Assembly (NCBI GenBank): GCA_030765525.1
Contig: JAVCCK010000034.1
Coordinates: 86,126-150,125 of the forward strand
From: Candidatus Lernaella stagnicola
Lineage (GTDB): Bacteria; Lernaellota; Lernaellaia; Lernaellales; Lernaellaceae
Length of the DNA stretch: 64,000 bases
Direction of reading: 5' to 3'
How positions within the stretch are numbered: the stretch's first letter is position 1; each line of letters begins with the position of its first letter. Shown in pieces: positions 1 to 64,000 of this stretch. The translations under genes were made by a program, and so were the position numbers. The notes under the pieces are model-generated. The model saw nothing but the letters and a program-made list of their open reading frames with translations. It did not search any database and was not told the origin of the DNA.

Positions 1-986
1 GTTCGCTTCGCGGATATCGGCCACGGTGATGTCTTTGTTGAGTCGCGCGAGGGTGGAATCGTCACCGCTCTCGGCCCCGACGGTCATCTCGCGGAAACCA
101 TTCTCGAAAAGGAAATCCAAGAACTCCTCTTGCCAATGGCGGGCGATGTAATCGGCCCGGCACTCGCCGCGAATCGTGACGCGCAACCCTTTGGCGCGTA
201 GGCCGTCGGCAATACCTTCGACGCGCGCGCGGTCGACATAGAAATTGTCGTCCTTGATCAAAATACCCTGAATTCCGAATTGCTTGGTGATCGTCTCGAT
301 ATGCTCTACGACGGCGTCGGCAGGTTGCGCGTGCCAGCGGCGGCCGCCGTAGGGCAGGTTGTAACAATAGGCGCACGCGTTGGGGCAGCCGCGGCTGGTC
401 GTGATCGCCAAGTCCCGCAGGCCGAGGGTTTGGGTCGTGACGTAATCATCCACGTTGACCGCGTCGTAGTCGGGAATCAAAACCTCAGACAAATCGGTGA
501 TGCGCGGGGCGTCGGGCGTGCTTTTCACTTCCTCACCGTCGACCCACGTTAAACCCGGAACGTGCGTCCAATCGCCGCCGTCGACCAGCGCCGTGGCCAA
601 CGCCGCAACGGTCTGTTCGCCGTCACCGCGCACTACGAGGTCGACCAAAGGATGCCGGGCGCTTTGCTCGGGCACGAGCGACACGTGAATGCCGCCCCAC
701 ACAATCGGCGTGTCCGGGGTTGTCCGGCGCACGATTTGCGCGGCCCGCAAGCCCCAGTCAATTTGCGCCCCGGTCATTGCGCTGATACCCACGAAAAGCG
801 CTTCGGGAGCCGCTTCGCGCAGGTTGCGCTTCCATTGCGGATCGATGCGTTGGTCGATGATCACGGGGTCGAATCCGGCGCGGCGTAAGGGGCGCACGAG
901 GTACAACACGGCCAGCGGCAACAGCGATGTGACGTTTTTGATGTCCCAACCGGTGCGGGTATAAACCAAGACGATGCGGCGCTTCA
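1..986 (-). CDS. B12-binding domain radical SAM protein (start codon at 986; C-terminal part runs off window edge)
   Basis: Reverse-complement translation from ATG (rc of cat at 984-986) gives MKRRIVLVYTRTGWDIKNVTSLLPLAVLYLVRPLRRAGFDPVIIDQ... (B12-binding fold) followed by TSRGCPNACAYCYN, a CxxxCxxC radical SAM motif. Open to position 1. Not in ORF track because incomplete. Confidence 0.8.
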
Positions 987-1053
987 TGGCGGCATGGTAG
1001 GTCGCGCGTCGTTCGCGTGCAAGACGGTGATAAACGCGTTACGATATCGACCG

Positions 1054-2442
1054 ATGTCCGCCGATCCACCCATCGTAAAAAGACCGTCCCGCGCGCTCAC
1101 CGTATTGGGCGCGGTGGTCGCCGCTTTGCTGGGCGCCCTGCTTTTTGTAGTCGGCGCGAACGAATACTTGTTTCCTTCCTGGGGACGGTATGTCGCGTTG
1201 GGGGCGGGCGTGGCGATTGGACTGACCCTCCGCCTGGTGCGCCGCGGGGCGGGGCACGAGTTCGCGTGGGCTCTACTGACTCTTTTCCTTTATAACGCTC
1301 ATCTCTCGCTTGGCGGCTACACCTATCTCGGTTGGGTCGCGCCGGTGTTGTTTATCCTGTTGGCGGCGATTCCTTATCCGTTGTTTCGTCGCCGGACGTG
1401 TCTCTGGCGTATTCTCGCCGGCCTGAACGCGGCGTTCTTTGTCGGGCTTGTGCTCTTGATGGTTTATCGTGATTTCAGCTTTGTCGACGAACGAGCACAG
1501 TGTCGAGCCGAGGCGGACAAGGCCCCGTCGTTTGTGCGGGAATTGGGCGGACCGACGCACCCTTACGACTTCGCGGGGAATCCGAAAGACGCAGTGGCCG
1601 GTGTCGCGTACGGTTATGAAAACGAGTTTTACCTGATCGATCGCGACCAACCCACGTTGCGTCGCGGCGGAACCCTGGATGCGCGAATTCAGCGTCTCAC
1701 GCCGCACCCGCAGCAACGCGAATTCTTTGTTCCCTTGTGGGCGCAATGGGGCACGGACGAGCGGATGTTCGTCATGGATATGGATGCCGGAACCAAGGTG
1801 CGGGAAATCGCCGTACCGGGTTGCCGGAATCTTTTCGACGTCGAGTTTTACGGGGGACGGCTGTACGCGTTGTGCGAGGTCAGTCATTCGCTGCACGAGT
1901 TCGACGAAGCGCCGCCGCATCAAGCACGCCGCTCGCTCGTGTTGCCGGGGATGGACAGCTACGACATGGCTATCGACGCTACCCGGGGCGTGGCATTTGT
2001 CAGCGACTGGTTTTCTCCCTGGTTGACGGTCGTGGATCTGGCGTCGATGACCGTCCGCGAAAAAAAGTGGATCGGCTTTTCCTCGTTCGAAGTAAAGCTT
2101 GGCCCCGACGACAACCTGTATGTGGCGCAGATGTTTCTCAGGCGGGTTCTGGTCTTGAACGCGAAAACGTTGGCACGCATCGACACAATTGACGCCGGGT
2201 ATGGGCCGCGGGATTTAGAGTTCGATCTCGACCGCGGTTTGTTGCTCATCGGTAATTACTTCGACGGGACGATCGACTACGTGCGTTTGGCCGACCGGAA
2301 GCGCATCGGACGGGTGTTTGTCGGCCGGCCCCTGCGCGGCTTGTGGTACGACGCCGACTACGACCGGCTCTACGCCGCCTGCGGGTGTGGTGTCAAATTC
2401 GCGAAAACCGGTGACGTATTCGAGGGGCAGGTGCAGCGATAG
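1054..2442 (+). CDS. membrane-anchored protein with beta-propeller-like (YVTN/YncE-type) repeats; hypothetical
   Basis: ORF 994..2442. The likely start is the internal Met (MSADPPIVKRP). The N-terminal ~150 aa are hydrophobic (4 predicted TM helices). The C-terminal 300 aa have repeated hydrophobic-strand/turn motifs (YLIDRD, LYALCEV, GVAFVSDWFSPWLTVVDL, NLYVAQ). Confidence 0.5.
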   Translation: MSADPPIVKRPSRALTVLGAVVAALLGALLFVVGANEYLFPSWGRYVALGAGVAIGLTLRLVRRGAGHEFAWALLTLFLYNAHLSLGGYTYLGWVAPVLFILLAAIPYPLFRRRTCLWRILAGLNAAFFVGLVLLMVYRDFSFVDERAQCRAEADKAPSFVRELGGPTHPYDFAGNPKDAVAGVAYGYENEFYLIDRDQPTLRRGGTLDARIQRLTPHPQQREFFVPLWAQWGTDERMFVMDMDAGTKVREIAVPGCRNLFDVEFYGGRLYALCEVSHSLHEFDEAPPHQARRSLVLPGMDSYDMAIDATRGVAFVSDWFSPWLTVVDLASMTVREKKWIGFSSFEVKLGPDDNLYVAQMFLRRVLVLNAKTLARIDTIDAGYGPRDLEFDLDRGLLLIGNYFDGTIDYVRLADRKRIGRVFVGRPLRGLWYDADYDRLYAACGCGVKFAKTGDVFEGQVQR

Positions 2443-2531
2443 GCAATCATGGGAAAACCTCCGCGCCGTCGAACACGCTGGGTTGATGTTTTCCCTCGTC
2501 GCCGACGCAAAAAAGAGACCAAAACGCCCGT

Positions 2532-3851
2532 TTGATGGGTGTTCGGTCGCCTCGCGGGCGCGAAATCGACTTGACGCGGCGCGTGCGTCGTGTTTCTCTT
2601 AACGTTCCTGAAAACAGGTGGTTTGCATTTGACGACATGTCTTGTTGGATGTCCGTGGTGAGCGAAAAATTGCAACAGAATATCAAAACCTGGCGCGCCG
2701 ATTTGGAGCGCTTTCCGGACAAGCGATTGTACCATCGCCTTGCCGAAGCGCTCCTGTCGCTGGGTGAAGCCGAGGAAGCCCTGCAAGTGGCCGAGGCCGG
2801 GATGGCGCGCCACAAGCGATATTGGTCTTGTCAGGAGGCCATGGGCGCGGTGTTGGTCGCCCTGGGACGTTACGACGAGGCCGTGACGGCGCTGGAAGGT
2901 GTCGCCGAGCACGGGGGTATCGGCGAAGGGAAACGCAACCTGGCCAAAGCGTATTACAGCGCCGGTCGCGATCAGGATGGCGCCCGTGTCTGCAAGGAAC
3001 TGCTCCGCGCCGATCCCTTCGACAAAACCGCCAAGCAGTTGCTCGTAAAAGGCAAAGCCGTGCCGGCTTCGCCGCGCTTTGAGACGCCGCCGGCCGTTGA
3101 GACGCCGGTCCAAGAGCAGCCGGTTGTCCCGATCGAACCCGAACCGATAGCCGAGCCCGAACCTATCGCGGCCGAAGCGCTGATCGAGCCCGAGCCGATT
3201 AGCGAACCTGAACCTATCGCGGCTGAAGCCCCGGCAGCACCGCCGACCGAATCGACAGCGTCGCCGGTCGAACAGCCCGCGGAGAGGTCTGCGGTCGTCG
3301 AAACTCCTTTCGAGGACCTGAGCACCAGCGAGACCGACAGAGTCGTGGACGATTTCTTCGACCCGTTGATGGAAGAGCCCGCTCCGGATCAAGAGGACGA
3401 CGCGCCCGCGCAGCCTGAGGTCGACGAGCCGGAGCCGCCGCCGGAGGAAGATATTGCCGACGAGGACGGCGCGGAGGATTCGGTTGGCGTGCTCTCCGAC
3501 CCCGTCGAGCCTGAGCCGGTGGGCCAGAGGGAAGGCTTCGCGGTCGCGGACGACGCGGATCCCGATGCCGACGATGTCGAACCGGCGCACGAGTACGACC
3601 CGACCGAAGGCATGGATGAAAACGTCGATATCGAAGACGTCGATGTTTTCGGAAGTCTGGACGAGAACAGCGCACCCGAGGCGAGTCCGGATGAAAACGA
3701 GGCGGCGGACGAGGGGGAGGAACTCGAAGACCACGACGACGAACACGAAGATGAAGACGACGCGTCTATCAACGAAGAGCAAGGCGATCATTCAACCAAG
3801 AAGAAAAAACGTCGGCGGCGATGGAAACCGTGGCGGAAGAACAAGGAGTAA
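2532..3851 (+). CDS. TPR-repeat protein with acidic Pro/Glu-rich repeat region and polybasic C-terminal tail; hypothetical
   Basis: N-terminal TPR-like helices (RLYHRLAEALLSLGEAEEALQVAEAG..., YDEAVTALEG..., AKAYYSAGRDQDG...). Middle has tandem EPEPIAEPEPIAAEA repeats, then a D/E-rich segment. Ends KKKKRRRRWKPWRKNKE. An alternative ATG start lies at 2637. Its stop overlaps the aroQ RBS. Confidence 0.6.
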   Translation: MMGVRSPRGREIDLTRRVRRVSLNVPENRWFAFDDMSCWMSVVSEKLQQNIKTWRADLERFPDKRLYHRLAEALLSLGEAEEALQVAEAGMARHKRYWSCQEAMGAVLVALGRYDEAVTALEGVAEHGGIGEGKRNLAKAYYSAGRDQDGARVCKELLRADPFDKTAKQLLVKGKAVPASPRFETPPAVETPVQEQPVVPIEPEPIAEPEPIAAEALIEPEPISEPEPIAAEAPAAPPTESTASPVEQPAERSAVVETPFEDLSTSETDRVVDDFFDPLMEEPAPDQEDDAPAQPEVDEPEPPPEEDIADEDGAEDSVGVLSDPVEPEPVGQREGFAVADDADPDADDVEPAHEYDPTEGMDENVDIEDVDVFGSLDENSAPEASPDENEAADEGEELEDHDDEHEDEDDASINEEQGDHSTKKKKRRRRWKPWRKNKE

Positions 3852-3855
3852 GACC

Positions 3856-4302
3856 ATGCCCCGCGTAAAAATCATTCACGGGCCCTTGCTGGACCGGCTT
3901 GGGGAGCGCGAAACGGATTACTACGGCACCGAACCGTTGGAGGAGATCAACGCCTCTTTGGTGGCCATGGGCGAAGCTGTGGGCGTCGAAGTGGATTGCT
4001 TTCAATCCGACATCGAGGGCGAAATCGTCACCGAGATCGCCAACTGCCGTGGCAAGTGCAATTTCCTCATCGTCAATCCGGCCGCGTACTCCCACACGAG
4101 CGTCGCGATATACGACGCAATCGTTTTTTGTCAGGTTCCGACGGTGGAAGTGCATCTATCAAACTTGGCCTCGCGCGAGCCGTTCCGGCGGCAAAGCACG
4201 ATCTCCAGCGTCGTGGTGGGGCGCCTTGAAGGTCTCGGACCGGACGGTTATCGCCTCGCCATGCGATTTTGTTTAGAAAGGTTGACGGCAAATGGCATCT
4301 AG
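3856..4302 (+). CDS. aroQ: type II 3-dehydroquinate dehydratase
   Basis: MPRVKIIHGPLLDRLGERE...IVNPAAYSHTSVAIYDAI...VEVHLSNLASREPFRRQS... is a canonical AroQ sequence of ~148 aa. An AAGGAG RBS lies 6 nt upstream of the ATG. The ORF-track 282-aa ORF is an upstream in-frame extension. Confidence 0.85.
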   Translation: MPRVKIIHGPLLDRLGERETDYYGTEPLEEINASLVAMGEAVGVEVDCFQSDIEGEIVTEIANCRGKCNFLIVNPAAYSHTSVAIYDAIVFCQVPTVEVHLSNLASREPFRRQSTISSVVVGRLEGLGPDGYRLAMRFCLERLTANGI

Positions 4303-5368
4303 ACTCGAGCGGTTACGGCAGGCTTTACGCGAGAAAAGCTTTGAAGCGGCGTATGTATCTTATCTACCGAACGTCCGGTATCTGGCCGGGTTTACGGGGA
4401 CCGAAGGGTCGCTGTTGGTCACGGCCGACACCGCGCTCTTTTTCACGGACTCCCGCTACACCGATCAAGCCGGGAAGCAAGTGACGCCGCATGGGTTCAA
4501 GGTCGTCCAGTTTCAGAAAAAACTGGAAGAAATCGGCGTGAAAGTTCAGGAGTTGGGTATCGCGCAACTCGGCATCGAAGACAAAGCGATGACCGTGGCC
4601 ATGCACCGTGATTTCGCCACGCACTTGGGCGAGGTCAAGGCGACGCCGCTCGGCGGGTTGGTCACCAATTTGCGCGTTATCAAGGACGAGGCGGAACAGG
4701 AAAAAATCCGCCGCGCCGTTCAGGTGCAGGAACAGGCGATGGAGAAGATTCTGCCGATGATCGTGCCCGGTGCGGTCGAGCGCGACATCGCCTTTGAACT
4801 CGAAACCGAGATGCGGCGGCTCGGCGCCACAAGCCCGTCGTTCGATACGATCGTCGGTTCTGGGCCGCGCGGGGCCATGCCGCACGGCGTGGCTTCGGAC
4901 AAGGAAATTGCGGCCGGCGAGTTGGTCGTGCTCGATTGGGGTTGCGTGGTTGACGGTTATTGTTCCGATCAGACGCTGACGGTCGCTGTCGGCGAAGCGG
5001 CTGATCCGGAGGCCCACAAAGTCTACGACATCGTTTATAAAGCCCAGCGCCAGTGTATTGAATCGATCCGGCCGGGCATGGCCATGAAGGAAATCGATAA
5101 AGTTGCACGCGATGTGATCACCGAGGCCGGTTATGGGAAGCTCTTCGGGCATGGGACCGGTCACAGCCTGGGTTTGGAGATTCATGAGGATCCACGGGCC
5201 AGCATGCTCGGTGAGGGCAACGCGCAAATAGGGATGGTTTTCACCGTTGAACCCGGCATCTATTTGTCGGGACGCTTCGGCGTGCGCCTCGAGGATATCG
5301 TGGTCGTTACCCAGACAGGAGCCGAATGTTTGACCACGATGTCCAAGAAATGGCGATCCACCCTTTAA
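4292..5368 (+). CDS. M24 family Xaa-Pro aminopeptidase/dipeptidase
   Basis: The N-terminal creatinase-like domain begins MASRLERLRQALREKSFEAAYVSYLPNVRYLAGF. The M24 metal-ligand region reads VLDWGCVVDGYCSDQT...HGTGHSLGLEIHEDP...FTVEPGIY. It overlaps aroQ by 11 nt. Confidence 0.85.
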   Translation: MASRLERLRQALREKSFEAAYVSYLPNVRYLAGFTGTEGSLLVTADTALFFTDSRYTDQAGKQVTPHGFKVVQFQKKLEEIGVKVQELGIAQLGIEDKAMTVAMHRDFATHLGEVKATPLGGLVTNLRVIKDEAEQEKIRRAVQVQEQAMEKILPMIVPGAVERDIAFELETEMRRLGATSPSFDTIVGSGPRGAMPHGVASDKEIAAGELVVLDWGCVVDGYCSDQTLTVAVGEAADPEAHKVYDIVYKAQRQCIESIRPGMAMKEIDKVARDVITEAGYGKLFGHGTGHSLGLEIHEDPRASMLGEGNAQIGMVFTVEPGIYLSGRFGVRLEDIVVVTQTGAECLTTMSKKWRSTL

Positions 5369-5539
5369 AAACACGAACTTACACCTTGATTGCCGTACAC
5401 TAATCCAGTAGGTTTTGCTGTGCGGCAAATAAGGTCAATCACGGCAATTTCATGGGGAGGACCGGCCTAACGGCACGGCCTTTGTTTCTGCTGTTGTAGG
5501 GCCCTTTTCACCGATTCGTAATGACACGGGAGTATTGCC

Positions 5540-8500
5540 TTGGCCAAGGACAAAAAAGGTAAAAAGGACGGCTTGCTTAGTAAGCTTAAGGGATCCAAGC
5601 AAAAGAAATACGATCCCGAACTCGCCGAGCTGCAACGTGAGGTGCAGGATGACCCCGCGAATATGCGCGCCCGCCGTAAGTTGGCGGACTACTACCTCAA
5701 GCGGGGCGATAAGCTCAAGGCGCTGGATCAATACCTGACCGTCGCGGAAACCTACGCCGAAAAAGGCTTTTATCCCAAATCCGTAGCCGTGTACAAGCAG
5801 GCGCTGCAGTTGCAGCCGGATATGATCGAAATCTACCTCAAGCTCGCCGGCCTCTACCGCAAACTCGGCCTGATTCCCGAAGTGGTCGAGCAGTACCATA
5901 AGGCCGCTGCGATTTACGAAAACCAGGGCAAAAATCGTGAAGCGTTAGACATGCGCCGCATGATGCTCGACCTGGATCCGTCCAATATCATGGGTCGCCT
6001 GAAGCTTGGACAGAAGTACCTCGAAGGAGGGTTCAAAACCGAAGCGTCCGCCTCGTTTCTGCGCGTCGCCGAGTTGTTTGAACAACAAGGGAAAACCGCA
6101 GAAAAACAGAAGCTGCTCGAGGGCGTCCTCGATCGCGGTCTCGAGGTTTTCGAAATCCTCTATAAGCTGGTTGAACTTTACCGGGAGCAAGGCCACCCGG
6201 AATTGGCGCTGGCGCGATTGGCCAAACTCAGCGGCGAACTCGCCGGCAGTAGCAGCACGTTGGAGTTGACGGCCGAAATCGCCGCGGAACTCGGCAAGCC
6301 CGCCGTCGCCATCAAGGCGCTGGAACGCGCGAGCGAGCTTTACCGCAAAATCGACCGCATGGACAAAGTGCGCGAGGTGTGTGAGCGCATCTTGGAACTC
6401 GACGTCGACAACGAATACGCCGTTACCCGGCTTTCGGAGATTCCGTCTCCACCTGTGTCGGAAGATATCGAACTCGAGCCTCTGCCGGAAATGGAGGAAG
6501 AAGAAGAGTTCGAAACGATCACGCCGCCGGCTGCCAAGGTCGAAAAGGCTGTCGAAGAGATCACCATCGAGGATGACGAACTGCCGTTGGAAGAGGTGAG
6601 CCCAGAAGAAGAGCCCGTCATCGAGGAAGTCCAGATCGAGGATGATCTGGTGATCGAGGAAGTGGCGCTCGACGAAGAACAACCCGTAGTGGAAGTCGAA
6701 CCGGTCGAGGTGGAAGAGCCCGAGCCTGCCGAAATCGAGGAGATTGCACTCGAGGAAGAGCCGGTCGTCGAAGAAGTTGCGGTGGAAGAAGAGGTCGCGA
6801 TCGAAGAAGTTGCGATGGAAGAGGCCGAACTCGAGGAAGAGCCCGTCGTCGTAGAAGTCGCGATGGAAGAGGAGCCCGTCGTCGAAGAAGTTGCGGCCGA
6901 AGAAGAGGTCGCCGCCGAGGCCGAGGAACCGGTCGAAGAAGAGGCCGAAGAGGAAGGCCCGGACCAGATCGATCTGGGCGAGATGAGCGAAGAGGAAGCA
7001 GCCGAGCGCCTCGACGAGGCGATCGATATTTACTTGAAGTACAACCTGCGCGACAAGGCCGTTGAGTACCTCAACCTGGCGCTGGAGCGGAATCCATCAT
7101 CCCTGCTGGTGCTTGAAAAACTCATGACCGTGCACCGCGACTCCGGCGAGGACGCGAAAGCCGAACAGATTCTCGGCGAACTCATCGAAATCGCGCAGAA
7201 ACAGCAGCGGGTCGAGAAACTCGAGCAATACCTCACGCAGATGCTCGAAGCTTCTCCCGACGATCTGGACACCGCGCTGCGCTTGGCCGAACACTACGAG
7301 GAAACCGAGCCGGAACGCGCCATCGTTCATTTCTTCGACCTCGCCAACCGTCATCGCGACCTCGAAAACGCCGACGAAGCCGAACTCATGCTGGATCGTA
7401 TCTTGGCGATCGATCCCGAACACGAAGGCGCGCACCGCGAACTGCTCGATATTTTCGAACAAAGCGGCCAGATCGACAAAGCCGTCGAGAAGCTGTTCGC
7501 GTTGGCCGAAGCCGCTCGTGATTCCGGCGACACCGAAAGCGCCGAGAATTTCCTCATGCGGGTGTTGGACCATCACTCCAACGAAGATCGCGCACAAGAG
7601 GAATTGTTGGCGCTCTACGACCACGCCGGGGCCACCGACAAGTACGCCGATTTGCTGCGCCGTGTGGCCGATCAAAACGCTCAGGCGGGGCATTACGACC
7701 GCGCACTCGAGCAGTACGGGCAATGGCTCGATTTGGATGAGGACAACCTCGAAGCGCGGGAACGCATCAAAGACCTGTATCTCGAAAAGGGCGACACCGA
7801 CGAAGCCATCGGCATTCTCATCGATATCGCCGAGCGCGCGGCGGACGAGCATCCCACAAAAGCCGCCGAAGCCTTGCGCGAGATTCTCTCTTTGGATTCC
7901 GATCACGTGGCGGCCCGCGAGTCCCTGCGCGACGCGCTGCTGGCGGCCGGGGATGTCGCCGGAGCCGTCAACGAAATGATGACTCTGGCCAAAGCCGCTC
8001 TGGAGAACAGTGAGGCCGAGGAAGCGTTGGGGCATTTGGACGGCGTGCTCGGCGTCGATCCGCGCAACGACCAAGCGCTACGCCGCAAGATTTCCATCCT
8101 GCGCGATCTGGGTCGCGAGGACGAAGCGACCGAACTGCTCTTTGAGATCGCGGCCTTTGCCGAGCGTTCCGGCGACATCGACAAGGCCGAGGCGACGCTT
8201 CGCGAGGTGCTGGCGACCGACGAACACGCCATACGCGCCCGCATCTCGTTGAAGGATCTGTTCCTCAACGCGGGCCTGGAAGACAAAGCCGTAGCCGAGT
8301 TGATCGACTTGGCGCAAACCGCCGAGCAGACCGGAGACAACGATACCGCGCTGGTGTACTGGGGCGAAATCTCCGGCCTCGACCCCGACAATCTCGACGC
8401 GCGCAAGGGGATCGCCCGGTTGCATTTGGCCGGCGGCGACACCGACAGCGCCGTGTCCGAATTGCTTTCTGTGGCCGGCCTTCAAGAGACCGGGGGCGAC

Positions 8501-11500
8501 CTCGACGGCGCGATCGAAACCTTGCGGCAGGCGTTGGAATACGACGAACAGAACGAAGTCGCCGCTTCCCGCTTGATCGAATTGCTGCTGCAGACCGGCC
8601 AAACGGAGCCGGCCGTCGAATTGCTCATGACCGAAGCGGCGCACGCGCGTAGTGCGGGGCGGTTGCCGAAAGCTCGTGATTCATACGAACGGGTCATCGA
8701 GCATGACGGCCGGAACGTCGAGGCGCGCCGGCAACTCAAAGAGGTGTATCTCGGAACCGGGCGGCAGGATCGGGCGATCGAACAGTTGTTCGCCATGGCC
8801 GATCTTTTCAAGGCGCTCGATGAACCGGACAATGTCGAAGCCGCGCTGCGTGAAGTCATCGAACTCGACGGAGAAAATACGGAAGCCGCCACCGCGCTCA
8901 AGGACCACTACTTCGCCAGCGGTCAGCAAGCCGCAGGCTTGGATATGCTCCACGATTTCGTCCAGAAGGCTCGGGCACAACGGGAGATCGAAGAGGCGAA
9001 GACATTCGCCGAGGAAATGTTGGCCGTCCAGAGCGACGACCGCCGCGCCCTGATTGCGCTGGCCGAAATCGCCGTAGAGGAAAACGACACGTTCGCCGCC
9101 GTCGGTCGCTTCCGCACCCTGGCGGGTTTGGCGCTTGCCGAGAACGCCAACGAAGAAGCCGAGCGTCATTTCGCGCGTATCATTGAGTTGGACGACGCCG
9201 ACGCCGAGGCCCGCGCCGAACTAAAAACGCTGCTGCTGGCGCGTGGTGATCGGCTCGGCGCCACCGAGCAATTGTTCGCGCTTGCCGACCTGGCCGGCGA
9301 AGGCGGAGATTCCGACGAAGCGCTTCGCTATTACCGCGAAGTCCTCGAACTCGATTCCCGAAACGAAACGGCGTTAGAGAATTTGGTCGACATCATGGTT
9401 GCCGCCGGCGATGGCGATCAGGCGATCGAAGAGATGTTCCTGCTGGCCGAAATCGCGCGGGAGAAAACCGATTTCACGCGCGCCGAACGTTTCCTGCGGC
9501 AAGTGCTGGATGTCGACGGCGACAATACCCAAGCGCTGGAAATTCTCAGCGATGTGCATATCGCGGGCGGCGAGACGGGCCAGGCGGTCGAGGAACTCTT
9601 CCGCTTGGTAGAGGCGGCCGAGAACGCCGAGGATTATGAACACGCTTTGGGATTGGTCGATCGCGTGCTTGATCTGGATGAGGAAAACATCAACGCGTTG
9701 GGCAAAAAGGCCGACTTACTCGATCTTTTGGAGCGCCACGACGAGGCCGTCGCTTCTCTGCTGCAACTCGCCGGTGCCCAACGGGCGCGCGAACTTGACG
9801 ACCACGCCGAGCGCGCGCTGCGTAAGGCGCAAAAACTCGCGCCGGAAGACCAAGGTGTTCACGACGCCCTGATCGATTTGTTGAGCGGTGCCGAAGATAC
9901 GCAGCCGGTGATCGACGAACTGCTTCGCTTCAACGGCGCGGCGATTGAAGACGGCGACCACGACAAAGCCACCACGGTGGCCCGGCGTATTCTGGACCTC
10001 AATCCGCGCTTCGAACGCGCACACCGCATGCTCATTGACGCGCTCAAGGCGCAGGACGAACTCGAAGCCGCCACCGAAGCGCTCTTCGCGCTCAGCGATC
10101 TGCAGGCCGAAGCCGGCGAGCAGGCGGCGGCGGAGGAGACGATCGAAGAAGTCTTGTCGCTGGAGGCAACCAACCAAGCCGCCATCGACAAACTTACGAT
10201 GTTGATGCTCGACACCGGCCGCCACAGCGAGGCCGTCAAGCTGCTGTTGGCCTTTGGCGATCGGTTGCAGAGGGTTGAGCAATTCGCCGAAGCGCGCACC
10301 GCGTTCGAGCGCGTGCTCGACATCGAAGACGGCGACGCCGAGGCGCTGGGTAAACTCAAGGAATCTTATCTGGTCACGTCCGATATGGCCGAAGCGGTGG
10401 AGATTCTCTTCCGCACGGTCAGCGCCGCGGATTCGCGTCACGAAGAGGACTTGGCGTTCGACTCGTTGCGCGAAATCCTTGAACTGGACGAGCGCAACAT
10501 CGAGGCGTTCGAAGACCTGAAGGCGCGTTTGTTCAAGGCCGACCGGGTCGACGATGCCGTCGATCTCATGCTGATGGCCGACGAAAAAATGCCGCCGGTT
10601 TGGGACGAGGATCGCCGCATCGACAACCTGGAAGAAATTCTTGAGACCGACGAACAGAATAACGAAGCGTTGGAACGGCTCGCCGATATTTTCAAGAGAA
10701 CCGATCAAGCCGATCGCGCGATGGACATTCTTTTCCGGTTGGCCGAACTCGCCGAACAAGACGGCGACAGCGAAGGGGCCGCGGGGCGACTGGGCGACAT
10801 CATCGCCATCGACGGACGCAATCTGCGGGCTCACTTGCGCGTGGCGAATCTCTACGAACAGGCGGGTGATGAGGACGCGCTCGCTGCGCGCCTGTTGACG
10901 ATCGCCCACCTGCAGCAGGACGCGGGTGACTTGGACGAAGCCGCCGCGACTCTTCGCCGCGTGCAGGCAATCGAGAAGTTCGAGGAAAAAGCGCTGCGGG
11001 AACTGGATGATCTCTTCGGCGCGGCGGGCGACGAACAGCAGCGGCTGGAAGTCCGTTTCGAACTTGCCGCCGTGTACGGCCGCCGGGACGATGTCACCGA
11101 GGCCGAGGCGATCTACCTCGGGATTCTCAAGCAGGATACCGACAACCTGCTCGCGCGTGATTCGGTTATCAATCTGTACGCGGAGCACGAGCGCGGTGCC
11201 GATGCCGCGGCGCAGGCGATCGTTCTGGCCGACCGGGCGCGTAAAGCCGAGGACTTTGACGAAGCCATTTCGCGTTACGAGCAGGTGCTGTTCTTCGACG
11301 TGGATAACACTAAAGCAAGGCGTCATTTGAAATCCTTGCTGGTTAAGACCGAGCAGTTCGGGGCTGCGTGCATGCAGCTTCGCGTCTTGGCCGACGCGGC
11401 ACGCGATGGCGACGATTTGATCGCCGTGGAAGACGCTTTGACCGAGCTTTTGCAACTCCAACCGGACGATTTGGACGTACGCCGCGAGTTGGTGGATCTC

Positions 11501-13561
11501 TACGAGGAGACCGGCCAGCCCAACAAGGCGGTCATTCAATTGCTCGACCTCGCCGAGCAGCTTAGCGCGGCGGACGAGTCGGACGAGGCGGTCACGCAGC
11601 TTGAACGCGCCGTCGTCATGCAGCCGGGCAACGAGCCGGTCAACCAGCGGTTGGCCGAAGCCTACGGCGCGGCCGGCGAGAACGAGAAGGCGGTCGAGAA
11701 ATTCTTCCAATTGTATGAAATCGATATGGCGGCGCGGCGTCGGCGCGGCGCGGAAAGACACCTGCGCGAAATTCTCGAAATCGACCCCGACAACGCCGAG
11801 GCGAAAGAAAAGGTTTTCGACCTATTCAAGGCCGGCGTAACGCCGGAAGAAAAAATCGCCGATTTGTTCGAGCGGGCCGAAGAGTCGCTGGCCGGCGGCG
11901 ATATCAAGGCCGCCGAGCAGGCGCTCAAGCAGGCGCTCGTGATTGACCCGAGTCACAGCGAAGCGCGGGAACTGTTGACCCAAATCGCCACCACGCCCAC
12001 GCCGGAAATCGGCATCGAAGAACCGATCTCCGACGAGGTGTTCGACGTACAGGCCGTGAGTGACGAAACCGGAACCAGCGACGAGGAAATCGAAATCGAT
12101 TGGGGCGAACCCGAAGCGGCCGAAGAAGTGGCCGAAGAGATCGCCGTGCCGCACGCAGAACCGGACGAGGAAGTCGCTGCAGAGGGCGTGGAAGATGTCG
12201 ACGTGTTCGGCGACATGGCCGAAGGCGCACCCGAAGCCACGGCGGCGGAACCGGTTGCGGATGATGACCTTTCGCCGGAAGAGGTTGCTTTGGAAGACGC
12301 AATCGACCGCGTCGATTCGGCGTTGAGCGACAGCTTCGGCCAAGAGGGCGAGGAAGTGGAAGCCCCGGAAGAAGCCAAGGCTTCGGAAAACGTCGGCGAG
12401 AAATGGGTGGAGCGGCTCTTGCCGGAGACGGAAGAGGAAGCGACCCCCGAAATCTCCGAGGGAGAGTTTGCCGCCGCTGAGGAAGACATCGCCGAGATGG
12501 CCGCTCCTGCGGAAGCAGAGGTCGTCCAAGAGGAGTCGACCGACGAACTCACGCGGGCGATTGACGAATTCCTGGACGGCGCCACGCAGGAAGAAGAGCC
12601 GCCGACCAGCCTCGTGACGGAAGCGGAGCCCGAGACGGAATCGGCTGAAGATGTCGAAATGGTCGAAGGCCTGACGCAGGGCATTGACGATGTGTTCGAC
12701 CGGGAAGAGCCCGCGGCGGAAGCAGTCGTAGACGGCGACGAGATCTCCTCCGATGACTTCCTCGACGAAAAAGCCGAAGAAGAGCCCACCGAGGAAGGGC
12801 GCGTCGTCGAAGACTTCAAGCCGTTTACGGAGTCGACGCCGGAAGAAACGCTGGAGGGCGAAGTGGCTCCACCGGCGAGCGATGATGACTTCATGTCCGA
12901 TCTCCTGCACGAACTGGAGGAGGGGCAACCGGCGGAAGAAAAGCCTGCCGCTGAAGAAGCCGCGAGTGAGCCGCGCGACCTTTTCGACGAAGTGTTCGGT
13001 GAGGCCAAGACCGCCGCCGGTGCCGAAGGAAGCGGCGATGCTTTCGACGAATTGCTCGGTGATTTGGGCGAGGCGGGGAAGGCCTCCGAGGAAGACGACA
13101 TCTTCAAGTCTTTTGTCGAAGGTCTGCCGGAAGAGTTGCGCTCGTCCAATTCGGCGCAGACTCATTACGACCTGGGCATTGCGTTCCGCGAAATGGACTC
13201 GAACACCGAAGCCATTGCCGAACTCGAGAAGGCGCTGATCAAGGACGACGGTTCGCTGGCGTTCGCCGTCAATTACGAGTTGGGCCAGTGTTACGCCATC
13301 CTCGAAAAATTCGATATGGCCGTTGATTACTTCGAAACCGCGATATCGGCGGGCACCGACGACGAACAAGTCATGCTCGACCTCACTTTCGAATTGGCGG
13401 TCGCGCTCAAGAATATGGGCGAGTTCGGCGAGGCGAAAAAGTTCTTCGAGCAAGTCGACAAACAGTCGAAAAATTATCGCGGCGCCAAGGCTGAGATCGC
13501 CGAGTGCAAAGCCGGTGGCAAGAAACGCGGCGGGGACGACGATAACATCGGATACCTTTGA
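5540..13561 (+). CDS. giant (2673 aa) acidic TPR-repeat protein
   Basis: Single uninterrupted ORF, starting at TTG 5540 (GGGAG RBS 8 nt upstream) or the in-frame ATG at 5663. The whole length is built of TPR-like helix pairs (…ADYYLKRGDKLKALDQYLTVAETYAEKGFYPKSVAVYKQALQLQPD…, repeated dozens of times, e.g. …NEEAERHFARIIELDDADAEARAEL…). There is an E-rich low-complexity insert near aa 300-470 and an acidic disordered region near aa 2150-2530. The C-terminal TPRs end ...AKAEIAECKAGGKKRGGDDDNIGYL. Its stop overlaps the start of the downstream ATPase gene. Confidence 0.8.
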   Translation: MAKDKKGKKDGLLSKLKGSKQKKYDPELAELQREVQDDPANMRARRKLADYYLKRGDKLKALDQYLTVAETYAEKGFYPKSVAVYKQALQLQPDMIEIYLKLAGLYRKLGLIPEVVEQYHKAAAIYENQGKNREALDMRRMMLDLDPSNIMGRLKLGQKYLEGGFKTEASASFLRVAELFEQQGKTAEKQKLLEGVLDRGLEVFEILYKLVELYREQGHPELALARLAKLSGELAGSSSTLELTAEIAAELGKPAVAIKALERASELYRKIDRMDKVREVCERILELDVDNEYAVTRLSEIPSPPVSEDIELEPLPEMEEEEEFETITPPAAKVEKAVEEITIEDDELPLEEVSPEEEPVIEEVQIEDDLVIEEVALDEEQPVVEVEPVEVEEPEPAEIEEIALEEEPVVEEVAVEEEVAIEEVAMEEAELEEEPVVVEVAMEEEPVVEEVAAEEEVAAEAEEPVEEEAEEEGPDQIDLGEMSEEEAAERLDEAIDIYLKYNLRDKAVEYLNLALERNPSSLLVLEKLMTVHRDSGEDAKAEQILGELIEIAQKQQRVEKLEQYLTQMLEASPDDLDTALRLAEHYEETEPERAIVHFFDLANRHRDLENADEAELMLDRILAIDPEHEGAHRELLDIFEQSGQIDKAVEKLFALAEAARDSGDTESAENFLMRVLDHHSNEDRAQEELLALYDHAGATDKYADLLRRVADQNAQAGHYDRALEQYGQWLDLDEDNLEARERIKDLYLEKGDTDEAIGILIDIAERAADEHPTKAAEALREILSLDSDHVAARESLRDALLAAGDVAGAVNEMMTLAKAALENSEAEEALGHLDGVLGVDPRNDQALRRKISILRDLGREDEATELLFEIAAFAERSGDIDKAEATLREVLATDEHAIRARISLKDLFLNAGLEDKAVAELIDLAQTAEQTGDNDTALVYWGEISGLDPDNLDARKGIARLHLAGGDTDSAVSELLSVAGLQETGGDLDGAIETLRQALEYDEQNEVAASRLIELLLQTGQTEPAVELLMTEAAHARSAGRLPKARDSYERVIEHDGRNVEARRQLKEVYLGTGRQDRAIEQLFAMADLFKALDEPDNVEAALREVIELDGENTEAATALKDHYFASGQQAAGLDMLHDFVQKARAQREIEEAKTFAEEMLAVQSDDRRALIALAEIAVEENDTFAAVGRFRTLAGLALAENANEEAERHFARIIELDDADAEARAELKTLLLARGDRLGATEQLFALADLAGEGGDSDEALRYYREVLELDSRNETALENLVDIMVAAGDGDQAIEEMFLLAEIAREKTDFTRAERFLRQVLDVDGDNTQALEILSDVHIAGGETGQAVEELFRLVEAAENAEDYEHALGLVDRVLDLDEENINALGKKADLLDLLERHDEAVASLLQLAGAQRARELDDHAERALRKAQKLAPEDQGVHDALIDLLSGAEDTQPVIDELLRFNGAAIEDGDHDKATTVARRILDLNPRFERAHRMLIDALKAQDELEAATEALFALSDLQAEAGEQAAAEETIEEVLSLEATNQAAIDKLTMLMLDTGRHSEAVKLLLAFGDRLQRVEQFAEARTAFERVLDIEDGDAEALGKLKESYLVTSDMAEAVEILFRTVSAADSRHEEDLAFDSLREILELDERNIEAFEDLKARLFKADRVDDAVDLMLMADEKMPPVWDEDRRIDNLEEILETDEQNNEALERLADIFKRTDQADRAMDILFRLAELAEQDGDSEGAAGRLGDIIAIDGRNLRAHLRVANLYEQAGDEDALAARLLTIAHLQQDAGDLDEAAATLRRVQAIEKFEEKALRELDDLFGAAGDEQQRLEVRFELAAVYGRRDDVTEAEAIYLGILKQDTDNLLARDSVINLYAEHERGADAAAQAIVLADRARKAEDFDEAISRYEQVLFFDVDNTKARRHLKSLLVKTEQFGAACMQLRVLADAARDGDDLIAVEDALTELLQLQPDDLDVRRELVDLYEETGQPNKAVIQLLDLAEQLSAADESDEAVTQLERAVVMQPGNEPVNQRLAEAYGAAGENEKAVEKFFQLYEIDMAARRRRGAERHLREILEIDPDNAEAKEKVFDLFKAGVTPEEKIADLFERAEESLAGGDIKAAEQALKQALVIDPSHSEARELLTQIATTPTPEIGIEEPISDEVFDVQAVSDETGTSDEEIEIDWGEPEAAEEVAEEIAVPHAEPDEEVAAEGVEDVDVFGDMAEGAPEATAAEPVADDDLSPEEVALEDAIDRVDSALSDSFGQEGEEVEAPEEAKASENVGEKWVERLLPETEEEATPEISEGEFAAAEEDIAEMAAPAEAEVVQEESTDELTRAIDEFLDGATQEEEPPTSLVTEAEPETESAEDVEMVEGLTQGIDDVFDREEPAAEAVVDGDEISSDDFLDEKAEEEPTEEGRVVEDFKPFTESTPEETLEGEVAPPASDDDFMSDLLHELEEGQPAEEKPAAEEAASEPRDLFDEVFGEAKTAAGAEGSGDAFDELLGDLGEAGKASEEDDIFKSFVEGLPEELRSSNSAQTHYDLGIAFREMDSNTEAIAELEKALIKDDGSLAFAVNYELGQCYAILEKFDMAVDYFETAISAGTDDEQVMLDLTFELAVALKNMGEFGEAKKFFEQVDKQSKNYRGAKAEIAECKAGGKKRGGDDDNIGYL
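6440..6960 (+). repeat. in-frame imperfect tandem repeats encoding (E-E-V-A/P-V-x) glutamate-rich tract inside the giant TPR gene
   Basis: Nucleotide-level reiteration of gaagaagttgcggtggaagaagaggtcgc-like units. Protein reads PVVEEVAVEEEVAIEEVAMEEAELEEEPVVVEVAMEEEPVVEEVAAEEEVAAEAEE. Confidence 0.6.
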
Positions 13562-14493
13562 TGAACTACCTTGAGTTCTACGCGCTGGAGCGCGAGCCCT
13601 TTTCCAACGTGCCTGACCAACGCTTTTTTTGGAACGGTCGTTCGCACCAGGTCGCCCTGACCAAACTGCAATTCGCGCTCTCCCAACGCCGCGGCCTAGC
13701 CCTGGTCACCGGCGAAATCGGCGCGGGGAAAACCACGCTGGCCCGTCAACTCTTTGAGTCGCTGGACGACGACAAATTCTTCCGCGCCTTGCTCGTGGTG
13801 ATTCACGCCGAGGTGACGGCCGATTGGCTATTGCACCGGTTCGCTCAATTGCTGGGCGTCCCCGAACCCAAACACGGCAAGCTGGAATTGCTCGGGCAGA
13901 TATACCAACGCCTACGCGAAATCGACCGCGAAGATAAGACCGTCAGCCTGCTTATCGATGAAGCCCAGATGCTCGGCACCCGCGAACTGATGGAAGAATT
14001 CCGCGGCCTGCTCAACATCGAAATGCAGGGGCGAAAGCTGATCAACTTCGTGTTCTTCGGTCTGCCGGAAGTCGAACAGAACCTCACGCTCGACGAGCCC
14101 CTCCGCCAACGCGTCGCGCTGCGCATCGGCCTGCAACGCTACGACGAACACGACACCACCGAATACATCGCGCACCGCTTGAGAATCGCGGGCGGCGACC
14201 CGGAATTGATCAACGTCGACGCGGCCCGTTGCGTGCACTCTTTCAGCCTCGGTTCGCCACGCGTAACCAACGCGATTTGCGACAACCTGCTGCTGGAGGG
14301 TTTCCTCGATGAAACCCGGACGTTGACCGTGGAGATGGCGAAAAAAGTCGCCGGCGAACTGAATCTTCAACCGCCGCAACGGGACCCGCTCGCCGAAATC
14401 CTGGGGCGGCGACCGGGCAATCAACCGGCGCCGAACGCCGAAGAATGGCGCGAGGTTGACCTCGATAAACTGCTGAGTTTCCTCGACGAGTAA
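13558..14493 (+). CDS. ExeA/GspA-like AAA ATPase (AAA_22; general secretion pathway protein A-like / PEP-CTERM-locus-type secretion ATPase family)
   Basis: N-terminus is LEFYALEREPFSNVPDQRFFWNGRSHQVALTKLQFAL. Walker A is LVTGEIGAGKTTLARQL and Walker B is SLLIDEAQML. These match the typical ExeA/MshM architecture. The ATG at 13561 overlaps the TGA of the giant TPR gene (TGATG). Confidence 0.8.
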   Translation: MMNYLEFYALEREPFSNVPDQRFFWNGRSHQVALTKLQFALSQRRGLALVTGEIGAGKTTLARQLFESLDDDKFFRALLVVIHAEVTADWLLHRFAQLLGVPEPKHGKLELLGQIYQRLREIDREDKTVSLLIDEAQMLGTRELMEEFRGLLNIEMQGRKLINFVFFGLPEVEQNLTLDEPLRQRVALRIGLQRYDEHDTTEYIAHRLRIAGGDPELINVDAARCVHSFSLGSPRVTNAICDNLLLEGFLDETRTLTVEMAKKVAGELNLQPPQRDPLAEILGRRPGNQPAPNAEEWREVDLDKLLSFLDE

Positions 14494-14499
14494 TACGGC

Positions 14500-15390
14500 A
14501 TGGTCGAAATTTACGCGAAGACAGAGAAGCGGATCATCAAAGGCAATGACGGCACGCCGCTGGCCGTTTGGATCATGGGGGACGGGCCGGTGGATTGGGT
14601 CATCGCGCCCGGTCTCGGCACGCCGCACATTTCCTGGAAGTTCATTGTCGAGCGTTTCCAACACCAATTTCGCGTAATCACCTGGGACGCCCGGGGTACG
14701 TACTCGTCGGGCACGCCGCGCGACATGGATCGCCTGCGGGTCGAAGACCACGCTGCGGACTTGTTCGCGGTTGTCGATGAACTCGGTATTGACGAGTTTA
14801 TCGCCGGGGGGTGGTCGATGGGCGTGCAGATATCGCTCGAGGCCTTTCACCGGCAGCCCGAGCGCTTTTCCGCGCTCATTCTGCTAAACGGAGCTCCGGG
14901 TCAACTGCTTTCAACGGCGTACGGCGTTCCCGGTTTTGAGAAATTCGCCATTGCCGTTCTTAATGTCAGCAGCCGTTTCGGCTCGCTGTTCGGCCCGGCG
15001 TTTACTTGGTTGCTGACCCAGCCGTGGACGCTTTCGACCATGAAGGCGCTGCAGATATTTACCGACAACGAAGAGTATTTCAGAAAGATGGTCGGTACCT
15101 TCCGGGACCTCGACTTCGGCACCTACTTTAAGATGATGGTGCTCACGAACGAACACACGGCCGTACCATATCTACCGGAGGTCGACGTGCCGACGCTGAT
15201 TACCGCCGGCACCAAAGACAAGATGACGCCGCTGAAGACGGCACATTTGATCGTTGATACGATACCCAACGCGGAACTGTTCATTGTTCCCAACGGTACC
15301 CACTACACGATTGTCGAATATCCGGAGATCATCAATCTGCGCTTGGAACGCTTTTTCCGCGATCACGTGCCCGAAGCGAACGTGGACTAG
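14500..15390 (+). CDS. alpha/beta-fold hydrolase
   Basis: The nucleophile elbow is GGWSMGV (GxSxG). The distal segment reads LITAGTKDKMTPL...VPNGTHYTIVEYPE with the catalytic His. Total 296 aa. Confidence 0.7.
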   Translation: MVEIYAKTEKRIIKGNDGTPLAVWIMGDGPVDWVIAPGLGTPHISWKFIVERFQHQFRVITWDARGTYSSGTPRDMDRLRVEDHAADLFAVVDELGIDEFIAGGWSMGVQISLEAFHRQPERFSALILLNGAPGQLLSTAYGVPGFEKFAIAVLNVSSRFGSLFGPAFTWLLTQPWTLSTMKALQIFTDNEEYFRKMVGTFRDLDFGTYFKMMVLTNEHTAVPYLPEVDVPTLITAGTKDKMTPLKTAHLIVDTIPNAELFIVPNGTHYTIVEYPEIINLRLERFFRDHVPEANVD

Positions 15391-15414
15391 TCTCTTTTCC
15401 CGACTTAAAAAAAT

Positions 15415-15485
15415 AAGGACCGTGGGGGAGCACGGTCCTTCACTCCTTAGCTACTCGGTCGCAGGCCAAAATCGAATAGCTAAGT
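15415..15485 (+). terminator. two stem-loops downstream of the hydrolase gene (putative terminator / RNA structure)
   Basis: Hairpin 1 is ggaccgtg-ggggag-cacggtcc (~15417-15438). Hairpin 2 is ttagctactcg...cgaatagctaa (~15447-15482, 11-bp stem with 1 mismatch) followed by gtgttttc. Confidence 0.4.
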
Positions 15486-15986
15486 GTTTTCTCGAAAAAC
15501 GAAGCCAGGGACGCCGCCAAAAATATTAGAGGTTCCTTTTAGTCGGGTCGGCTTATATGTGAGGATCTCTTTCTGTTTATTGTTACAGAGCTTTGCCGAC
15601 GCCCCCAACTTCCATTTCTTGTTTATCAAAGAACACCTGCATTAAAAGCAAGGACAGTGCCAACGTCGAACCATCGTTGCAGGGGCAGCGTAACTAGTTG
15701 AAATATAAAGAATGTTACATGCACTCAGCGCACCACTGCGGACCCGGTCGACGCCACGACGCCGAATATTTGCGAAATCGGTTGAAAACAGTGCGGAAAA
15801 TCCAGCGGTCGCGCTGAAGATTAAGCGCGATGGACGGCCTCGGTGTAAGGCCATCCCCTACAGTGGGCCGTTTTTCGCGTCTGGAGCGACGCGGAATCTC
15901 GCGGGGAAATCCAGAAGCCGAATTGGAAACCGGTTGTCGTTAGACATGCGAAGCGGAGTCGAACGAGCGGCGTATCCTTACCCGTG

Positions 15987-16388
15987 TTACCCCATTCGTT
16001 CGGTGCGGTTCCGATCGTAGGGAACATCCGGGCGCTCGTGCCAGTAGCTTTCCTTTTGCGGTTCGATTTTGCGGTCGAAGAAGTCGATACGCAGCGCACG
16101 TAATACCAAGCCGACGGGTACGAACATGACAAGCCAAACCGAGGTCAACAGGATGCGTGTCACCACCCAGTTCAGCTTCATCGCCAACCACATCCAGCCG
16201 CGAAACACCGGCCGCATGAGCGGCTTCAGAAATAGGCCGACCACCAAAACGACAACCGCCGCGGCGGCCAGGTAGGGCCAGAATTCCCGCTCCCGATACC
16301 AGCCGAGCGCCGCAAAGCCGCCCAATAGCACCGCCAGGGCTAGGCTGAAGCTCCGGATGTCTTTGTTTTCGTCTTTTTTTCGTGCCAT
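15987..16388 (-). CDS. SxtJ-like small membrane protein (carbamoyltransferase-associated)
   Basis: 133 aa with three hydrophobic helices (LALAVLLGGFAALGWY, AAAAVVVLVVGLFL, LTSVWLVMFVPVGLVL). Placed 3 nt downstream of the carbamoyltransferase gene on the same strand. This size, topology and genomic context are typical of SxtJ-family proteins. Confidence 0.5.
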   Translation of the reverse strand: MARKKDENKDIRSFSLALAVLLGGFAALGWYREREFWPYLAAAAVVVLVVGLFLKPLMRPVFRGWMWLAMKLNWVVTRILLTSVWLVMFVPVGLVLRALRIDFFDRKIEPQKESYWHERPDVPYDRNRTERMG

Positions 16389-16391
16389 GGC

Positions 16392-18212
16392 TTAATCCGG
16401 ACGGAAGTGTTTGCGCCAGTCGAAGTCTTCTTCCCACTTCGGCTGTTCGGGTTTCAGGAGTAAAAGCGAGCCCATCATCAGCGCGTCCATTTCGGTGCGC
16501 ATGAAACAGCGGTAGGCGTCTTCCGGCGTGCGCACGATCGGCTCGCCCCGCACGTTGAAACTCGTGTTGATCACCAACGGCACGCCCGAGCGCTTCTCAA
16601 ATTCCTTGATCAACCGGTGGTAGGGCGCATTGACCTCCGCCCGCACCGATTGGATCCGTGCCGATCCATCCACGTGCGTGATCGCGGGCACTTCGCTGCG
16701 TACCACGCGAAGTTTGGCCAGCCCCTGCGTCGCCCGGTCCGCCTCGCTGACCGTTCGCCGCTTTTCGTCGGCCACTTGCGTGACCAGCAGCATGTAAGGG
16801 CTAGGCCGGTCGATATCGAACCAATCGCTGATATTCTCTTCGCATATCGTGGGCGCGAAGGGCCGGAAACTTTCTCGGTATTTGATTTTCAAATTCATCG
16901 TGCGCTGCATCTCCGAGTCTCGCGGATCGCCCAAGATGCTGCGCGCGCCCAACGCCCGCGGTCCGAATTCCATGCGTCCTTGGAACCAACCGAGTACTTT
17001 CCCGCTGTCGATCAACTCGGCGCCCTTAACCGGCACGTCGGCTTCACTGAGCTTGTGGAAGGGAATCTCGTGCCGTTTCAAGAATTCCTCAATGTAATCG
17101 TCGGAATAGGCCGGTCCCAGATAGCTGCCGCTTTGGGTGTCCTGACCGTCGGCCCGAACCTGACGCGGGCGATTCAGGTATTGGTGCCAGGAGAAAAGCG
17201 CCGCGCCTAACGCGCCGCCCGCATCGCCCGACGCGGGTTGAATCCACAAGTTTTCGAAGGGGCCCTCGCGCAGCACGCGGCCGTTGCCCACGCAATTGAG
17301 CGACACGCCGCCGGCGAGGCAGAGGTTTTTCTCGCCCGTCATCTTGTGGACGTGAAACGCCGTTTTCAGCATCACCTCTTCGGTCACCGCCTGCACCGAG
17401 CGCGCCAGGTCCATGTGAACCTGTTCGAGCTCGCTTTCCGGCAGGCGTCGGGGAATGCCGAAAAGCTTGGCGAACGCGCGGCCGGTCATGCGCAGGCCGT
17501 GCAGATACGTGAAGTACTTCATGTTCAGCTTGAAGCTGCCGTCGTCCTTGATGTGGATCAGGTGCTTTTTGATCAGGTCCACGAAGCGCGGTTCGCCGTA
17601 GGGCGCCAGGCCCATGACCTTGTATTCGCCGGAGTTGACGCGGAATCCGAGGAAATACGTAAACGCCGAATACAGCAGGCCCACGCTGTGCGGGAAGCGG
17701 ATGTCGGCGTGAATCTTGACCTGGTTGCCCTTCGCCGTGCCCCAACTCATTGTCGTCCACTCGCCGACGCCGTCAAAGGTAATGAACGCCGCCGATTCGA
17801 AGGGACTTGGGAAAAACGCGCTGGCCGCGTGGCTTTGGTGGTGTTCCGGAAACACCTGCGGGCCGTGGTAACTCAGTTCCCGCGCGATGACCTTGGGAAT
17901 CAACAGCTTCTGTTTCGTCCACAGGGGCATGGCCATCAGGAAGCTGGGCAGCCCCAGCGGCGCGACGTTGAGGTAGGTGCGCAGCAAGCGCTCGAATTTT
18001 AGGAAGGGTTTGTCGTAGAACGCGACCAGATCGACGTCGCCGATCTGGATTCCCGCCTCCTCCAGAAGATATTGCACGGCATGATCGGGCAGAGTGTGGT
18101 CGTGCTTGATACGCGTGAAGCGCTCTTCTTGCGCCGCCGCGATAATTTCTCCGTCTTTTACCAAACACGCCGCGCTGTCGTGGTAAAAAGCACTGATTCC
18201 CAGGATATACAT
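16392..18212 (-). CDS. carbamoyltransferase (NodU/CmcH/HypF-like family)
   Basis: MYILGISAFYHDSAACLVKDGEIIAAAQEERFTRIKHDH... and ...TSFNVRGEPIV... match the conserved N-terminal Kae1/YgjD-like and C-terminal carbamoyltransferase domains. Start refined to the Met at 18212. The ORF-track N-extension has no support. Confidence 0.85.
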   Translation of the reverse strand: MYILGISAFYHDSAACLVKDGEIIAAAQEERFTRIKHDHTLPDHAVQYLLEEAGIQIGDVDLVAFYDKPFLKFERLLRTYLNVAPLGLPSFLMAMPLWTKQKLLIPKVIARELSYHGPQVFPEHHQSHAASAFFPSPFESAAFITFDGVGEWTTMSWGTAKGNQVKIHADIRFPHSVGLLYSAFTYFLGFRVNSGEYKVMGLAPYGEPRFVDLIKKHLIHIKDDGSFKLNMKYFTYLHGLRMTGRAFAKLFGIPRRLPESELEQVHMDLARSVQAVTEEVMLKTAFHVHKMTGEKNLCLAGGVSLNCVGNGRVLREGPFENLWIQPASGDAGGALGAALFSWHQYLNRPRQVRADGQDTQSGSYLGPAYSDDYIEEFLKRHEIPFHKLSEADVPVKGAELIDSGKVLGWFQGRMEFGPRALGARSILGDPRDSEMQRTMNLKIKYRESFRPFAPTICEENISDWFDIDRPSPYMLLVTQVADEKRRTVSEADRATQGLAKLRVVRSEVPAITHVDGSARIQSVRAEVNAPYHRLIKEFEKRSGVPLVINTSFNVRGEPIVRTPEDAYRCFMRTEMDALMMGSLLLLKPEQPKWEEDFDWRKHFRPD

Positions 18213-18326
18213 TCCTGGCAGACCCCCTGCCGTTTGCCGGCGCATCGCCCCCCGGGGGCGCACGCAGGTTTGGACGGGACTTGTATCACAACGCGGCAAC
18301 TCCGGTCAATCGACGCGGCTTGTACG

Positions 18327-18356
18327 TTGACAACCTTCCCCAACAAATCCTATGGT
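18327..18356 (+). promoter_or_regulatory. sigma70-like promoter candidate for the Lys-rich lipoprotein gene
   Basis: TTGACA, then an 18-nt spacer, then TATGGT, located ~55 nt upstream of ATG 18410. GGGAGA RBS present. Confidence 0.3.
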
Positions 18357-18409
18357 GATTATCATCAACGCAACCGATTACCATTTTAGCTTGTGACGGG
18401 AGAAAGCCG

Positions 18410-18982
18410 ATGCGCGTCAAATCTATGTTTTTATTCGTGATTGTTATGGTATTCAGTCTTGCCCTGATGGCGAATTCATGCGATGTGGACACCAAGACGG
18501 TCAAATTGGGACACGTCGATAAAAGTCTGAAGAAATACAAGGATACGAAGTGGGACGGGCTCCAAGAGCAAAAAATCGAGTTCGCCGTCGGCACCGGTAA
18601 CAAGCAAGTGGATGATTGGTCCAAACAGGCTGCCGTATTTTACGCGTCGCTCGTGCAAGCCGAGCATGTAGTGGATGTGGCCGGCAAAAAGGCCGAAAAA
18701 CTCAAGAAGAAGAAAAACAGCAAAGCCAAGAAAGAAGCACAGAGAGCGGTCAACGAAGCCGAAAAGATTCTGAAAAAAGCGGCCGACAACGCTCCAAAGC
18801 TGATCAAGAACGGTGAAAAACTGGTTGCCGATTACAAGACGCTCATCAACAATCCGACTAAGTTGCCGGCGATCGGTAAAGCATTGATGGGCTCGCTCGA
18901 AAACCTGAAACAGGTGATTGACCGGGCGCCGAAGACCTTGAAGAAACTCGGGAAACTATCAAAGAAACTCGCTAAAATCTAA
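18410..18982 (+). CDS. lysine-rich secreted/lipoprotein, hypothetical (low-GC gene)
   Basis: Signal peptide MRVKSMFLFVIVMVFSLALMANSC. The mature part is strongly K-rich and predicted amphipathic helical (KKAEKLKKKKNSKAKKEAQRAVNEAEKILKKAADNAPKLIKNGEKL...). Local GC is ~48-50% versus ~63% in flanking DNA. Confidence 0.6.
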   Translation: MRVKSMFLFVIVMVFSLALMANSCDVDTKTVKLGHVDKSLKKYKDTKWDGLQEQKIEFAVGTGNKQVDDWSKQAAVFYASLVQAEHVVDVAGKKAEKLKKKKNSKAKKEAQRAVNEAEKILKKAADNAPKLIKNGEKLVADYKTLINNPTKLPAIGKALMGSLENLKQVIDRAPKTLKKLGKLSKKLAKI

Positions 18983-19013
18983 GTGGAAACAAGACCGCCG
19001 CTCGTCAAAGAGC

Positions 19014-19367
19014 GTGCCGGGTAGCGTATGGTGGGTGGAGGACGCGATGCAGTGGTTATTGGATAACTGGCAATTGTGCGTTTTCTATTGTCAGGAAGGG
19101 GCGTATTTCAGCGCCCTGCTGTCTCCCATTGGTATTGCCTTGTCGCTCCTGGTCGTGGTCCTGGGAGCCGTTCTCGGGAATATGCGAAAAACCCTGTGGA
19201 TGACCGTGTTCGCCGTGTGGTTTCTCGTGCCGCTTCACCATTTCACCGTCGAGGGCCAGACGCCCGGCGTCGGCAACGTGGGCGGCTACGGCGCGATGGG
19301 CGGGTTTGGTCTCGGCGTGCTGGTTGTTATCGCCGTTGGTTTCTACGTGTACCTCGTACGCGATTGA
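19014..19367 (+). CDS. small integral membrane protein, hypothetical
   Basis: 117 aa with 3 hydrophobic helices and a Gly-rich C-terminus (GVGNVGGYGAMGGFGLGVLVVIAVGFYVYL). Confidence 0.45.
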   Translation: MPGSVWWVEDAMQWLLDNWQLCVFYCQEGAYFSALLSPIGIALSLLVVVLGAVLGNMRKTLWMTVFAVWFLVPLHHFTVEGQTPGVGNVGGYGAMGGFGLGVLVVIAVGFYVYLVRD

Positions 19368-19383
19368 GGCGGCCGACAGGCTT

Positions 19384-20361
19384 ATGACCAAACGAATCGG
19401 CATCACTACCACTGTTCCTCACGAAATCATCGTTGCCGCCGGATACGTTCCGGTCGACCTGAACAACGTGTTCGCCGATGACGCCGACTCGGAGGCGATG
19501 GTGGCAAGCGCCGAAGACGAGGGCTTTCCGGCCGGCGTCTGCGCGTGGATCAAAGGCTTGTACGCCGCGATGCGGGCCGGGCGGGCCGATGCCGTGGTCA
19601 CCGTCGTCAACGGCGATTGTTCCAATACCCAATCCTTGGCCGAAGTATTACGGCACCGCGGCATCGAGACGATCCCTTTTTCCTTCCCCGCCAAACCGCA
19701 ACCGGATCTGGTCGAGCGGGCTCTACAGGATTTCGCTGCCGAACTCGGTACCGAACTGGCGGCGGCCGAGCGCGTTCGCCGGGACTGGCAAGACATTCGC
19801 CGAAACCTAGCCGAGTTGGACCGCCTCGCGTGGCGCGAAAACAAGATTACCTCCGCCGAATTGCACCACTGGTTGCTTTCCTCCAGCGACTTCGGCGGTG
19901 ACGCGAATGCGTTTGGCCGCGAACTTGACGCCTTTCTCGACGACGCCCGCCGTCGGCCGGCGCAACCTGTCGCGCTTCCCCTTGCGCTGCTGGGGGTACC
20001 GCCGATTTTCACCGACCTGTTTGCGCGCCTCGAGGAGCGCGGCGCCCGCTTCGTTTTTTGTGAGGTGCCGCGGCAGTTCTCCATGCCGTATGAATGCCGG
20101 GACCTGGTCGAGCAGTTCTGCCGGTACACTTATCCCTACGATCTCAACCACCGGCTTGATGACTTGTTACCGCAACTGGCCGAGCGGCGCGTCGCCGGCG
20201 CGGTGCATTACGTGCAAGCCTTCTGCCACCGGCAGATCGATCACATTGTCATCAAGGACAAATCGCCGATTCCCGTCTTGGCGCTGGAGGGCGACCGCCC
20301 GGGCACCCTATCTGGGCAGGCGGTCACGCGCCTCGACGCCTTTCTGGAGATGCTCGCGTGA
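19384..20361 (+). CDS. 2-hydroxyacyl-CoA dehydratase (HGD-D/BcrB-BadE-like) family protein
   Basis: MTKRIGITTTVPHEIIVAAGYVPVDLNNVF matches the conserved N-terminal T-T-x-P-x-E-ϕ-ϕ-x-A-x-G of the HGD-D family. Conserved Cys residues occur at VCAW, NGDCSNT, FCEVP and AFCHRQ. The stop overlaps the GTG start of rimO. Confidence 0.5.
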   Translation: MTKRIGITTTVPHEIIVAAGYVPVDLNNVFADDADSEAMVASAEDEGFPAGVCAWIKGLYAAMRAGRADAVVTVVNGDCSNTQSLAEVLRHRGIETIPFSFPAKPQPDLVERALQDFAAELGTELAAAERVRRDWQDIRRNLAELDRLAWRENKITSAELHHWLLSSSDFGGDANAFGRELDAFLDDARRRPAQPVALPLALLGVPPIFTDLFARLEERGARFVFCEVPRQFSMPYECRDLVEQFCRYTYPYDLNHRLDDLLPQLAERRVAGAVHYVQAFCHRQIDHIVIKDKSPIPVLALEGDRPGTLSGQAVTRLDAFLEMLA

Positions 20362-21719
20362 GTGGCAAAACGTTTCGCCTCACCAGCCTGGGCTGCGCGA
20401 AAAACCTCGTCGATAGCGAGGGGCTCGCGGCCTTGTTGGTACGGGCCGGTTGGCGTCTGGTAGACGACGGCCCGGTCGATTTGGTCGTGGTCAACACGTG
20501 CAGTTTCGTCGAGGATGCCGCGCAAGAATCGGTCGATACGCTGCTGGCCGAGGTGGAGCAGAAGCGGGCCGGGCAGACGAGTCGGCTCGCGGCGGTGGGG
20601 TGCCTGCCGCAGAAATACGGTGACGAACTCGCCGACGCCATGCCCGAGCTCGATCTCGTGCTCGGCACCGGGGACCTAGGTTCGATCGTTCGCCGCCTCG
20701 AGCATTTGATCGACACCAACGAGCGGGAAATCGCCGTCGGCCCGCCGTCCGCGGTGTACGAGGAATGGCCCGCCCGTCTGCGGTCGCAGCCCGCGCACCG
20801 CGCCTATCTGAAAATCGCCGAAGGATGCGACAACGCCTGCGCCTTCTGCATCATCGGGCGCTTGCGCGGCCCCTTCCGCAGTCGCGCGCCTGAAGCGATT
20901 TTGGCCGAGGCGGCCGACCTGGGCGCAGCCGGCGTCGTCGAACTCAATTTGGTTGCGCAGGATTTGACGCTTTATGGGCGCGACCTCGCCTCCGCGACAA
21001 CGTTGGCCGAACTACTGCCGCGCCTATCCACCGCCGTGGACGACACCGCTTGCCGCCGCTTGCGATTGCTCTATTTGCACCCGGCGCGGGTCGAGGAAAA
21101 CCTGCTGCGAGTGATCGCCGAGACACCGCGGGTTGTCCCGTACCTCGACATGCCGCTCCAGCATGTCAGCGACCGCGTTTTGCAGCGGATGGGTCGGCCG
21201 CAGAACGCCGCCGATTCGCGCCGTGTTGTGGAACTGGCCCGCCGCCTGGTGCCCGACGTGGCGATCCGCACGACCTTCCTGCTCGGTCATCCCGGAGAGA
21301 GTGAGGACGACTTTGCGGCCTTGCTCGATTTCGTGGCGGAGTATCGTTTCGAACACCTCGGCGCGTTCGCGTGGTCGCCGGAAAAAGGCACCGTGTCATA
21401 TGAACAGGACGATTGGGTCGAAGCCGAATTGCGGGCCGAAAGGGTGGAGCGATTGATGGAATTGCAGCAGGGCGTCAGTCACGAACGGTTGCGCGAGCGG
21501 ATCGGTGGCGTAGTGGAATTGTTGGTCGAGGAGGTGCTCCATAAGCACGATGACGAGGCCTATTCGCACATCGGCCGTCTACCGCAACAAGCGCCCGAAA
21601 TCGACGGCGTCGTGTACCTTCGCGCGCCCCGCGAAGAGGCGTGCCGACCCGGGGACATCGTTCGCGCCGTTGTGACCGATGCCCACGACTACGATCTGTT
21701 CGCCGATCTACTCGCCTGA
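20358..21719 (+). CDS. rimO: ribosomal protein S12 methylthiotransferase RimO (MiaB-family radical SAM)
   Basis: The MTTase N-domain reads FRLTSLGCAKNLVDSE...VVNTCSFVEDA. The radical SAM motif is AEGCDNACAFCII. The TRAM C-terminus is PEIDGVVYLRAP...PGDIVRAVVTDAHDYDLFADL. The sequence is collinear with E. coli RimO. Confidence 0.8.
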   Translation: MSGKTFRLTSLGCAKNLVDSEGLAALLVRAGWRLVDDGPVDLVVVNTCSFVEDAAQESVDTLLAEVEQKRAGQTSRLAAVGCLPQKYGDELADAMPELDLVLGTGDLGSIVRRLEHLIDTNEREIAVGPPSAVYEEWPARLRSQPAHRAYLKIAEGCDNACAFCIIGRLRGPFRSRAPEAILAEAADLGAAGVVELNLVAQDLTLYGRDLASATTLAELLPRLSTAVDDTACRRLRLLYLHPARVEENLLRVIAETPRVVPYLDMPLQHVSDRVLQRMGRPQNAADSRRVVELARRLVPDVAIRTTFLLGHPGESEDDFAALLDFVAEYRFEHLGAFAWSPEKGTVSYEQDDWVEAELRAERVERLMELQQGVSHERLRERIGGVVELLVEEVLHKHDDEAYSHIGRLPQQAPEIDGVVYLRAPREEACRPGDIVRAVVTDAHDYDLFADLLA

Positions 21720-22040
21720 TCCGCAGTCCTCGAGACACAACGCCAACGAAGTGCAGAGCCCCTTGTTTTCGAACACGCAGTCATCGATGCAGGCCCAGTC
21801 GTAGAATTGGTCATCGCGGCAGTAGGTGCGCGCGTCGCCGCGGTCCGGGTGCGCGCCGTCGTGGAGCGGCAAGTTCGTGTCGCAGTCGTCGTAGATGATT
21901 TCGACCAGTTCGTCGCATTCGAGGTCAGCCACCGCGTCGGGGTCATCCTCGTCGTTGCACGCGACGGCAAACACGGCGATCAGCAGGCAGCCGATGCAGA
22001 CCAGCACTCGCCGGGAAGAAGAGCCCGTCAACAGCCGCAA
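21708..22040 (-). CDS. small acidic Cys-rich lipoprotein (paralog of 35487..35912)
   Basis: Signal and lipobox LIAVFAVAC, then the D/E-rich CNDEDDPDAVADLECDELVEIIYDDCDT... and a C-terminal ...WACIDDCVFENKGLCTSLALCLEDC motif. Overlaps the S8 protease gene by 13 nt. Its 3' end overlaps the rimO 3' end by 12 nt (convergent). Confidence 0.55.
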   Translation of the reverse strand: MRLLTGSSSRRVLVCIGCLLIAVFAVACNDEDDPDAVADLECDELVEIIYDDCDTNLPLHDGAHPDRGDARTYCRDDQFYDWACIDDCVFENKGLCTSLALCLEDCGSGE

Positions 22041-24106
22041 CCTCCGTCCTCATCATCATTGTCATCGTCGTCATCATCGTCGTCGGCAGCCGGTTCGGCG
22101 GGAACAGAGTCGTCGTCGGTCGAATCATCCGGCAAACCTTCGGGCGAGACGCCCGGGAAATCTTCATCGATAAAACCGTCACAGTCCTCGTCGACGCCGT
22201 TGCCTTCTATCTCGGCCGCGCCGGGCCGGATCGACGGATTGCCGTCGGCGCAGTCGTTGCCGCCGCAGTTCGCGCCAGGGGACCCGTCGCCGTCGGCGTC
22301 ACAATTTTCACTTGCCAGCGCCCATCCGGCGAGCGCGAAGGTTTGCGTGGTCGTCAGGTCGGCGGCCGAGACCCGCACCGTCCACGTGCCTGCCGCGGGC
22401 TCGACGACTGTTACGCGTTCGACGTTGTTCCGGTCATCCACGCCCGTGACGGCGAGCTGGGCAGGATCGTCGGGGTTTAGCAGCCACGGCAAATACTCCG
22501 CCTTGTCTGGGCCGATCAAGCGCAATTCCAAATCGTTGACCAAGACGCGCACCGCACTCGCGGCGGCGGCGGGATCGTTCCACACAATCGTGATTTCCAG
22601 GACCGGCGAACCCGCCTCGATCTCCACGTCAAACTCGACGAAGTCTTCTTCCGAGGTTATCTCGCCGGCGGCGAACCCGTCGAAATACAGCATCGACAGG
22701 GCCGCTGCGACGTCGATGTGTCCCCAGCCGGTTTGGAAATCCGGCCCCGCGGCTTCCACGTCACGAGCCGTGGCGATCAACAGTGTTTTGGCCAACGCCG
22801 GTGTCCACTCGACGCCCAGATCGTCGGCCGCCTGGCGCAACAATCCCACTGCGCCGGTCACTTGCGGCGCGGCCATGCTCGTGCCGCACCACATGGATCC
22901 GGCGTAACCGCCGCCCGCTATCGTGGAAACGATGTAACCCGGCTTCGGAGGCATGCAGCCGGCCGCGACGACATCCGGCTTCAAGCGACCGTCGTCCGTC
23001 GGCCCGCGGCTTGAATAATCGCTGGTGGTCAGGCCGCCGTCCGCGCTGCCCACGGTGATCACGTTTTTCGCCGTGCCCGGCGGCGGCAAGCTGTGGTAAC
23101 CCTGTCGCGCCGCGATCTCGCAGTCGGACATCGAACCCATGTTCCCGGCCGCGAAGGTGACACCGAGCACCCCGCCGTGTTCGCCCATGACGGCGCGGTC
23201 GTATTCGGCCGTGAAGTCGTCGTAGCTGCCAAGGTAGGCGCAGTTGTCTTCTTCGTCGGACAGCGCGTAGACCCAGCTATTGTTGATCCAAATCGCGCCG
23301 TGGGCCGCGATATCGGCGATTTTTTCGGTCGGCCGATCGAAATCCCACGCCAGGATCGTCGCCCCGGGAGCCACGCCGCGATACAATCCGTCGCTTTCCA
23401 CGCCGTCACCAGCCATCGTGCCGCATACGTGGGTGGCGTGATCGCTTGGGCCGCCGGCTGCGAAATTTCCCAGACGCCCCGCGAAATCCGCGTGCAAGAC
23501 GCGCGCTTCATCGACAATCGCCAAGGTGACGTCGCGACCGGTTAGCGCCCAAGCGTCGGCGGCCTGTGCGAATTCGGCGCCGGTGATGTGGCGGATGTTG
23601 GCGTTGGCCGGTACCAAGCGCGGCGGCTGGGCCTCGATGAGCCACACGGTCGGTTCGGCGGCCAAGTCATCGCGCTTCGATCCGGTTGCGGTCACGACGG
23701 TCGATCGCCCGCGGTCGAAACGCCGCGTCCGCCATGTCGCCGGGGCGTCGTTGACTGCGCGCCGGGACATTTTCGCCGCCGGCGGCATCGGGCCGCACCA
23801 CACGACTTCCGGAGGCGGCGGCGTGCTGGGCGAGGCAGCGGCGACGACGTATCCATGGGGCGGCACCGGCGCAAGCCAGATGATTCCGTCCGGCGTCTCG
23901 CCATTGCGCGGTATGTTCACCGCCCGGTTCAAACGCACGAGGAAGGGGTGACCGGTGCGGGCGAGGGCGGCCCAGCGCACTTGTCGAATTTGGGTGGATA
24001 ACGCGGGAGCGTCCACGCGCGTGGCGACGAATTCAACCGCGGGCGCGGCCATCGCGGGGCAGGCCGAAAAAAGCAACAGTGCAATAATCCATTTGATCCG
24101 ATTCAT
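22028..24106 (-). CDS. secreted subtilisin-like serine protease (S8) with C-terminal MopE-like Cys-rich putative metal-binding domain and poly-Asp tail
   Basis: Signal peptide MNRIKWIIALLLFSACPAMA. S8 catalytic blocks are AIVDEA (Asp), HGTH-like HATHVCGT and GTSMAAPQVTGAV (Ser). The C-terminal part reads CDADGDGSPGANCGGNDCADGNPSIRPGAAEIEGNGVDEDCDGFIDED, then DDDDDDDDNDDEDGGCGC. Confidence 0.85.
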   Translation of the reverse strand: MNRIKWIIALLLFSACPAMAAPAVEFVATRVDAPALSTQIRQVRWAALARTGHPFLVRLNRAVNIPRNGETPDGIIWLAPVPPHGYVVAAASPSTPPPPEVVWCGPMPPAAKMSRRAVNDAPATWRTRRFDRGRSTVVTATGSKRDDLAAEPTVWLIEAQPPRLVPANANIRHITGAEFAQAADAWALTGRDVTLAIVDEARVLHADFAGRLGNFAAGGPSDHATHVCGTMAGDGVESDGLYRGVAPGATILAWDFDRPTEKIADIAAHGAIWINNSWVYALSDEEDNCAYLGSYDDFTAEYDRAVMGEHGGVLGVTFAAGNMGSMSDCEIAARQGYHSLPPPGTAKNVITVGSADGGLTTSDYSSRGPTDDGRLKPDVVAAGCMPPKPGYIVSTIAGGGYAGSMWCGTSMAAPQVTGAVGLLRQAADDLGVEWTPALAKTLLIATARDVEAAGPDFQTGWGHIDVAAALSMLYFDGFAAGEITSEEDFVEFDVEIEAGSPVLEITIVWNDPAAAASAVRVLVNDLELRLIGPDKAEYLPWLLNPDDPAQLAVTGVDDRNNVERVTVVEPAAGTWTVRVSAADLTTTQTFALAGWALASENCDADGDGSPGANCGGNDCADGNPSIRPGAAEIEGNGVDEDCDGFIDEDFPGVSPEGLPDDSTDDDSVPAEPAADDDDDDDDNDDEDGGCGC

Positions 24107-24172
24107 CGGATAATTCTAGCAGAGACGGTGACGCCGGGGAACGAAGAAGAAACGCGCGTCAAAGCGGGGCGA

Positions 24173-24685
24173 TCACGTCGCGGGGCGGCCTTGATTGACG
24201 TCGAACTCGTACACCAGGCTGGCCTCGAAGCGATCGAGATTTCCCTGCAGGTCTTCTTCTTCGTAGTACAAGGTTAGCTGGAAGTTCAGAAAAATCGGCA
24301 CGGAATTGATTTGCGGAATGTAGAACTCAAAGTCCGTCTCTTTTTCGTCGGCGTCAAACTCGACGAGATACGAATCGTCCTTGATGGCGTCCGGGTTGAT
24401 CAGCTCGAAAGTGCCGAAAAGATCTTTATCCTGGAATCGGTCGTAGTCATTCAAACTCACGCGGCATTGCACACGCGAGCCGACGATGCCATTGGTATTG
24501 CTGAAGCGCGCGCGACCGATCACCGCGCTCTGCACGAAGCCGAACACGTGGTCTTGATCCACGCGCAAATTGATCTTCACCGAGTTGTCGCCTTTTTCTT
24601 CTTCGTCCTCACCATCGTCTGTGCATGCCGCCGCGAGCAGGCAACAGGGGAGAAGCAGCAAAAGTAGTATTCGGTACCAGCGCAT
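24173..24685 (-). CDS. lipoprotein, hypothetical
   Basis: MRWYRILLLLLLPCCLLAAAC (lipobox) followed by an acidic linker DDGEDEEEKGD. The start is the internal Met of ORF 24173..24940, 66 nt upstream of the protease gene. Confidence 0.55.
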   Translation of the reverse strand: MRWYRILLLLLLPCCLLAAACTDDGEDEEEKGDNSVKINLRVDQDHVFGFVQSAVIGRARFSNTNGIVGSRVQCRVSLNDYDRFQDKDLFGTFELINPDAIKDDSYLVEFDADEKETDFEFYIPQINSVPIFLNFQLTLYYEEEDLQGNLDRFEASLVYEFDVNQGRPAT

Positions 24686-24766
24686 TCCAACGCCTCCGGG
24701 TAATTCGCGTTCGGTTAGCCTTTGGTATGCCAGCACGCGATTTGTGTCAACTCGTCTATAACACGC

Positions 24767-24794
24767 TTGACCCTCTTTCCCCTCGTGCTTTAAT
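24767..24794 (+). promoter_or_regulatory. sigma70-like promoter candidate upstream of pspA
   Basis: TTGACC, then a 16-nt spacer, then TTTAAT, ~95 nt upstream of ATG 24891. GGAGGA RBS present. Confidence 0.25.
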
Positions 24795-24890
24795 GGCGGA
24801 GTCAATTCTTTCCGTGCAACAGAACGTTTGGGCCTGAGGTCTAAACTTATCGCTACGGGTGCTCCGGGCGATATCCGACAGGAGGAAATC

Positions 24891-25694
24891 ATGTGGGAAC
24901 GATTCAAACGCTGGGTGCGTAGTGTATTCGGCGGCGCCATTGATTCGATGGAAGATCCGGAAAAGATCCTTAGACAAAATATCCGGGATATGACCGATCA
25001 GATCCCCCGCATGAACGAGTCGCTGGCCATGCTCCGGGCAAACGTGACGCTCTTGGCCAACCGCGCGAAGAAACGACAGACGCTTCTGGACGGGCTCAAG
25101 GCCAAAATCAAGGCCGCGCTCCAAGCCGGTCGACGGGACATCGCCTTGACCTATGCCACCCAAATGGAACAACTCCAGCGCGAAATCGGCGGCGATCAGG
25201 AGCAGCTTCGTATCAGCGAGGAAGGATACGAAAAAGCCGTCAAGGTTAAAGAAGCCTTTCTAGCCGAGAAAAGACGCAAAATCGAAGAAGCGCAGCAGGC
25301 GATCGCCAAGCACAAACAGTCCGAATGGCAGAAGAAGGTCGCCGACGCGATGGAATCCTTCGAAGTGGCCGGTGTCGACCAAACTCACGATGAAATGATT
25401 GACCGCATCGAGCAGGAATCGGCGCTCAACCAAGCCCGCTTGGAAATGGCGCTCGACAATATCGACGTTCATTCCATGGAAATCGAACGTGAGGCCCAGG
25501 AAATCCAAGCCAATGAAATCCTAAAGCAATTCGAGATGGAGCTGGGCCTTACCGATGGCGAAGCGGCCGAAAAGACGCTCGGTCCGGGGGAGGCGGTGCT
25601 CGCCAACGTGGAAGCCGAAACCCAAGCGGAGGAAGTTGCCGTGGCGGAACCGGAGGTCGTCAAGACCGTCGGGCCGAAAAAACCGGGTGAATAG
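24891..25694 (+). CDS. pspA: PspA/IM30 family protein (phage shock protein A-like)
   Basis: MWERFKRWVRSVFGGAIDSMEDPEKILRQNIRDMTDQIPRMNESLAML... followed by a long coiled coil, typical of PspA/Vipp1. GGAGGA RBS 4 nt upstream. Confidence 0.8.
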   Translation: MWERFKRWVRSVFGGAIDSMEDPEKILRQNIRDMTDQIPRMNESLAMLRANVTLLANRAKKRQTLLDGLKAKIKAALQAGRRDIALTYATQMEQLQREIGGDQEQLRISEEGYEKAVKVKEAFLAEKRRKIEEAQQAIAKHKQSEWQKKVADAMESFEVAGVDQTHDEMIDRIEQESALNQARLEMALDNIDVHSMEIEREAQEIQANEILKQFEMELGLTDGEAAEKTLGPGEAVLANVEAETQAEEVAVAEPEVVKTVGPKKPGE

Positions 25695-25828
25695 GCGGAA
25701 AACGGGGTAAAAACCGGATAAATTTGGCAAAATATGGCTGAATTTTGCGGTTTTTCGTAAAGTGCGCGAATTTTCGCTTTTTTCGTTAAAGAAATCTTCT
25801 CACTTGGCCGATTATCCAAACAGGCACT

Positions 25829-26836
25829 GTGCTTGAATTGGATTGGATTATGAATGCGGCTGAATTTTATAGGGGTTTCCTGCTAAACAACGGACGTCTG
25901 GTCGTGCTGGCAATGGATCCTAATCTCCAAATTGTCGAAGCCGGCCAGGGTTGCGTTCAGGCGCTAGGTTATCCCACTGAAGAACTCGTCGGCAGAAACT
26001 TGTATGAGTTTCTCGTCGCCGAGTCTCGTGATGCCACTTACCAACTCACCGATGTGGATCATTTCGCCAACGAAACCATCACCCTGCGCACGGCTGACGG
26101 CCGCAAAACGCCACTTTTAGCCTCCTTTTTCCGTGATGATAAAGGCGTGGTGCTGGTCGGCGAGGTTCTCGACCTCGATGTGAAAAATCGCGACGCCCTT
26201 CTGGAAATGCACAAGAAATCCTTCAGCCTTGCCAAGGAAATCGAAGAGTTGCGGCAACGCAACGAGAACCTGGATATGGTCAACCATTGGCTGCGCGAAA
26301 AAGCGGTGACCGATCCCCATACCGGGCTGTACAAACGCAACCACCTTGACCGACTGCTCAAAGCCGAATGGGAACGCGCCAAGCGTTACATGGCCGATCT
26401 GAGCTTCATGCTCACGGGAATCGACGGCCTGCGCGCGTTTCGCGAAGTGCAGGGAGATGACGCCGCCACCCGCGTGATGCGGGGCGTTTCGCGCGTGCTG
26501 GACGGCCGCAAGCGTCTGTTTGACATCCTGGGGCACTTCGATAACGAGACCTTCTTCCTGATTCTGCCGCACACCAATGCCAAGGGCGCGCGGGAGTTCG
26601 GCGAACGCCTCCTGCAAATGCTGCATAACCGGGAAATTCGAGCCGGCGGATACCCCTTCCACATCTTCTTGTCGATCGGGACCGCGAGCTACCACAACCG
26701 CAACTTACCGCTCAAGAGCCATGAAGAGTTGATCCATGCGTCGGTCGACTTCCTCGGCCAAGCCCAGTTGGCCGGCGGCAACCAGGTGTTCAGCCGGCAG
26801 TCGCCGCCGACGAAGTTGCGCGTCGCCAACCCCTGA
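25829..26836 (+). CDS. PAS domain protein with degenerate GGDEF (diguanylate cyclase-like) domain
   Basis: The N-terminal PAS region is VVLAMDPNLQIVEAGQGCVQALGYPTEELVGRNLYEF. The coiled linker leads into a GGDEF-fold segment (DPHTGLYKRNHLD...FMLTGIDGLRAFREVQGDDAATRVMRGVS...) where the GG(D/E)EF signature is replaced by GHFDNETF. Start is GTG 25829 or ATG 25850. Confidence 0.7.
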   Translation: MLELDWIMNAAEFYRGFLLNNGRLVVLAMDPNLQIVEAGQGCVQALGYPTEELVGRNLYEFLVAESRDATYQLTDVDHFANETITLRTADGRKTPLLASFFRDDKGVVLVGEVLDLDVKNRDALLEMHKKSFSLAKEIEELRQRNENLDMVNHWLREKAVTDPHTGLYKRNHLDRLLKAEWERAKRYMADLSFMLTGIDGLRAFREVQGDDAATRVMRGVSRVLDGRKRLFDILGHFDNETFFLILPHTNAKGAREFGERLLQMLHNREIRAGGYPFHIFLSIGTASYHNRNLPLKSHEELIHASVDFLGQAQLAGGNQVFSRQSPPTKLRVANP

Positions 26837-26995
26837 TCGGAACCCCAACGCGAAAACCATGTCGCCTAGCCGGGCGTATCTTCCAAAAGTTCACGCTGTT
26901 TCACCACGTTGCGGGCGCCGTGCGCACGTTGACATCCAGGGGACCAAAGGATACTTTCGCGGTCTGGAAAGCAGCCGGAAAGGGCGGGATAAAAT

Positions 26996-27454
26996 ATGTT
27001 CGGCATGAGTTTTGGCGAGATCGTGGTCGTACTGGTGCTCGCCCTGGTTGTCGTCGGACCGAAGAACCTGCCCAAGGTCGCTCGTTCCATGGGCCGGGCC
27101 TATGCCTGGGTCCGCCACCACCTCGCTGTCATGCAACGCGAAATCAACATGGAAATGCGACGCATCGACATGGAGGTCCGGGAGAGCGCGACGGAACCCA
27201 ATGTCGCCGGGAAGCAGGAGGCGACGCCCGATCCGGGACCCGCCTACGACGACTCGGAGTCACCACAGCCGCCCGAGCACGACGCGAGCATATTGGAAGG
27301 CGGCGAACCGGATGATAAGCCGCCGGTGGAAATCAGCACCACCGGCAATCCACGCATTCCGCCCAGCGATCCGGACGCAGACGAAGACAAGCCCGGCCGC
27401 GCGTCCGTCGAAGATAGCGTCGCCTTCTCCGCCGGGGAGGATAGCGATCAGTGA
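26996..27454 (+). CDS. tatB: Sec-independent protein translocase TatA/TatB family (TatB-like, 152 aa)
   Basis: The N-terminus is MFGMSFGEIVVVLVLALVVVGPKNLPKVARSMGRAYAWVRHHL (TM helix plus amphipathic helix). The C-terminus is an acidic, Pro-rich tail. The stop overlaps the tatC start. Confidence 0.75.
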   Translation: MFGMSFGEIVVVLVLALVVVGPKNLPKVARSMGRAYAWVRHHLAVMQREINMEMRRIDMEVRESATEPNVAGKQEATPDPGPAYDDSESPQPPEHDASILEGGEPDDKPPVEISTTGNPRIPPSDPDADEDKPGRASVEDSVAFSAGEDSDQ

Positions 27455-28281
27455 CCGACATCGGCAGCCCGCCACCGCCTCCTACAACGCCGCTCGACAT
27501 GTCGCGCGACGGTACGATGGGCATTCTCGACCATTTGCGGGAATTGCGTAACGCGATTGCTTTCGCGCTGCTTTCGATTGCCGTGGCGAGCATACTCGGC
27601 ATCGTTTTCGCGCACGATATCTTCCGCGTGCTGACCCTGCCGCTTATGGAGATTTACAACCGGATCGGCCACGAGCAGAAACTGATTTTCACATCGCCGC
27701 CCGAAGGATTCATCACGTATTTGAAGGTCGGTGTTTTTGCCGGTCTTCTGGCCGCGACGCCGCTCTGGATGTTTTTTATGGGACGTTTCGTGTGGGTAGG
27801 GTTGTACCCGCTGGAACGGCGATTCCTGATGGTTTTCGTCGCCGTGGGATCGTTCCTGTTTGTCATTGGCGGGGCGTTCGGCTATTTCCGGATTTTTCCA
27901 TTGGGATTGAGTTTCCTGATTGAGAACTACCGCAGCGAAAGCCTGGAAGCGTTGATCAGCGCGCGGGAATATTTTTCGTTTGCGGTTCGACTTATTCTCG
28001 CTTTTGGGTTAGCTTTCCAATTGCCGCTTGTGCTCTTCCTTCTGGGTCGGCTGGGAGTTGTGACGGCGCGGGGGCTGCTGCGAGGCATTAGGTGGGCGAT
28101 ATTGATCATCTTTATCGCCGCCGCGGTTTTGACGCCGCCGGACGTGGTGACGCAGATCGGCCTAGGTTTACCGTTGATTTTCTTGTACCTGGCCGGCGTA
28201 TTGGCAGTAGCCCTATTCGGGAAGCGTAAGAAACCGGATGAAGTGAGTGACGACGCAGCCGACGCCGAAAAAACCGCGTGA
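27451..28281 (+). CDS. tatC: twin-arginine translocase subunit TatC
   Basis: LDHLRELRNAIAFALLSIAVASILGIVFAHDIF..., with six hydrophobic helices and the FGxAFQLPLVLFLL motif, matches TatC. Confidence 0.85.
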   Translation: MTDIGSPPPPPTTPLDMSRDGTMGILDHLRELRNAIAFALLSIAVASILGIVFAHDIFRVLTLPLMEIYNRIGHEQKLIFTSPPEGFITYLKVGVFAGLLAATPLWMFFMGRFVWVGLYPLERRFLMVFVAVGSFLFVIGGAFGYFRIFPLGLSFLIENYRSESLEALISAREYFSFAVRLILAFGLAFQLPLVLFLLGRLGVVTARGLLRGIRWAILIIFIAAAVLTPPDVVTQIGLGLPLIFLYLAGVLAVALFGKRKKPDEVSDDAADAEKTA

Positions 28282-28380
28282 TGTCAAAGGGTACGGTGTC
28301 TCGACTGACGTCGGGACGGTTTTGCATATTCGTCAAAAGCAGGTAGCATAAGCGCGAAAACAGGTGCAGACGGAGACGAC

Positions 28381-29415
28381 TTGAAGCGACGCATTCGGCC
28401 GATCTTGGTGATAGCAGCAATCGTTTTGGCGCTCGTTTCGTGCCAAACGGCGCAAAAGAAAAACGAGTTAGTACAAACCGAACTCGCGTGGTGGGAAAAT
28501 GCGCAGGCTCCCGAAGACGAGCAGGCGATCCGCGAGCGCGCCAAGGATATGCTCGACACCATCCGCAAGCGCCGCCCGGTGTACCGCATCGGCCCGGAAG
28601 ATATGTTGCGAGTCGCCATTTGGAACCGCCCGGACCTGAGCAAAGAGGGCCGGGTGCGCAACGACGGTATCTTCTTCCTACCCCTGATCGGCAACATCAA
28701 GGCCGACGGCTTGTCGGTCGCAGAGCTTCAAACCGTGCTCCGCGAAAAATTCGGCCGCCTACTTCGCGATCCGCAGGTTGACGTCGAGATCATCGAATAC
28801 GGCAGCAAGGTCTATTACGTATTCGGGCAGGTCTACAAACCGGGCGTGTATCCCGTCAAAGCCACCAGCTCCGTGCTCGAGGGTGTGGCCGGGGCCGGCG
28901 GCACGACCGAAAAGGCGAACCTCGGCGCAGCCTATCTCATCCGTGCCGGCACGGTTGTGCCGATCGATTTCTACCGCCTGTTCGAACGCGGCGACATCGG
29001 CCAAAACCTATTGCTGGCCGACGGCGACATCATCTACGTGCCCGACATTGCCGACTCCAAGGTGTACGTGCTGGGCGAAGTAAACGCCGCGACCGCAGTA
29101 CCGATGCGCGGCACTCGCATGCGGCTTTCCGAAGCGGTCGCGATGGCCGGGGGCTTCAACGAGATCACCGCCTTCAAGCGCGGCATCAAAATCATTCGCG
29201 GCGGTTTAGGCAATCCCCGCGTGTACACGGTCAATTACGAAGACATTCGCCGCGGCAAGGTGCCGGATATCGCCTTTTTACAGAACGGCGACATCGTGTA
29301 CGTGCCCGCCGGCGGGCTAACGAAATGGGACCGCGTAATGGGTCAATTGTTACCCAACTTGAGCCGCATCATCGTCGATGCGGCGGCGATCGACTCGCTG
29401 ACGGGAAACCGCTAA
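28381..29415 (+). CDS. Wza-like polysaccharide export lipoprotein (polysaccharide biosynthesis/export domain + SLBB)
   Basis: TTG start with lipoprotein signal MKRRIRPILVIAAIVLALVSC. The Poly_export motif is YRIGPEDMLRVAIWNRPDLSKEGRVRNDGIFFLPLIGNIKADGLSVAELQ, followed by SLBB-like repeats. Confidence 0.8.
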   Translation: MKRRIRPILVIAAIVLALVSCQTAQKKNELVQTELAWWENAQAPEDEQAIRERAKDMLDTIRKRRPVYRIGPEDMLRVAIWNRPDLSKEGRVRNDGIFFLPLIGNIKADGLSVAELQTVLREKFGRLLRDPQVDVEIIEYGSKVYYVFGQVYKPGVYPVKATSSVLEGVAGAGGTTEKANLGAAYLIRAGTVVPIDFYRLFERGDIGQNLLLADGDIIYVPDIADSKVYVLGEVNAATAVPMRGTRMRLSEAVAMAGGFNEITAFKRGIKIIRGGLGNPRVYTVNYEDIRRGKVPDIAFLQNGDIVYVPAGGLTKWDRVMGQLLPNLSRIIVDAAAIDSLTGNR

Positions 29416-29418
29416 ACG

Positions 29419-31743
29419 ATGGAACTGAGCTACCGCACCAAAGACGTGCAGATTTCCGATTACTTCCGCGTGCTCTTTCGCCGCCGGGTCGTCGTCTTGC
29501 TCACGTTCCTGGCCGTCTTCTTGTCGGTGTTGATCCACACCTTCCTCATGACGCCCATCTTCGAAGCCTTCGCCACGGTGCAAGTTAAGGAAGAGCAAAC
29601 CCAGACGATGCTGCTGGGCGAACTGGGGCGCTTCGGGCGAGCCAACACCGTCAAGGCCGAGATGGAGATCATCAAGAGCCGCACCATCGCCGAAGCCGTC
29701 GTGCGCGAACTGCACCTCGACCTTTTGGTCGTCGACCAAAGCCGGGGCCTCCAGGTCGATCTGAAAAACGTCAACCTTCCCTTGGATCAGCGCGGGCGCA
29801 CGTTCGACGTCGAATTCCTCAATGAGCAAGGACGCTTCGAGGTGTCCTACAAAGGCGACAAGCTCGGCGAAGGATCGCTGGAAGCCGGTTGTCACGAAAA
29901 GGAATTGCACTTCGACGTGGAGGTCGCGGGCGATCCGCCGCAAGCGGGCGACGGGTTCAAATTCGTGCAGCGCCCGTTTGCCGCGGTCGTGCGCATGGTG
30001 CAAAACAGTTTGGATGTCGTCGAGGTCGGCGACCGCACCAATATCATCAAGATATCTTATCGCAGCCAATATCGCGACATGGCGCGCGACATCGTCAACA
30101 AATCGGTCGAGGTCTACCAGCAGAAGGACATTGAGTACAAGAGCAGCGAAGCGGGCAACACGGTCGGTTTCATTGAGAGCCAGATCGAAGCGATTTCCCG
30201 CAACCTGGGCGACTTCGAGCAGAGTTTGCAGGAGTACAAGAAAGACCAGGGAATTATCGAGTTGTCCGCCGAGGCCGGTACGCTGATCGACGCCATCGCC
30301 GATTTCGAAGTGCAACGCTCCCAGTTGGAGATCGAACGCTATCGCTATGCGGCGATGCTGCAATCGATCAAAAAGTACGGTGTCGAAACCGCCTCGTTGC
30401 CCAGCCTGTCATCCGCCCAAGACACTGTTTTGACCGGACTCGGCCAGATATTGGCCGAACTCAAAAGCAAGAAGAGTTCCTTGTTGATCGAACTGAAACC
30501 CGAACACCCCCAGGTTAAAGCGGTCACGCAGGAAATCCAGGCCATTGGTTCGCAGATCGCCGCGATTCTCGCGCAAACCACCAAGACCCTGGATTCGCGG
30601 TTGACCAAATTGGGGCAGGTCATCGACAAGTACAACCAGAAAATCAGCGTTCTGCCCGCGACAGAGCGCAAGCTGGCGGAACTGAAACGCTCGACTGAAG
30701 TCACGAGTCAGATATACACCTTTTTACTGGAAAAGCAGCAGGAAGCCCGCATCGCGCAGGCGTCCGAGATCAGCAACATCCGCGTGATCGATTTGGCGGT
30801 GACGCCCAGCACGCAGATCAAGCCGAATATCCGACTCAATCTACTCCTCGGAATTGTCGCCGGGTTGTTGCTGGCCATCGGTGTCGCGTTCTTCTTGGAA
30901 TTCATCGACGACTCCCTCAAGTCGATCGAGGAAGTCGAGCGCTTCGTGCGCCGGCCGGTCTACGGCATCATTCCGCGCATTCCGGATTACCGTAAGGACG
31001 AAGAAGGCGGTCGCACCGTCGCGTCGGCGCTGGTAACGCACTACAGCCCGAAGAGCCCCATTTCGGAAGCTTTTCGCACGCTGCGTACGAATATCCATTT
31101 CGCCGATCCCGACCAAAAACTGCACACGTTGCTGATCACCAGCGCCGGGCCGAGCGAGGGAAAGTCGACGATCGTTTCCAACCTCGCGCTGACCTTCGCC
31201 AACACCGGCCGCAAAACCCTGCTGATCGACTGCGACCTGCGCAAACCGAATATGCAAAACATTTTTGAGATTGAACGGGATCCCGGCCTGACCACCGCAC
31301 TGCTCGGCGAAAAGCCCTGGCAGGAAGTCGTCGTAAAAACGAAGGTCGACAACCTGTTCATCATGCCCTCCGGGCCGATTCCGCCCAATCCCACGGAACT
31401 ACTGGGCAGCCAGCAAATGAAAGACGTGATCGCTTTGCTGAGAAGTGAGTTCGACCTCATCTTGTTTGACAGCCCGCCGGTCATCGCCGTGACCGACGCG
31501 GCGATTCTTTCCTCGGTGGTCGACGCCACGTTCATTGTCGTCGAACTCGGCCGCAGCCGGGGCACGGCGGTCAATCGCGCGATCGGCCTGCTGGAGAAAG
31601 TCAAAGCCAACTTGCTGGGTGTCGTGACCAACAATATCTTCGCCGGCTATCGCTACGATTACGGCTATTACAGCTACTACTATTACTACGCCGACGGCGG
31701 TCAGAAAAAGAAGCGGCGGCGGCGCACGCGATACGGGTACTAG
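29419..31743 (+). CDS. polysaccharide co-polymerase / tyrosine autokinase (Wzc/GumC-type chain-length determinant)
   Basis: The N-terminal Wzz-like TM region and long coiled-coil periplasmic domain are present, with a second TM helix LLLGIVAGLLLAIGVAFFL. The C-terminal BY-kinase domain has Walker A ITSAGPSEGKSTIVSNLAL and a tyrosine cluster GYRYDYGYYSYYYYYADGG. The 3-nt gap to the Wza-like gene suggests an operon. Confidence 0.85.
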   Translation: MELSYRTKDVQISDYFRVLFRRRVVVLLTFLAVFLSVLIHTFLMTPIFEAFATVQVKEEQTQTMLLGELGRFGRANTVKAEMEIIKSRTIAEAVVRELHLDLLVVDQSRGLQVDLKNVNLPLDQRGRTFDVEFLNEQGRFEVSYKGDKLGEGSLEAGCHEKELHFDVEVAGDPPQAGDGFKFVQRPFAAVVRMVQNSLDVVEVGDRTNIIKISYRSQYRDMARDIVNKSVEVYQQKDIEYKSSEAGNTVGFIESQIEAISRNLGDFEQSLQEYKKDQGIIELSAEAGTLIDAIADFEVQRSQLEIERYRYAAMLQSIKKYGVETASLPSLSSAQDTVLTGLGQILAELKSKKSSLLIELKPEHPQVKAVTQEIQAIGSQIAAILAQTTKTLDSRLTKLGQVIDKYNQKISVLPATERKLAELKRSTEVTSQIYTFLLEKQQEARIAQASEISNIRVIDLAVTPSTQIKPNIRLNLLLGIVAGLLLAIGVAFFLEFIDDSLKSIEEVERFVRRPVYGIIPRIPDYRKDEEGGRTVASALVTHYSPKSPISEAFRTLRTNIHFADPDQKLHTLLITSAGPSEGKSTIVSNLALTFANTGRKTLLIDCDLRKPNMQNIFEIERDPGLTTALLGEKPWQEVVVKTKVDNLFIMPSGPIPPNPTELLGSQQMKDVIALLRSEFDLILFDSPPVIAVTDAAILSSVVDATFIVVELGRSRGTAVNRAIGLLEKVKANLLGVVTNNIFAGYRYDYGYYSYYYYYADGGQKKKRRRRTRYGY

Positions 31744-31745
31744 TC

Positions 31746-32966
31746 GTGAAGTTCCTGATCGTTATTCCGGCCCTCAACGAAGAGCAGGCCGTTCGCGCCA
31801 TCATCGAACGCTGCCTCGCCGCGCGCCCGGCCATCATCGCGCAAACCCCCGTCGACGAAGTAGACATCACCGTCGTCTCTGACGGCTCCAGTGACCGCAC
31901 GCCCGAAATCGCCGCCGAATACACGGACCGAATCACCCTCGTGAGCTATCGCGTCAATCGCGGCTACGGCGCGGCGATCAAGCTCGGCTGGTCTAATTCG
32001 GATGCCGAACTCGTGGGGTTCCTCGACGCCGACGGCACGTGCGATCCGCTCTTTTTCGTCGACTTGATCAACAAACTCGTCGGCGACGAACTGAATGTCG
32101 TGCTCGGTTCACGGATGGGCGAGGACAGTGAAATGCCCAAAGTGCGCCGGTTCGGCAACCGGGTGTTCGCCGCGATCATCAACCTGATCGCCCGCGCGAA
32201 AATTTCCGACTCGGCCTCCGGGATGCGCGTGGTGCGCCGCGAAAGCCTCCCGCGTCTATATCCGTTGCCCGACGGCCTGCACTTCACGCCCGCGATGAGT
32301 TGCAAGGCAGTGCTCGATCCGCAATTGAAGATCGGCGAAGTGCCGATGACCTACGCCGAACGCCTGGGCGAATCCAAACTTTCGGCCCTCAAAGACGGCG
32401 TGCGTTTTCTACGGATCATCCTCGACATCGCCATGACGTACCGGCCCTTCCGCGTGTTCGGCGTGATCGGGATAGTTTTTTTGCTCCCGGCGCTCTTTTT
32501 CGGCGCAGACCTGGTGGCCAATTACTTCGCTTCGGGCCACGTCCCCGACGGCATGATCTACCGCGTGCTTGCCGTCGTCGTGCTCGGCTTTGCCGGTTTG
32601 CTGATCATGGGCGCCGGGATGATCGCCGAGGGCGTGGTCGAATTGCGCAATCCGTGGATTCGCCCGCACGGCGCGTTCTATCGCTTAGTGCGTCGCGTGA
32701 CGCAGTCCGACGCCATGCTGACGTTGGCCGGGATCGTCCTGCTGGCGGCGCTCGTATTCGTGGCGCGACCGGCCGTTCAATACGTGCTGACCGGTCACAT
32801 TGCGGCGCACTGGTCGCAAGTGGCGCTGGCCGGCGCGATGTTTTTGCTGGCCGTGCAGTTGACCGTGCTGGCGGGGCTGCAACGCATGCTCGCCACCATG
32901 CTCGCTACCGAGACCGATGACGTCGACCCTCGCTTCGACAAGGAGCAAGTGCTTGGCAAGGACTGA
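31746..32966 (+). CDS. family 2 glycosyltransferase with C-terminal multi-TM domain (polyprenyl-phosphate sugar transferase-like)
   Basis: GTG start. The GT2 motifs are MKFLIVIPALNEE, VVSDGSSDRT and FLDADGTCDP. Four hydrophobic helices follow (FGVIGIVFLLPALFF...). Confidence 0.75.
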   Translation: MKFLIVIPALNEEQAVRAIIERCLAARPAIIAQTPVDEVDITVVSDGSSDRTPEIAAEYTDRITLVSYRVNRGYGAAIKLGWSNSDAELVGFLDADGTCDPLFFVDLINKLVGDELNVVLGSRMGEDSEMPKVRRFGNRVFAAIINLIARAKISDSASGMRVVRRESLPRLYPLPDGLHFTPAMSCKAVLDPQLKIGEVPMTYAERLGESKLSALKDGVRFLRIILDIAMTYRPFRVFGVIGIVFLLPALFFGADLVANYFASGHVPDGMIYRVLAVVVLGFAGLLIMGAGMIAEGVVELRNPWIRPHGAFYRLVRRVTQSDAMLTLAGIVLLAALVFVARPAVQYVLTGHIAAHWSQVALAGAMFLLAVQLTVLAGLQRMLATMLATETDDVDPRFDKEQVLGKD

Positions 32967-34419
32967 CCGCGGGCGCGTCGCCCTTGTCAATGCGCCGTTT
33001 CTGCCGCGCTTTTCCCGCTCCCAACGAAGCCCGGGCGTCATCAAAAGCAACGTGCTCTACTACCCCTATTGGCTGGCCCACGCCGCCGCCTTGCTGCAGC
33101 GCGAAGGCTTCGTCGTCGATCTGCTTGACGCCCCCGCGCTAGGCCTCGATTCGACGCCCGCCGTCGATCACGTCGTGAGCTTTCAACCCGACCTCGTATT
33201 GGTCGAAACCAGCACGCCGTCCATCGCCGCCGATCGCGCCTACGCCGTCGAAGTCAAAAACAAGATGCCGGAAGCCGCCGTGTTCCTGGTCGGTACGCAC
33301 GTCACCGCGCAGCCCATACAAACCCTGGGCGACTCGCCGCTCGACGGCGCCCTGCTCGGCGAGTACGACTTCACAGCCCTCGAACTTGCGCGCGTCGTCG
33401 TCGCCGGCGGCAACCGCGCCGACGTGCCGGGTGTGGCGGTTTGCGGCGCGAGCGGCGGCGAAATTGGCGCAACACGCGCTCTGATCGAAAACCTGGACGA
33501 ACTGCCGTGGATCGCCCCGATCTACAAGCAGTTTCTGCCGATCGAGGCATACAACTTCAGTCTCGCCCATCACCCGATGGTGATGCTGATCAGCGGCCGC
33601 GGCTGCCCCAACAATTGCTTCTTCTGCCTGTATCCACAGGTGATGCACGGCCGGCGCTTTCGTGCCCGCAGCCCTGAGCACGTCGTCGGCGAACTGGAGT
33701 ATGTCGCCACGCAGATGCCCGGCGTGCGGGAAATCGTATTCGAAGACGACACCTTCACCGCCGACGAAACCCGCGCCATACAAATCGCCGAACTGAAAAT
33801 GCAGCGCGGCGTCAAGCTGCCGTTTTTCGCCAACCTGCGCGTCAATACCGAACCGGAGACCGTGCGCGCCCTGGTGCGGGCCGGGCTGCGCAGTTGCGCC
33901 GTGGGCTTTGAATCCGCCGGCGAAAAGGCGCTGGAGCGCATGAAAAAAGGCATATCGCTCGAGCGCGCCAAACGCTTCATGCAGATCGCCCGCGCCGAGG
34001 GGTTACTGGTACACGGCTGCTTCATGGTGGGGTTTCCGGGAGAGACGCGCGAGACCATGGCGCACACGCTACGTTACGCCATCGAACTCGAGCCTGATTC
34101 CGCGCAGTTTTATCCGGTGTTTCCGTACCCGGGAACCGAGGCGTACGAGTGGGCCGAACGAAACGGGTATCTCAGTACGCACGACTTTCGCAAATGGCTG
34201 ACGCCCGCCGGCCATCACGCGGCGGTGATTGATCTGCCCGGCCTGTCGCATCAGGAGCAATGGGCGTTTTGTGAAAAGGCGTACCGGCGATTCCATTTTC
34301 GCCCGCGCTACCTGGTACGCAAACTCGTCCAGGCGATTCGGCGGCCCGCGGAAGGATGGCGAAGTCTGCGCGGATTGTTCGCGTACCTGCGTTATCTCGT
34401 TGGGCGGAGAGCGTCATGA
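32917..34419 (+). CDS. B12-binding domain radical SAM protein (class B rSAM)
   Basis: The B12-binding fold is RVALVNAPFLPRF...VVDLLDAP...PDLVLVETST...VFLVGTHVTAQP. The rSAM core is MLISGRGCPNNCFFCLYPQV. The most probable start is TTG ~32953 (AAGGAG 7 nt upstream) rather than the ORF-track ATG 32917. Embedded between two GT2 genes. Confidence 0.8.
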   Translation: MTSTLASTRSKCLARTDRGRVALVNAPFLPRFSRSQRSPGVIKSNVLYYPYWLAHAAALLQREGFVVDLLDAPALGLDSTPAVDHVVSFQPDLVLVETSTPSIAADRAYAVEVKNKMPEAAVFLVGTHVTAQPIQTLGDSPLDGALLGEYDFTALELARVVVAGGNRADVPGVAVCGASGGEIGATRALIENLDELPWIAPIYKQFLPIEAYNFSLAHHPMVMLISGRGCPNNCFFCLYPQVMHGRRFRARSPEHVVGELEYVATQMPGVREIVFEDDTFTADETRAIQIAELKMQRGVKLPFFANLRVNTEPETVRALVRAGLRSCAVGFESAGEKALERMKKGISLERAKRFMQIARAEGLLVHGCFMVGFPGETRETMAHTLRYAIELEPDSAQFYPVFPYPGTEAYEWAERNGYLSTHDFRKWLTPAGHHAAVIDLPGLSHQEQWAFCEKAYRRFHFRPRYLVRKLVQAIRRPAEGWRSLRGLFAYLRYLVGRRAS

Positions 34420-35435
34420 AACGGGTGACGGTTGCCGTACTCGCTTACAACGAAGAGGCCAATTTGCCGGACCTGCTCGGCAGCTTGGCGGCGCAAACCT
34501 TACCGCAAGACCAATTCGATATTCTTATCGTCGATAACGGCAGTTCCGACCGCACGCGCGAGATCGCCGAACAGTGGCAAAGCCCCTTGAACAACCTGCG
34601 CGTGGTCGTTCAACCCGTACCGGGCATCGCCGTTTCCCGCAATTGCGCGCTGGCGGAAGCGACCACGGCGTTGATTGCGTTCACCGACGCCGATGTCATT
34701 TGTCCGCCCGGTTGGCTGCAAACGCTGGTCGAGGGTTTCGATCGGCACCACGCACGCGACGAGCATGTTGTGGCCGTGGGTGGCGGCAACACGCCCGTGT
34801 CGGGGCAGGGCGCTTTTCTCACGGCGATCGGCATCACGCTAAATAGTTTCTGGGGCAGTCACGGCAGCGTGCAGGGCATGATCTACACCGACGATCGGGA
34901 CGTGGAGCACATTCCGACGCTCAATATTTGCTACGACCGGGAGCGGGTGCGCGCCGCGGGCGGGTTTGACGAAGATTTCCGCATGGTCAGCGAAGATCCG
35001 GAACTCAATCACCGGCTGACGCGCCGCCACGGGTACAAAATCGTTTTTCTCGCCGGGGCCGAGGTGGAGCACAAAATGCGGCCGGACCTGAAAAGTTGGT
35101 GGCGCAACGTGTACATGTACGGTCGCGGGCGCACGCAGATCATCAAGAAGCACCCCGATCATCTCCAGTGGAAGTACATGGTGCCGCCGGTATTGCTGGC
35201 GGTCTTGGCGTTGATCCCACTGGGATTGGTGCATCCGCTATTTTGGCTGCCGGCCGTGTATTGGATTGCGCCGCTGCCCATCGCCGCGTACTTGTGCCTG
35301 CGCGCCGGGAAACCCACGTTGACGCCGCTGGCCTACCTCATTTTGGTCGGCAATCCCGTTTTCTACGGATTGGGCATGATCCACGGCCTGTGGTTTCGCT
35401 ACGAACCCGTTAGCCCGCGCTGCGTTGACCCATAA
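34416..35435 (+). CDS. family 2 glycosyltransferase
   Basis: MKRVTVAVLAYNEEANLPDLL...ILIVDNGSSDRT...AFTDADVICPPGWL (DxD-like), with two C-terminal TM helices. The ATG overlaps the TGA of the upstream rSAM gene (ATGA). Confidence 0.8.
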   Translation: MKRVTVAVLAYNEEANLPDLLGSLAAQTLPQDQFDILIVDNGSSDRTREIAEQWQSPLNNLRVVVQPVPGIAVSRNCALAEATTALIAFTDADVICPPGWLQTLVEGFDRHHARDEHVVAVGGGNTPVSGQGAFLTAIGITLNSFWGSHGSVQGMIYTDDRDVEHIPTLNICYDRERVRAAGGFDEDFRMVSEDPELNHRLTRRHGYKIVFLAGAEVEHKMRPDLKSWWRNVYMYGRGRTQIIKKHPDHLQWKYMVPPVLLAVLALIPLGLVHPLFWLPAVYWIAPLPIAAYLCLRAGKPTLTPLAYLILVGNPVFYGLGMIHGLWFRYEPVSPRCVDP

Positions 35436-35468
35436 AAAAACCCCGGAGCCGCAGCCCCGGGGTCTTCG
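35434..35468 (-). terminator. rho-independent terminator (minus strand; possibly bidirectional)
   Basis: The stem is ccccgg with loop agccgcagcc and ccgggg. On the minus strand the hairpin is followed by TTTTTTT, just downstream of the lipoprotein gene 35487..35912 and 1 nt after the GT2 stop. Confidence 0.5.
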
Positions 35469-35486
35469 ACACTTATTGTCTTAGGC

Positions 35487-35912
35487 TTAGCTGAACAGGT
35501 CGGTCAGGCACGCTTCGATGTCGACACAGTCGTCGTTTTCATCGATGCAGGCGTAGATATCACTGTCCTTGCCGTAATTCTCATCGCCGGCGGAGCAAGC
35601 GTCGATGACGGCGCCCAAGGCGATTTCGATTTCATCGGCATCGTAGAACGCCAGTCCGCATACATCGTACAGGTACGTGTAATTGGTGGCGCACTCGTCG
35701 TCGGTCGTGTCGTCGTCACCCGCCGTGTCGTTATCGTCGTTATCGTCGTTGTCATCGTCGTCGTCGCCGGCCGTGTCGTCATCGGCCGTGTCGTCGTCGG
35801 CCACGGTATCGTCGTCGTCGTCGTCATCGCCACAGGCAGCCATCGCGCCGAACGCCAGCGCCAACACCGTAATCAGCGCGAGCAGCAGGAACTTGTTATT
35901 AACCACACTCAT
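35487..35912 (-). CDS. small poly-Asp Cys-rich lipoprotein (paralog of 21708..22040)
   Basis: Signal and lipobox LALAFGAMAAC. A ~60-aa tract follows that is almost exclusively D with T/A/N (GDDDDDDDTVADDDTADDDTAGDDDDDNDDNDDND...). The C-terminal Cys-containing domain is ...ECATNYTYLYDVCGLAFYDADE...IDACSAGDENYGKDSDIYACIDENDDCVDIEACLTDLFS. Located 212 nt downstream of the giant rSAM gene on the same strand. Confidence 0.6.
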   Translation of the reverse strand: MSVVNNKFLLLALITVLALAFGAMAACGDDDDDDDTVADDDTADDDTAGDDDDDNDDNDDNDTAGDDDTTDDECATNYTYLYDVCGLAFYDADEIEIALGAVIDACSAGDENYGKDSDIYACIDENDDCVDIEACLTDLFS

Positions 35913-36124
35913 TTTCGTCTCCTTCGACTAGTTTTGGAATTATCAAGTTTTTAAGCGCACCGAAGAACCCGCGTAACACGGGCATCGGCATCTTCCTCCC
36001 ATTTCCTGCGGGGAGCAGCCATTGTAACCCCTTCAGACCCACTGTAAACAGCGAAGGTTCCCAATGAGATCATATTTCATGTACTTGATGAAAAACGGAG
36101 TTATCGGCAGGGGTGGGAAGGCTT

Positions 36125-39100
36125 CTAAACCTTTGATAATTCGCGGGATTCCTGTGATTGAAGGCGTTTACGCAATTCTTCGGTCAATCGTCCGATTCGT
36201 TCGTGGGCGCCGCGATTGTGGCCGAGATTGTCGCAGGCTTGGTAGCAGCCGATGACCGAAAAGTACGGATCCGATTTGGGTGTCGTCAGGGCTTTTCGGC
36301 GAAATTCCCGATAGGTCTCGCCGGTCCAAATCGTGCGGAAGTCGGCCTCGTGCAGGTTGCCCATGGGCAGGTCGTCGGCTTTGCAGCACGGAATGACCGA
36401 GCCGTCGGTTTTCACGCGGGCGTAGGTCCAGCCGATGGAGCAGGGGATTTTGTCCACCATTTCCGCGTCGTACCCCGAGCCTTCACCGGCCTGGATGCGT
36501 CGCAGGAACACGCCGTAACCGAGGAAGCTCAGGAATTCCACTTTGATCGCATAGCGCTCTTTGTCGATGGCGCACTGCGGATTATCGGGGCAGCGTTCGC
36601 ACTCGTGACGCGGATAGTAAAAAATGAGCGCGTTTTCCACGACGTTGTCTTCTTCGATTTCCAGCCGCCATTCCTTGCGGTGACACAAGACGTCGAATCG
36701 CGTGATGTCGTCGAGTTCGTAGCGGAAGCCGCCGGGCAGCAGGCTGCGCTTGACGAAGCGCGCGAATTCCAGCCCCTCGCCGTCGGCGTCCTGTCGCTTA
36801 GCACCGCGCGTGGGGTCGAGTTCGAGGTAGTCTTCGCGCTTGGGCAGATCGTTGAGCTGCCGCACGATTTCGGCGCGATCGGCCTCGGTCAGCGCCAGCG
36901 AATCGGTGTAGCCGGGCACGATGTCGATGGGCGTGAACTCGACGTACTCGGCCAGCGATTCAACGGCGAAGGAGACCATGTTCGCCACGTCATGGGCGTT
37001 CGTGTGACAGACGACGTGGTAGACCTTCACTTGCGGTTGGAAGCTATTGCGCTCGGCTTTGAGCCGGTGCAAGAGCTGGAGAGACTCCATGATTCGGCGC
37101 AGCGTCTTCGGCTGCTGATTCGGATGCACGGCGGCGTACACTTCGGGCGATCCCGCCCACACGCTCACCGTCAGGTGGTCGACGCCCGCCTCGACCAGGC
37201 CTTCGCAAACTTTTTCCGTCAGCAACGTGCCGTTGGTGATGACGGTGCATTCCAGGCCGCGCGCTTTGACTCGGCGGATGATCTCCATGGCATCGGTGTG
37301 GCAAAGCGGGTCGCCCGCGCCGGAAAGTTGCACGTGTTTGGCGCCCAATTCGGCCGCGTCGTCGATCAATCGCAGCACCAATTCGGTGGGTAGGTGTTGC
37401 TGTTTTTCCTCGCCGGTCATTCGCCGTTCGGCGAGCAGTGGCGAGTGGTTCCAGCAGCCGATGCAATCCAGGTTGCAGAAGTTGGTCAGGTCGATCTCGA
37501 AAATTTCGGGCCCGGCCAAGACTTCCTCGCCGTCCAGAATGCCTGCCAGGGCGAGGTTGTCTTCCACAAACGCCTGCGCCTCTTGGGCGGTAAGCGCGGC
37601 TTCCTCGACGGGCGCTTCAATTTCCGGCGCCGCCTCATCTTTAACCGGTTCCGGCATGATATAGCTGCAGCCCAGGGGGCCGGCGCGGTCACCCGCCTCG
37701 GGAATGTCGGTCTTGAACGAACGCAGGTCGTTGATCTCGTCGATCAGGATTTTCATGCGCTCTTCCATCGACAGTTCGGGGCGAAACTTCTCGACGACAC
37801 TCGCTTGCTTGCCTTCGGTGAGATTGGTCTCCCGCACTTCGACGTCCAACTCTTCGCAAAGCCGCAGCAGGGCGCGGATGCGGGCGTTGCGCACCGCCGG
37901 CGTGTTGGCACCGTCCAGGGACTCCCACAAGTAGTGATAATCCGTCTCCGGCAGGTGGATGCCGAACCGTTCCGGGTACACGTGCAAAGCCGTGCCGGTG
38001 ATCACGTGCATCGAGTTGATGCTCTTGATCTGGCCGATCCACGCCGCATTCTCGCGGATGAAATCGAGCGTCATCTGGAAATCATCGGCGGTCTCGCCCG
38101 GGAAACCCACGATGATGAACAAGCAGGTTTTGATGCCCGCCTCATGGCAGTCGCGGATGACGCGGCGGGCTTGCTCGACTTCGAAAAAGCGCAGTTTTCC
38201 CATGCGCTTGAGCACCGTGGGCGAGCCCGATTCGACGCCCCACTGCATTTCGTAGCAGCCCGCGGCCGCCATTTTATCCAGCAACTGCCTAGTCATGCCG
38301 GGCAGGGGGATGGCTTCGCCGTTCCAGCGGAATTCCAGCCCGGCGTCGATGATCCGGTCACAGAGTTCTTCGAGAATCACCACGTCACCGTTGAGCAGGT
38401 TGTCGGCGATCGTGAAATTGCGAAAGCCGTGCGTCTCCACATGACGGCGCAGTTCGCCGAATATGTGCTTGGCGCTGCGCATGCGAAAATCGCCGCTGAT
38501 CTGTTTGCCTTTGCAGTAGGTGCAGTTGGCGATGCAGCCGCGGCTCCATTCAAGGATCAGCGAATCGCCGGGGTACTGCTCGATGTCGAACTCGTCGTAA
38601 GTGGGCGGCGCGAGCGTGTCCAGGTCCATGATGGGGGCGCGCGGTGTGAAGCGGCATTCGCCTTGTTCGTCGAGAATCATCAGGCCGGGGATGTTCCGCA
38701 AATCCTCCCCGGCGCGCGTGCGTTCGACGATCTCCAGCAGCGTATTTTCACCTTCGCCGACCACGTAGCCGTCGATCAGGTCTCCGGCGCGGTCGATGAA
38801 AATTTGCCGGTATTCGGGCGTGAAGCACGCGGGACCGCCCAGGATGATGCGCGTGTCGCGATTGTGCTCGCGGAAACGCCGAATCACTTCCAGCGTGATG
38901 CGCTCTTTCGGGTCGACGACGCTGAAGCCGAGGATCGGCGGCGACAGGTCGACTAACTCCTCCACCGCTTGGTCAATTTGTCCCCGCAGACTGTGTTTGA
39001 CAACTTCGAAGGTCGTGTCGTTCGACCAGAAGTTCTTGTTCTCCACGTGCCACAGCATGCGGTATATCTCGTGGACGCCGTTGTAGAACTCGATGTTGAA

Positions 39101-42091
39101 ATCGCGCATCGCAGTGTGATAACCGCGCGCCCGCAGGAAGCTCGACAAATACGCCAGCCCCACCGGTGGGTTTTCGTAGCCCCAGGGGGGCAAGGTCACA
39201 AGCACGACATCCGGCGCCGGAGTGATTTTGCGCAGCAGGCGGTCGCGAATCTGTGTCTCGATTTTTCGAAACTCATGCCCCGGAGGCACGAAGAAATCGT
39301 AGTTGAATTTGACGTCCAGGCCCGCGACCCAAATCGCCATTTCCATCATGCGTTTTCGCCGCCAAGACGGATTGTTGTACGCCTTGTACGACCACGACTG
39401 GAAGTGCTTGCCCGGCGGCAGCAGAACGCCGTACGTGACGCAATCGCGCTCGAGCGCGCTGCCGGGCAGGATGTAGCAGGGCGTGACCTCGTCCACGTAG
39501 TCAATCGTGTCTTGAGCGTCATGCACCGCTTTGACCGTGGCGAGAAAATCCCGTTCGGTTTCGCCCGGGAAACCAACGAGCAGATTGACGTGCGTTTCGA
39601 TGCCCGCCGCGTGTGCCTGCCGCAGGTTATCTAGCGCGACTTGCCCGGTGTAACCCTTGTTCATGTGCGCCAAGAGTTCGTCGGAGAAACTTTCGACGCC
39701 GAAGCGTATCTTTGCGCAGCCGCCACGGGCCAACGTTTCGAAGAACGCCGCGTCCATCTCGACTCGCGGCGCCATGCGGCAGGTCCACCGGAAGGGCCGC
39801 CCGCTGTGGGCGATGCGTTCGGCCAGTTCGCGCAAAGCGTCGAGGTCGCCGTTGGCGATCAGGTCGGTGAAGTGAAACGTGAATACTTCCCACGTGTCGT
39901 GGTGGTCGCACATTTCCGCGAATACCGACGCCGCGCTGCGTGTGCGAAAACTTCCCTCCGCCGGTTGCTCGGCGCAAAACGCGCACCGGAAGCGGCAGCC
40001 GCGGCTCATGCGGATGGGCAACACCGGGCTTTCATAACGGTCCGGGCGAAATTCGCGGAAAGTCGGGTAGCCGATCACGTCCAGGTTGCGCAGTGGTTCG
40101 CGGGGCAAGAACTCGGGTTCGCCGTCCGGCCCCACCCAGCGTGCTCCGCGCAGAAACGCATTGCCGTCGCCGCGCCGATGCCGGCGAATGATTTCCACCA
40201 GCGTTCCTTCCGGCTGACCGATCAGCGCCAAGTCGCAAATGGCTTCGGGGAACAAGTCGCGCTCGGCGTCGATGCGTGTGGGGTCACCGCCGATGATCAG
40301 TTTGCGCGCCGGGTCGCGTTCGCGGATGGCCGTCATCACATCGCGAGTGACCAGCAAGTTGCCGCGCACGAGGTGGAAGTAAACGAGGTCCCCGGACGCC
40401 GCCAGGATTTGTTCGGCGAGCTTGGCGGGCGACAGGTCCAGTTTTTTGCGGAACGCCTCGTACGCGATGGGGTTCGCCCATTGATCGTGGCGCGGTAACT
40501 CCCACAGCTTTCGATCTTCCTCCGTGGCCCGCAGGTATTCCTGAATCGACAAATCCAGAGCGAAGGCTTTGAGACTGCGCCCGGCGAGGTAGGACGCAAT
40601 GGCCGCCAGTTCCAGCGGCGGGTGCGAGACGTCGAAGGGTGGGCACAGCACGAGCAGTAAGTCGTGGTCTTCGCCCGCCAGATGACTTGCCTCGTCGACA
40701 AAGCCGAGGTTGGTTTGCCGCACCGGTAAGCCGAGTCGATCCAACGCCGCTTTGACCCGCGTGAGGCGCTCGTGCCGCACTTGCGGCGTGTTGCCGTCCT
40801 GACCGATCCACGCAACTTCAAACCAGTCTGGGTCCACCGGCGGCAGAATGCCGTACTTCTCCGGCTTCTCCGCCAACACCGAATACTCGAGGATGTTGCA
40901 GGAATTGAGCACGGCGACTTCGTCGATCCACTCCGTGTTTGCTTCGACCCAAGCGATTGTTGCGTCCAAATGCGCTTCGGTCTCGCCCGGAAAACCGACG
41001 ACGAAATTGACCCAGGTCGTGATGCCCGCATCCTTGACCGCGCGCAACGTGTTCGTCGCGGCCTGGGCGGTCGTGCCTTTGTTCATCCATCGCAGCACAT
41101 CATTGCTGCCCGACTCGACACCCAGCGCCAACGTGTGACAGCCCGCGCGGCGCATCGCCCGGAGCGCTTCGGGTGTGAGTTTGTCGCTGATCGCCGCGTT
41201 AGCGTTCCAGCGAATGTCCAGACCGGCGTCTTCGAGCATCCCGCACAGGCTCACCACGTCGTCCACGATTTGCGTGATCTGCAGGTCGACGACCATGAAG
41301 TCGCGTTTGTCGAGTGTTTCGACGTGGTGCTGAATCTCGGCAAAAACATTTTCGGCCGACCGGCGGCGGAAACGCCCCATCAACACGCGGTCGTTGCACA
41401 GCGTGCAGCCCTTGGTGCAACCGCGGCTCATGGCCAGCGGCAGGTTGGGCGTCGCGTAGAGGGACAGGTCAAAATCGCTGAAATCGGGGAAGGGAAAATC
41501 GTCCAAGGTTTTGGCGACCGGCCGGTCGACACAAGGGCCGCCGGGCAACGCCACGCCCGCGATGTCTTCCGGCACCTCGCCGGCCACCAAGGCGCGGGCC
41601 GCTTCCACGACCGCCACTTCGCCTTCGCCGACGACAAAGGCGTCGACCAAGGCTTTCGGGAACGCGTTGCGGCTCGCTTCGCTGAACGCGCCGAGACCGC
41701 CGACGAGAATCTTGATGCCCGGCCGCCGCGCCCGCAAGCGCCGCATCAACTCGATGGTCACCGCGCGGTTGTCGCTGTGCACCGAGAAACCGGCCACCGC
41801 CGCGCCGCTTTCATCGATCTCGCGAGCCATGCGGTCAAAGGCGTCGCCGAATGCGGCGATCGTGCTGGGCACCCGGCTCTCCCAAACCCACGCGGCCTTG
41901 TGGGCCGGATCCCAAAGATGCCCCTGGCTCGCCTCAAACTCGCGATATAGCTCGATATTGAAATCACGCGCGCATACCGAAAAATCAGCGCGGCGCAATG
42001 CGGCGGTCACGCAGGCCAAACCCAGCGGCGGGCCCTCGGGCCCGAAGGGAGGCAAGATCGCTAAAAACATATCCGGTGCAGCTTTTACCAT
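36125..42091 (-). CDS. giant multi-domain radical SAM protein: three tandem B12-binding/radical-SAM modules + C-terminal SPASM/twitch-type radical SAM domain (~1990 aa)
   Basis: Continuous ORF with no stops. Module 1 is ILPPFGPEGPPLGLACV...AMSRGCTKGCTLCNDRVLMGRFRRRSAENVFAEI. Module 2 is LVLCPPFDVSHPPLELAAI...RMSRGCRFRCAFCAEQPAEGSFRTRSAASVFAEM. Module 3 is VLVTLPPWGYENPPVGLAYL...EWSRGCIANCTYCKGKQISGDFRMRSAKHIFGEL. The fourth domain is IDLTNFCNLDCIGCWNH...GAGDPL... plus a C-terminal Cys cluster (CERCPDNPQC, CSIGW, IPCC, GCYQAC). The start is assigned to Met (MVKAAPDMFLAILPP) just before module 1. The upstream in-frame 116 codons of ORF-track ORF 36125..42439 are low-complexity and run into the tRNA. 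Confidence 0.8.
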   Translation of the reverse strand: MVKAAPDMFLAILPPFGPEGPPLGLACVTAALRRADFSVCARDFNIELYREFEASQGHLWDPAHKAAWVWESRVPSTIAAFGDAFDRMAREIDESGAAVAGFSVHSDNRAVTIELMRRLRARRPGIKILVGGLGAFSEASRNAFPKALVDAFVVGEGEVAVVEAARALVAGEVPEDIAGVALPGGPCVDRPVAKTLDDFPFPDFSDFDLSLYATPNLPLAMSRGCTKGCTLCNDRVLMGRFRRRSAENVFAEIQHHVETLDKRDFMVVDLQITQIVDDVVSLCGMLEDAGLDIRWNANAAISDKLTPEALRAMRRAGCHTLALGVESGSNDVLRWMNKGTTAQAATNTLRAVKDAGITTWVNFVVGFPGETEAHLDATIAWVEANTEWIDEVAVLNSCNILEYSVLAEKPEKYGILPPVDPDWFEVAWIGQDGNTPQVRHERLTRVKAALDRLGLPVRQTNLGFVDEASHLAGEDHDLLLVLCPPFDVSHPPLELAAIASYLAGRSLKAFALDLSIQEYLRATEEDRKLWELPRHDQWANPIAYEAFRKKLDLSPAKLAEQILAASGDLVYFHLVRGNLLVTRDVMTAIRERDPARKLIIGGDPTRIDAERDLFPEAICDLALIGQPEGTLVEIIRRHRRGDGNAFLRGARWVGPDGEPEFLPREPLRNLDVIGYPTFREFRPDRYESPVLPIRMSRGCRFRCAFCAEQPAEGSFRTRSAASVFAEMCDHHDTWEVFTFHFTDLIANGDLDALRELAERIAHSGRPFRWTCRMAPRVEMDAAFFETLARGGCAKIRFGVESFSDELLAHMNKGYTGQVALDNLRQAHAAGIETHVNLLVGFPGETERDFLATVKAVHDAQDTIDYVDEVTPCYILPGSALERDCVTYGVLLPPGKHFQSWSYKAYNNPSWRRKRMMEMAIWVAGLDVKFNYDFFVPPGHEFRKIETQIRDRLLRKITPAPDVVLVTLPPWGYENPPVGLAYLSSFLRARGYHTAMRDFNIEFYNGVHEIYRMLWHVENKNFWSNDTTFEVVKHSLRGQIDQAVEELVDLSPPILGFSVVDPKERITLEVIRRFREHNRDTRIILGGPACFTPEYRQIFIDRAGDLIDGYVVGEGENTLLEIVERTRAGEDLRNIPGLMILDEQGECRFTPRAPIMDLDTLAPPTYDEFDIEQYPGDSLILEWSRGCIANCTYCKGKQISGDFRMRSAKHIFGELRRHVETHGFRNFTIADNLLNGDVVILEELCDRIIDAGLEFRWNGEAIPLPGMTRQLLDKMAAAGCYEMQWGVESGSPTVLKRMGKLRFFEVEQARRVIRDCHEAGIKTCLFIIVGFPGETADDFQMTLDFIRENAAWIGQIKSINSMHVITGTALHVYPERFGIHLPETDYHYLWESLDGANTPAVRNARIRALLRLCEELDVEVRETNLTEGKQASVVEKFRPELSMEERMKILIDEINDLRSFKTDIPEAGDRAGPLGCSYIMPEPVKDEAAPEIEAPVEEAALTAQEAQAFVEDNLALAGILDGEEVLAGPEIFEIDLTNFCNLDCIGCWNHSPLLAERRMTGEEKQQHLPTELVLRLIDDAAELGAKHVQLSGAGDPLCHTDAMEIIRRVKARGLECTVITNGTLLTEKVCEGLVEAGVDHLTVSVWAGSPEVYAAVHPNQQPKTLRRIMESLQLLHRLKAERNSFQPQVKVYHVVCHTNAHDVANMVSFAVESLAEYVEFTPIDIVPGYTDSLALTEADRAEIVRQLNDLPKREDYLELDPTRGAKRQDADGEGLEFARFVKRSLLPGGFRYELDDITRFDVLCHRKEWRLEIEEDNVVENALIFYYPRHECERCPDNPQCAIDKERYAIKVEFLSFLGYGVFLRRIQAGEGSGYDAEMVDKIPCSIGWTYARVKTDGSVIPCCKADDLPMGNLHEADFRTIWTGETYREFRRKALTTPKSDPYFSVIGCYQACDNLGHNRGAHERIGRLTEELRKRLQSQESRELSKV

Positions 42092-42396
42092 CCCACCAGG
42101 ATACTTATGGCCCAACGTGCTCACAAGCGCTTTTACGGTTACAATGTGAATCGATTGTTGAGAAGATCGATCGAGGGAACCGTGGCGGAGAGTTCGCGGT
42201 CGAAATGAATGAAACGAAGTTCGAAGGGATACGTGTCGCCGAATGCCCGCGCAGCCTGCGGGCGCGGCAGCGTTGTTGGAAACCTCCAGGCCGGTGGCAC
42301 GGACGGGCGGATCGGCCGGTGGAGGGCAACAATTTATCCCTGTTTGATAGTGACGAATTGCCGGGACGGGGCTGCCGTTAAGAGAGCGTAATGCTC

Positions 42397-42424
42397 TGGA
42401 CAAGGGCGCAATCGTAAGTATAAT
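42397..42424 (+). promoter_or_regulatory. sigma70-type promoter for tRNA-Thr
   Basis: TGGACA, then a 16-nt spacer, then TATAAT, ending ~10 nt before the mature tRNA 5' end. Confidence 0.45.
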
Positions 42425-42434
42425 CATCCACCGC

Positions 42435-42507
42435 GCCACCGTAGCTCAGTTGGTAGAGCACGCGATTCGTAATCGTGAGGTCAGGAGTTCGAATCTCCTC
42501 GGTGGCT
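42435..42507 (+). tRNA. tRNA-Thr (anticodon CGU)
   Basis: GCCACCGTAGCTCAGTTGGTAGAGCACGCGATTCGTAATCGTGAGGTCAGGAGTTCGAATCTCCTCGGTGGCT. Folding gives a 7-bp acceptor stem, D-arm GCTC/GAGC, anticodon stem CGCGA/TCGTG with loop TTCGTAA (anticodon CGT), and T-arm AGGAG-TTCGAAT-CTCCT. No CCA is encoded. Confidence 0.85.
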
Positions 42508-42611
42508 TTCATTGTTTAAGCGGCAATGCATGCGGACAAGGGTACGGGGGGAACCAGGCACGTGACAGAAACGTCCTAGTCTGGTAGTCAAGCACGAGAC
42601 AGGGAGCAACC

Positions 42612-45005
42612 ATGGCCGGCCCCCGAACCGCAAAAAAAGGCAAGCGAGCCGCAGGCAAATCGTCCGGCGGGGCATTTGCGTCGCTGTTTAAAATCGGCGC
42701 GTGGTGGGCCTTCAACGTCGCCGTATGGACTTCCTTCATTTTGATACTCGCCGGAGGGCTCTACGCTTTTTCCGTCGACCGCGGACTGCGTGACAAATTC
42801 GAGGGCAATCGTTGGAAGTTGCCCAGCCACGTGTATTCCGACAGCTTGACGGTTCTGCCCGGCGATCTGCTTTCCACGACCGGCCTGATCGAGCGCCTGA
42901 AACGCCTCAACTATCAGGAAAAAGACACGGCGACCGAGCGTCCCGGCCAATACCACCGCGGCACCGGCACGCTGGAAATTTACCTGAACCGCTTTGACTA
43001 TCCCGGGGAAGCGCGGCCGGCGCGATTGGTCAAGATGTTGCTCGGCGGTGAAGCCGTCACGAAAATCTTCGACGCCAAGACAGGCGAAGAGCTGTTTATG
43101 CTCGAAGTGGAGCCGGAATTGATCAGTCGTTTCTTCGGTCAGGTGCAGGAAGAACGGCGCATTATTCCGTACGAGGCGATCCCGAAAAGTCTCGTGTGGA
43201 GCGTGGTCGCCGTCGAGGACGCCGCCTTTTTCGAGCACCACGGCATCAATTTCAAAGGCATCACGCGGGCGGTCGTCAAGGGCATTCTGCGTTTCAGCTT
43301 CCGCGAGGGCGGCAGCAGCATCACGCAGCAGTTGGTGAAAAACCTATACCTCTCGCCCGAGCGCACGATCAGCCGCAAGCTCAAAGAGGCGGTGATGGCG
43401 ATCGTGCTGGAGATGCATTACCCGAAGGAAAAGATCTTCGAGGTGTACATCAACGAGATCTACTTCGGGCAGTCGGGCAGCGTGTCGATATGCGGCCTGG
43501 GCGAAGCGGCGAAATTCTATTTCGGGAAGGACGCCGAGGATATGACGCTCGCCGAATCCTCGCTGTTGGCCGGGTTGATTCGCAGCCCCGCCGGTTACAA
43601 TCCGCGCAAGCACGTGGAACGGGCGAAGATCCGCCGCGACTACATCCTGGATCGACTCGCAAAAATGCCGCAGGCGATACAGGAACTGGGCGTCACAGTG
43701 CAGGATCTCGACGACGCCAAGCTGCAGGATTTGGTGGTCAGTCGCCATTTGCCGCCCAGCACGATCGCGCCGTACTTCATTGCGTTTTTACGGCAGCAGC
43801 TCAATCGCACCTACGGCGAGGACGTGCTGCAAAGCGTCGGATTACGCATTTTCACGACACTGGACGCCGCCGCGCAACAGAACGCGGAAGGCGCGGTGGA
43901 CCGAACGCTGAAAGAATTGGAAACGAACAACAAGCGGCTCCAGGTGACCGACAACAACCGCTTGCAGGCGGCCCTGGTCGTGCTCGAACCGTCGACCGGC
44001 TACGTGCGCGCGATGGTCGGCGGCCGCAATTTCGTCGAGTCGCCCTTCAATCGCGCCGTCCAGATGCAGCGTCAGGTGGGCTCGACGTTCAAGCCGATCG
44101 TGTATACCGCGGCGTTTCATCGCGCCTTCGAAGAGCGCGGCTTTGAATTCACGCCGGCCACGATCATTGAAGACAAGCCGTTGTCGATCACGTCGGGCGG
44201 CCAGAAGTGGAAGCCGAATAACTTCGACCACAAATTCGAGGGCAACATCACCGCGCGGCATGCCTTGGAGCAAAGCCGCAACGTGCCCACCGCGCGTGTC
44301 GGTTTGATGGTCGGTATCGACAACGTGATTCGCACGGCGCGCGATATGGGCGTAACCGCCGACCTGCCGCCGTACCCGGCTCTGTCGTTGGGCATCGCGG
44401 AAATGAGCCCGTTGGAACTCGCCAGCGTATACGCCACGTTGGCCAACCAAGGTTACTACAACGCGCCCATCGCCATTCGCGACGTCGTCGACCAAACCGG
44501 CGCCGTGCTCGAAAAGCGCAGCGTTAAGCCGCGCCGTGCGGTGCCGCCGCAAGTCGCTTACCTCACTACGCACATCCTGGAGGGCGCCATCAATCGCGGA
44601 ACCGGCGCCGGAGTGCGACGCCTTGGTTTGAAGATCGCCGCCGCCGGGAAAACGGGCACGACCAATGACGCCAAGGACGCTTGGTTTGTCGGTTACACGC
44701 CGAACATATTGGCCGCGGTGTGGGTCGGTTTCGACACCGATCGTAACGTTGGGCTGACCGGCGGGCGTGCCGCGCTGCCGATCTGGACCCGTTTCATGCT
44801 AGACTTCACCCGCGGGAAAGACGTCGGCCGCTTCGAAACGCCGCCGGGCATCGTGTTCCGGAAAACATGCCAGAAATCCGGCTTGCTGGCGCATTACAAC
44901 AGCCCGGACGTCGTCGACGAAGCTTTCGTAGAGGGGACCGAGCCCACGGAGGAAAGCCGTCTTTTCCGCGACGAAGTGCTGGACTTTTTCAAGAAGAGGA
45001 AATGA
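42612..45005 (+). CDS. class A penicillin-binding protein (PBP1A-type; GT51 transglycosylase + transpeptidase)
   Basis: The N-terminal TM helix is WWAFNVAVWTSFILILAGGLYAF. The GT51 motifs are AVVAVEDAAFFEHHGINFKGITRAV and GGSSITQQLVKN. The transpeptidase motifs are STFKP, SRN and KTGTTND. Confidence 0.85.
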   Translation: MAGPRTAKKGKRAAGKSSGGAFASLFKIGAWWAFNVAVWTSFILILAGGLYAFSVDRGLRDKFEGNRWKLPSHVYSDSLTVLPGDLLSTTGLIERLKRLNYQEKDTATERPGQYHRGTGTLEIYLNRFDYPGEARPARLVKMLLGGEAVTKIFDAKTGEELFMLEVEPELISRFFGQVQEERRIIPYEAIPKSLVWSVVAVEDAAFFEHHGINFKGITRAVVKGILRFSFREGGSSITQQLVKNLYLSPERTISRKLKEAVMAIVLEMHYPKEKIFEVYINEIYFGQSGSVSICGLGEAAKFYFGKDAEDMTLAESSLLAGLIRSPAGYNPRKHVERAKIRRDYILDRLAKMPQAIQELGVTVQDLDDAKLQDLVVSRHLPPSTIAPYFIAFLRQQLNRTYGEDVLQSVGLRIFTTLDAAAQQNAEGAVDRTLKELETNNKRLQVTDNNRLQAALVVLEPSTGYVRAMVGGRNFVESPFNRAVQMQRQVGSTFKPIVYTAAFHRAFEERGFEFTPATIIEDKPLSITSGGQKWKPNNFDHKFEGNITARHALEQSRNVPTARVGLMVGIDNVIRTARDMGVTADLPPYPALSLGIAEMSPLELASVYATLANQGYYNAPIAIRDVVDQTGAVLEKRSVKPRRAVPPQVAYLTTHILEGAINRGTGAGVRRLGLKIAAAGKTGTTNDAKDAWFVGYTPNILAAVWVGFDTDRNVGLTGGRAALPIWTRFMLDFTRGKDVGRFETPPGIVFRKTCQKSGLLAHYNSPDVVDEAFVEGTEPTEESRLFRDEVLDFFKKRK

Positions 45006-45772
45006 CCGTGCAGATACGCTTGGTGCTTATTTCAATCGTGGTCCTAACACTGGTTTTCGGTGGGGCCGCGTGTACGGTCAAACGAACCGGAGCCAACATT
45101 GGCGAGGCCGATTTGGACGACGAAGCCACGCCGCAACCCGCAGATCCAAAAACTGCGACGCCGGCCACTCCCTCCTTCGAGGACCCGCTGGCCCGCATAT
45201 TCGAGGACGATACCCGCGACCCGGAAATTGACGAACGCGATTTGCCGGTCGATCCCGACCCGATCCCCGACGTTGCGCCGCCGATGCGCGAACCACTGTC
45301 CGAGCAAGGGCCGCTGGCGACGGTTGATCCCCACCGCGAACGCTCGGCGTTGAACGGGCACGGAGGCACTTCGCAACGCAAGGCGGCGCTGGCCCTGACG
45401 CGCGACGGTCGCTCCTTGTTGCAGCAGGGTAACAACTACTTGGCGGAGAAACGATTCGAGCGCGCACTGTCGATCGACCCGCAAAGCGGCCAGGCCTATC
45501 TAGGTTTGGCGGAAGTTCGTTTTCAGGAAAAGAAATGGGGGCAGGCGGCCGACCTGGCCACGAAGGCGGCGCTGCGGTTGCGGAAGGAAAACTATTTTCG
45601 TTCCCGCGCGCATCTGCTCGCCGCGAAAGCGATGATCAACACCGACCGTCCCGGCGGCGCCTACAAGCAAGTTCAATTGGCTCTTAAAGTCGATCCCGAC
45701 AACCGTGAAGCGGCGTTGCTCAAATACCGGCTTGAAAAACATTTGGGAATCCAAGCGCCCCTAACCAATTAG
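45002..45772 (+). CDS. TPR-repeat lipoprotein
   Basis: MTVQIRLVLISIVVLTLVFGGAAC (lipobox). A Pro/Asp-rich linker leads into C-terminal TPRs (NNYLAEKRFERALSIDPQSGQAYLGLAEVRFQEKKWGQA...). The ATG overlaps the PBP stop (ATGA). The ORF-track N-extension is unsupported. Confidence 0.6.
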   Translation: MTVQIRLVLISIVVLTLVFGGAACTVKRTGANIGEADLDDEATPQPADPKTATPATPSFEDPLARIFEDDTRDPEIDERDLPVDPDPIPDVAPPMREPLSEQGPLATVDPHRERSALNGHGGTSQRKAALALTRDGRSLLQQGNNYLAEKRFERALSIDPQSGQAYLGLAEVRFQEKKWGQAADLATKAALRLRKENYFRSRAHLLAAKAMINTDRPGGAYKQVQLALKVDPDNREAALLKYRLEKHLGIQAPLTN

Positions 45773-45778
45773 CGGCGT

Positions 45779-46522
45779 TCAGCGCGGCGCGAAGCGTCGC
45801 CTTTTCGGCGGCGGACTTTCAAAAAAGAAGGGTATTTGCGCGCGGGCAAACGGGTGCTGTGTCGTGATTTGAATCTCGCCGGTGATGCGGACGCCTTTCT
45901 TGGCCAGGACCGCTTCCACTTCCAACACCGTCGAATCCCCCGCCTCCAGAGAAATCGGCAACGCCGCTTGCGGGAAGTGCGCCTGAACATGCGGGCAGGC
46001 CGGAAACACGGTTGCCGAGGTCAGTTCAAGCGGCTGGTCGGAGGTGTTCACGATCCTCACGCGCTCTACGTGGCGACCCTCGATTTTCTTGGCCACAAGT
46101 CGCCGCGGTTCGCAAACCAGATACGTGCGCACGACACCCTCGAGCGTCAGTCGCACTCGTTGCCGGTAGGGATCGTTGGTGTGCACGATGACCGCTTTGG
46201 ACTGCGGCCCCCAGAGGGACTTGGTATCCAGTTCCACCCGTAAGATTCTCTGCTGCCGCGGCCCGATGCGCTCACCTTCCAGACGCGTCGATGTGCAACC
46301 ACAGGTGTTTTCCACGCGCACGATGTTGATGGGGTAGGGGGCGGGGTTGTATATCGTGAACTGCGTCTGAATCGTCTCGCCTTGAAACACTTCGCCGAAA
46401 TGGTACCGCCCGGTTTTCTCCGGAACGAATATCGCATCCGGCGGCGCGGCCGAAGGCATCACCGACGCGCAACCGGTTAACACAAGAAGGGCGAGAAGCC
46501 CAAACCAAAAACAGCGATTCAT
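45779..46522 (-). CDS. DUF1573 domain lipoprotein
   Basis: MNRCFWFGLLALLVLTGC is a lipoprotein signal. HFGEVFQGETIQTQFTIYNPAPYPINIVRVENTCGCTS matches the DUF1573 signature (FxFGxV...N.G..PL.I..V...CGCT). Confidence 0.65.
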   Translation of the reverse strand: MNRCFWFGLLALLVLTGCASVMPSAAPPDAIFVPEKTGRYHFGEVFQGETIQTQFTIYNPAPYPINIVRVENTCGCTSTRLEGERIGPRQQRILRVELDTKSLWGPQSKAVIVHTNDPYRQRVRLTLEGVVRTYLVCEPRRLVAKKIEGRHVERVRIVNTSDQPLELTSATVFPACPHVQAHFPQAALPISLEAGDSTVLEVEAVLAKKGVRITGEIQITTQHPFARAQIPFFFESPPPKRRRFAPR

Positions 46523-46652
46523 TTCATCATCGTGGCAAAAACTGTGAGCTCCGACAAGTAGCGGGGTTTGAAAAACGAACGACGTCTTCATTTTTCCTAA
46601 GAAAAAAGGCGACCTCCGGGGGCCACCTTTAGTACATCCGTTGAAACGATGA

Positions 46653-47096
46653 TTAGATATCGATTTCTTCCACGTCCAGGCCGATTCCCGCCGCCGCTGC
46701 TTTCAGCGCTTCTTCACCGGTCTCGACCCGCTTGAAAAAGCTTTCGGTCTTTTTGACGTTGGCCGGGTTGAAGGGGTCGATGCCGATTTTGCCCATCATC
46801 ATCGACATCATCGCGCTGCGCGGGCCGCCGTTAAGGCCGTCAAGCATAAAGCCCAGCATCGTGTTGATGCCGCCCTGTTTCAGCGTAAAGGTGACCGCAG
46901 CGTCGGATTCTTTGTGGCCTTCGCCGCACTCGATCGTGCCGTCGGCGTTGAATTGCATGAACCAATCAGGCCGCGGTACGCGGTCGCCATCCACATCCGT
47001 CACCAAATTAAAAATGACGAGGTCGCCTTCCGCGTTCTTGGAAAGCTTCGGCAGAACCTCCATCAATTTGGCCATCGGGACTTCGCTCAATTTCAT
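46653..47096 (-). CDS. SCP2 sterol-binding domain protein
   Basis: MKLSEVPMAKLMEVLPKLSKNAEGDLVIFNLVTDVDGD...VTFTLKQGGINTMLGFMLDGLNGGPRSAMMSMMMGKIGIDPFNPANVKK matches SCP2-fold motifs. AGGAGG RBS lies 6 nt upstream of the ATG. The ORF-track N-extension is rejected. Confidence 0.6.
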   Translation of the reverse strand: MKLSEVPMAKLMEVLPKLSKNAEGDLVIFNLVTDVDGDRVPRPDWFMQFNADGTIECGEGHKESDAAVTFTLKQGGINTMLGFMLDGLNGGPRSAMMSMMMGKIGIDPFNPANVKKTESFFKRVETGEEALKAAAAGIGLDVEEIDI

Positions 47097-47263
47097 AGGA
47101 TAATCCTCCTGTCGTGCGCAATGCGCGGTTTCTATTTTCGTCAGCAAACAATACGTTTGCGCATATCCGCCTGGAGAAGCGTAGGGATTATAACGACTGC
47201 ACCCGAGAAGGGCAAGCAGTGAATGAATGGCCATTCATTATTTCCTGGCGGTCCGCCGGGGGG

Positions 47264-48595
47264 TTATAGGGGGCCGGGCGTCAACTTTTCGGCGAGCTGT
47301 AAACCCATGGCAATTGAATGGTCCATGTTGTTGTACCAGAAGGTGCCCGTGCGGCCGGCGAGACTCAAATTGGCGACCCGCGCCATGCGATCTCGCAGAG
47401 CGGCAAGTTTTTCGTCATAACCGATATCATAAATAGGATAGGACTCGCGCACCTTTTCGATGTGTACTGCCACCACGTCCTGCCGGCCGGTGATCAAATC
47501 CACACGGATCAAGTCGTCGAGAACCTGATCTTGGAACGCTTCGGGATGATCCCAAGCCTCCGGCGGTGAGGATACTTCGACGCAGAGCCCGCTGCGGCCG
47601 CCGGCGATAATATCCGGGTCGAAGGCTTCGGGCCGACTTACTCGGGAAAAAACGAGATCCTGCGAGCCGAAGTAGCACCACTGAAATTCAGGCCCATGGT
47701 GCTTCGTGGTCACGACGTTGAAGCACACGAGGTTGAGGAAATGCAGGTCGGGTTTCGTTTCGCCGGCCATGTCGAGCAGCGCGGTGGGCGAAGCCGTCCA
47801 CACGACGTGCTTGGGCTGCCACGTCCGTCCTCCGGCGCGTACTTCGGTGATCCGCTCGTCGTTCAAAACGACGCCGTCCGCCGGGGTGCCCAACAAAACA
47901 TCGCCGCCCGCCGCCACGATACGGTCACGCAGCTTCTTCGCGAAAACATCGATTCCGCCGCGCGGATAGCGGAACTGAATCTCTGCACCCTTGGGCCGGA
48001 CGAACAAACTCTTGATCAATTCGAACAAGGTGTTGATCTTCAGCCGCTCGTCGATGATGGCCCGGTCGATGCCCGTTCTCGCCCAATCGGCGTGAGTTTC
48101 GCTCGGCGTGATGCCGAGGAATTTCGTCGAGTAGTCGCGGAAAAACGCACGGTACAAAGTGCGTCCGTACATGTTCAGGATGTAGTCTTCGAAGCTGCTC
48201 GGGCGGCGTTTGCGGTACAGGCGAAACAGCAGGTCGAGAACGACGCCAACGATCAAGCGCGGCGGCAACCGCAGCAAGTGCAGCGTCGGGTGAATCGGCC
48301 AGCGGTAGTAGTGCCGGAAGAAATACACGAGGCTGGTCCGCGGTATGTGCAAGACATCGTCGCCGAGGACTTCGTCGAGGAAGCGCAGCACCGTCTCGTC
48401 GGTCGTGTGAAAGCGGTGGGGGCCGATATCGAAATTGCCTTCCGGATAATGGAAGGTGCGCGCCAGGCCGCCCAGTTGGTCTTCGCGTTCGATCACCGTC
48501 ACGCGCGACCCGGCGGCGGCAAGCCGGTCGGCAACCGTCAAACCGCAAACCCCGGCGCCGACAATCAGAAAATCGGGTTGATGGTGTTCCGGCAA
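47264..48595 (-). CDS. FAD/NAD(P)-binding oxidoreductase (amine oxidase / UDP-galactopyranose mutase-like fold)
   Basis: DFLIVGAGVCGLTVADRLAAAGSRVTVIEREDQLGGLA is a Rossmann GxGxxG dinucleotide-binding motif followed by the GG motif. Confidence 0.7.
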   Translation of the reverse strand: MPEHHQPDFLIVGAGVCGLTVADRLAAAGSRVTVIEREDQLGGLARTFHYPEGNFDIGPHRFHTTDETVLRFLDEVLGDDVLHIPRTSLVYFFRHYYRWPIHPTLHLLRLPPRLIVGVVLDLLFRLYRKRRPSSFEDYILNMYGRTLYRAFFRDYSTKFLGITPSETHADWARTGIDRAIIDERLKINTLFELIKSLFVRPKGAEIQFRYPRGGIDVFAKKLRDRIVAAGGDVLLGTPADGVVLNDERITEVRAGGRTWQPKHVVWTASPTALLDMAGETKPDLHFLNLVCFNVVTTKHHGPEFQWCYFGSQDLVFSRVSRPEAFDPDIIAGGRSGLCVEVSSPPEAWDHPEAFQDQVLDDLIRVDLITGRQDVVAVHIEKVRESYPIYDIGYDEKLAALRDRMARVANLSLAGRTGTFWYNNMDHSIAMGLQLAEKLTPGPL

Positions 48596-48696
48596 AAAAT
48601 CCTCCCATTTGCTATGCCAGTAGTTAACTTTGTACCGATGCGCTTGGCAAGCAAGGATACAACATTCGCCGCGCGTAAAAAAAGAAAGGACATCGC

Positions 48697-49911
48697 ATGA
48701 AGCTCGAGGATTCGTTGCCCAAAATGCGCGCTGTCGAAATCGTGCCGCTGCACGAGGGACGGGAGGAAAGTTTCCTGCTGCGGGACCCGCTGCAATTGTC
48801 CGACGAGGCGCTCACGGTATCCCACTCGGTGCTTTTCTGTTTGCAGTTCTTCGACGGCACCTTGCAGGTCGCAGCACTGGCCGCCGCATGGAAGGAAGCC
48901 GCCGACGGCAACGAATTGCCTTTGGGACAAGTCAAGAAGATCGTCAACGAACTCGATCGCGTATTCCTACTGGACAACGAACGCAGTTACGAAAAGCTTC
49001 TGAAAATCAAAACCGAATTCCTACGCGAACCCCTCCGTGCGTATCGCTTCTCGGACGGCGGCTTCCTGGATGACTGTTACCGCGCGGCGTTGTTACCGTC
49101 GCCCAGCCAAATCCCCAACGAGAGAAACGATCTGGGTGTGCTCGTGGCTCCGCACATCGATTACGAGCGCGGCGCGTCGGCCTGGGGCTTGGCGTACAGC
49201 ACGGCGAAACAACGCTTTGGCGGTGACGTGGTGATCGTGCTGGGCGTGAACCACCAACCGCATGCGACCGCGGCGACACTCACGCGCAAAGATTTCGACA
49301 CGCCGTTCGGCACTGTAAAAGCCGATGGCGAGCTGGTCGATGAAATCGCCGCCGCCCTTCCTTTCGACGCCTTTGAAGATGAATTCTGCCACCGTGACGA
49401 ACACAGCATCGAACTGGCCGCCACCGCCCTCAAGCACGCGTACGGCGACGCCTGCCCGCGGATCGTACCCATTCTTTGCGGCAGCTTCGAAGAGTTCGTC
49501 GTGCGGCAAACGTCGCCCGTCGAAACGGAAGCCGTGGTGGCGGTGCAGGAGGCTTTGCTTGCCGTGGTCGAACGTCTCGGCGAGCGCGTGTTGCTGCTGG
49601 CCAGTGTGGATCTGGCCCACATCGGGCCGCAATTCGGTTGGGCGAAGCCGATCGAAGAAACGCAGATGCGCGAGTCGCTCGACCGCGACCGGGAGTTGCT
49701 GAACAAGGTGAACGAAGGCGATGCGGAAGCGTTTTTCGAAATGCTGGTGGCCGAGGGCAACCGCCGCAACGTGTGCGGCACCGCCCCCTTGTATCACGCC
49801 TTGAGCGTGCGGCCCGGGTCCGGCTCGATGGGAGACGCCAGCCTGCATTACTGGCGCGCCGACGATGACACCGGCGCCGTGAGCTTCGGCGTAGCCGGAC
49901 GCTTGCGTTAG
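48697..49911 (+). CDS. MEMO1-family protein (AmmeMemoRadiSam system protein B-like)
   Basis: LVAPHIDYERGASAWGLAYS, VVIVLGVNH, CHRDEHSIE and LLASVDLAHIGPQFG are conserved His/Asp-containing MEMO1 (DUF52) motifs. Confidence 0.75.
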   Translation: MKLEDSLPKMRAVEIVPLHEGREESFLLRDPLQLSDEALTVSHSVLFCLQFFDGTLQVAALAAAWKEAADGNELPLGQVKKIVNELDRVFLLDNERSYEKLLKIKTEFLREPLRAYRFSDGGFLDDCYRAALLPSPSQIPNERNDLGVLVAPHIDYERGASAWGLAYSTAKQRFGGDVVIVLGVNHQPHATAATLTRKDFDTPFGTVKADGELVDEIAAALPFDAFEDEFCHRDEHSIELAATALKHAYGDACPRIVPILCGSFEEFVVRQTSPVETEAVVAVQEALLAVVERLGERVLLLASVDLAHIGPQFGWAKPIEETQMRESLDRDRELLNKVNEGDAEAFFEMLVAEGNRRNVCGTAPLYHALSVRPGSGSMGDASLHYWRADDDTGAVSFGVAGRLR

Positions 49912-52460
49912 GACCAGGTCACCGACCACAAATCGAAGTGCGTCACCAGATCCGGGTGCGACGGCAAAACCCGCGCGCTGAACCCGTGCCGGCCGGAGGC
50001 CTTACACGGAATGTCGGTCGCGTAGCGGAAACTGCCGTTTTGCTGATCTTCGCTATGGGTTAGATCGATGGTTTCACCGTTGATGATCACGCCCTTGTCG
50101 TCCAGCGGCCCCACGTAGACCTGCACGACCACGTCCTCGGGTTGCAGGTGTCCGAGGACGACCTGCACCGCGATACCGAAACGATCGCCTACGGCCAGGA
50201 CGTCGCCGGCGTTGATTTTGACGTCGGTGATTTTGACTTCTTGCCAGTACTTAAAAAGCTTTGTTTTCCACGCCGCGAGATCCTTGGCTCGGCGGTAACC
50301 ATCGGCCGTGAGGCGTTGATAGCGTTCGAATGCGGGTTGATAAAACTCTTCGGTGTAGTTTTGCACCATGCGGTGAGTGTTGAAGTAAGGAACCAACTCC
50401 ATCATCGATTTCTTCATCATCGCGATCCACCGACGCGGCAGGCGGTCGGCGTCGATGTCGTAGAAAGTCGGCACGATTTCGTTTTCGAGCAGGTTGTAGA
50501 GCGCGTTGGCTTCGATGTGGTCCTGCTCGGCGAAGTCGTCGTAGTCCTCGCCGGCGCCGATGGCCCAGCCGACTTCGGGTTGGTAAGCCTCGTCCCACCA
50601 ACCGTCGAGCACCGACACGTTCAGCGCCGCGTTCGCCGCGGCTTTCATGCCGGAGGTGCCGCTTGCCTCCAGCGGGCGCCGCGGGCTGTTCAACCATACG
50701 TCCACGCCCTGCACCAGATAACGCGCGACGGAGATGTCGTAGTTTTCCAGAAACACCAGGCGACGCCGCACGTGCGATTCGCGCGCGAAATGGACCAACT
50801 GCTTAATGAGTTCCTTGCCGTGCACGTCCTTCGGGTGCGCCTTGCCGGCGAAAATGAATTGAATCGGACGCTCGGAGTGAAGCAGGAGGCGACGCAGGCG
50901 GTCCGGGTTTCGCAAGATCAACGTCGCGCGTTTGTAGGTGGCGAAGCGCCGCGCGAAACCGATGGTCAGGATGTTGGGATTCAGCACTTCTTTGGCTTCG
51001 TCCAGTTCGCTGCGGCTCGCGCCCCGCTTGAGCAAGTGCTGCTGCAGACAGCGCCGCGCGAAACCCACAAGACGCTCGCGACGACGAATGTGCACGCGCC
51101 AGATCTCCTCGTCCGGGATCTGCGCGATGCGACGCCACACGGCTTCGTTTTCCGGATCCTCGTGCCACTCGCTGCCCAGGTAGGTGTCGAGCAAATCCAC
51201 CATCTCGCGGCTGAGCCACGTTCGCAAATGCACACCGTTGGTGATGGCATGGATGGGAATCTCATGAACCGGCACGCCTTCCCATTGGTTCTTCCACATT
51301 TCCCGCGTTACGACGGCGTGCAGTTTGGAGACGCCGTTGATGAAACTGGCGTGCTTGCCCGCCAGCAGGGCCATGTTGAAGCCTTCTTCGTTGTTGTTCG
51401 GGTCCAGGCGTCCCAAGGCCAGAAAGGCTTTTTTCGACAAGCCGACGCGCGCCGGATAATCGCGCAGGTATTTTTCCATCAACTCCGGCCCGAAAATATC
51501 AAACCCGGCCGGTACGGGGGTATGGGTCGTAAACACGTTGGCCGAGCCGATCGCCTCGCGGGCTTCGGAAAACTCCAGGTCGGAGCTTTCCGTGAGTTGC
51601 CGAATGCGTTCCAGGGTTAGAAACGCGCTGTGGCCTTCGTTCATGTGGCAGATGGTCGGATAGATATCCATGGCGTGCAGCGCGCGAATTCCACCGATGC
51701 CCAGCACGACTTCCTGCTGGATGCGCATTTCCTGATCGCCGCCGTATAGGGTGTCGGTGATCTTGCGGTCATCGGGGTGATTTTCGTCGCAATTGGTGTC
51801 GAGTAGATACAGCGTTACGCGGCCCACCAGCACCCGCCAAAGCTGCACTTGTACCGTGCGGTGCGGGAACCAAATCGGCACTTTCACACGCTGGCCTTCG
51901 GCGTCGAAGACCGGTTTCATCGGCAGATTGAAAAAGTCGTTGGTCGGATACTGCTCCTGCTGCCACCCGTCGACGTTCAGGTACTGCCGGAAGTACCCCT
52001 GTTGGTAGGCCAGACCGACCGCGACCAGCGGCAAGCCGAGATCCGAGGCGCTCTTGAGGGTATCACCGGCCAAAACGCCTAGGCCACCGGAATAAACGGG
52101 CAGGCTTTCCGAAAGGCCGAATTCCATCGAGAAATAGGCGAAGCGATTGCCGTTGGCGCCGTACTTTTTCTGGTACCATCCTTTGCTGTTCAGGTAGACC
52201 TGCAGCGCCACGTACACGCGGTTCAAATGAGCCAGAAAGCCGTCGTCGTTCGCCAATTCTTCCAGGCGGGCCTGACTGACGCGGCCCAGCATCAACACCG
52301 GGTTATGGTTCAAGTCCTCCCATAAATCCCGATCGACACGTCGGAAAAGCACAATGGCATCGTGATGCCACGTCCACCATAAGTTGTAGGCGATTTCGAG
52401 CAGCGAAGAAATTTTGTCCGGCAGTTTCGGTACGATTTCGTACTTGTAAATGGTCGGCAT
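49908..52460 (-). CDS. alpha-glucan family phosphorylase (GT35, DUF3417 N-terminal type)
   Basis: MPTIYKYEIVPKLPDKISSLLEIAYNLWWTWHHDAIVLFRRVDRDLWE...YFSMEFGLSESLPVYSGGLGVLAGD...TNGVHLRTWL...EASGTSGMKAALNG-like (EASGTSGMKAAANAALNVS). The pyridoxal-phosphate Lys context is present. Confidence 0.85.
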   Translation of the reverse strand: MPTIYKYEIVPKLPDKISSLLEIAYNLWWTWHHDAIVLFRRVDRDLWEDLNHNPVLMLGRVSQARLEELANDDGFLAHLNRVYVALQVYLNSKGWYQKKYGANGNRFAYFSMEFGLSESLPVYSGGLGVLAGDTLKSASDLGLPLVAVGLAYQQGYFRQYLNVDGWQQEQYPTNDFFNLPMKPVFDAEGQRVKVPIWFPHRTVQVQLWRVLVGRVTLYLLDTNCDENHPDDRKITDTLYGGDQEMRIQQEVVLGIGGIRALHAMDIYPTICHMNEGHSAFLTLERIRQLTESSDLEFSEAREAIGSANVFTTHTPVPAGFDIFGPELMEKYLRDYPARVGLSKKAFLALGRLDPNNNEEGFNMALLAGKHASFINGVSKLHAVVTREMWKNQWEGVPVHEIPIHAITNGVHLRTWLSREMVDLLDTYLGSEWHEDPENEAVWRRIAQIPDEEIWRVHIRRRERLVGFARRCLQQHLLKRGASRSELDEAKEVLNPNILTIGFARRFATYKRATLILRNPDRLRRLLLHSERPIQFIFAGKAHPKDVHGKELIKQLVHFARESHVRRRLVFLENYDISVARYLVQGVDVWLNSPRRPLEASGTSGMKAAANAALNVSVLDGWWDEAYQPEVGWAIGAGEDYDDFAEQDHIEANALYNLLENEIVPTFYDIDADRLPRRWIAMMKKSMMELVPYFNTHRMVQNYTEEFYQPAFERYQRLTADGYRRAKDLAAWKTKLFKYWQEVKITDVKINAGDVLAVGDRFGIAVQVVLGHLQPEDVVVQVYVGPLDDKGVIINGETIDLTHSEDQQNGSFRYATDIPCKASGRHGFSARVLPSHPDLVTHFDLWSVTWS

Positions 52461-52570
52461 CGAATCCTCGCTATGTTCAGTTGTATAACATTACTGTGAG
52501 CACGGTAACCATTACAGTCCAGGATATCGAGTGGTTACTCTGCTAAAAAGCTTGGCGCGAAAAAACGGCC

Positions 52571-53578
52571 TCACTGTTCTCCGGCATGGTCGCGATACCA
52601 TGCCGCCGCCTCCAGAAAGGCCTGCAGGGTGTCGTATTTAGGCCGAAAACCAAGCTCAGCCAGTGCCCGACCCGTACTGTAGCACGTATGTTCAAGCGCG
52701 CTACGGGCGAATTCCGGTAGAATAAAAGGATCGCCGATCCACGTCGTTACCGCGTTGATTACCGGCAACGCCAGGCGCGGCAGGGGAATGGGCACGCTGT
52801 GGCTATCGAGCGCATCGGTCACCGCGTCGAAAATCTCGGCGACGGTCGCCGCTCCGGCCCCGGCCACGTTGTACGTCCGACCCGACGCCTGCGGCCGCGT
52901 CAGGGCGCGTTCGATGGCGTCGACGGCGTCGCGCCGATGGACGCAATGTTTCAACGTGCTGCCCGATTGAGTAAGCGGGATCGGCAGATGTCGCAGTGCC
53001 AAGCGGAACAAACGGTTGACCATCGCGATGTTCGCCGGAAAACGACCGAGAATCGTGGCGAAGCGTAAGACCACCACTTCCAGGTCGCCGCTCCGGTGCA
53101 GCTCGTTCAGCACGTATTCCGCTTCCAGTTTGGATCGCCCATACGGCCCGTTGGGTGCCGGCGGGGTCGCTTCGGTGCACGGACACTCGCGGGGCGGCGG
53201 GCCGTAAACACTCTCGCCGCTGGCGTAGAGGAATCGGCCAACACCGGCGTCCCGCGCCATCAGCGCCAGCCGCCGTGTCCCTTCCAGATTGACGTGGAAC
53301 ATCTGCTTGTCGTAACCCACCGGGCCGATGCGCGCGATCAAATCACGATTGGGGCGAACCTCCGCCAAGTGCACGATGGCCGTGGCGCCTTCCACGGCTC
53401 GTTTCATGACCAGCGGGTTGAACAGGTCGCCGATTACGGTCTCGTGGCCGGCAAACCACGGGCGTACGGTCAGGCCGACCAAGCGTAGGCGTACTCGCTT
53501 CGCGGCCAAATGGGCCGTCAACTCGCGTCCCAATCGGCCGCCGGCGGCAGTGATGACGATTAGTTCTCGTTCTGCCAC
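52571..53578 (-). CDS. NAD-dependent epimerase/dehydratase family protein (SDR)
   Basis: LIVITAAGGRLGREL is the N-terminal Rossmann motif. YASGESVYG...YGRSK is the YxxxK catalytic motif. Confidence 0.8.
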   Translation of the reverse strand: MAERELIVITAAGGRLGRELTAHLAAKRVRLRLVGLTVRPWFAGHETVIGDLFNPLVMKRAVEGATAIVHLAEVRPNRDLIARIGPVGYDKQMFHVNLEGTRRLALMARDAGVGRFLYASGESVYGPPPRECPCTEATPPAPNGPYGRSKLEAEYVLNELHRSGDLEVVVLRFATILGRFPANIAMVNRLFRLALRHLPIPLTQSGSTLKHCVHRRDAVDAIERALTRPQASGRTYNVAGAGAATVAEIFDAVTDALDSHSVPIPLPRLALPVINAVTTWIGDPFILPEFARSALEHTCYSTGRALAELGFRPKYDTLQAFLEAAAWYRDHAGEQ

Positions 53579-54417
53579 TGCGGCTCCTCCAGCAATTTGA
53601 CCAAGTGCACGAAACTTTTCTCAACCCACTTGTCCTCTTTGCGCCCGTTCCACAAAGGCAGGTCGACATCCACCGCGCACAAGCCGTCAAATCGATGCCG
53701 CGCCAACAAGCGGAAAATCTCCCGAAAATCGATCTGCCCTTCACCGATCGGACGGCCTGCGGTGCGCAAACCCATGCCCACGCGATCCTGCAAAAACACG
53801 GTCGCCGCCAACGGGGCGAATTCATCCACCAGCCGGTAGGGATCCTCACCTTGCGCCAACGCCTGACCTGTATTGAGCGCCACTTTCAAGTTGTCACGAT
53901 CGACACGGCGAACCAGCCACAGCAGTTTCTGGATGCCGACCACACCTTGATTGGCGAAGGTCACGACCAAGTTGGCTTCCGCCGCGCGATCGCAAAACTC
54001 CGCCAGGCGCTTGGCCGCCCATCGCATTTGCATGCGTCCGGTGAAACTGAATCCACCATACAAGGGGGCCAGCGAGGGCAGGGGCAGGTAGAATGCGGGT
54101 CTCGCCTCGACGGTACGGACTCGCAGGCGGCGGGCCAGTGTCCAAAACGAATTCAGTTCACGACCCACCAGTCGCCACGCCGCGTCCGGCATCGAGAGCG
54201 GCACGCCGAAGCCAAGCGTGTACTCGAGCCGAAATTCGCTCTGCAATTGCAGCAGTTTTACGGGGTTAGTCCGCCATGCGGCGGGCAGGGCGAAATATTC
54301 CAGCGAGACGCCGACAGCGCCCAGCTCCGCGCCGCGCCGAATCATCGTCTCGTGGTCGAGGCGACCGGCCAGCAGCGAGTTGTGATAGCTCCACCAATCC
54401 AGGGCGAGACGAATCAT
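53560..54417 (-). CDS. sugar phosphate isomerase/epimerase (xylose isomerase-like TIM barrel)
   Basis: MIRLALDWWSYHNSLLAGRLDHETMIRRGAELGAVGVSLEYF... has the typical AP-endonuclease-2/TIM-barrel family organisation. Start refined to the internal Met (ORF 53560..54510). Overlaps the epimerase gene by 19 nt. Confidence 0.6.
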   Translation of the reverse strand: MIRLALDWWSYHNSLLAGRLDHETMIRRGAELGAVGVSLEYFALPAAWRTNPVKLLQLQSEFRLEYTLGFGVPLSMPDAAWRLVGRELNSFWTLARRLRVRTVEARPAFYLPLPSLAPLYGGFSFTGRMQMRWAAKRLAEFCDRAAEANLVVTFANQGVVGIQKLLWLVRRVDRDNLKVALNTGQALAQGEDPYRLVDEFAPLAATVFLQDRVGMGLRTAGRPIGEGQIDFREIFRLLARHRFDGLCAVDVDLPLWNGRKEDKWVEKSFVHLVKLLEEPQWQNEN

Positions 54418-54527
54418 ATTCGTTGGTCTCCGAAACACGCGGCCACACGTTACGGAAAAAACGACAGGGGTGCAAACCGGGCAAGATTCTACTATTAAGT
54501 AATTAACCATTCTTGCAGGAGGCCGGC

Positions 54528-55229
54528 ATGCTCACTGTGGCGATTGTGGTCGCCGGTGGCCGGGGGCGTCGCATGCGCACCGACCAGGCGAAGCAATACA
54601 TCGAGCTGGAAGGCAAATCGATTCTCCAACGCTCTCTCGAAGCGGTGGCGGCCGCCGATCTCGTCGACCAGATCATTCTCGTGGTGCCCCGGGGAGACGT
54701 CGTGTTCTGCCGCGACACATTGGTCGACCGGGGAAATCTGGACAAGATGGTGCGCGTCGCCATGGGCGGCAAGAACCGGCAGGAATCGGTTGCCAAAGGC
54801 TTGGCGGCCATCGAAAAGCTCGGCCTGCTGCCCGATGTCGTCGTCGTGCACGACGGTGTGCGCCCCTTCGTCGATCCCAAGCTCATCGATAAATCGGTGC
54901 GCATCGCCGCTAACTTTGGCGGCGCCTTGGTGGCCGTGCCGGTCACAGACACAATCAAGGTCATTACCGACGACGGTTTTATTCGGCAGACTCCGGACCG
55001 GCGGTGGCTCTTCAGCGCCCAGACGCCGCAGGCATTCCAGTACCACACGCTGGTCGACGCGCACCGCAAGGCCGAGGCCGACGGTTTCGTGGGCACCGAT
55101 GATTGCCAGCTTGTCGAGCGCGTGGGCGGGCAGATTGTCATCGTGGAAGGCGATGAACGAAACATCAAGATCACGACGCCGCACGATCTTCTCGTGGCGC
55201 GGGCTTTGCTGAAAGGAGTTCGGCGATGA
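54528..55229 (+). CDS. ispD: 2-C-methyl-D-erythritol 4-phosphate cytidylyltransferase
   Basis: [16 protein letters not shown]...[12 protein letters not shown]...[20 protein letters not shown] upstream. The stop overlaps the ispF start. Confidence 0.85.
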
Positions 55230-55708
55230 CCTACCGCATCGGGCACGGTTACGATGTGCACCGCCTTGTTGCGGGGCGTCTTCTCATCCTCGGCGGCGTG
55301 ACGATCGACTTCGAAAAAGGATTGCTCGGTCACAGCGACGCCGACGTGCTGACCCACGCGGTAGCCGACGCGGTTCTCGGTGCCGCGGCGCTGGGCGACA
55401 TCGGCCGCCATTTTCCCGACACCGACCCAGAATACGCCGGGGCCGACAGCCTTGAACTGCTTGCGCGCTGCGTGCGTTTCGCCCGTGAACGGGGCTTCGT
55501 CGTCGCAAATGTCGACGCCACGGTGATCGCAGAGAAACCGAAGATCGCGCCCTTCGTCGAGAAGATGCGGGAGAACCTGGCACGCGTGTTGGGAGTCGGC
55601 GAGATGTGCGTCAACGTCAAGGCGACAACCGAAGAGGGGCTGGGCATAACCGGGCAGGGCGAAGCGATGGTCGCGCACGCGGTCGTCCTGTTGAAGCTGA
55701 TCGATTAG
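55226..55708 (+). CDS. ispF: 2-C-methyl-D-erythritol 2,4-cyclodiphosphate synthase
   Basis: [46 protein letters not shown]...[18 protein letters not shown] is a canonical IspF sequence. Confidence 0.9.
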
Positions 55709-57246
55709 GGAGTCGGCTCGGCCCGCCGCTCCATGACCAAAAGGCGCTCGTCGAGATAATCAAGATCGAACAGCGGCTCGGCTCGTTCGGCGATGGCGTG
55801 AAGGTTGGCGGCAAACCCCGTCGCCACCAAGTGAGTGTACTGCCCCACCATGTCCGGATCATCCAGATGCCATATGCGGCTTACGTCCGGCAGTCGTGAC
55901 GGATTGCGCACGGTCACGATGCCCGTACCGAACAGCGCCCGCAGATAGCCGCCGCCGGTGATCACCCGGTGATACGGCAGGTAGCGCAACGGATTGACCG
56001 AGTTCGGGTACGAATAGGGGTCGGCCGCCTTCTCCAAATACGACCGGTTCTCTCGAAAATGAAAATGCGAGTCGGCGAGTATCAACATCTTCGCCCGCGG
56101 TGGAACCAACTGTTCCAGCACGCGGCGCTCTTGCTGAAGAACGCCGCCCGCCTGAAACCACCATACCGCGTTCCACGCCAGCAGCGCCGCCACCGCAAGC
56201 CCCGCCAGGCGAAAACGGCGCGTCGAGAGAGTCGCGGGGCTGGATGTCGATGCGAACAACAGCAGAACCGCCACGAAGATCAGCCGCTGTCCCGGCCGCA
56301 GCAGTTCGTAAATACGGGTGGGCGTCAGCAGGCCGATGATAATCAGGGCGACGGCGAGCACGATCACTGGATTGCGGCGGTCGAAGCGGCCCCGCACGGC
56401 AGACACCACGATGAACGCGCCGACGGCCAGGATTGCTGCGGCGTTGATCGCCGTGTTGATCCAAGCCGCCCAGGTCGGCGTCAACGGGTAGTAACTCGAC
56501 GCAATCGCCCACGGGCCGACCTTGTACCACGTGTAGTAAAGGGGATTGTGAAAGGCGTAGTGAAACCAGAACTCGCCCGCTCGTTGCGAAACGTACCACG
56601 CCAAACACGCCAAAGACGGCGCAAAGGCCGTGCCGGTCACCAGCAGCCGACGCCCCCGTTGCTTGCCGAAGCACGCGAAAATCAGCACGGCCAAACCGGC
56701 GACCGCAAAAGTCAGGAAGTGCGACAGGTAAACCAGAAACACGAGTGCCGCGAGAATCAGCCAGCGCCCGACCGACCACTTGTCCTCAACGCGACGCAGG
56801 AAACCGAGCACCAGGAAGAGCAGTGCCAAGCCGATCGTGAAATTGAAGAAACCCATCAAGAAAAAATGGTTGGCCGCGTACACGACCGCCGCCAGTTCAG
56901 CCAGCGGGCGCTCCCGGCCTTCGGCGCGTGCGAAATAGGAAAACGCCGTCACGAACAAGATCAAATACAGCGCGTAGGCCAGCGCCGCCGCGGTGAATAC
57001 CGGCGCCAGCTTCGTCAAACCGGCGATCACCAGGGTCCCGAGCAGGTTCGGGATGGGCTGCAGGTTGACCACAAAATTGTCCGCCCACGGCTGACTTCCG
57101 GCGTCGGCGATGATCTGCGCCTGCAGCACCCAGTCCATTTGATCCTGCAGGGGCGCCACGCGCACGAGTAACGGCCACGTTGCCAAAAACAACGTCAGCG
57201 CCGCCAACGTGATGTAACGCTCGCGTTTCCGGTGTGCCTCGTTCAT
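55705..57246 (-). CDS. polytopic membrane protein, hypothetical (possible glycosyl/arabinosyl-transferase-like)
   Basis: ~10 predicted TM helices followed by a ~150-aa soluble C-terminal domain. Start assigned to [11 protein letters not shown]. Confidence 0.55.
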
Positions 57247-57356
57247 GGGCCCCTGCTTAGCGCGTTTGCCGCCAAAAGAAAAGACGAGCCGCAAAAACTT
57301 GCGCTATCGCGGGGGCTTGCGGTAGGATGACGGCAACTATCCGCGGGGGAGGTCGT

Positions 57357-58046
57357 ATGCGGCGTACATTGCGCCTTGTCGGAATCGCGTTGATCGTGTT
57401 GTGTTGGGTCGGCGCGGCGCAGGCCGCCGAGAAGAAAATCGGCCTGGGCCTCAAGCTCGGCTACCACAACTTTGTGCGCTACAACCCCACCGACGACCCC
57501 GATGGCGACGGCGTGCTCGAAGATGGTGAGATCGACCAATCGATCGACGCCGGTGCGTTCGACGGCTTTGCTGTCGAAGGTGATTTTGAGTATCGCTTCC
57601 ACCCGAATTTCGTACTCGGCGGCGGAGTCCAGTGGTACGGGGCCAATGTGATCGTCGACGGCGTCACCGACGAAAACCGCGTCAAGGGCGACATCGCACT
57701 TTCGATCACGGCCCTGACGATTACGCCCAAGATCGTTCTGCCGATCAAATTCGTGAACCTGTATACCGGCGGCGGCTTGGGGCTGTACTGGCGGGTGTTG
57801 GGCTCCAGCTATGAATACACCGACCGCTTCGGCAACGACACCTCCGAATCCAACGCCGACAGCCAGGGCACGCTCGGCTACCACGCGATGGTCGGCGCCG
57901 AATTCTTCGTACTCAATTGGATCGGTATCGTCCTGGAAGATCGCTTCGCTTTCGTGCACTTCAAGGGGCAGGACCCCAAAACCGACCTGGACGACAACGA
58001 CGCCGGCGGCAATTCGGTCTTTCTCGGTACGCGCTTCCATTTCTAA
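57357..58046 (+). CDS. outer-membrane beta-barrel protein (OmpW/OmpA-like barrel domain)
   Basis: Signal peptide MRRTLRLVGIALIVLCWVGAAQA. Alternating amphipathic beta-strands. C-terminal aromatic residue (…GTRFHF). Confidence 0.6.
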   Translation: MRRTLRLVGIALIVLCWVGAAQAAEKKIGLGLKLGYHNFVRYNPTDDPDGDGVLEDGEIDQSIDAGAFDGFAVEGDFEYRFHPNFVLGGGVQWYGANVIVDGVTDENRVKGDIALSITALTITPKIVLPIKFVNLYTGGGLGLYWRVLGSSYEYTDRFGNDTSESNADSQGTLGYHAMVGAEFFVLNWIGIVLEDRFAFVHFKGQDPKTDLDDNDAGGNSVFLGTRFHF

Positions 58047-58120
58047 GGCTCCGGCTTGTCCGCCGCGCGGCGGGTCGTTACCGTAGCAACCTCATCGTAT
58101 CTATACCGGAGGAAAGCCAC

Positions 58121-59878
58121 GTGCGAGTTGTGTTTCACTGGGTCGACGAACGATCCGGCCGTTCCCTGCGGCATCCGTTGACGTTCGCGTACATGGCGGC
58201 GTTTCTCGAGTACCTCGACTTCGATGCGCAGTGTTCCTACGAGCCGGACGTGGAAGGGCTGTTGGCCGTCAACCCCGATGTCGTCTGCATATTGTGCAAT
58301 TCGTTTCACTACGCCCGCGCCGTCGAGGCTGCGCGCGAGATCAAGCAACGTCGCCGCGCCAAGTTCGTGCTTTGCGGCCCGCACATATCCAACCGGCCCG
58401 AAAGCCTCGATCCGATTTTCGACGTCGGATTGGTCGGCGAACCGGAAGATTCCCTCCACCATGTGCTCAACGTGTTGAAATCAACCGGCGATCTGTCCCC
58501 CGAGGACCTGCGCGACGTGCCCGGTGTCGTTTTTCTCGAACACCGCACGCCGGTCGTCACCGATCCGCGCGAACTGATCGACCTGGAAATGGCGATGCCG
58601 GTGCCCCGCCGCGACATTCTGCCGCGCTCGCCGTTCCCCGCCGTCGTGGGCGGACGGGGGTCGCCTTTCGAGGACGGCATTCTGGGCGGCTACGTGAACT
58701 GGGGGCGCTACCGAGCCTTCACGAACGGTGTCATCGCGCACGAAATCGAGGAACTGGCTGCGGAAAAAAACGCCGCCATATTACTCGACGACCCTTGGCT
58801 CACCGCCGACGCGTTGCGGCTGGTCGATCTGGCCGACCTACTCGAAGACAAAGAGGTCCTTGGAACCGTCCAGTTTGAAGCGCACGCCCGCGCCGCCTGG
58901 GTTACCGATGAAGTGGGCGAGTTTTGGGTGCGCCTCAACGTCACGCGGGTCGTGCTGGATATGATCGGCGATCTTCGCGATCCTGACGATTTGTACGGTG
59001 CGCGCGTCGATCTGGAAACGCTCGAGAACGCCATCGAAGTGTGCGAGCGTTATGAAGCGGCGGTTCACCTGTTTGCCCATGTCGGCGCGCCCGGCGACGA
59101 CATCGAACGGATTCGCGACTTGTTTGCTTTTCTCACCGAGAAGATTGCCGGCGGCATCCTCGCCTCGGCCCGCGTGGGTTGGCTGCCGCCGCTGCCGGGA
59201 ACGCGCTTTTGGGACGCCGGTGTCGAATCGGGCGTGGTGCGCGAGCCCCAAACCGACTGGGTGGCGTTCGCCCGACTCGCCGACGAACCCAGCCTGGAAC
59301 CGAAACTCGCGCCGCACGTGCCGCGCATCAACCTATGGCGCAAGCACCTGCAGCGTCTCGAAAAAGCGTTCCGGCGTCCCTTGGCATTGTTCGTTCGAGA
59401 CGACGCGGACATGGATATTGAAGTCGACCCTATGGCGTTGCGCTCCATTGTTTTTGTCGTCGAAGAAGAGGGAGTCAGCGAGGTGCTCAGCGACGACGAA
59501 GTCAAAATGGTCCGCTTCTCGCTGGCGGCCTTGCGTCGCGACCTGGAAAAAAACGCTGCCGACGACGATACGGCGCTGGTGCTCTTCGCGCCCCGCCCCG
59601 AGGAAGTCACGATGGAGGACATCCGCGCTCTGCGCCTCGCGGCTTCGCTCGATGGCGTGAGCATCAGCCGGCCGTCTTCAAAACCCTTTCCGTTGCTACT
59701 GTCGGTGCGGGCCGCGCTCGAGTTCGATGTTGATACCTGGCGGGCCTGGCTGGCCGGTGATGAAGCCTCCGTGCCGCCCGCGGCGACGCCCGTGGAGTTC
59801 GCGCCTTATCTCCAGTTGCCCGCGGCCGATCTCGACCAACCCGTTCCGGTTTCGGAGAAGCCTCGCGAGGAGGAATGA
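58121..59878 (+). CDS. B12-binding/radical-SAM-like protein lacking the CxxxCxxC cluster motif (degenerate class B rSAM homolog)
   Basis: GTG start with GGAGGA RBS. The B12-binding-like fold is VRVVFHWVDERSG...DVVCILCNSFHYARAVEAAREIKQRRRAKFVLCGPH. The region homologous to the rSAM cluster loop reads AVVGGRGSPFEDGILGGYVNWGRYR (compare ..SRGCxxxCxxC..R.R in the neighbouring modules), i.e. no Cys triad. The stop overlaps the next gene's ATG. Confidence 0.55.
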   Translation: MRVVFHWVDERSGRSLRHPLTFAYMAAFLEYLDFDAQCSYEPDVEGLLAVNPDVVCILCNSFHYARAVEAAREIKQRRRAKFVLCGPHISNRPESLDPIFDVGLVGEPEDSLHHVLNVLKSTGDLSPEDLRDVPGVVFLEHRTPVVTDPRELIDLEMAMPVPRRDILPRSPFPAVVGGRGSPFEDGILGGYVNWGRYRAFTNGVIAHEIEELAAEKNAAILLDDPWLTADALRLVDLADLLEDKEVLGTVQFEAHARAAWVTDEVGEFWVRLNVTRVVLDMIGDLRDPDDLYGARVDLETLENAIEVCERYEAAVHLFAHVGAPGDDIERIRDLFAFLTEKIAGGILASARVGWLPPLPGTRFWDAGVESGVVREPQTDWVAFARLADEPSLEPKLAPHVPRINLWRKHLQRLEKAFRRPLALFVRDDADMDIEVDPMALRSIVFVVEEEGVSEVLSDDEVKMVRFSLAALRRDLEKNAADDDTALVLFAPRPEEVTMEDIRALRLAASLDGVSISRPSSKPFPLLLSVRAALEFDVDTWRAWLAGDEASVPPAATPVEFAPYLQLPAADLDQPVPVSEKPREEE

Positions 59879-61947
59879 GCCGACGTCGTAAAACCGTCTT
59901 AATTCTCTTGGCCGTTCTGGCGGCTTGGGGCTTTGTGTACGGTTTGACGCAGGACCTTGCCTTGGCGCCGTATCCACTCGCGGCCGGCGAAACGTTGGCG
60001 CTGGACACTGCGGGCGCAGCGCTGAAAATCATTCTACGGACAGCGAATCCCGAAGGCCTGCATCTGAAATGCCTCAGCAAGCAGGGCGAGGCGATCTACC
60101 GACCCGCGCGTTCGGATTATCCCCTTTTCGCGAACGATCAATACGTCACGCTGGAGGTTCTGCCCAGGGAAAGCGGGATTTTGTTTGCGCTCAACGGCGG
60201 GGCGCTGAGCAGGCGAGAGGAGCACGGCCGGCCTGAGCGATGTTATCTGACGGCCGGGCTGGCGGAGGTCGCCGTGCGCGACGTGGGGCGCGCCGCGGAT
60301 GTGCGGGACAAACGCGTGGCGATGTGGCTGCTTATGCTTGTCGTGGCGGCGGCGTGGTTTTGGATGGAGTCGCGCCTGGTCGGCCGTCTGCAAGTCGATC
60401 GCGGCCGGTGGCTGACGAGTCTCGTGCTGAGCGCGCTGGCGGTCGGGTGCTGGCTGTCCCTGGCGGGCGCATGCCTGTGGCTACCTACGCTGCATCCGTT
60501 GGCGTTGGCGCTGTTTGCGGCTTCGCGCGTCGCCTTTTGGCTGGTGGCGGGCGGGAGCTTTCGTGAACCGTCGGGCGGCACGCGGCGCTACGTACTTGGC
60601 GGCGTCGGCTTACTCGGTTTCGTATTGTGTTGCGGCGCTCTCATAGCATACGCGTCGCCACGAATTGGAATCGCGGCCTTACTGCTTACCGCGGCGTTGG
60701 GATTCGACGTGGCGTTCCAACTCGATTGGCGAAAGGGGCGGTGGCTTGCCGCGACGGCCCTGCTACTGGCTCCCTTCGCCGTCATCGCGGTGCTCTCTAC
60801 CCAGAAACCGCCGGTCGGCCCGTACGCCCTGTGGGGATTACTGCCCGCGGGCGTCGCGCTGCTCGCGGTTCCGTTGGCCGCCAACCGCGATCGGTTGGGT
60901 CATTACGGTTGGCTGCGTCTGGCTCACGCCGTTCTATTTCTATTCGTGCTCGACGGCGCGTTGCGTCTTTCCCCCGCGGCCAATTACGTAAAGCCCGCCG
61001 GTATCGGGGCGGATTACCAAACGCACGAGGACCTATTCTGGGTGCCCAAGCGGTTTTTCGGCTACGAACAAGATTCCGACGACCGCGGTGACTTTCGCGT
61101 GCCGCGGGTACGTTTCCGCGGCGATGAAGATGCGACGCGCCAAAAGCCGCAGGGCACGGCGCGTATCATCGTCACCGGCGGATCCAACGCCTGGGGCGAC
61201 GGCCAACCGACGCCGGAAACCGCTTTTTCCGCTTTGCTCGAACAAGATTTGCAGGCGAAAACCGGCCGGCAAGTTGAGGTCCTTAACGGCGGCGTCAGGG
61301 GATTTCTTGTTTTTCAAGTCATGGTGCTGACCACCGAATACCTGCTGCAGTACAACCCCGATATTTTGATCGTATACGCCGCCCGCAACGACGTCTTGGA
61401 GCACAAGGGGCTGCAAACGTATCGGGAATTGTGGCGCCGAAAACAGGCGGGCGAAACCTCCTCGGCGCCGACTATCCAGGGCGTCTTGCGTGGCAGCGCC
61501 CTTTACAATGGTCTTACGGCCCTCATTGTGCAGTGGCGCGATGGGGGATTGCGTTGGTACGAACCCGCACGATGGAAGCCCGTCAATCCGCCGGAAGATT
61601 TCGCCGCGAATCTGCGCGACATCATTCATGCGGCCAAGAGCCGCGGCTGCCGAGTGGTTCTAGCTTCGGAGTTCTTCGGCGAGCACTTCTTCTACGACAT
61701 CGAGATGCCCCGGTTGCGTGAACTCCAGCAGAACATGAAGCAGGTAGCCAAGACGGAGAAGGCGCCCTTTTTCGACGCGTGGACGCTTTTCCACGAGACC
61801 GGCAAGCCACGTTCCTATTTGATGGCGGACGACCCGGTTCACATCAACGCCGCCGGTCACGCCCTACTGGCCCGCCATTTGGCCGACTATTTGGTGAGCG
61901 ACCCGAGTACGTCTGGGGTCTTGCTGGCCGCCGAGCCGCTCAAGTAG
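59875..61947 (+). CDS. membrane-anchored SGNH/GDSL-family hydrolase (possible O-acyltransferase/esterase)
   Basis: The N-terminal ~400 aa have ≥8 TM helices. The C-terminal domain has SGNH blocks ARIIVTGGSNAWGDG (block I), VLNGGVRG (II), ILIVYAARND (III) and DPVHINAAGHALLA (V). Confidence 0.65.
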   Translation: MSRRRKTVLILLAVLAAWGFVYGLTQDLALAPYPLAAGETLALDTAGAALKIILRTANPEGLHLKCLSKQGEAIYRPARSDYPLFANDQYVTLEVLPRESGILFALNGGALSRREEHGRPERCYLTAGLAEVAVRDVGRAADVRDKRVAMWLLMLVVAAAWFWMESRLVGRLQVDRGRWLTSLVLSALAVGCWLSLAGACLWLPTLHPLALALFAASRVAFWLVAGGSFREPSGGTRRYVLGGVGLLGFVLCCGALIAYASPRIGIAALLLTAALGFDVAFQLDWRKGRWLAATALLLAPFAVIAVLSTQKPPVGPYALWGLLPAGVALLAVPLAANRDRLGHYGWLRLAHAVLFLFVLDGALRLSPAANYVKPAGIGADYQTHEDLFWVPKRFFGYEQDSDDRGDFRVPRVRFRGDEDATRQKPQGTARIIVTGGSNAWGDGQPTPETAFSALLEQDLQAKTGRQVEVLNGGVRGFLVFQVMVLTTEYLLQYNPDILIVYAARNDVLEHKGLQTYRELWRRKQAGETSSAPTIQGVLRGSALYNGLTALIVQWRDGGLRWYEPARWKPVNPPEDFAANLRDIIHAAKSRGCRVVLASEFFGEHFFYDIEMPRLRELQQNMKQVAKTEKAPFFDAWTLFHETGKPRSYLMADDPVHINAAGHALLARHLADYLVSDPSTSGVLLAAEPLK

Positions 61948-62001
61948 CAGCAAATTCAAACCGATAACAAGATAAGAGATGAAACAAAAGAAAGGTGCGT
62001 C

Positions 62002-62232
62002 ATGGCCTTAACGCAGGCAATCGGCTACGCGGTGCAGGGCATCAAGAGCGCCGAACACCAAGTCGAAAAAGCGGCTCAAAAAATCGCCGGCTTCAGCGGC
62101 CCGGACGCCGACGTCCATCTGCCGGAGGATATCGTCAGCATAAAACTGGCCAAGGCGGCGCACCAAGCCAACGTCTCGATGTTGCGCGCTGCGGCGGAAA
62201 TGGAAAAGGAAACGATCGACATCATCGTTTAG
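62002..62232 (+). CDS. small hypothetical protein (76 aa; weak resemblance to YjfB-type putative motility proteins)
   Basis: MALTQAIGYAVQGIKSAEHQVEKAAQKIAGFSGPDADVHLPEDIVSIKLAKAAHQANVSMLRAAAEMEKETIDIIV. Followed by a clear terminator hairpin. Confidence 0.4.
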   Translation: MALTQAIGYAVQGIKSAEHQVEKAAQKIAGFSGPDADVHLPEDIVSIKLAKAAHQANVSMLRAAAEMEKETIDIIV

Positions 62233-62265
62233 ACGAAGGTAGTTGCTCCACTTGCAGATGCAAAT

Positions 62266-62300
62266 AAGGCGGGCTGTTTTGCAGGGCCCGCCTTCCTTGT
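62266..62300 (+). terminator. rho-independent terminator (usable in both orientations)
   Basis: aggcgggc-tgttttgcag-ggcccgcct followed by ttccttgt. On the opposite strand the hairpin is followed by ttatttg. Confidence 0.5.
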
Positions 62301-62310
62301 ATGCGCGTGA

Positions 62311-62979
62311 CTAATCTAGCGCCGGACAATATTCGTGCTGATCCGTGCGGATATCGCCATACGCGTACGTGATGAAATCCTGGGTCAGGTAAATGCAGCC
62401 GTCGTCGCATTCGTAGATGCCCACGCCGACAAACTTGAAATTCCGTGCCAGGATATTGGAGCGGTGGTTGGGCTCGCATTCCGGCTCGTCCATGAAATCG
62501 ATTTCGGCTTGCGTGATCACCTGGCTCAACGACATCCCACAAGCCATGTAAATGTTCTCGCCGGCCGCGACAAAACCGAGCCCCGCCGCCTCCATACGAT
62601 CAAAGGGACTTTCGCCGTCGGGGTTCGCGTGATCGAAAAAGCCGCGTTCACACATATCGCGCGAATGGGCTTCGGCCACTGCGGCCACTGGATCGTCGTA
62701 GAATAAGGGCTGGGCGCAGTCGGATTCTTCCGGATGGGCGTAGCGATCTTCATTGAGCAATCGCGCGTGGGTGCATTCAGCCTCGGGACCGTCACAATCC
62801 ATATCGACGCTGTAGTCGATATCGCACTCTTCGCTGAATAGGCTTCCGTCGCCGCCGCCGTCGTCGTCATCGTCGTCGGTGGAGCCGAACGAATTGGGTG
62901 CTTCGGTTTCGTCACTACCGCACGCCACGAAAAAGCCCATGGCCAAAATCGCAATCACGATCAAAACATACAATCTCAT
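62311..62979 (-). CDS. CAP/SCP/PR-1-like (YkwD-type) domain lipoprotein with poly-Asp linker
   Basis: MRLYVLIVIAILAMGFFVAC (lipobox). The linker is GSTDDDDDDGGGDGS. The CAP-domain motifs are HSRDMCERGFFDHANPDG...GENIYMACGMSL...EPNHRSNILARNFKFVGVGIYECDDG. Start refined to the internal Met of ORF 62311..63051. Confidence 0.65.
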   Translation of the reverse strand: MRLYVLIVIAILAMGFFVACGSDETEAPNSFGSTDDDDDDGGGDGSLFSEECDIDYSVDMDCDGPEAECTHARLLNEDRYAHPEESDCAQPLFYDDPVAAVAEAHSRDMCERGFFDHANPDGESPFDRMEAAGLGFVAAGENIYMACGMSLSQVITQAEIDFMDEPECEPNHRSNILARNFKFVGVGIYECDDGCIYLTQDFITYAYGDIRTDQHEYCPALD

Positions 62980-63103
62980 TGGCGATCTTTTCCTTTCCAC
63001 GGTGTCTACGACCGCTGAGCTAAGTTTGCCCGGCTGATTCCCTGTTGTCAAAACAAAAATCTTTGACTTGACACTGCCGCGTTGGGCTTACACCATCGGC
63101 CCA

Positions 63104-64000
63104 ATGAAACAACGTCTTGTACACTATATTAGCGCGATTGCGACGCTGTTGAGCCTCATTTTGCTTCCGATTGGAACCTCGATTGCGTCCAAAACTCTGG
63201 ATCGGACGCCCGATCCGGTCGTCGTTCGCGGCGATTTGCTCGCGTCGGCACACCGAATCGAGATTCGCCGACTCGCGCTGTTAGGTTGTGACAGCGATCG
63301 CTGGCGTCCGGTTCCTTTCCAGATCGACGAGCGTTTGCACGACCGATACGTGCTGCAATCGGGGCCGGAAGCCGAGGCGGATATCGATTGGGGTCGATTC
63401 GACGCCGACGACGAAATCGCCTTCATGGTCGCCGATACCGGCCCGCGCTGCACCGGCCTACCGTTTCCAAAAGATGTTGAAAACATTCAAGAAATTGAAG
63501 TACAGGACCCCGTTGACGGGAGCAGGGCGTATGTATACCTGGCGGTGTATCCCGACACAGCCCCGCGGTCCGGGACCGACTATGTGACCTACAACGTCGA
63601 GAAAAATCTAATTGAAACAACGGATTACACCATCGGCTACCATGCCGAGGCGCCCATCAGCATTAGCCGACTGGCGGTGCCGCGCCGAGCTGGTGGGAGC
63701 GGACAGAGCGTCGCCGATCGCCAAAAGATCCGCGCTCGCGCCGTAACTGTATGGAATATATTGACAATATCCAAGAACGAGAACGATTTTCGTGCGGAAA
63801 TCCTTGCCTATACCGATGGCCCGGTGCGGGTCGTCAGGCGGACCCGAAACTGGGTGAGGTTGTTCGGACGGGTCCCGAGCCCCAGCGTGGAGCTAACCAG
63901 CGTTTACTGGAAGACCGGAATGCAATTTCCTTTGAAAATTCGGGTACCTTTCAGGGTCCCCCGGTTTTTCGAGGAGGCTGGTTTGCGGGTTTATGTCGAT
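63104..64000 (+). CDS. secreted hypothetical protein (3' end off window)
   Basis: ATG at ~63104 opens a frame with no stop to the window end. The N-terminus MKQRLVHYISAIATLLSLILLPIGTSIASKTLD is a signal peptide. Not in the ORF track because incomplete. Confidence 0.45.
   Translation, partial: MKQRLVHYISAIATLLSLILLPIGTSIASKTLDRTPDPVVVRGDLLASAHRIEIRRLALLGCDSDRWRPVPFQIDERLHDRYVLQSGPEAEADIDWGRFDADDEIAFMVADTGPRCTGLPFPKDVENIQEIEVQDPVDGSRAYVYLAVYPDTAPRSGTDYVTYNVEKNLIETTDYTIGYHAEAPISISRLAVPRRAGGSGQSVADRQKIRARAVTVWNILTISKNENDFRAEILAYTDGPVRVVRRTRNWVRLFGRVPSPSVELTSVYWKTGMQFPLKIRVPFRVPRFFEEAGLRVYVD

Follow-up and report, generated by a model that had tools for sequence, protein, structure and literature searches.

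A putative radical SAM system for tailoring a cell-surface glycoconjugate in Candidatus Lernaella stagnicola

A 64,000-nt stretch of the genome of Candidatus Lernaella stagnicola (phylum Lernaellota; JAVCCK010000034.1), here called the window, probably contains a compact form of a widespread radical SAM system for the tailoring of a cell-surface glycoconjugate, together with unrelated radical SAM genes nearby. The core of this system is p2, a class-B-fold radical SAM protein encoded in a polysaccharide export operon, and a giant protein with four radical SAM modules encoded next to it; the substrate is probably a lipid-linked sugar or a surface glycan. No description of such a p2/giant system was found in the literature.

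The crowding of B12-type radical SAM genes that an earlier note had pointed out is real, and the genes were found at or near the positions first proposed. The items given there for five genes and seven modules add up to four genes and six class-B-type modules: p1, p2, M1 to M3 of the giant, and p4. Five of the six keep CX3CX2C, the exception being the Cys-less p4 (58121..59878). The window also contains one radical SAM module of the SPASM type and a true RimO, both noted earlier as well; RimO and the MEMO-like protein listed with them are unrelated to class B enzymes. Four class-B-type genes among about 40 genes far exceed any database-wide average. The Pfam B12-binding threshold of 32.1 bits was exceeded only by p1, p2, M1, and M3, with M2 and p4 falling short. 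On another contig of the same MAG, a further radical SAM protein with five domains (P0037) is encoded, and relatives carry more.

The p2 operon and the giant radical SAM protein

The genes and modules of the core region are as follows:

28381..29415 (+), Wza-like exporter (Poly_export/SLBB), operon head
29419..31743 (+), Wzc-like chain-length/tyrosine-kinase protein (Wzz/GNVR/AAA_31)
31746..32966 (+), GT2a, glycosyltransferase (GT) family 2 with C-terminal membrane region (Glycos_transf_2, 89 bits)
32917..34419 (+), p2, HpnJ/AprD4-like class-B-fold radical SAM protein; the NCBI start lies 12 codons later
34356..35435 (+), GT2b, GT family 2 (Glycos_transf_2, 97 bits)
35487..35912 (-), small acidic protein resembling a lipoprotein, C-terminal domain Cys-rich, directly downstream of the giant
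36125..42091 (-), giant, 1,988 aa from the ATG at 42091 (NCBI start, 42070)
36125..37519 (-), M4, radical SAM core (CNLDCIGC) and SPASM-type Cys-rich C-terminus, with a long insertion
37520..37812 (-), M3-M4 linker, acidic, about 98 residues
37813..39214 (-), M3, class-B type, CIANCTYC (B12-binding, 42.7 bits; Radical_SAM, 75.1 bits)
39215..40663 (-), M2, class-B type, CRFRCAFC (Radical_SAM, 74.9 bits; B12-binding weak, 19.7 bits)
40664..42091 (-), M1, class-B type, CTKGCTLC (B12-binding, 44.6 bits; Radical_SAM, 80.2 bits)

Overlapping or near-abutting, translationally coupled genes embed p2 in a Wza-Wzc-GT2a-p2-GT2b operon. The gaps at the Wza/Wzc/GT2a head are 3 and 2 bases, GT2a overlaps the p2 start, and translation of GT2b likely starts at the ATG at 34416, in an ATGA overlap with the p2 stop. 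The top NCBIfam matches of GT2a (AglJ, dolichyl-P hexose transferase, ArnC-like) are of the polyprenyl-phosphate hexose transferase type. Its adjacency to p2 is kept in relatives L001 and L013, and L001, L013, and L014 preserve the synteny of Wza/Wzc with the giant. GT2b is 36 to 38% identical to the GT2 preceding p2 homologs in L043 and L044. Homologs of p2 with 53 to 54% identity lie in GT2/GT2/rSAM/LPG_synthase_TM cassettes of unrelated phyla, in which the LPG_synthase_TM gene is HpnL-like.

Pfam domains of p2 are B12-binding (41.5 bits) and Radical_SAM (82.3 bits), with the motif CPNNCFFC. It matched HpnJ (TIGR03471) over its full length at 354 bits (E, 1e-105), below the curated cut-off of 577.6. 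AprD4 was both the best PDB sequence match (80 bits) and the top PDB fold match (6fd2; TM, 0.75/0.82; E, 4e-25) of its AF2 model (pLDDT, 90.8). [quoted passage not shown]

The giant gene forms a separate transcription unit convergent to the p2 operon, and in its product one radical SAM/SPASM module comes after three class-B (B12-type) radical SAM modules. Pfam detected four Radical_SAM stretches, B12-binding, and SPASM (46.2 bits, in M4, which also matched Fer4_12 at 22.9 bits), and CX3CX2C lies at residues 341, 815, 1302, and 1655 of the long ORF. A 1981-aa NCBI protein of Ca. Lernaella stagnicola is 100% identical to the giant, and 19 full-length homologs (1929 to 2064 aa) are 46 to 74% identical. 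The top NCBIfam matches were TIGR03975 for M1 (141.8 bits; cut-off of 281.85 not reached) and W_rSAM_matur for M4 (112 bits; cut-off of 380 not reached). M3, which among solved structures comes closest to 9CCB (MCR glutamine C-methyltransferase) and OxsB, is the giant module best conserved across phyla; the last module of distant multi-module proteins matched it best, at 377 to 491 bits versus roughly 170 to 240 for M1 and M2. At positions that have been described as cobalamin contacting (PMC9204698), inspection of the sequences showed GG and GEGE motifs in M1 and M3 and GG with GQPEG in M2. Cobalamin dependence is plausible for the M-type modules and for p1, which retain GG/GE-type motifs. 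A cobalamin ABC transporter has been reported for this MAG (PMC9324843).

Membership of the small Cys-rich protein in the system is doubtful. It had no Pfam match; relatives follow the giant in L001 and lie near it in L003, and they are absent in L012 to L014.

Kinship of the modules and other genes of the window

The earlier proposal of a local expansion of one subfamily did not hold, as the window modules form no single paralog clade and represent four old lineages: BchE-like p1, HpnJ/AprD4-like p2, the M-type modules M1 to M3, and Cys-less p4. In all-against-all BLASTP, M1 to M3 were 30 to 34% identical over their full lengths (30 to 32% for M2 against the other two), and identities to or between p1, p2, and p4 were only 21 to 29% over partial lengths. 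In a neighbor-joining tree built from 100 modules, the last common ancestor of the window modules was that of the entire tree, and M1 to M3 fell within a 40-tip clade containing only M-type modules from many phyla. The triplication is old, since every Lernaellota-type giant contains a positional ortholog of each of the three modules M1, M2, and M3. The p2 family is large and broadly spread, with 1831 proteins at an E value of ≤1e-40 and members at least 50% identical in Acidobacteriota, Bacillota, KSB1, and Novosphingobium. An N-terminal PP[F/W]...PP signature, thought earlier to be shared by the modules, is confined to M-type modules: it was seen in M1 to M3 and in 37 of the 90 M-type modules from outside the window, but in none of 22 p2-type and none of 7 p1-type modules.

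The remaining genes considered are as follows:

1..987 (-), p1, partial BchE-like class-B radical SAM protein; ATG at 987..985, one base off the earlier 986
16392..18299 (-), NodU/CmcH-type carbamoyltransferase (Carbam_trans_N and Carbam_trans_C)
20358..21719 (+), RimO, housekeeping methylthiotransferase (TIGR01125, 421 bits, above the cut-off of 356.95)
48697..49911 (+), MEMO-like protein (Memo, 108.6 bits; AmmeMemoSam_B, 86 bits, above the cut-off of 26)
58121..59878 (+), p4, degenerate Cys-less class-B-type protein, extended at the C terminus by about 200 aa; stop codon in ATGA overlap with the start of the following gene
59875..61947 (+), SGNH/GDSL membrane protein with C-terminal hydrolase domain (Lipase_GDSL_2, 72.6 bits), translationally coupled to p4

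Three of these genes are bystanders. p1 (B12-binding, 61.9 bits; Radical_SAM, 40.7 bits; CX3CX2C present; 488 aa at full length, as recovered from L007) matched BchE at 169.8 bits, short of the cut-off of 481; its orthologs with 68 to 69% identity keep the same TPR/aroQ/peptidase neighbors, no glycan genes were found near them, and p1 is not linked to the glycan system. RimO lies outside the system as well. [quoted passage not shown]

p4 (NCBI hypothetical protein P9L99_15390) is a catalytically dead radical SAM relative. CX3CX2C is present in 148 of its 151 best relatives, among them the full-length P0067, and is missing only in p4, P0066, and P0068. Its B12-binding score is 27.5 bits, and its cobalamin dependence is uncertain. 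p4 is probably a noncatalytic partner of the coupled GDSL membrane protein; GDSL genes recur next to multi-rSAM genes in L004, L023, L040, and L041. The carbamoyltransferase, although set apart within the window, may belong to the same pathway family: it is 43% identical to the L040 copy, and in L041 and L042 carbamoyltransferase genes overlap the start of a second-type megaprotein.

Glycan context in other genomes and related systems

The giant converging on the p2 operon is an arrangement conserved in Lernaellota (synteny in L001, L012, L013, and L014), and giant and p2 remain adjacent in relatives as distant as 61% identity. Larger arrays of p2-, M-, and M4-type homologs occur in Omnitrophota, Planctomycetia, Calescamantes, Caldisericota, and Woesearchaeota, and in at least six further phylum-level groups such modules are encoded next to each other or as fusions. 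Densities elsewhere reach at least 14 radical SAM modules in 28 kb, and single chains carry up to six radical SAM domains (P0022); the radical SAM richness of these loci is biased, since they were retrieved with the giant as the query. With the system in at least seven phylum-level groups and arrays denser than that of the window, the lineage-specific pathway suggested earlier found no support. The first component of the distant arrays is a full-length p2 homolog (28 to 37% identity) whose top NCBIfam match is also HpnJ, and the same arrays contain M3-type terminal modules and M4-type SPASM modules.

The earlier guess of a role in cell-surface glycans or lipids was supported by the operon structure, the conserved context, and domain fusions. 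The arrays, spread over many uncultured phyla, are flanked by Wzm/Wzt-type ABC transporters (ABC2_membrane, ABC_tran/Wzt_C), GT4/GT2 genes, a WecA-like initiating transferase (Glycos_transf_4), Wzy_C (O-antigen ligase/polymerase type), nucleotide-sugar dehydratase and epimerase genes, carbamoyltransferases, PMT_2 (a GT-C-type membrane glycosyltransferase family), and GDSL proteins, and they contain a dTDP-glucose-4,6-dehydratase-like gene paired with a GalE-like one. Flanks were annotated with precomputed Pfam for part of the loci and with seed searches for the remainder; in about 26 of 30 loci, the seed searches recovered the same glycan context. In L003/L015, L017, and L030, the genes next to the giant included no detected glycan genes. 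M4-homologous domains are fused to GT4 (GT4+rSAM+SPASM) and to Carbam_trans_N (Carbam_trans_N+rSAM+SPASM), and B12-rSAM+GT2 fusions include a p2-like module in L004 and P0059.

Among the closest known systems is that of HpnJ from the hopanoid hpnI-hpnJ-hpnK-hpnL cluster, proposed to contract the ring of a lipid-linked glucosamine to a cyclitol. p2 aligns over the whole HpnJ model and, like hpnJ, adjoins GT2 genes, with HpnL-like LPG_synthase_TM neighbors in other genomes. The acceptor is probably not a hopanoid, because no squalene-hopene cyclase, HpnH, or HpnK was seen in the window and the p2 operon carries Wza/Wzc polysaccharide export genes. In apramycin biosynthesis, the radical SAM 1,2-diol dehydratase AprD4 (PDB 6FD2) has the glucosamine ring of paromamine as its target, but it is only 23% identical to p2 and belongs to an antibiotic pathway, whereas p2 lies in a surface-glycan locus. 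Several radical SAM domains serving successive steps of one pathway in one polypeptide are also known from FbiC (CofG+CofH fusion); its two domains belong to a different subfamily, compared with four in the giant and up to six elsewhere. M1 to M3 share a two-domain layout and CX3CX2C with class-B radical SAM methyltransferases (TIGR03975, PhpK, 9CCB, TokK/CysS), their best matches, yet score at most half of the family cut-offs, and the giant fuses three such modules with a SPASM enzyme in a glycan-assembly context. GenK and GenD1 are class-B radical SAM methyltransferases for sugars. Both are listed in PMC12931638. M4 resembles SPASM/twitch enzymes (PqqE, the tungsten-cofactor maturase family, and BtrN, which shows that this class can oxidize an aminoglycoside-type substrate) in its radical SAM core and Cys-rich SPASM-type C-terminus. 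It differs in a long insertion between the two and, as read from the sequence, in an unusual motif order (CX2CX5C ahead of CX12GX4C), and it falls under every curated cut-off.

Alternative explanations and the proposed pathway

The giant might instead be a RiPP-type peptide or protein maturase whose three class-B methyltransferase modules and SPASM module act on a ribosomally made substrate, perhaps the small secreted Cys-rich protein just downstream. The top NCBIfam matches of M1 to M3 (the RiPP C-methyltransferase family TIGR03975 and ApyD), the nearness of M3 to 9CCB, the SPASM domains typical of peptide maturases, and the occurrence of the small protein by the giant in the window, L001, and L003 favor such a role. 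It is nevertheless unlikely, given that the family scores are so far below their cut-offs, that the small protein is missing from L012 to L014 and all distant arrays and has a signal/lipoprotein-like N-terminus common to many proteins of this genome, and that the consistent neighbors are glycan genes. Moreover, the modules are fused to glycosyltransferases and a carbamoyltransferase, and none of the fusions involves a peptidase, a leader-binding domain, or a RiPP transporter. Modification of the hydrocarbon of a membrane lipid or polyprenyl carrier (methylation, cyclization, or C-C coupling, as by HpnP/HpnR and ladderane or tetraether enzymes) rather than of a sugar appears quite unlikely. p2 and p1 also match a ladderane-type lipid B12/rSAM family and HpnR, M4 weakly matches the tetraether synthase Tes, p2 cassettes of other phyla include the HpnL-like membrane protein, and MBOAT and PMT_2 membrane enzymes lie near some loci; but conserved lipid/isoprenoid chain-building genes are absent from the loci, the lipid-family matches are weaker than those to HpnJ and AprD4, which both act on a glucosamine ring, and the fusion partners are sugar-acting enzymes.

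A coincidence of unrelated genes in an rSAM-rich lineage, with p2 and the giant functionally unlinked, would agree with the four old lineages, the non-glycan neighborhood of p1, the five-domain P0037 and its counterparts in relatives, and the separate transcription units of the giant and p2. The persistence of giant/p2 adjacency among relatives and the joining of p2-, M-, and M4-type modules in other phylum-level groups make this very unlikely. Counting against the preferred explanation, tailoring of a surface glycoconjugate, are the NCBIfam scores of the system members, all under curated cut-offs, and the top families of the M-type modules, which methylate peptides, proteins, or phosphinates (TIGR03975, ApyD, PhpK); moreover, methylating and nonmethylating class-B enzymes are indistinguishable by sequence according to the 2026 review.

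In the proposed glycoconjugate pathway, GT2a would form a polyprenyl-phosphate-linked (amino)sugar, on which p2 may carry out a radical rearrangement or dehydration, as suggested by its closest characterized relatives, HpnJ (contraction of a glucosamine ring) and AprD4 (dehydration of a diol on such a ring). M1 to M3, whose greatest similarity is to class-B methyltransferases, would work with the SPASM module as one fused assembly and could add, for example, C-methylation, oxidation, or epimerization. The product would be finished and exported by GT2b and Wza/Wzc.

Radical SAM content of the window

Candidatus Lernaella stagnicola belongs to the phylum Lernaellota (FEN-1099) and was recovered from Ace Lake, Antarctica; a cobalamin ABC transporter is reported in the paper on its metagenome-assembled genome (MAG), which makes no mention of radical SAM enzymes (PMC9324843). 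The radical SAM objects listed in the earlier note exist. The count of five genes carrying seven modules was revised to four genes with six class B-type modules, five of them intact, in addition to one SPASM module and RimO.

Genes considered in the window
1..987 (-), p1, BchE-like, partial
20358..21719 (+), RimO
32917..34419 (+), p2, HpnJ/AprD4-like
36125..42091 (-), the giant, with class B modules M1, M2, and M3 followed by the radical SAM/SPASM module M4
48697..49911 (+), MEMO-like protein
58121..59878 (+), p4, homolog lacking the cluster cysteines
59875..61947 (+), membrane protein with an SGNH/GDSL domain

B12-binding and Radical_SAM domains were found in three places, p1, p2, and the giant (Pfam, NCBIfam). 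With a gathering score of 32.1, the N-terminal, Rossmann-type B12-binding domain (PF02310) scored 61.9 in p1, 41.5 in p2, and, with each giant module run separately, 44.6 in M1 and 42.7 in M3. Scores fell under 32.1 in M2 (19.7) and p4 (27.5), which were still homologous across that region. The PF04055 core and the CX3CX2C motif were present in p1, p2, M1, M2, and M3, and neither was found in p4 by motif scan and Pfam. The giant contained four Radical_SAM stretches, as many CX3CX2C motifs, and, at its C terminus, a SPASM domain (PF13186; 46.2 bits versus a gathering score of 21.5), which lies in M4 downstream of a radical SAM core with CNLDCIGC. As an indirect pointer to cobalamin use, inspection of the sequences showed GG/GE-type motifs in p1 and M1 to M3, with GT or GP instead in p2 and p4.

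Among the other calls, RimO was upheld (TIGR01125, 421 bits versus a cut-off of 356.95; UPF0004, Radical_SAM, and TRAM_2 domains). The p1 gene, given earlier as 1..986, is partial, and its ATG lies at 987, not 986. The AmmeMemoRadiSam-B-type assignment of the MEMO1-like protein held as far as its match to AmmeMemoSam_B (86 versus 26 bits), but partner genes were absent, with no AMMECR1 gene or dedicated radical SAM activase within the window.

Several other features of the window were recorded. The start of rimO overlaps by 4 bases a gene for a 2-hydroxyglutaryl-CoA dehydratase D-component/double-cubane-cluster-like protein (19306..20361, +), which suggests that this Fe-S protein is cotranslated with RimO. 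The G+C content of the window is 56 to 65%, with many spurious long open reading frames (ORFs) on both strands; many opposite-strand ORFs, among them 2370..3791 (-), 54503..55678 (-), and 57243..58040 (-), have translations rich in Arg and Gly, look like G+C artifacts, and were set aside. The second of those named lies opposite IspD-like (54513..55229, +) and IspF-like (55226..55708, +) genes of the MEP pathway, identified from sequence. Predicted secreted or lipoprotein-like proteins with long poly-Asp/Glu linkers just after the signal or lipobox Cys are encoded at 35487..35912, 22028..24106, 24173..24940, and 62311..63051, all on the (-) strand, and one of them is a subtilase with a MopE-type metal-binding motif and the end DDDDDD…GGCGC. 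Such linkers look like a general habit of the exported proteins of the Lernaella lineage.

Relationships among the modules

The earlier proposal of a local expansion of one subfamily was not supported by BLASTP, by the differing best families, by a tree, and by positional orthologs of M1 to M3. In an all-against-all BLASTP comparison of the window modules, full-length relatedness was found only among M1, M2, and M3 (30 to 34% identity); pairs with p1 or p2 showed 25 to 30% identity over about 240 to 340 residues, and pairs with p4 showed 21 to 22% or no significant match. The best curated families were BchE for p1, HpnJ for p2, RiPP/PhpK-type methyltransferases for M1 to M3, and, weakly, HpnR/MJ_1487 for p4, all under cut-off. 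A simple neighbor-joining (NJ) tree was built for 100 modules, which were taken from the window, related loci, the p2 family, and a broad background. In this tree, the window modules formed no single clade, their common ancestor being that of the entire tree, and M1 to M3 fell within a 40-tip clade in which every tip was of the M1-to-M3 kind (M-type) and many phyla were represented. The N-terminal PP-F/W…PP signature, described in the earlier note as shared by the modules, was confined to M-type modules. Since each of M1, M2, and M3 matched the same-position module in every Lernaellota-type giant (46 to 74% identity overall), the triplication is ancient.

A 100%-identical Ace Lake contig (L007) supplied the complete p1 protein (488 amino acids [aa]), which scored 169.8 bits at full length, below the BchE (TIGR02026) cut-off of 481.35. 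Orthologs with 68 to 69% identity retained a beta-propeller-like protein, a TPR protein, aroQ, an M24 peptidase, and a 2,673-aa TPR protein as neighbors; no glycan genes were seen near them, and p1 was treated as an unrelated singleton. The 2,673-aa protein (5540..13561, +), kept beside p1 orthologs in L008 and L009, consists nearly entirely of TPR repeats with long acidic Glu/Val-rich stretches, and its gene is overlapped by 4 bases by that of an AAA_22 ATPase (13558..14493, +).

A word-indexed search with p4 returned two proteins only, p4 itself and one 33%-identical homolog, and an exhaustive HMMER search returned 1,589 relatives, three of them full length (33 to 36% identity). CX3CX2C was kept in 148 of the best 151 of these relatives. 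All three cysteines were lost in p4, P0066, and P0068 and retained in the full-length relative P0067; p4 is thus a degenerate member of a small clade and not a fresh pseudogene. Its stop overlaps (ATGA) the start of the SGNH/GDSL membrane protein gene, the GDSL assignments being based on an L004 seed and Pfam, and p4 might conceivably act as a noncatalytic partner. Divergently upstream of the outer membrane protein (OMP)/p4/GDSL group lies a gene for a 529-aa polytopic membrane protein (55705..57294, -) with no Pfam or NCBIfam match.

The p2 operon and the giant

The p2 gene lies in an operon of five genes, in which successive genes are 2 to 3 bases apart or overlap.

The Wza-Wzc-GT2a-p2-GT2b operon
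28381..29415, Wza, operon head
29419..31743, Wzc, second gene
31746..32966 (+), GT2a, family 2 glycosyltransferase, third gene, preceding p2
32917..34419 (+), p2, B12-binding and Radical_SAM domains
34356..35435 (+), GT2b, family 2 glycosyltransferase following p2; likeliest start 34416, overlapping the p2 stop

At E<=1e-40 the p2 family comprised 1,831 proteins, and members sharing >=50% identity came from Acidobacteriota, Bacillota, KSB1, Myxococcota, and Novosphingobium. Aligned over its full length, p2 scored 354.3 bits against HpnJ (TIGR03471), below the cut-off of 577.6. No hopanoid (hpn/shc) cluster was found at p2; within the window there were only weak HpnA-, HpnB-, and HpnE-like matches far under cut-off and no cyclase, and the neighbors of p2 are Wza, Wzc, and GT2 genes. 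Both p2 homologs inspected (53 to 54% identity) were in a cassette made up of a GT2 with a C-terminal membrane domain, a GT2-pyruvyl transferase fusion, the radical SAM gene itself, and an LPG_synthase_TM protein, the GT2s being 29 to 32% and 36 to 38% identical to GT2a and GT2b. The layout of this cassette resembles hpnI-hpnJ-(hpnK)-hpnL, HpnL being of the LPG_synthase_TM family. The best match to an AlphaFold2 model of p2 (pLDDT 90.8), at TM 0.75/0.82, was the paromamine-bound diol dehydratase AprD4, followed by TsrM, MCR glutamine methylase, CysS, TokK, and OxsB. HpnJ and AprD4, the nearest characterized relatives of p2, both have a glucosamine ring as substrate. For HpnJ, the proposed reaction is contraction of the glucosamine ring in a hopanoid glycoside, which gives a cyclitol (PMC9204698, PMC13459092). 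AprD4 is labeled among "unrelated enzymes" on a B12-dependent radical SAM network (PMC12931638), so that p2 would not necessarily use cobalamin.

The giant (1,988 aa) is 100% identical to an NCBI protein of the L. stagnicola MAG, and because 20 full-length homologs (1,929 to 2,064 aa) share its architecture of three class B modules and SPASM, it is not an assembly artifact. In relatives at 61 to 74% identity, the giant gene was convergent with the same Wza-Wzc-GT2-p2-GT2 operon (L001, L012, and L013), and L014 retained Wzc/Wza. The giant of Ca. Alcyoniella was flanked by PMT_2 membrane glycosyltransferase-like genes, and no glycan genes were found beside the giant in three loci (L003/L015, L017, and L030). 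A small acidic Cys-rich protein downstream of the giant was rejected as a general RiPP precursor or partner, being missing in L012 to L014 and all distant loci.

A recurrent multimodule system and its possible role

A multimodule radical SAM glycan-locus system, which corresponds to no curated family, was defined here as p2-type, M-type, and M4-type modules beside glycan assembly or export genes. The window carries it, with p2, M1 to M3, and M4 adjoining Wza/Wzc/GT2, and the same parts occur in L001, L013, L004 to L006, L019 to L022, L026 to L028, L032 to L033, L036 to L037, and L040. These loci were retrieved with the giant as query and are thus biased towards radical SAM richness, and their flank annotation is partly from seed searches. 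The distant relatives (30 to 36% identity) came from Omnitrophota, Planctomycetia, Calescamantes, Caldisericota, Woesearchaeota, Ca. Saelkia, and other MAGs. Their arrays contained a p2-type protein, again with HpnJ as best family (235 to 240 bits); a single chain of about 1,430 aa that carries three radical SAM/SPASM modules, starting with one of M4 type; and a protein of 1,300 to 1,830 aa in which a small N-terminal radical SAM/SPASM module precedes two or three M-type modules, ending with an M3-like one. The gene for the second was always between those for the first and third, and some modules encoded separately in one genome were fused in another.

Multimodule radical SAM proteins from related loci
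L005 5727..10013, about 1,430 aa
L022 5969..10345, about 1,430 aa
L040 6047..10303, about 1,430 aa; these three and others are from Omnitrophota, Planctomycetia, and others
P0037, second-type megaprotein, 2,288 aa, other contig of the L. stagnicola MAG
L041 10001..17077, second-type megaprotein
L042 10001..16879, second-type megaprotein

The arrays lay between genes for Wzm/Wzt-type ABC transporters and stretches of GT4/GT2 genes, and near them were genes for a WecA-like transferase, Wzy_C, nucleotide-sugar dehydratase and epimerase pairs, carbamoyltransferases, PMT_2, and GDSL proteins. Fusions joined GT4, radical SAM, and SPASM (L004 and L041), a p2-type module and GT2 (L004), Carbam_trans_N, radical SAM, and SPASM (L041), and GT2 and class B modules (P0059). 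In one Planctomycetia locus, 28 kb held at least 14 radical SAM modules. The second-type megaproteins of Lernaellota (about 2,290 to 2,360 aa) consisted of one small radical SAM/SPASM module and four M-type class B modules; a carbamoyltransferase gene was always directly in front, orthologs of P0037 came from Alcyoniella and a Lernaella relative, and the L041 protein was in one operon with the GT4 and carbamoyltransferase radical SAM fusions. The density in the window is therefore unexceptional for system-bearing loci, and the lineage-specific pathway suggested in the earlier note was not borne out, system parts being present also in Omnitrophota, Planctomycetia, Calescamantes, Caldisericota, Woesearchaeota, and others.

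The ABC transporter ATPases before the arrays were unusually long (about 750 to 1,170 aa; 927 aa for L005 600..3383, with equivalents in L026, L037, and L040), with no Pfam match beyond ABC_tran; the extra length may be a glycan-cap-binding extension like Wzt_C. A further candidate member of the system is the amine-oxidase/UDP-galactopyranose-mutase-like flavoprotein (PRK07208 type) at 47264..48595 (-), which had relatives of only 22 to 24% identity between WecA-like and ABC genes in L019, L021, L026, and L039.

Domain content, intact cluster motifs, the operon linkage of p2 to two GT2 genes and Wza/Wzc, the conserved neighborhood, and the fusions are established. In the pathway that we propose, GT2a would make a lipid-linked (amino)sugar, p2 would rearrange or dehydrate it, the giant would modify it further through its methylase-like M modules and its SPASM module, and the product would then be extended and exported. 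The main rival is that the substrate is a peptide or protein, as suggested by the family similarity of the M modules and by the SPASM domain; M1, M2, and M3 scored 141.8, 89.0, and 139.7 bits against TIGR03975 (RiPP-maturation radical SAM C-methyltransferase), all below the cut-off of 281.85, and no small precursor gene conserved across loci was found. Sequence does not reveal whether the M modules act as methylases (PMC12931638).

The domains themselves are known, their closest named relatives being HpnJ, AprD4, and class B methyltransferases. A search of open-access papers and preprints turned up no description of single polypeptides bearing four to six radical SAM domains, nor of arrays like these in glycan loci; one Omnitrophota preprint remarks in passing that radical SAM co-occurs with sugar-metabolism domains in giant proteins. 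Proteins carrying two such domains exist, FbiC being an example. Reactions of radical SAM enzymes on sugars are known from a few antibiotic and hopanoid pathways, modification of sugars at unactivated carbons being known so far mainly from antibiotics and hopanoids, and they are not known to be routine in surface polysaccharide or glycolipid assembly.

One further reading is possible if somewhat short of probable: a phylogenetically broad, undescribed class of polymodular radical SAM megaenzymes, with four to six domains per chain and at least 10 per locus, may combine HpnJ-like, methylase-like class B, and SPASM modules into a dedicated tailoring machine for surface glycans or glycolipids of uncultured anaerobes, yielding C-methylated, deoxygenated, or carbocyclic sugars changed at unactivated carbons; the Lernaella giant would then be the most compact version, with all parts fused. 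The results also correct the notion that a gene family expanded recently in this lineage alone. If glycan tailoring is true, chemically unusual envelopes, expensive in cobalamin, would be a trait of many uncultured anaerobic phyla (Lernaellota, Omnitrophota, Planctomycetia, and others); the substrate class would become predictable for a large new group of class B and SPASM enzymes; and the compact Lernaella version, one 6-kb gene plus an operon of five genes, would lend itself to heterologous reconstitution.

Follow-up and report, generated by a model that had tools for sequence, protein, structure and literature searches.

The gene pair and its neighbors

In a 64-kb stretch of DNA, here called the window, there is a single unbroken open reading frame (ORF) of 2673 aa, which according to the ORF listing and its translation has a TTG start and a TGA stop and is followed directly by a gene encoding a 310-aa ExeA-like AAA+ ATPase (Table 1). 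The TTG start is backed by the Shine-Dalgarno sequence GGGAG 7 nt upstream and also by orthologues that open with MAKDKKxKK. The encoded giant protein is very acidic (net charge of -408), and Pfam assigns TPR_19 to it with 320 bits over 11 stretches, together with further TPR models. TPR similarity is partly generic, and the MamA, PilW, and PrsT models also match this protein. Its N-terminus is basic and hydrophilic, without a lipoprotein signal or signal peptide, and hydropathy analysis found no TM segment in the giant protein (maximum 19-residue hydropathy of 1.18) or in the ATPase. The original prediction, made from the letters alone, had described an acidic ORF encoding a cytoplasmic TPR scaffold, with a stop codon overlapping the start of an ExeA-like ATPase gene, and all of this was confirmed. 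It had also considered that the ORF might break up on re-sequencing. However, intact orthologues of 2571 to 2855 aa occur in independent assemblies, and therefore the giant ORF is no assembly artifact. The giant form comprises 16 protein clusters (90% identity) within this size range, which share a common plan down to 26% identity. The GC content of the region is unremarkable.

At the gene junction (..CTT TGA TG..), the stop codon at 13559-13561 and the ATG at 13561-13563 overlap by 1 nt (TGATG). An alternative TTG start of the ATPase gene lies one codon earlier; the orthologues begin at M. The ATPase matches Pfam AAA_22 (PF13401) with 84 bits, above the cutoff of 27. Among curated models, TIGR03015 fits it best (194.4 bits against a cutoff of 324.5), with an end-to-end alignment (model positions 2 to 267 of 269). 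Walker A, Walker B, and GxPR are invariant in 31 homologues, with G54, G56, K57, T58, D133, and E134 unchanged. A protein search returned 5552 homologues at an E value of ≤0.001, and 506 ATPase loci were confirmed when species-representative genomes were scanned separately for its motif. The ATPase is 48 to 55% identical to the ATPases encoded after SgmX homologues in Myxococcota.

An alpha/beta-hydrolase gene starts 6 nt after the ATPase gene, is followed by a strong hairpin at 15415-15440, and is probably cotranscribed with the pair. The hydrolase gene adjoins the giant gene with or without the ATPase gene, as seen in the loci L001, L089, and L091. The order aroQ-M24-giant is found in these three loci and in L086 (“Ca. 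Alcyoniella,” phylum “Ca. Lernaellota”). We treat aroQ and the M24 peptidase gene as synteny markers; a functional tie to the pair is possible at most.

Table 1. Coordinates of genes, protein parts, and motifs at the locus (positions in the window)
Feature	Position	Strand	Basis or remark
aroQ	3850-4299	+	Upstream neighbor
M24 Xaa-Pro peptidase gene	4292-5368	+	Upstream neighbor
Giant scaffold gene, very probably SgmX family	5540..13561	+	ORF, Shine-Dalgarno sequence, orthologues
Basic N-terminal peptide, aa 1-22 (MAKDKKGKKDGLLSKLKGSKQKK; 41% K/R)	5540..5605	+	Shared by the 16 giant clusters
N-terminal TPR block, aa 23-295, five 54-aa units	5606..6424	+	Homologous to SgmX N-terminal pilus-activating (TAD) region
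Acidic E/P/V-rich insert 1, aa 296-484	6425..6991	+	43% D/E, net charge -78
Solenoid core of locked length, aa 485-2145, with ~31 three-helix units of 54 aa, contiguous	6992..11974	+	Iterated HMM, AF2
Insert 2, acidic and probably disordered, aa 2146-2530	11975..13129	+	35% D/E, net charge -119
C-terminal TPR domain, aa 2531-2650 (3 TPR)	13130..13489	+	Homologous to SgmX M-domain (TPR12-14)
C-terminal tail, aa 2651-2673	13490..13558	+	Gly/Lys linker, then end peptide DDDNIGYL-COOH
ExeA-like AAA+ ATPase gene, 310 aa, very probably MXAN_5765 type	13561..14493	+	AAA_22, TIGR03015, motifs
ATPase Walker A, GEIGAGKT	13711-13734	+	Invariant
ATPase Walker B, LLIDEAQ	13948-13968	+	Invariant
ATPase conserved C-terminal helix, VDLDKLLSFLDE	14455-14490	+	Tail motif
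Alpha/beta-hydrolase gene	14500..15390	+	Pfam Abhydrolase_1

Architecture of the giant protein

The repeat of the giant protein is a 54-aa three-helix unit and not the 34-aa TPR-like helix pair that had been proposed. An iterated HMM places the core units in register every 54 aa, with a mean pairwise unit identity of 24%, and an AF2 model of aa 575 to 1389 (pLDDT of 91.1) has three helices per unit. The core, 1661 aa long here, measures 1660 to 1662 aa in 11 clusters at 42 to 58% identity, and elsewhere its length differs solely by one block of ~5 to 6 units. The N block is exactly 273 aa, with zero indels across the 16 giant clusters. Both acidic stretches named in the original prediction, an E-rich tandem-repeat insert and a segment of ~400 aa near the C-terminus, are present as inserts 1 and 2. 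The DNA of insert 1 carries tandem repeats at 6748-6951 with periods of 33 and 81 nt (TRF), and among the giants this insert ranges from 149 to 320 aa. Insert 2 ranges from 196 to 443 aa and is the least conserved region (0.25). Conservation among the giants is highest in the N block (0.65) and the C domain (0.56), followed by the core (0.42) and the linkers (0.25 to 0.33). The basic N-terminal peptide is not present in ordinary SgmX orthologues, which open with MDKNKIIEAA. At the other end, a conserved NYRGAKAEIAEC helix (aa 2645 to 2656) precedes the Gly/Lys linker of the tail. The near-total lack of indels over a core of 1661 residues wants explaining even if spacing is unimportant.

Relationship to SgmX

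The NCBIfam model for SgmX, NF052243, matches the giant protein at both ends in the same order, with aa 23 to 308 aligned to model positions 18 to 303 and the C-terminal 193 aa aligned to positions 868 to 1015 of 1065 (33 bits; E value of 1.9e-8). In BLASTP, the N block is 29% identical to an Anaeromyxobacter SgmX homologue without gaps (E value of 2e-30). The whole protein scores 131.9 bits and misses the equivalog cutoff of 1800 bits. With the same model, scores of 618 bits for the Anaeromyxobacter homologue and of 1105 bits for one from a Myxococcaceae MAG, matched over its full length, also fall under the cutoff, which therefore marks close Myxococcus-type orthologues only. The FrzS-binding S-domain (TPR9 to TPR11) has no specific match in the giant protein at model positions ~600 to 860, and an acidic linker directly precedes the C domain. 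To our knowledge, FrzS is confined to myxobacteria. The roles of the N-terminal and C-terminal domains of SgmX have been described in M. xanthus (PMC7668184, PMC7519303, PMC9811614), where the M-domain binds MglA-GTP (PMC7668184, PMC9811614). No pil, mglA/mglB, romR, or frzS gene was found among the Pfam-scanned ORFs of the window, and linkage to a pil cluster upstream or to tamAB-like genes downstream is absent at this locus.

Distribution of the pair and the C-terminal peptide

In 80 ATPase loci that were fetched, a TPR protein is almost always encoded directly before the ATPase gene, and the usual partners are 600 to 1365 aa long. Nearly all of these partners have N-to-N collinear matches to the giant protein (phmmer), and the best matches to its C domain are always C-terminal and collinear. 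The distribution of the pair, as mapped here, covers Myxococcota, Nitrospirota, and Bdellovibrionales, in all of which an ExeA-like gene directly follows SgmX-type genes, and also uncultured lineages. SgmX and the ATPase represent an old two-gene module well beyond myxobacteria that is shared with Nitrospirota and uncultured lineages. In Myxococcia, the gene order is pilQ-efp-accBC-SgmX-ATPase-TamB-Omp85, which is the published MXAN_5766-5763 operon (PMC7668184, PMC3983030), and STRING co-occurrence has been reported (PMC11580455). Deletion of MXAN_5765 gave no S-motility phenotype (PMC7668184, PMC11580455). Full tamAB linkage was seen only in Myxococcia-type loci; the ATPase-TamB arrangement in the locus L093 is a partial one.

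The original prediction had placed the pair far beyond precedent. This stands for the size of the scaffold compared with the usual partners but not for the pairing, since the SgmX and MXAN_5765 pair is conserved across phyla (PMC7668184, PMC3983030) and MshM/MshN provides a second, pilus-linked precedent (PMC4624765). Nor is the coupling obligatory, as several giant genes, some of them in loci syntenic with the window, have no adjacent ATPase gene.

In this analysis, we defined a C-terminal peptide motif, [VIL]x[YF][VILM]-COOH, which follows a Gly/Pro/Lys-rich linker. It ends 70 of the 73 ORFs directly upstream of an ATPase gene, compared with 0.13% expected by chance, and 119 of 120 SgmX orthologues from Myxococcaceae and Archangiaceae, including a Corallococcus protein named SgmX by UniRef, carry it as RKVGYV. 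The end of the giant protein in the window is this family peptide. The giant clusters P0130, P0131, and P0136, with no ATPase gene in the 5 to 6 kb examined downstream, also have no C-terminal peptide, and the loci of P0130 and P0131 are otherwise syntenic with the window. The cluster P0135 keeps the peptide, and there an ATPase gene lies 3.3 kb away, followed by TamB. The co-loss of peptide and ATPase gene amounts to two independent events only. Lost along with the neighboring ATPase gene, the peptide is a concrete candidate contact. One attempt at a structure model of the scaffold-ATPase complex gave a pLDDT of 37.6.

Very probably, the giant protein is cytoplasmic and belongs to the TPR scaffolds of the SgmX/Bd2492 family, and the overlapping gene encodes the usual ExeA-like AAA+ partner of this family, the counterpart of MXAN_5765. 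The gene pair is a known module, of which the giant, length-fixed form, a ~2.5-fold enlarged relative of SgmX, is the new part.

Proposed mechanism and alternatives

We favor, as the reasonably probable explanation, a giant SgmX-type scaffold with an accessory ATPase that works through a pilus or polarity mechanism. As in Myxococcus, the C-terminal domain would read a polarity signal, for which an MglA-like GTPase is the probable candidate. The machine engaged by the N-terminal block would most likely be the one that extends type IVa pili, and the fixed-length solenoid rod and the flexible acidic linkers would keep the two ends apart. Translational coupling would allow the ATPase to be made in step with the scaffold. 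The ATPase may dock on the C-terminal end of the scaffold, with the ..[VI]x[YF][VIL]-COOH peptide as the candidate docking site, and would act as an accessory loader or remodeler and not as an essential motor. That pilus or polarity control is the cellular role in the source organism itself is a more tentative proposal, made by analogy with Myxococcus.

The same ancestry may also have been put to another job. The giant protein could serve a different envelope process, such as TamAB/AsmA-type outer membrane biogenesis or general pole organization, as a cytoskeletal hub or ruler of fixed length. The ATPase would then be accessory to that process. Several observations agree with this reading: the core is length-locked, the locus lies among housekeeping genes (aroQ and pepQ) without pil genes, TamB comes next after the ATPase in Myxococcia as well as in L093, Bdellovibrio Bd2492 is cotranscribed with tamAB-like genes (PMC3983030), and the basic N-terminal peptide and acidic linkers are foreign to ordinary SgmX. 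However, conservation is highest in just the parts that correspond by homology to the SgmX ends for pilus activation and MglA binding, TamAB genes are absent from the window, and there is no experimental precedent for such a ruler. We regard this reading as rather unlikely, though it deserves consideration.

The original prediction had suggested a link to PEP-CTERM/exosortase EPS loci or to secretin assembly, and neither suggestion was borne out. For the former, a TIGR03015 ATPase and a PrsT-like TPR protein would organize the EPS export genes (Wza/Wzc/GT2) found at 28.4 to 33 kb. These genes are 14 kb from the pair and missing from the syntenic loci of relatives. The full-length TIGR03015 match and the match of the giant protein to the PrsT model TIGR02917 (198.1 bits over 10 stretches; cutoff of 312.2) speak for such a pair, but both remain under their cutoffs, and the Myxococcus-type ATPases adjoining true SgmX show the same subthreshold TIGR03015 score, 200 bits. 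Furthermore, PrsT is a lipoprotein, whereas the giant protein lacks both a signal peptide and a TM segment, and, as had been stated before, no exosortase or secretin gene is found among the Pfam-scanned ORFs of the window, which include some but not all of the small ORFs. This reading is very improbable. Even less credible is a GspA/ExeA-type factor that assembles the type II secretion secretin, with GspB replaced by the TPR protein. JGI labels homologues of the ATPase “general secretion pathway protein A / ExeA,” and the domain is AAA_22, but the 310-aa enzyme does not have the TM segment and the peptidoglycan-binding domain that are both typical of ExeA, the genes for GspB and a secretin are absent from the window, and the partner is cytoplasmic. 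A mobile or defense module, whether a transposition helper of the TniB/TnsC kind or a split STAND NTPase with a TPR sensor, can practically be dismissed in spite of TnsC being the best sequence match of solved structure (E value of 2e-4) and of weak Pfam matches to nSTAND3/6, as the ATPase lies outside the transposition families, PADLOC gave no meaningful match, a transposase and an effector domain are absent, and the synteny with housekeeping genes is stable over distant lineages at unremarkable GC content.

For the favored SgmX-type scaffold, a further and speculative possibility, which we consider doubtful, is that the giants form a distinct bacterial “molecular ruler” class, in which a rigid solenoid of ~31 units would set the GTPase-reading C domain at a fixed distance from the effector-activating N domain, and the ExeA-like ATPase would recognize the C-terminal ..IGYL-COOH to load, unload, or remodel the rod. 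Were this true, it would give a function to the phenotype-less MXAN_5765/MshM-type ATPases. SgmX is the central switch that chooses the pole for Myxococcus pili, and the giant locus is a natural experiment, with a rod of constant length between its two functional ends. Should this spacing be important, it would constrain models of how the polar signal reaches the pilus base.

Comparison with known systems

The polar hubs FimV and HubP resemble the giant protein in being very acidic, with long low-complexity acidic stretches and a C-terminal TPR-like domain, and in organizing polar type IV pili. Their TM segment and periplasmic LysM domain are both missing from the giant protein, which is built of a regular solenoid. 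SgmX orthologues are labeled “FimV” by the JGI pipeline. With the TIGR03015/PrsT (XrtA/PEP-CTERM) and ExeA/GspA systems, the pair shares an ATPase alignable end to end with TIGR03015 and the recurring theme of an ATPase with a TPR protein, but it differs from them in its scores below the cutoffs and in having no lipoprotein signal, exosortase, TM segment, or peptidoglycan-binding domain.

By its published description, the MSHA type IV pilus operon of V. cholerae also has adjacent genes for MshM, an ExeA-like ATPase, and MshN, a TPR protein (PMC4624765). Pili are still produced when mshM or mshN is deleted (PMC4624765), and in this the two genes resemble MXAN_5765 with its silent deletion. Unlike in the giant pair, the ATPase gene comes first, MshN is small, and both genes lie inside a pilus biogenesis operon. 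Also likened by published description, Bd2492 of B. bacteriovorus is an SgmX homologue, an MglA- and RomR-interacting TPR protein located at one pole, and its gene heads an operon (PMC3983030, PMC7519303). In contrast to the giant protein, it has only 353 aa, and its gene is followed directly by tamAB-like genes and not by an ATPase gene.

The closest counterpart is SgmX (MXAN_5766) of M. xanthus, which is likewise cytoplasmic and all-TPR, with both ends homologous and in the same order, a common C-terminal ..[VI]G[YF][VIL]-COOH peptide, and an ExeA-like AAA_22 ATPase gene directly downstream (PMC7668184, PMC3983030). The giant locus, unlike that of SgmX, is away from pil and tamAB genes. The giant protein has a basic N-terminal peptide and no recognizable S-domain, which SgmX has, and its two long acidic linkers take the place of a proline-rich region in SgmX. 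With 2673 aa compared with the 1060 aa of SgmX, it contains ~31 extra 54-aa units, which make up the length-locked core.

Overlapping genes for a giant TPR protein and an ATPase

The reading frame of the giant protein is open over 2,673 codons, with codon-position GC contents of 0.73/0.35/0.73 that are usual for the coding sequence of the window. Its start codon, TTG, has GGGAG in front of it at a spacing of 7 nt and lines up with the starts of its orthologues (MAKDKKxKK). Intact orthologues of 2,571 to 2,855 aa occur in many independent assemblies, and the frame is therefore no one-off assembly product. The ATPase gene begins with an ATG at the junction (..CTT TGA TG..), where it has an A in common with the stop codon of the giant, a classic translational-coupling arrangement. 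An alpha/beta-hydrolase gene starts 6 nt further on. A promoter and terminator scan of the operon gave nothing over shuffled expectation except a strong hairpin 3' of the hydrolase gene, which is likely a bidirectional terminator.

The giant protein matches many Pfam TPR models, among them TPR_19 with 320 bits in 11 stretches, and carries a net charge of -408. Its two acidic regions, aa 296 to 484 and aa 2146 to 2530, consist of 43% and 35% D/E, respectively. A membrane-span-compatible hydrophobic segment was found neither in the giant nor in the ATPase, and both proteins are cytoplasmic. The reading frames, the TPR and AAA_22 domains, and the acidic regions of the original prediction were thus all recovered; its repeat type was not, as the giant is built from 54-aa three-helix units and not from 34-residue pairs.

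Features of the window that are discussed in the text or were observed beside the gene pair
Feature	Position	Strand	Description
ORF	994-2442	+	482 aa; no Pfam or NCBIfam match
TPR protein	2532-3851	+	439 aa; upstream of aroQ
Giant TPR protein	5540-13561	+	2673 aa
Tandem repeats	6748-6951		DNA repeats of 33/81 nt encoding part of acidic region aa 296-484
ATPase	13561-14493	+	310 aa
Hairpin	15415-15440		10 bp, GC rich; T-run on minus strand, A-run on plus side; between hydrolase gene and convergent carbamoyltransferase operon
Subtilase	22028-24106	-	692 aa; C-terminal MopE-type putative metal-binding motif
EPS export/synthesis cluster	28381-32966	+	Wza-like Poly_export/SLBB protein, Wzc-like GNVR+AAA_31 tyrosine kinase, GT2 glycosyltransferase; 14 kb from gene pair
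B12/radical-SAM ORF	32917-34419	+	
Multi-radical-SAM ORF	36125-42439	-	2104 aa; four radical-SAM, two B12-binding and SPASM domains in a single polypeptide; unusually large fusion
B12/radical-SAM ORF	57917-59878	+	

A length-locked solenoid

An iterated HMM divided the N-terminal block into five units of 54 aa and found about 31 contiguous units in the core (aa 485 to 2145), which keep a strict 54-residue register. The units are old, since their mean pairwise identity is 24% and no DNA-level repeats were found among them. In an AlphaFold2 model of aa 575 to 1389, made from a 15-sequence alignment (pLDDT, 91.1), every unit is made of exactly three helices of 13 to 14, 17, and 14 residues, and 45 helices follow one another. 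The core is thereby predicted to be a regular alpha-solenoid. Foldseek comparison of the model with the PDB returned only long generic TPR solenoids (IFT139/TTC21B, Ski3, Ctr9, and OGT) that superposed poorly overall (TM-scores of ≤0.18), which confirms the fold class and nothing beyond.

The giants comprise sixteen clusters at 90% identity (P0121 to P0136; 2,571 to 2,855 aa), with identities down to 26%, and all 16 have the plan in full, the basic N-terminal peptide included. One distant member, P0136, belongs to "Candidatus Alcyoniella australis" of the phylum "Candidatus Lernaellota." When the giants are aligned, the structured parts are nearly constant in length and the linkers are variable. 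The N-terminal block has exactly 273 aa in 16 of 16 clusters, with zero indels. The core measures 1,660 to 1,662 aa in 11 clusters at 42 to 58% identity and 1,654 to 1,657 aa in three clusters at 26 to 30% identity; the remaining two each contain a single block insertion, one of 320 aa (about 6 units) and one of 264 aa (about 5 units). The acidic linkers range from 149 to 320 aa (linker 1) and from 196 to 443 aa (linker 2). The ends are the best conserved parts (0.65 and 0.56), followed by the core (0.42) and then the linkers (0.25 to 0.33). Obvious ideas are that the length-locked parts may act as a spacer or ruler or may build a precise assembly of higher order.

An exhaustive search with the N-terminal 300 aa against 1.84 billion representative proteins yielded about 12 N-collinear giant representatives (2,164 to 2,855 aa) and many ordinary members of 600 to 1,260 aa. 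Proteins of about 3,050 aa (P0137 to P0143 and similar) were rejected as orthologues because they have a different N terminus, have no C-terminal domain, and match through the repeat units only. A second giant family with the same kind of 54-aa unit (P0137, P0139, P0147, P0148, P0150, P0151, and others) has the N terminus ..VNEQLDP..LLE.IGF.., has no SgmX-type C-terminal domain, and is strikingly uniform, with 16 representatives at 3,039 to 3,120 aa.

Kinship with SgmX and the C-terminal peptide

Among curated models, only NF052243 of NCBIfam ("type IV pili formation protein SgmX") gave the giant a non-generic match. Residues 23 to 308 align with model positions 18 to 303, and the C-terminal 193 aa align with positions 868 to 1015 of 1065, so that N-end matches N-end and C-end matches C-end. 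PDB sequence searches with the N- and C-terminal domains retrieved designed and generic TPRs only.

In Anaeromyxobacter paludicola, an ATPase homologue with 53% identity is preceded by a 973-aa TPR protein scoring 618 bits on the SgmX model, in the gene order pilO-pilP-pilQ-..-efp-accB-accC-TPR-ATPase-TamB-Omp85. The same order was found again in about 10 Myxococcia-type loci, and one Myxococcaceae partner of the ATPase scores 1,105 bits over the full SgmX model. The Myxococcia TPR-ATPase-TamB-Omp85 unit is the published four-gene MXAN_5766-5763, of which SgmX is the first gene. In STRING, MXAN_5763-5765 co-occur with SgmX (PMC11580455). Many myxobacterial SgmX orthologues (P0300, P0315, P0346, P0371, and others) were automatically named "pilus assembly protein FimV" by JGI, a misleading label because the LysM and TM parts of FimV are missing.

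The extreme C terminus is conserved family-wide. Giants end in ..DDNIGYL, ..GFL, or ..VGYV, the Myxococcota partners in ..KNIDYV or ..RKVGYV, and the Nitrospirota partners in ..KDRVSYL. Of 73 ORFs that lie immediately upstream of the ATPase gene, 70 end in the motif [VIL]x[YF][VILM]-COOH, against a chance expectation of 0.13%. Wrong frame calling explains at least one of the three exceptions (in Anaeromyxobacter, the correct gene ends in RKKIGYV); for the other two, no alternative frame bearing the motif was found. The motif also ends 119 of 120 SgmX orthologues from Myxococcaceae/Archangiaceae, among them a Corallococcus protein that UniRef lists under the name SgmX. This peptide and the collinear end domains exceed generic TPR similarity and are our main grounds for assigning the giant to a broadly defined SgmX family.

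The partner ATPase

A protein search found 5,552 homologues of the ATPase with E values of ≤0.001. A separate motif scan, with one genome per species, confirmed 506 loci; among the best 80 of these, a TPR protein of 600 to 1,365 aa is almost always encoded directly upstream of the ATPase gene, with gaps of +3 to -130 nt, and the genomes are labeled Myxococcota, Nitrospirota/Thermodesulfovibrionia, and, in one case, a Bdellovibrionales MAG. Across 31 homologues, no variation was seen in the catalytic residues, which are Walker A (GxxGxGKT), Walker B (hhhDE), and a GxPR motif. A C-terminal amphipathic helix is conserved in the ATPases of giants and of Myxococcota (VDLDKLLSFLDE; IDLDEIDRFLESL); Nitrospirota ATPases are shorter and do not have it. 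On one Nitrospirota contig (L085), a Ras/Arf-like small GTPase gene (20590-20822) follows the TPR-ATPase pair at a distance of about 10 kb.

The HMM searches proposed with the original prediction gave 84 bits for AAA_22 (PF13401) and, for the best curated family, the PEP-CTERM-associated ATPase TIGR03015, an end-to-end match of 194 bits against a cut-off of 324.5. ATPases beside undoubted SgmX genes score 200 to 206 bits, likewise sub-threshold, so the score marks a broad ExeA-like clade and not a PEP-CTERM system. In relatives, the EPS cluster of the window keeps no synteny with the pair, and no Wza, Wzc, or GT2 genes are conserved beside it; the proposed PEP-CTERM/EPS link is not supported. 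The same holds for a secretin system, because the window ATPase, unlike true ExeA/GspA, has neither TM nor peptidoglycan-binding parts. A TnsC-like transposition identity does not fit, the PDB sequence search with the ATPase profile having matched only TnsC (2e-4) and RuvB, both weakly, with no transposase nearby; no SgmX or ExeA ATPase structure was among the matches. PADLOC gave no match to a defense system.

Adjacency of the ATPase gene is not essential and varies between giants. It is adjacent, and the C-terminal peptide present, in the window, in the loci L001/L002, L004, and L006, and on the contigs common to P0121/P0005, P0122/P0006, P0128/P0017, and P0129/P0012. In P0135 (L093), which has the peptide, it lies 3.3 kb downstream and is followed by TamB; P0132 to P0134 also have the peptide, with no ATPase gene within 3 to 6 kb. 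In P0130 (L089) and P0131 (L091), only 67 nt and no ATPase gene separate the giant's stop from the hydrolase gene, and the peptide is absent (..KKKDRSLI), although these loci otherwise have the same genes as the window in the same order (TPR-aroQ-M24 peptidase-giant-hydrolase-carbamoyltransferase-HGD-D-MiaB-like); the obligatory coupling implied by the original prediction is thus not supported. P0136 has no peptide either, and the 4.6 kb that follow it up to the end of the contig contain no ATPase gene. Peptide and neighboring ATPase gene are therefore both gone in two independent lineages, P0130/P0131 and P0136, which suggests that the ATPase may take hold of the scaffold by this peptide. A single-chain model of the ATPase with the scaffold's C-terminal 153 aa, folded without an alignment, had a mean pLDDT of 37.6, which is too low to show whether the tail peptide docks.

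The small TPR gene upstream of aroQ keeps its synteny with giants; its product is 41% identical to a 361-aa TPR protein in L089, and L001 encodes one of 451 aa. Two full-length ATPase homologues with 50 to 51% identity (L007, and L084 at 10001-10948 of contig ctg94717l, beside fn3 and GAF-HD genes) have no adjoining TPR gene but the same C-terminal DxILxFLxK helix; such solitary ATPases may be unlinked partners of giants in other lineages.

Proposed function and comparison with known systems

The homology of both ends to the functional ends of SgmX, the conservation of a partner ATPase whose catalytic motifs are intact, the cytoplasmic location of the two proteins, the solenoid, the length-locking, and the C-terminal peptide are directly established; everything functional that we say of the pair we infer. 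SgmX is the MglA-GTP effector by which type IVa pili are activated at the leading pole; TPR1-8 form its activating domain, TPR9-11 bind FrzS, and TPR12-14 bind MglA-GTP (PMC7668184, PMC7519303, PMC9811614). If the giant works as SgmX does in M. xanthus, its C-terminal domain would read a small GTPase and its N-terminal block would activate machinery at the pole, for which the type IVa pilus is the most probable candidate; the core would be a rigid spacer and the acidic segments flexible linkers.

No pil or mgl genes were found within the 64-kb window, which counts against pilus control. The main rival explanation is that the giants have shifted to another role, such as pole organization or TamAB-linked envelope biogenesis; a role of this kind has been proposed for Bd2492 of Bdellovibrio (PMC3983030).

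Under the pilus-control reading, the ATPase may dock at the C-terminal end of the scaffold as a non-essential loader or remodeller. Inactivating MXAN_5765 or MXAN_5764 leaves S-motility unaffected (PMC7668184), and such a role is in keeping with the lack of effect when MXAN_5765 or mshM/mshN is deleted (PMC7668184, PMC4624765). That an ExeA-like ATPase works with a TPR platform, as originally predicted, is reasonable and has more precedents than were named. For specialists in bacterial polarity, the pair offers concrete hypotheses; the ATPase of the model organism has no phenotype. To our knowledge, the literature searched describes neither a giant architecture of such locked length nor the C-terminal peptide found throughout the family, nor the co-loss of peptide and ATPase gene. 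For the pair itself, the lack of precedent in the original prediction is not supported: it is a member of the known module of SgmX and MXAN_5765.

Follow-up and report, generated by a model that had tools for sequence, protein, structure and literature searches.

A glycosyltransferase-radical SAM-glycosyltransferase trio adjoining polysaccharide export genes in Candidatus Lernaella stagnicola and its possible role in remodelling a lipid-linked sugar

Organization of the five-gene locus

The window analyzed here is a stretch of 64,000 nucleotides from Candidatus Lernaella stagnicola (GCA_030765525.1, JAVCCK010000034.1:86126-150125). Positions 28381-35435 contain five ORFs, densely packed and in the same orientation on the + strand, at the coordinates given by the initial annotation: a Wza-like gene, a Wzc-like gene, a first GT2 gene (GT2a), a radical SAM gene and a second GT2 gene (GT2b). 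Searches with Pfam and NCBIfam profiles recovered the domains that had been claimed for this polysaccharide export, GT2 and radical SAM unit (Table 1).

Table 1. Features of the five-gene locus and its flanks (positions in the window).
Feature	Coordinates	Strand	Length	Characteristics
Terminator-like hairpin	28297..28318	+		3' of tatC; 9-bp stem, 5 G-C pairs, then GTTTTG; candidate upstream boundary
Wza-like OPX lipoprotein	28381..29415	+	344 aa	Poly_export 3.8e-22; SLBB_2 1.1e-30
Wzc-like PCP-2a co-polymerase / BY tyrosine autokinase	29419..31743	+	774 aa	Wzz, GNVR, AAA_31
GT2a, polyprenyl-phosphate-type GT2	31746..32966	+	406 aa	PF00535 3.5e-25; four C-terminal TM helices
HpnJ-like B12-domain radical SAM enzyme	32953..34419	+	488 aa	B12-binding PF02310 1.4e-10; Radical_SAM PF04055 5.9e-23
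GT2b, membrane-anchored GT2	34416..35435 (ORF from 34356 possible)	+	339 aa	PF00535 1.4e-27; Glyco_tranf_2_3; Glyco_trans_2_3
G+C-rich hairpin	35440..35463	.		CCCCGGAGCCGCAGCCCCGGGG; -18 kcal/mol, z = -2.9; stable; downstream boundary

The head-to-tail packing described for the locus was confirmed, the junctions being gaps of 2-3 nt or overlaps: the wza stop codon and the wzc ATG are separated by 3 nt, and the wzc stop codon and the GTG of GT2a by 2 nt; the end of GT2a and the start of the radical SAM gene overlap by 14 nt, and the radical SAM stop codon and the GT2b start overlap in an ATGA at 34416. This spacing suggests that the five genes are co-transcribed, the trio of GT2a, radical SAM gene and GT2b being included in one transcript with wza-wzc. 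The most likely start of the radical SAM gene is the TTG at 32953, which has AAGGAG 7 nt ahead and agrees with the 488-aa model of NCBI protein P0001 (Ca. Lernaella stagnicola), to which the protein is 100% identical; an alternative ATG at 32917 would give a product of 500 aa.

Hairpins flank the unit at both ends. The downstream one is located between GT2b and a convergent gene of 141 aa, and its A7 run on the + strand side corresponds to a U7 tail for this - strand gene. The stem of the upstream hairpin was retained in the centroid fold; the terminator consensus scan as a whole did not find more sites than in shuffled sequences, so that this hairpin is weak evidence for a boundary. A conserved PAS-GGDEF gene is found 1.5 kb upstream. 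Elsewhere in the window, 20 kb away, the protein encoded at positions 55705-57294 lacks annotation and is predicted to have 8 transmembrane helices.

The Wza-like gene has a TTG start with GGAGA 5 nt ahead, and its product combines the Poly_export and SLBB domains with a lipoprotein signal peptide (lipobox LVSC). As judged from these features it is a member of the Wza/OPX proteins at the family level only, its PRK15078 score (170 bits) being below the cut-off of 333 bits. The Wzc-like protein scored 199 bits against TIGR01007, above the cut-off of 108 bits; the Wzz/GNVR periplasmic domain lies between two transmembrane helices and is accompanied by a P-loop kinase domain (Walker A GPSEGKST) and a C-terminal tyrosine cluster, YRYDYGYYSYYYYY. 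Both proteins thus resemble their counterparts in Wza/Wzc group 1 capsule and Wzx/Wzy-dependent EPS systems, the OPX lipoprotein in its Poly_export and SLBB domains and the PCP-2a protein in its Wzz/GNVR domain, Walker A motif and tyrosine-rich tail. In contrast to those systems, operon and window contain no Wzx, Wzy, initiating transferase or Wzb phosphatase: among the ORFs of at least 150 aa in the 64-kb window there was no initiating phosphoglycosyltransferase, Wzx or Wzy family (Bac_transf, Glycos_transf_4, Polysacc_synt and Wzy-type families). The locus is therefore composed of export genes and the trio only, and is not a complete Wzx/Wzy-dependent EPS locus.

Family relationships of the radical SAM enzyme and the two glycosyltransferases

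The radical SAM protein has the class B architecture, an N-terminal Rossmann-like B12-binding domain and a radical SAM core with a CxxxCxxC motif, the cysteines of which (C218, C222, C225) are invariant. The HpnJ lead of the initial annotation was borne out, no other family being nearly as close: the protein matched TIGR03471 (HpnJ) over its full length with 354.3 bits, compared with 119 bits for the next family, BchE, and about 109 bits for the third-best NCBIfam family, the "lipid biosynthesis B12-binding/radical SAM protein". The HpnJ score is nevertheless below the equivalog cut-off (577.6 bits), and identity to annotated HpnJ is 36%. Nine diverse relatives scored 372-446 bits on TIGR03471 and up to 211 bits on BchE; a true HpnJ scored 843 bits on TIGR03471. 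In a neighbor-joining tree the family and HpnJ were grouped with 99% bootstrap support (79% for the family alone, 100% for HpnJ alone), which places the family as the sister clade of true HpnJ and not inside the HpnJ clade. At 28 positions the family has an invariant residue that none of the three HpnJ sequences shares, as in HGCFMVG versus HGTFILG, and the chemistry or the substrate may therefore differ from those of HpnJ. No biochemical or genetic study of any member of the family was found in the literature.

The AF2 model of the enzyme (pLDDT 83) aligned with AprD4, TsrM, OxsB and TokK. AprD4 was the best solved fold (TM 0.76), followed by the methylases TsrM, MgmA, CysS and TokK, and was also the best PDB sequence match (6FD2, 9.5e-22). 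This enzyme of apramycin C3' deoxygenation is also Rossmann-like in its N-terminal domain and is active on a sugar, but identity is 22%, its substrate is a soluble aminoglycoside, and it needs the reductase AprD3, a partner that has no counterpart here. AprD4 has the B12-binding domain but functions without cobalamin; by analogy, the Pfam domain should not be taken as proof of cobalamin use.

The proposed polyprenyl-phosphate-type membrane tail of GT2a was supported by four predicted transmembrane helices (residues 240-377) and by PDB matches to ArnC (1.7e-12), GtrB sll0501 and DPMS over residues 2-303, the membrane part included. GT2a has the traits of the GtrB/ArnC/DPMS type, namely a GT-A domain with a DxD motif (DAD, residues 94-96), C-terminal helices and full-length similarity. 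Its top NCBIfam matches were AglJ, Dol-P hexose transferase, ArnC and PpgS, each under its cut-off (AglJ, the best, 104 bits versus 325). Similarity to HpnI by BLASTP was negligible (E values of 0.57 and 0.12 for the two GT2s), and neither is HpnI-like; between HpnI and the GtrB/DPM1-like enzymes, the first GT2 belongs with the latter.

The GT-A domain and C-terminal membrane helices of GT2a recall the polyprenyl-phosphate sugar pathways GtrB/GtrA/GtrC, ArnC/ArnEF/ArnT, PpgS/Rv3632 and haloarchaeal AglJ/AglG, and members of the GT2a family elsewhere adjoin methyltransferase genes and, as in these pathways, a GT-C gene (GT87, locus L095). GT2a differs in having four C-terminal helices, not two, and in matching these families below their cut-offs. 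We know of no radical SAM step in any of these pathways.

GT2b did not reach any NCBIfam equivalog cut-off. Its distant relatives are named ExoA (about 29% identity), and it weakly matches AglG and ExoA, enzymes that elongate lipid-linked sugars. The AF2 model (pLDDT 95) consists of a GT-A domain and C-terminal helices, with PcManGT, hyaluronan synthase and BcsA as best folds. GT2b is the commonest neighbor of the radical SAM family, and the closest homologues of the two proteins share contigs.

Distribution and gene neighborhoods of the radical SAM family

The neighborhood survey covered 86 loci that carry a member of the radical SAM family and represent about 20 taxonomic groups, with cultured Ruegeria, Roseovarius and Halanaerobacter among them (named carriers: Ruegeria arenilitoris, Roseovarius aestuarii and Halanaerobacter jeridensis). 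In 45 of the 86 loci the immediate neighbor on the same strand was a GT2 gene, and 53 had one within 3.5 kb; these loci were spread over deep branches of the family tree. The pairing of GT2 and radical SAM genes is thus conserved far outside this genome, and the GT2a-radical SAM-GT2b trio is an uncharacterized module in many bacterial phyla.

Other lineages add further partners: a pyruvyltransferase, which often forms a fusion with GT2b; an LPG_synthase_TM protein resembling HpnL; methyltransferases of class I; and a membrane protein that has no annotation and for which 9-10 helices are predicted. The order GT2a-LPG_synthase_TM-GT2b::pyruvyltransferase-rSAM occurs in loci L001, L005, L012, L017, L020, L025 and L045. 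The locus in the window has no flippase-like, pyruvyltransferase or large membrane partner of this kind. In a large clade of MAGs labeled KSB1 or "Cytophagia" no GT2 lies within 10 kb, and the partner is a radical SAM/SPASM protein instead. The Lawsonia plasmid homologue (40% identity) is found among GT2 and DUF2304 genes, heptose-type sugar-nucleotide genes and methyltransferases, and more distant homologues in Eleftheria and Solidesulfovibrio are also located inside glycan clusters. The module is present in Patescibacteria, Lawsonia, Gastranaerophilales and Halanaerobacter, which to our knowledge are not hopanoid producers.

Wza/Wzc genes adjoined the radical SAM gene in only four of the 86 loci, all from close Lernaella relatives (L003, L008, L009, L022), with the same five-gene order, tight spacing and Wza proteins 63-75% identical. 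These loci share synteny over a long range, from PspA to a giant radical SAM gene, so that conservation of Wza/Wzc may be due to simple ancestry. Alcyoniella (L004), the other genus of this phylum, has the radical SAM gene with no adjacent Wza/Wzc, as do about 80 other loci; weak Wza-like genes were found within 10 kb in three more (L070, L072, L082). Any link between the trio and an exported polysaccharide would be specific to the Lernaella lineage.

Possible function of the module

The resemblance to hpnI-hpnJ noted in the initial annotation holds in part. The module shares with the HpnI-HpnJ(-HpnK-HpnL) pathway of bacteriohopanetetrol cyclitol ether (Burkholderia, Methylobacterium) a membrane GT2 beside a B12-domain radical SAM enzyme of a sister family (full-length HMM match, about 36% identity) and, in other lineages, the LPG_synthase_TM partner, the order in true hpn loci being hpnI(GT2)-hpnJ-hpnK-LPG_synthase. 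It departs from that pathway in that its GT2s are ArnC/GtrB-like and ExoA-like rather than GT21-type HpnI, its radical SAM enzyme is below the HpnJ cut-off and outside the clade, it has no HpnK deacetylase, it occurs in lineages without known hopanoids and, here, it is joined to a wza-wzc operon.

The evidence as a whole tips the balance slightly towards the trio being an autonomous, hopanoid-independent analogue of HpnI/HpnJ(/HpnL) that remodels a lipid-linked sugar. From the gene content, spacing, family relations and conserved neighborhoods observed, we infer its substrate, chemistry and destination as follows. GT2a, as an ArnC/GtrB/DPMS-type enzyme, would work on the cytoplasmic side of the inner membrane, where it would transfer a sugar from a nucleotide sugar to polyprenyl phosphate. 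The HpnJ-like radical SAM enzyme, a soluble protein, would abstract a hydrogen atom from the lipid-anchored sugar and remodel its carbon skeleton. GT2b, a minimal membrane GT2 of the cellulose-synthase fold, would extend the product or transfer onto a lipid-linked acceptor.

The ring contraction of a lipid-linked glucosamine that is attributed to HpnJ itself is supported by genetics only. Published reviews propose that HpnJ and the calditol synthase Cds of Sulfolobus acidocaldarius contract a lipid-linked hexose ring, in the case of Cds a head group that becomes a cyclopentyl polyol; Cds differs in being archaeal and acting on GDGT lipids, and is likened here by its proposed reaction. The chemistry we tentatively prefer is a rearrangement of the ring as proposed for HpnJ and Cds, which would yield a carbocyclic sugar or one rearranged in some other way. 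C-methylation would come second, with less to recommend it, and AprD4-type dehydration seems improbable.

C-methylation would make the enzyme a cobalamin-dependent methyltransferase that acts on an unactivated carbon of the lipid-linked sugar with no ring rearrangement, like MoeK5 of moenomycin or GenK of gentamicin biosynthesis. Such a role is possible but rather doubtful. Most characterized class B radical SAM enzymes methylate, PhpK, HpnR and RiPP C-methyltransferase models were secondary matches, and the folds ranked after AprD4 are methylases. A homologue from Streptomyces clavuligerus (31% identity) follows two Asn-synthase-like genes, a position that we take to be similar to that of moeK5 in the moe cluster. 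MoeK5 and GenK are also class B enzymes acting on sugars, and the sugar of MoeK5 is lipid-linked. In the network of a review, MoeK5 and Fom3 stay with HpnJ when the threshold is stringent, and the Lernaella MAG has been reported to encode cobalamin transport. However, the nearest families by score (HpnJ, BchE and then the ladderane-associated family) are non-methylases, as is AprD4, the best structural match; MoeK5 and GenK are more distant, belong to natural-product biosynthesis, and the S. clavuligerus sequence, which is probably MoeK5-like, falls outside the clade of the family and HpnJ.

The radical-mediated modification had been placed in EPS repeat-unit assembly. Its lipid-linked sugar part is a reasonable proposal in view of the sister relationship to HpnJ and the types of GT2; its EPS part is weak. 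According to that reading the five genes form a dedicated EPS operon, in which the radical SAM enzyme modifies a lipid-carried repeat-unit sugar and Wza/Wzc export the polymer. The tight junctions from wzc through the trio, the recurrence of the five-gene order in the four Lernaella-type loci, the conserved PAS-GGDEF gene and the weak Wza-like genes near three other loci argue for it. We nonetheless consider it unlikely: Wza/Wzc are limited to four close relatives and may be there by ancestry, they are not adjacent in Alcyoniella or the other loci, and no repeat-unit assembly genes were found among the ORFs of 150 aa or more in the 64 kb. In addition, GT2a is expected to form a monophosphate-linked sugar, and in the GtrB and ArnC systems such a sugar is normally a side-branch donor, not a repeat-unit primer.

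Modification of the lipid carrier (the polyprenyl chain or another membrane lipid) in place of the sugar is very unlikely: many recently described radical SAM enzymes act on lipid chains and the third NCBIfam match is a lipid biosynthesis family, but that match is far below HpnJ in score, and the neighbors of the gene encode glycosyltransferases, pyruvyltransferase and sugar-nucleotide enzymes, with no lipid synthesis genes. Weaker still is the view of a divergent true hopanoid side-chain enzyme, with the trio decorating bacteriohopanepolyols in Lernaella: HpnJ is the nearest family and the GT2, radical SAM and LPG_synthase_TM architecture is shared with hpn loci, but score and tree position speak against it, none of hpnI-type GT21, hpnK, shc and hpnH was found in the 64-kb window, the family is found in lineages not known for hopanoids, and a preprint reports TIGRFAM HpnJ matches only in genomes with SHC and HpnH.

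For the hopanoid-independent remodelling of a lipid-linked sugar, the partner set of other lineages suggests that a flippase step follows and that the product ends up in a glycoconjugate of the envelope. LPG_synthase_TM is the family of HpnL and of the flippase domain of MprF. In Lernaella and its close relatives, where the trio is joined with wza-wzc, the product is probably made alongside an exported polysaccharide. The findings might even reflect a widespread undescribed pathway: a hexose bound to polyprenyl phosphate would be contracted or rearranged by an HpnJ-type radical SAM enzyme, and the product would enter surface glycans or glycolipids and, in Lernaellota, feed a Wza/Wzc-exported polymer; this extended proposal is speculative and unlikely to hold in full. 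If true, it would mean that carbocyclic (cyclitol, carba-sugar) or otherwise rearranged units occur in bacterial surface glycans or glycolipids, made by a pathway that about 20 taxonomic groups share, with Patescibacteria, roseobacters, cable bacteria and the pathogen Lawsonia among them.

Organization of the five-gene unit

Five ORFs on the forward strand, coding for Wza-like and Wzc-like proteins, a glycosyltransferase (GT2a), a radical SAM enzyme with a B12-binding domain (rSAM) and a second glycosyltransferase (GT2b), were all found at the locus, confirming the five-gene unit described in the initial annotation. The rSAM protein is 100% identical to the NCBI protein of the MAG Candidatus Lernaella stagnicola, a member of phylum Ca. 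Lernaellota from Ace Lake, Antarctica. The Wzc-like protein carries a Walker A motif and the tail sequence YRYDYGYYSYYYYY.

The tight packing of the genes was also verified: the first two gaps measure 3 and 2 nt, and at the next two junctions the genes overlap, by 14 nt and through an ATGA. The 14-nt overlap presumes that rSAM starts at TTG 32953, which lies 7 nt downstream of AAGGAG and agrees with the 488-aa NCBI model. Co-transcription of the five genes is a reasonable inference. A riboswitch and RNA family scan of positions 26500-36500 gave nothing except a chance miRNA match, and the 5' leader of the unit folded no better than shuffled sequences. The sigma-70 scan, which is uninformative for the Lernaellota phylum, found no promoter upstream of wza.

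Genes for PspA/IM30 and a PAS-GGDEF diguanylate cyclase precede tatA-tatC-wza, an order retained in the Lernaella-like relatives L003 and L008; this might point to regulation of the export operon by c-di-GMP. Downstream, a convergent gene for a predicted lipoprotein terminates at the hairpin that it has in common with GT2b. Beyond it lies a giant radical SAM ORF, which reads as three class-B-like modules plus one MoaA/SPASM-like module; no known family spans the entire protein. Versions of 1972-1988 aa, likewise convergent to GT2b, occur in the relatives L003, L008 and L022. A separate minus-strand cluster at 52571-58040 may represent another envelope glycan locus.

Features of the window and of loci from other genomes; positions are those of the window unless a locus is named
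Feature	Position	Strand	Remarks
Truncated B12-rSAM-like ORF	1-987	-	window edge; 82 bits to rSAM query
TPR protein	5540-13561	+	2673 aa, almost wholly TPR repeats; followed by AAA_22 ATPase
MiaB-like methylthiotransferase	20358-21719	+	
PspA/IM30	24828-25694	+	
PAS-GGDEF diguanylate cyclase	25829-26836	+	
Terminator-like hairpin	28297-28318		3' of tatC
Wza-like	28381-29415	+	Poly_export + SLBB (Pfam/NCBIfam); lipobox
Wzc-like	29419-31743	+	Wzz + GNVR + P-loop; TIGR01007 199 bits vs cut-off 108
GT2a	31746-32966	+	GT2 (Pfam/NCBIfam)
rSAM	32917/32953-34419	+	B12-binding + Radical_SAM (Pfam/NCBIfam)
GT2b	34356/34416-35435	+	GT2 (Pfam/NCBIfam)
Stable hairpin	35440-35463		between GT2b and convergent gene
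Predicted lipoprotein	35487-35912	-	141 aa; signal ends ...AMAAC; long poly-Asp acidic tract; no Pfam match
Giant radical SAM ORF	36125-42439	-	single ORF, 2104 aa; four Radical_SAM stretches, two B12-binding domains, C-terminal SPASM
Putative glycan cluster	52571-58040	-	NAD-dependent epimerase, xylose-isomerase-like TIM barrel, 391-aa unknown protein, 529-aa unannotated protein with 8 predicted transmembrane helices, 265-aa membrane protein
653-aa protein	57917-59878	+	weak B12-binding match
Radical SAM/SPASM partner	L019, 8799-9998		equivalents in L002, L013, L014, L018, L023, L026, L029, L039
Tandem B12-radical-SAM-like ORFs	L038, 11248-21418		seven ORFs, 22-30% identity to query
Distant radical SAM homologue and neighbours	L090, 3492-11168		30% identity

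Family placement of the radical SAM enzyme and its glycosyltransferases

Searched against NCBIfam, rSAM gave a full-length match of 354 bits to TIGR03471, the model of the hopanoid enzyme HpnJ, with BchE as runner-up (119 bits). The TIGR03471 cut-off is 577.6; nine diverse relatives of rSAM scored 372-446 bits and an annotated HpnJ 843. Annotated hpnJ genes on plasmids were approximately 36% identical to rSAM (tblastn).

In a neighbour-joining tree of 93 sequences (100 bootstraps; the calditol synthase Cds is absent from it), the rSAM family was monophyletic at 79% and HpnJ at 100%, and the two were sisters at 99%, leaving outside the homologues from Eleftheria, Streptomyces clavuligerus and Solidesulfovibrio as well as BchE. 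Comparison by HMM and phylogeny, as suggested in the initial annotation, thus found HpnJ to be the nearest family. The alignment contained 18 positions exclusive to the rSAM family and HpnJ, and 28 positions that are invariant within the rSAM family and differ from all three HpnJ sequences. By these criteria, rSAM is not itself an HpnJ; it belongs to a family, as yet without a name, that is sister to HpnJ. Database matches to this family number more than 1,800, in about 20 taxonomic groups.

AprD4, which dehydrates a sugar 1,2-diol, gave the best superposition with the AF2 model of rSAM (pLDDT 83; TM 0.76), ahead of TsrM, MgmA, CysS, OxsB and TokK. The predicted fold is that of a class B radical SAM enzyme, from which neither chemistry nor cobalamin use follows. 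Choosing the chemistry by fold was abandoned, since methylases and non-methylases were matched alike.

GT2a combines a GT-A domain with four C-terminal transmembrane helices, and its residues 2-303 match three polyprenyl-phosphate transferases of solved structure (ArnC, GtrB and DPMS), in keeping with the membrane tail of this type noted initially; the match fits a polyprenyl-phosphate sugar synthase. Its family is large (more than 5,000 matches), and members elsewhere adjoin methyltransferases or, in locus L095, a GT87 (GT-C) gene. GT2b has few close relatives, located on the same contigs as the nearest relatives of rSAM; distant ones (about 29% identity) carry the ExoA label. Its AF2 model (pLDDT 95) shows a minimal cellulose-synthase-like membrane GT2 fold, as in PcManGT, hyaluronan synthase and BcsA.

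Neither glycosyltransferase can be regarded as an HpnI orthologue, since BLASTP of GT2a and GT2b against HpnI gave no significant similarity. The proposed likeness to hpnI-hpnJ therefore holds for rSAM, as sister of HpnJ, and for its pairing with GT2 genes, but not for the GT2 proteins themselves.

Distribution of the module

Eighty-six loci carrying the rSAM family were gathered, from about 20 taxonomic groups as counted from record labels. Carriers include the cultured Roseovarius aestuarii, Ruegeria arenilitoris and Halanaerobacter jeridensis, and a Lawsonia intracellularis plasmid. Greedy selection of non-overlapping ORFs mis-called genes in high-GC loci; a query-based table and a phmmer-based count were used instead. 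By the latter, a same-strand GT2 gene was directly adjacent in 45 of the 86 loci and within 3.5 kb in 53.

The association with export genes on which the initial annotation built its EPS proposal is real in the Lernaella lineage, in which the module is joined to wza-wzc, but among the 86 loci Wza/Wzc flank the rSAM gene only in four, all from close relatives (L003, L008, L009 and L022). In these, rSAM is 70-75% identical to that of the window, and long-range synteny extends from PspA, GGDEF and Tat through the giant radical SAM gene. In the other named genus of the phylum, Alcyoniella, the order is pyruvyltransferase-GT2a-rSAM-GT2b, without export genes. What is conserved is the GT2-rSAM-GT2 trio and not the export operon.

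Alphaproteobacteria and one Bacillota MAG carry GT2a-LPG_synthase_TM-GT2b::pyruvyltransferase-rSAM, with or without a methyltransferase, flanked by unannotated membrane proteins of 9-10 predicted helices; subgroups of Nitrospirota and Fibrobacterota have an additional GT9 gene. True hpn loci are ordered hpnI-hpnJ-hpnK-LPG_synthase, so that a membrane GT2, a radical SAM enzyme and LPG_synthase_TM form an architecture common to both sister systems. In the window, tblastn with the LPG_synthase_TM, pyruvyltransferase and Methyltransf_23 partners, and with the 9-10-helix membrane proteins, gave no match at E < 1e-3; the putative glycan cluster of the window was not homologous to the accessory membrane proteins of the module (tblastn).

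Several loci differed in content. In a clade labelled KSB1 or 'Cytophagia', a radical SAM/SPASM gene of approximately 399 aa precedes the HpnJ-like gene in place of GT2; the substrate may differ in this clade, or the pathway may be split. In an Omnitrophota MAG (L038), seven more B12-radical-SAM-like ORFs lie directly downstream of the HpnJ-like gene and after GT2b-like and GT2a-like genes. Plasmid 1 of Lawsonia intracellularis (L006, NC_008012.1) carries a 40%-identical rSAM homologue in a glycan cluster with GT2 and DUF2304 genes, GalE, a SIS domain protein, HAD-IIIA, a GHMP kinase, a second radical SAM gene and five class I methyltransferases. Lawsonia, a pathogen, might therefore be used as a model organism for studying the family. 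On an Eleftheria terrae plasmid (L090), the distant homologue is accompanied by a 'cobalamin-dependent protein', a PIG-L deacetylase, a WecB/TagA glycosyltransferase, epimerases and GT4 genes, and is another radical SAM step inside a glycan cluster.

Proposed function and significance

We infer the substrate, chemistry and product of the module from sequence comparison. By analogy with HpnI/HpnJ and, according to reviews, with Cds, rSAM would remodel a sugar bound to a membrane lipid. The likeness of GT2a to ArnC/GtrB supports this, as do the neighbourhoods, which are consistently glycan-related even for distant homologues. GT2a would load polyprenyl phosphate, the most likely lipid carrier; rSAM would remodel the bound sugar, and GT2b would elongate the glycan or carry out a transfer to a lipid-linked acceptor.

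An HpnJ-type rearrangement is tentatively favoured as the reaction, since none of the best-scoring families (HpnJ, BchE, the ladderane-associated radical SAM family and AprD4) is a methylase. The same observation speaks against C-methylation, which we consider somewhat less likely; dehydration, as catalysed by AprD4, is less likely still. A dedicated function of the unit in making an exported polysaccharide is doubtful, because what argues for it is tight gene spacing within one lineage; assembly of EPS repeat units, as originally proposed, was not borne out, ORFs of at least 150 aa across the 64-kb window having given no match to initiating phosphoglycosyltransferase, Wzx or Wzy families. A hopanoid role for the trio is unlikely, since rSAM scores below the HpnJ cut-off, lies outside the HpnJ clade and has no HpnI-type GT2, and since its family is present in groups, among them Patescibacteria and Lawsonia, for which hopanoid production is not known. 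HpnJ TIGRFAM matches are confined to genomes positive for squalene-hopene cyclase, according to a preprint. For annotation, 'HpnJ-like' matches below cut-off should not be taken as evidence for hopanoid capacity.

Our literature search found no publication describing the rSAM family or the module, and nothing relevant on HpnJ-like homologues or on radical SAM enzymes together with polyprenyl phosphate or EPS. To our knowledge, only two radical SAM enzymes, HpnJ and Cds, have so far been linked to the remodelling of sugar head groups on lipids, and in vitro reconstitution has been achieved for neither. By analogy, the module appears to be a widely distributed system of HpnI/HpnJ-like remodelling of lipid-linked sugars on a different carrier. 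Comparative genomics gives this lead good support, and the cultured carriers Ruegeria, Roseovarius and Halanaerobacter offer tractable hosts for working out the rSAM reaction. Rearranged or C-methylated sugars, if indeed produced, would withstand glycosidases and acid and could be biomarkers or antigens. The size and spread of the family, together with its coupling to polyprenyl-phosphate-type glycosyltransferases and not to hopanoid genes, imply that, in bacterial envelope biogenesis, sugars on lipid carriers undergo radical chemistry far more commonly than has been recognised.
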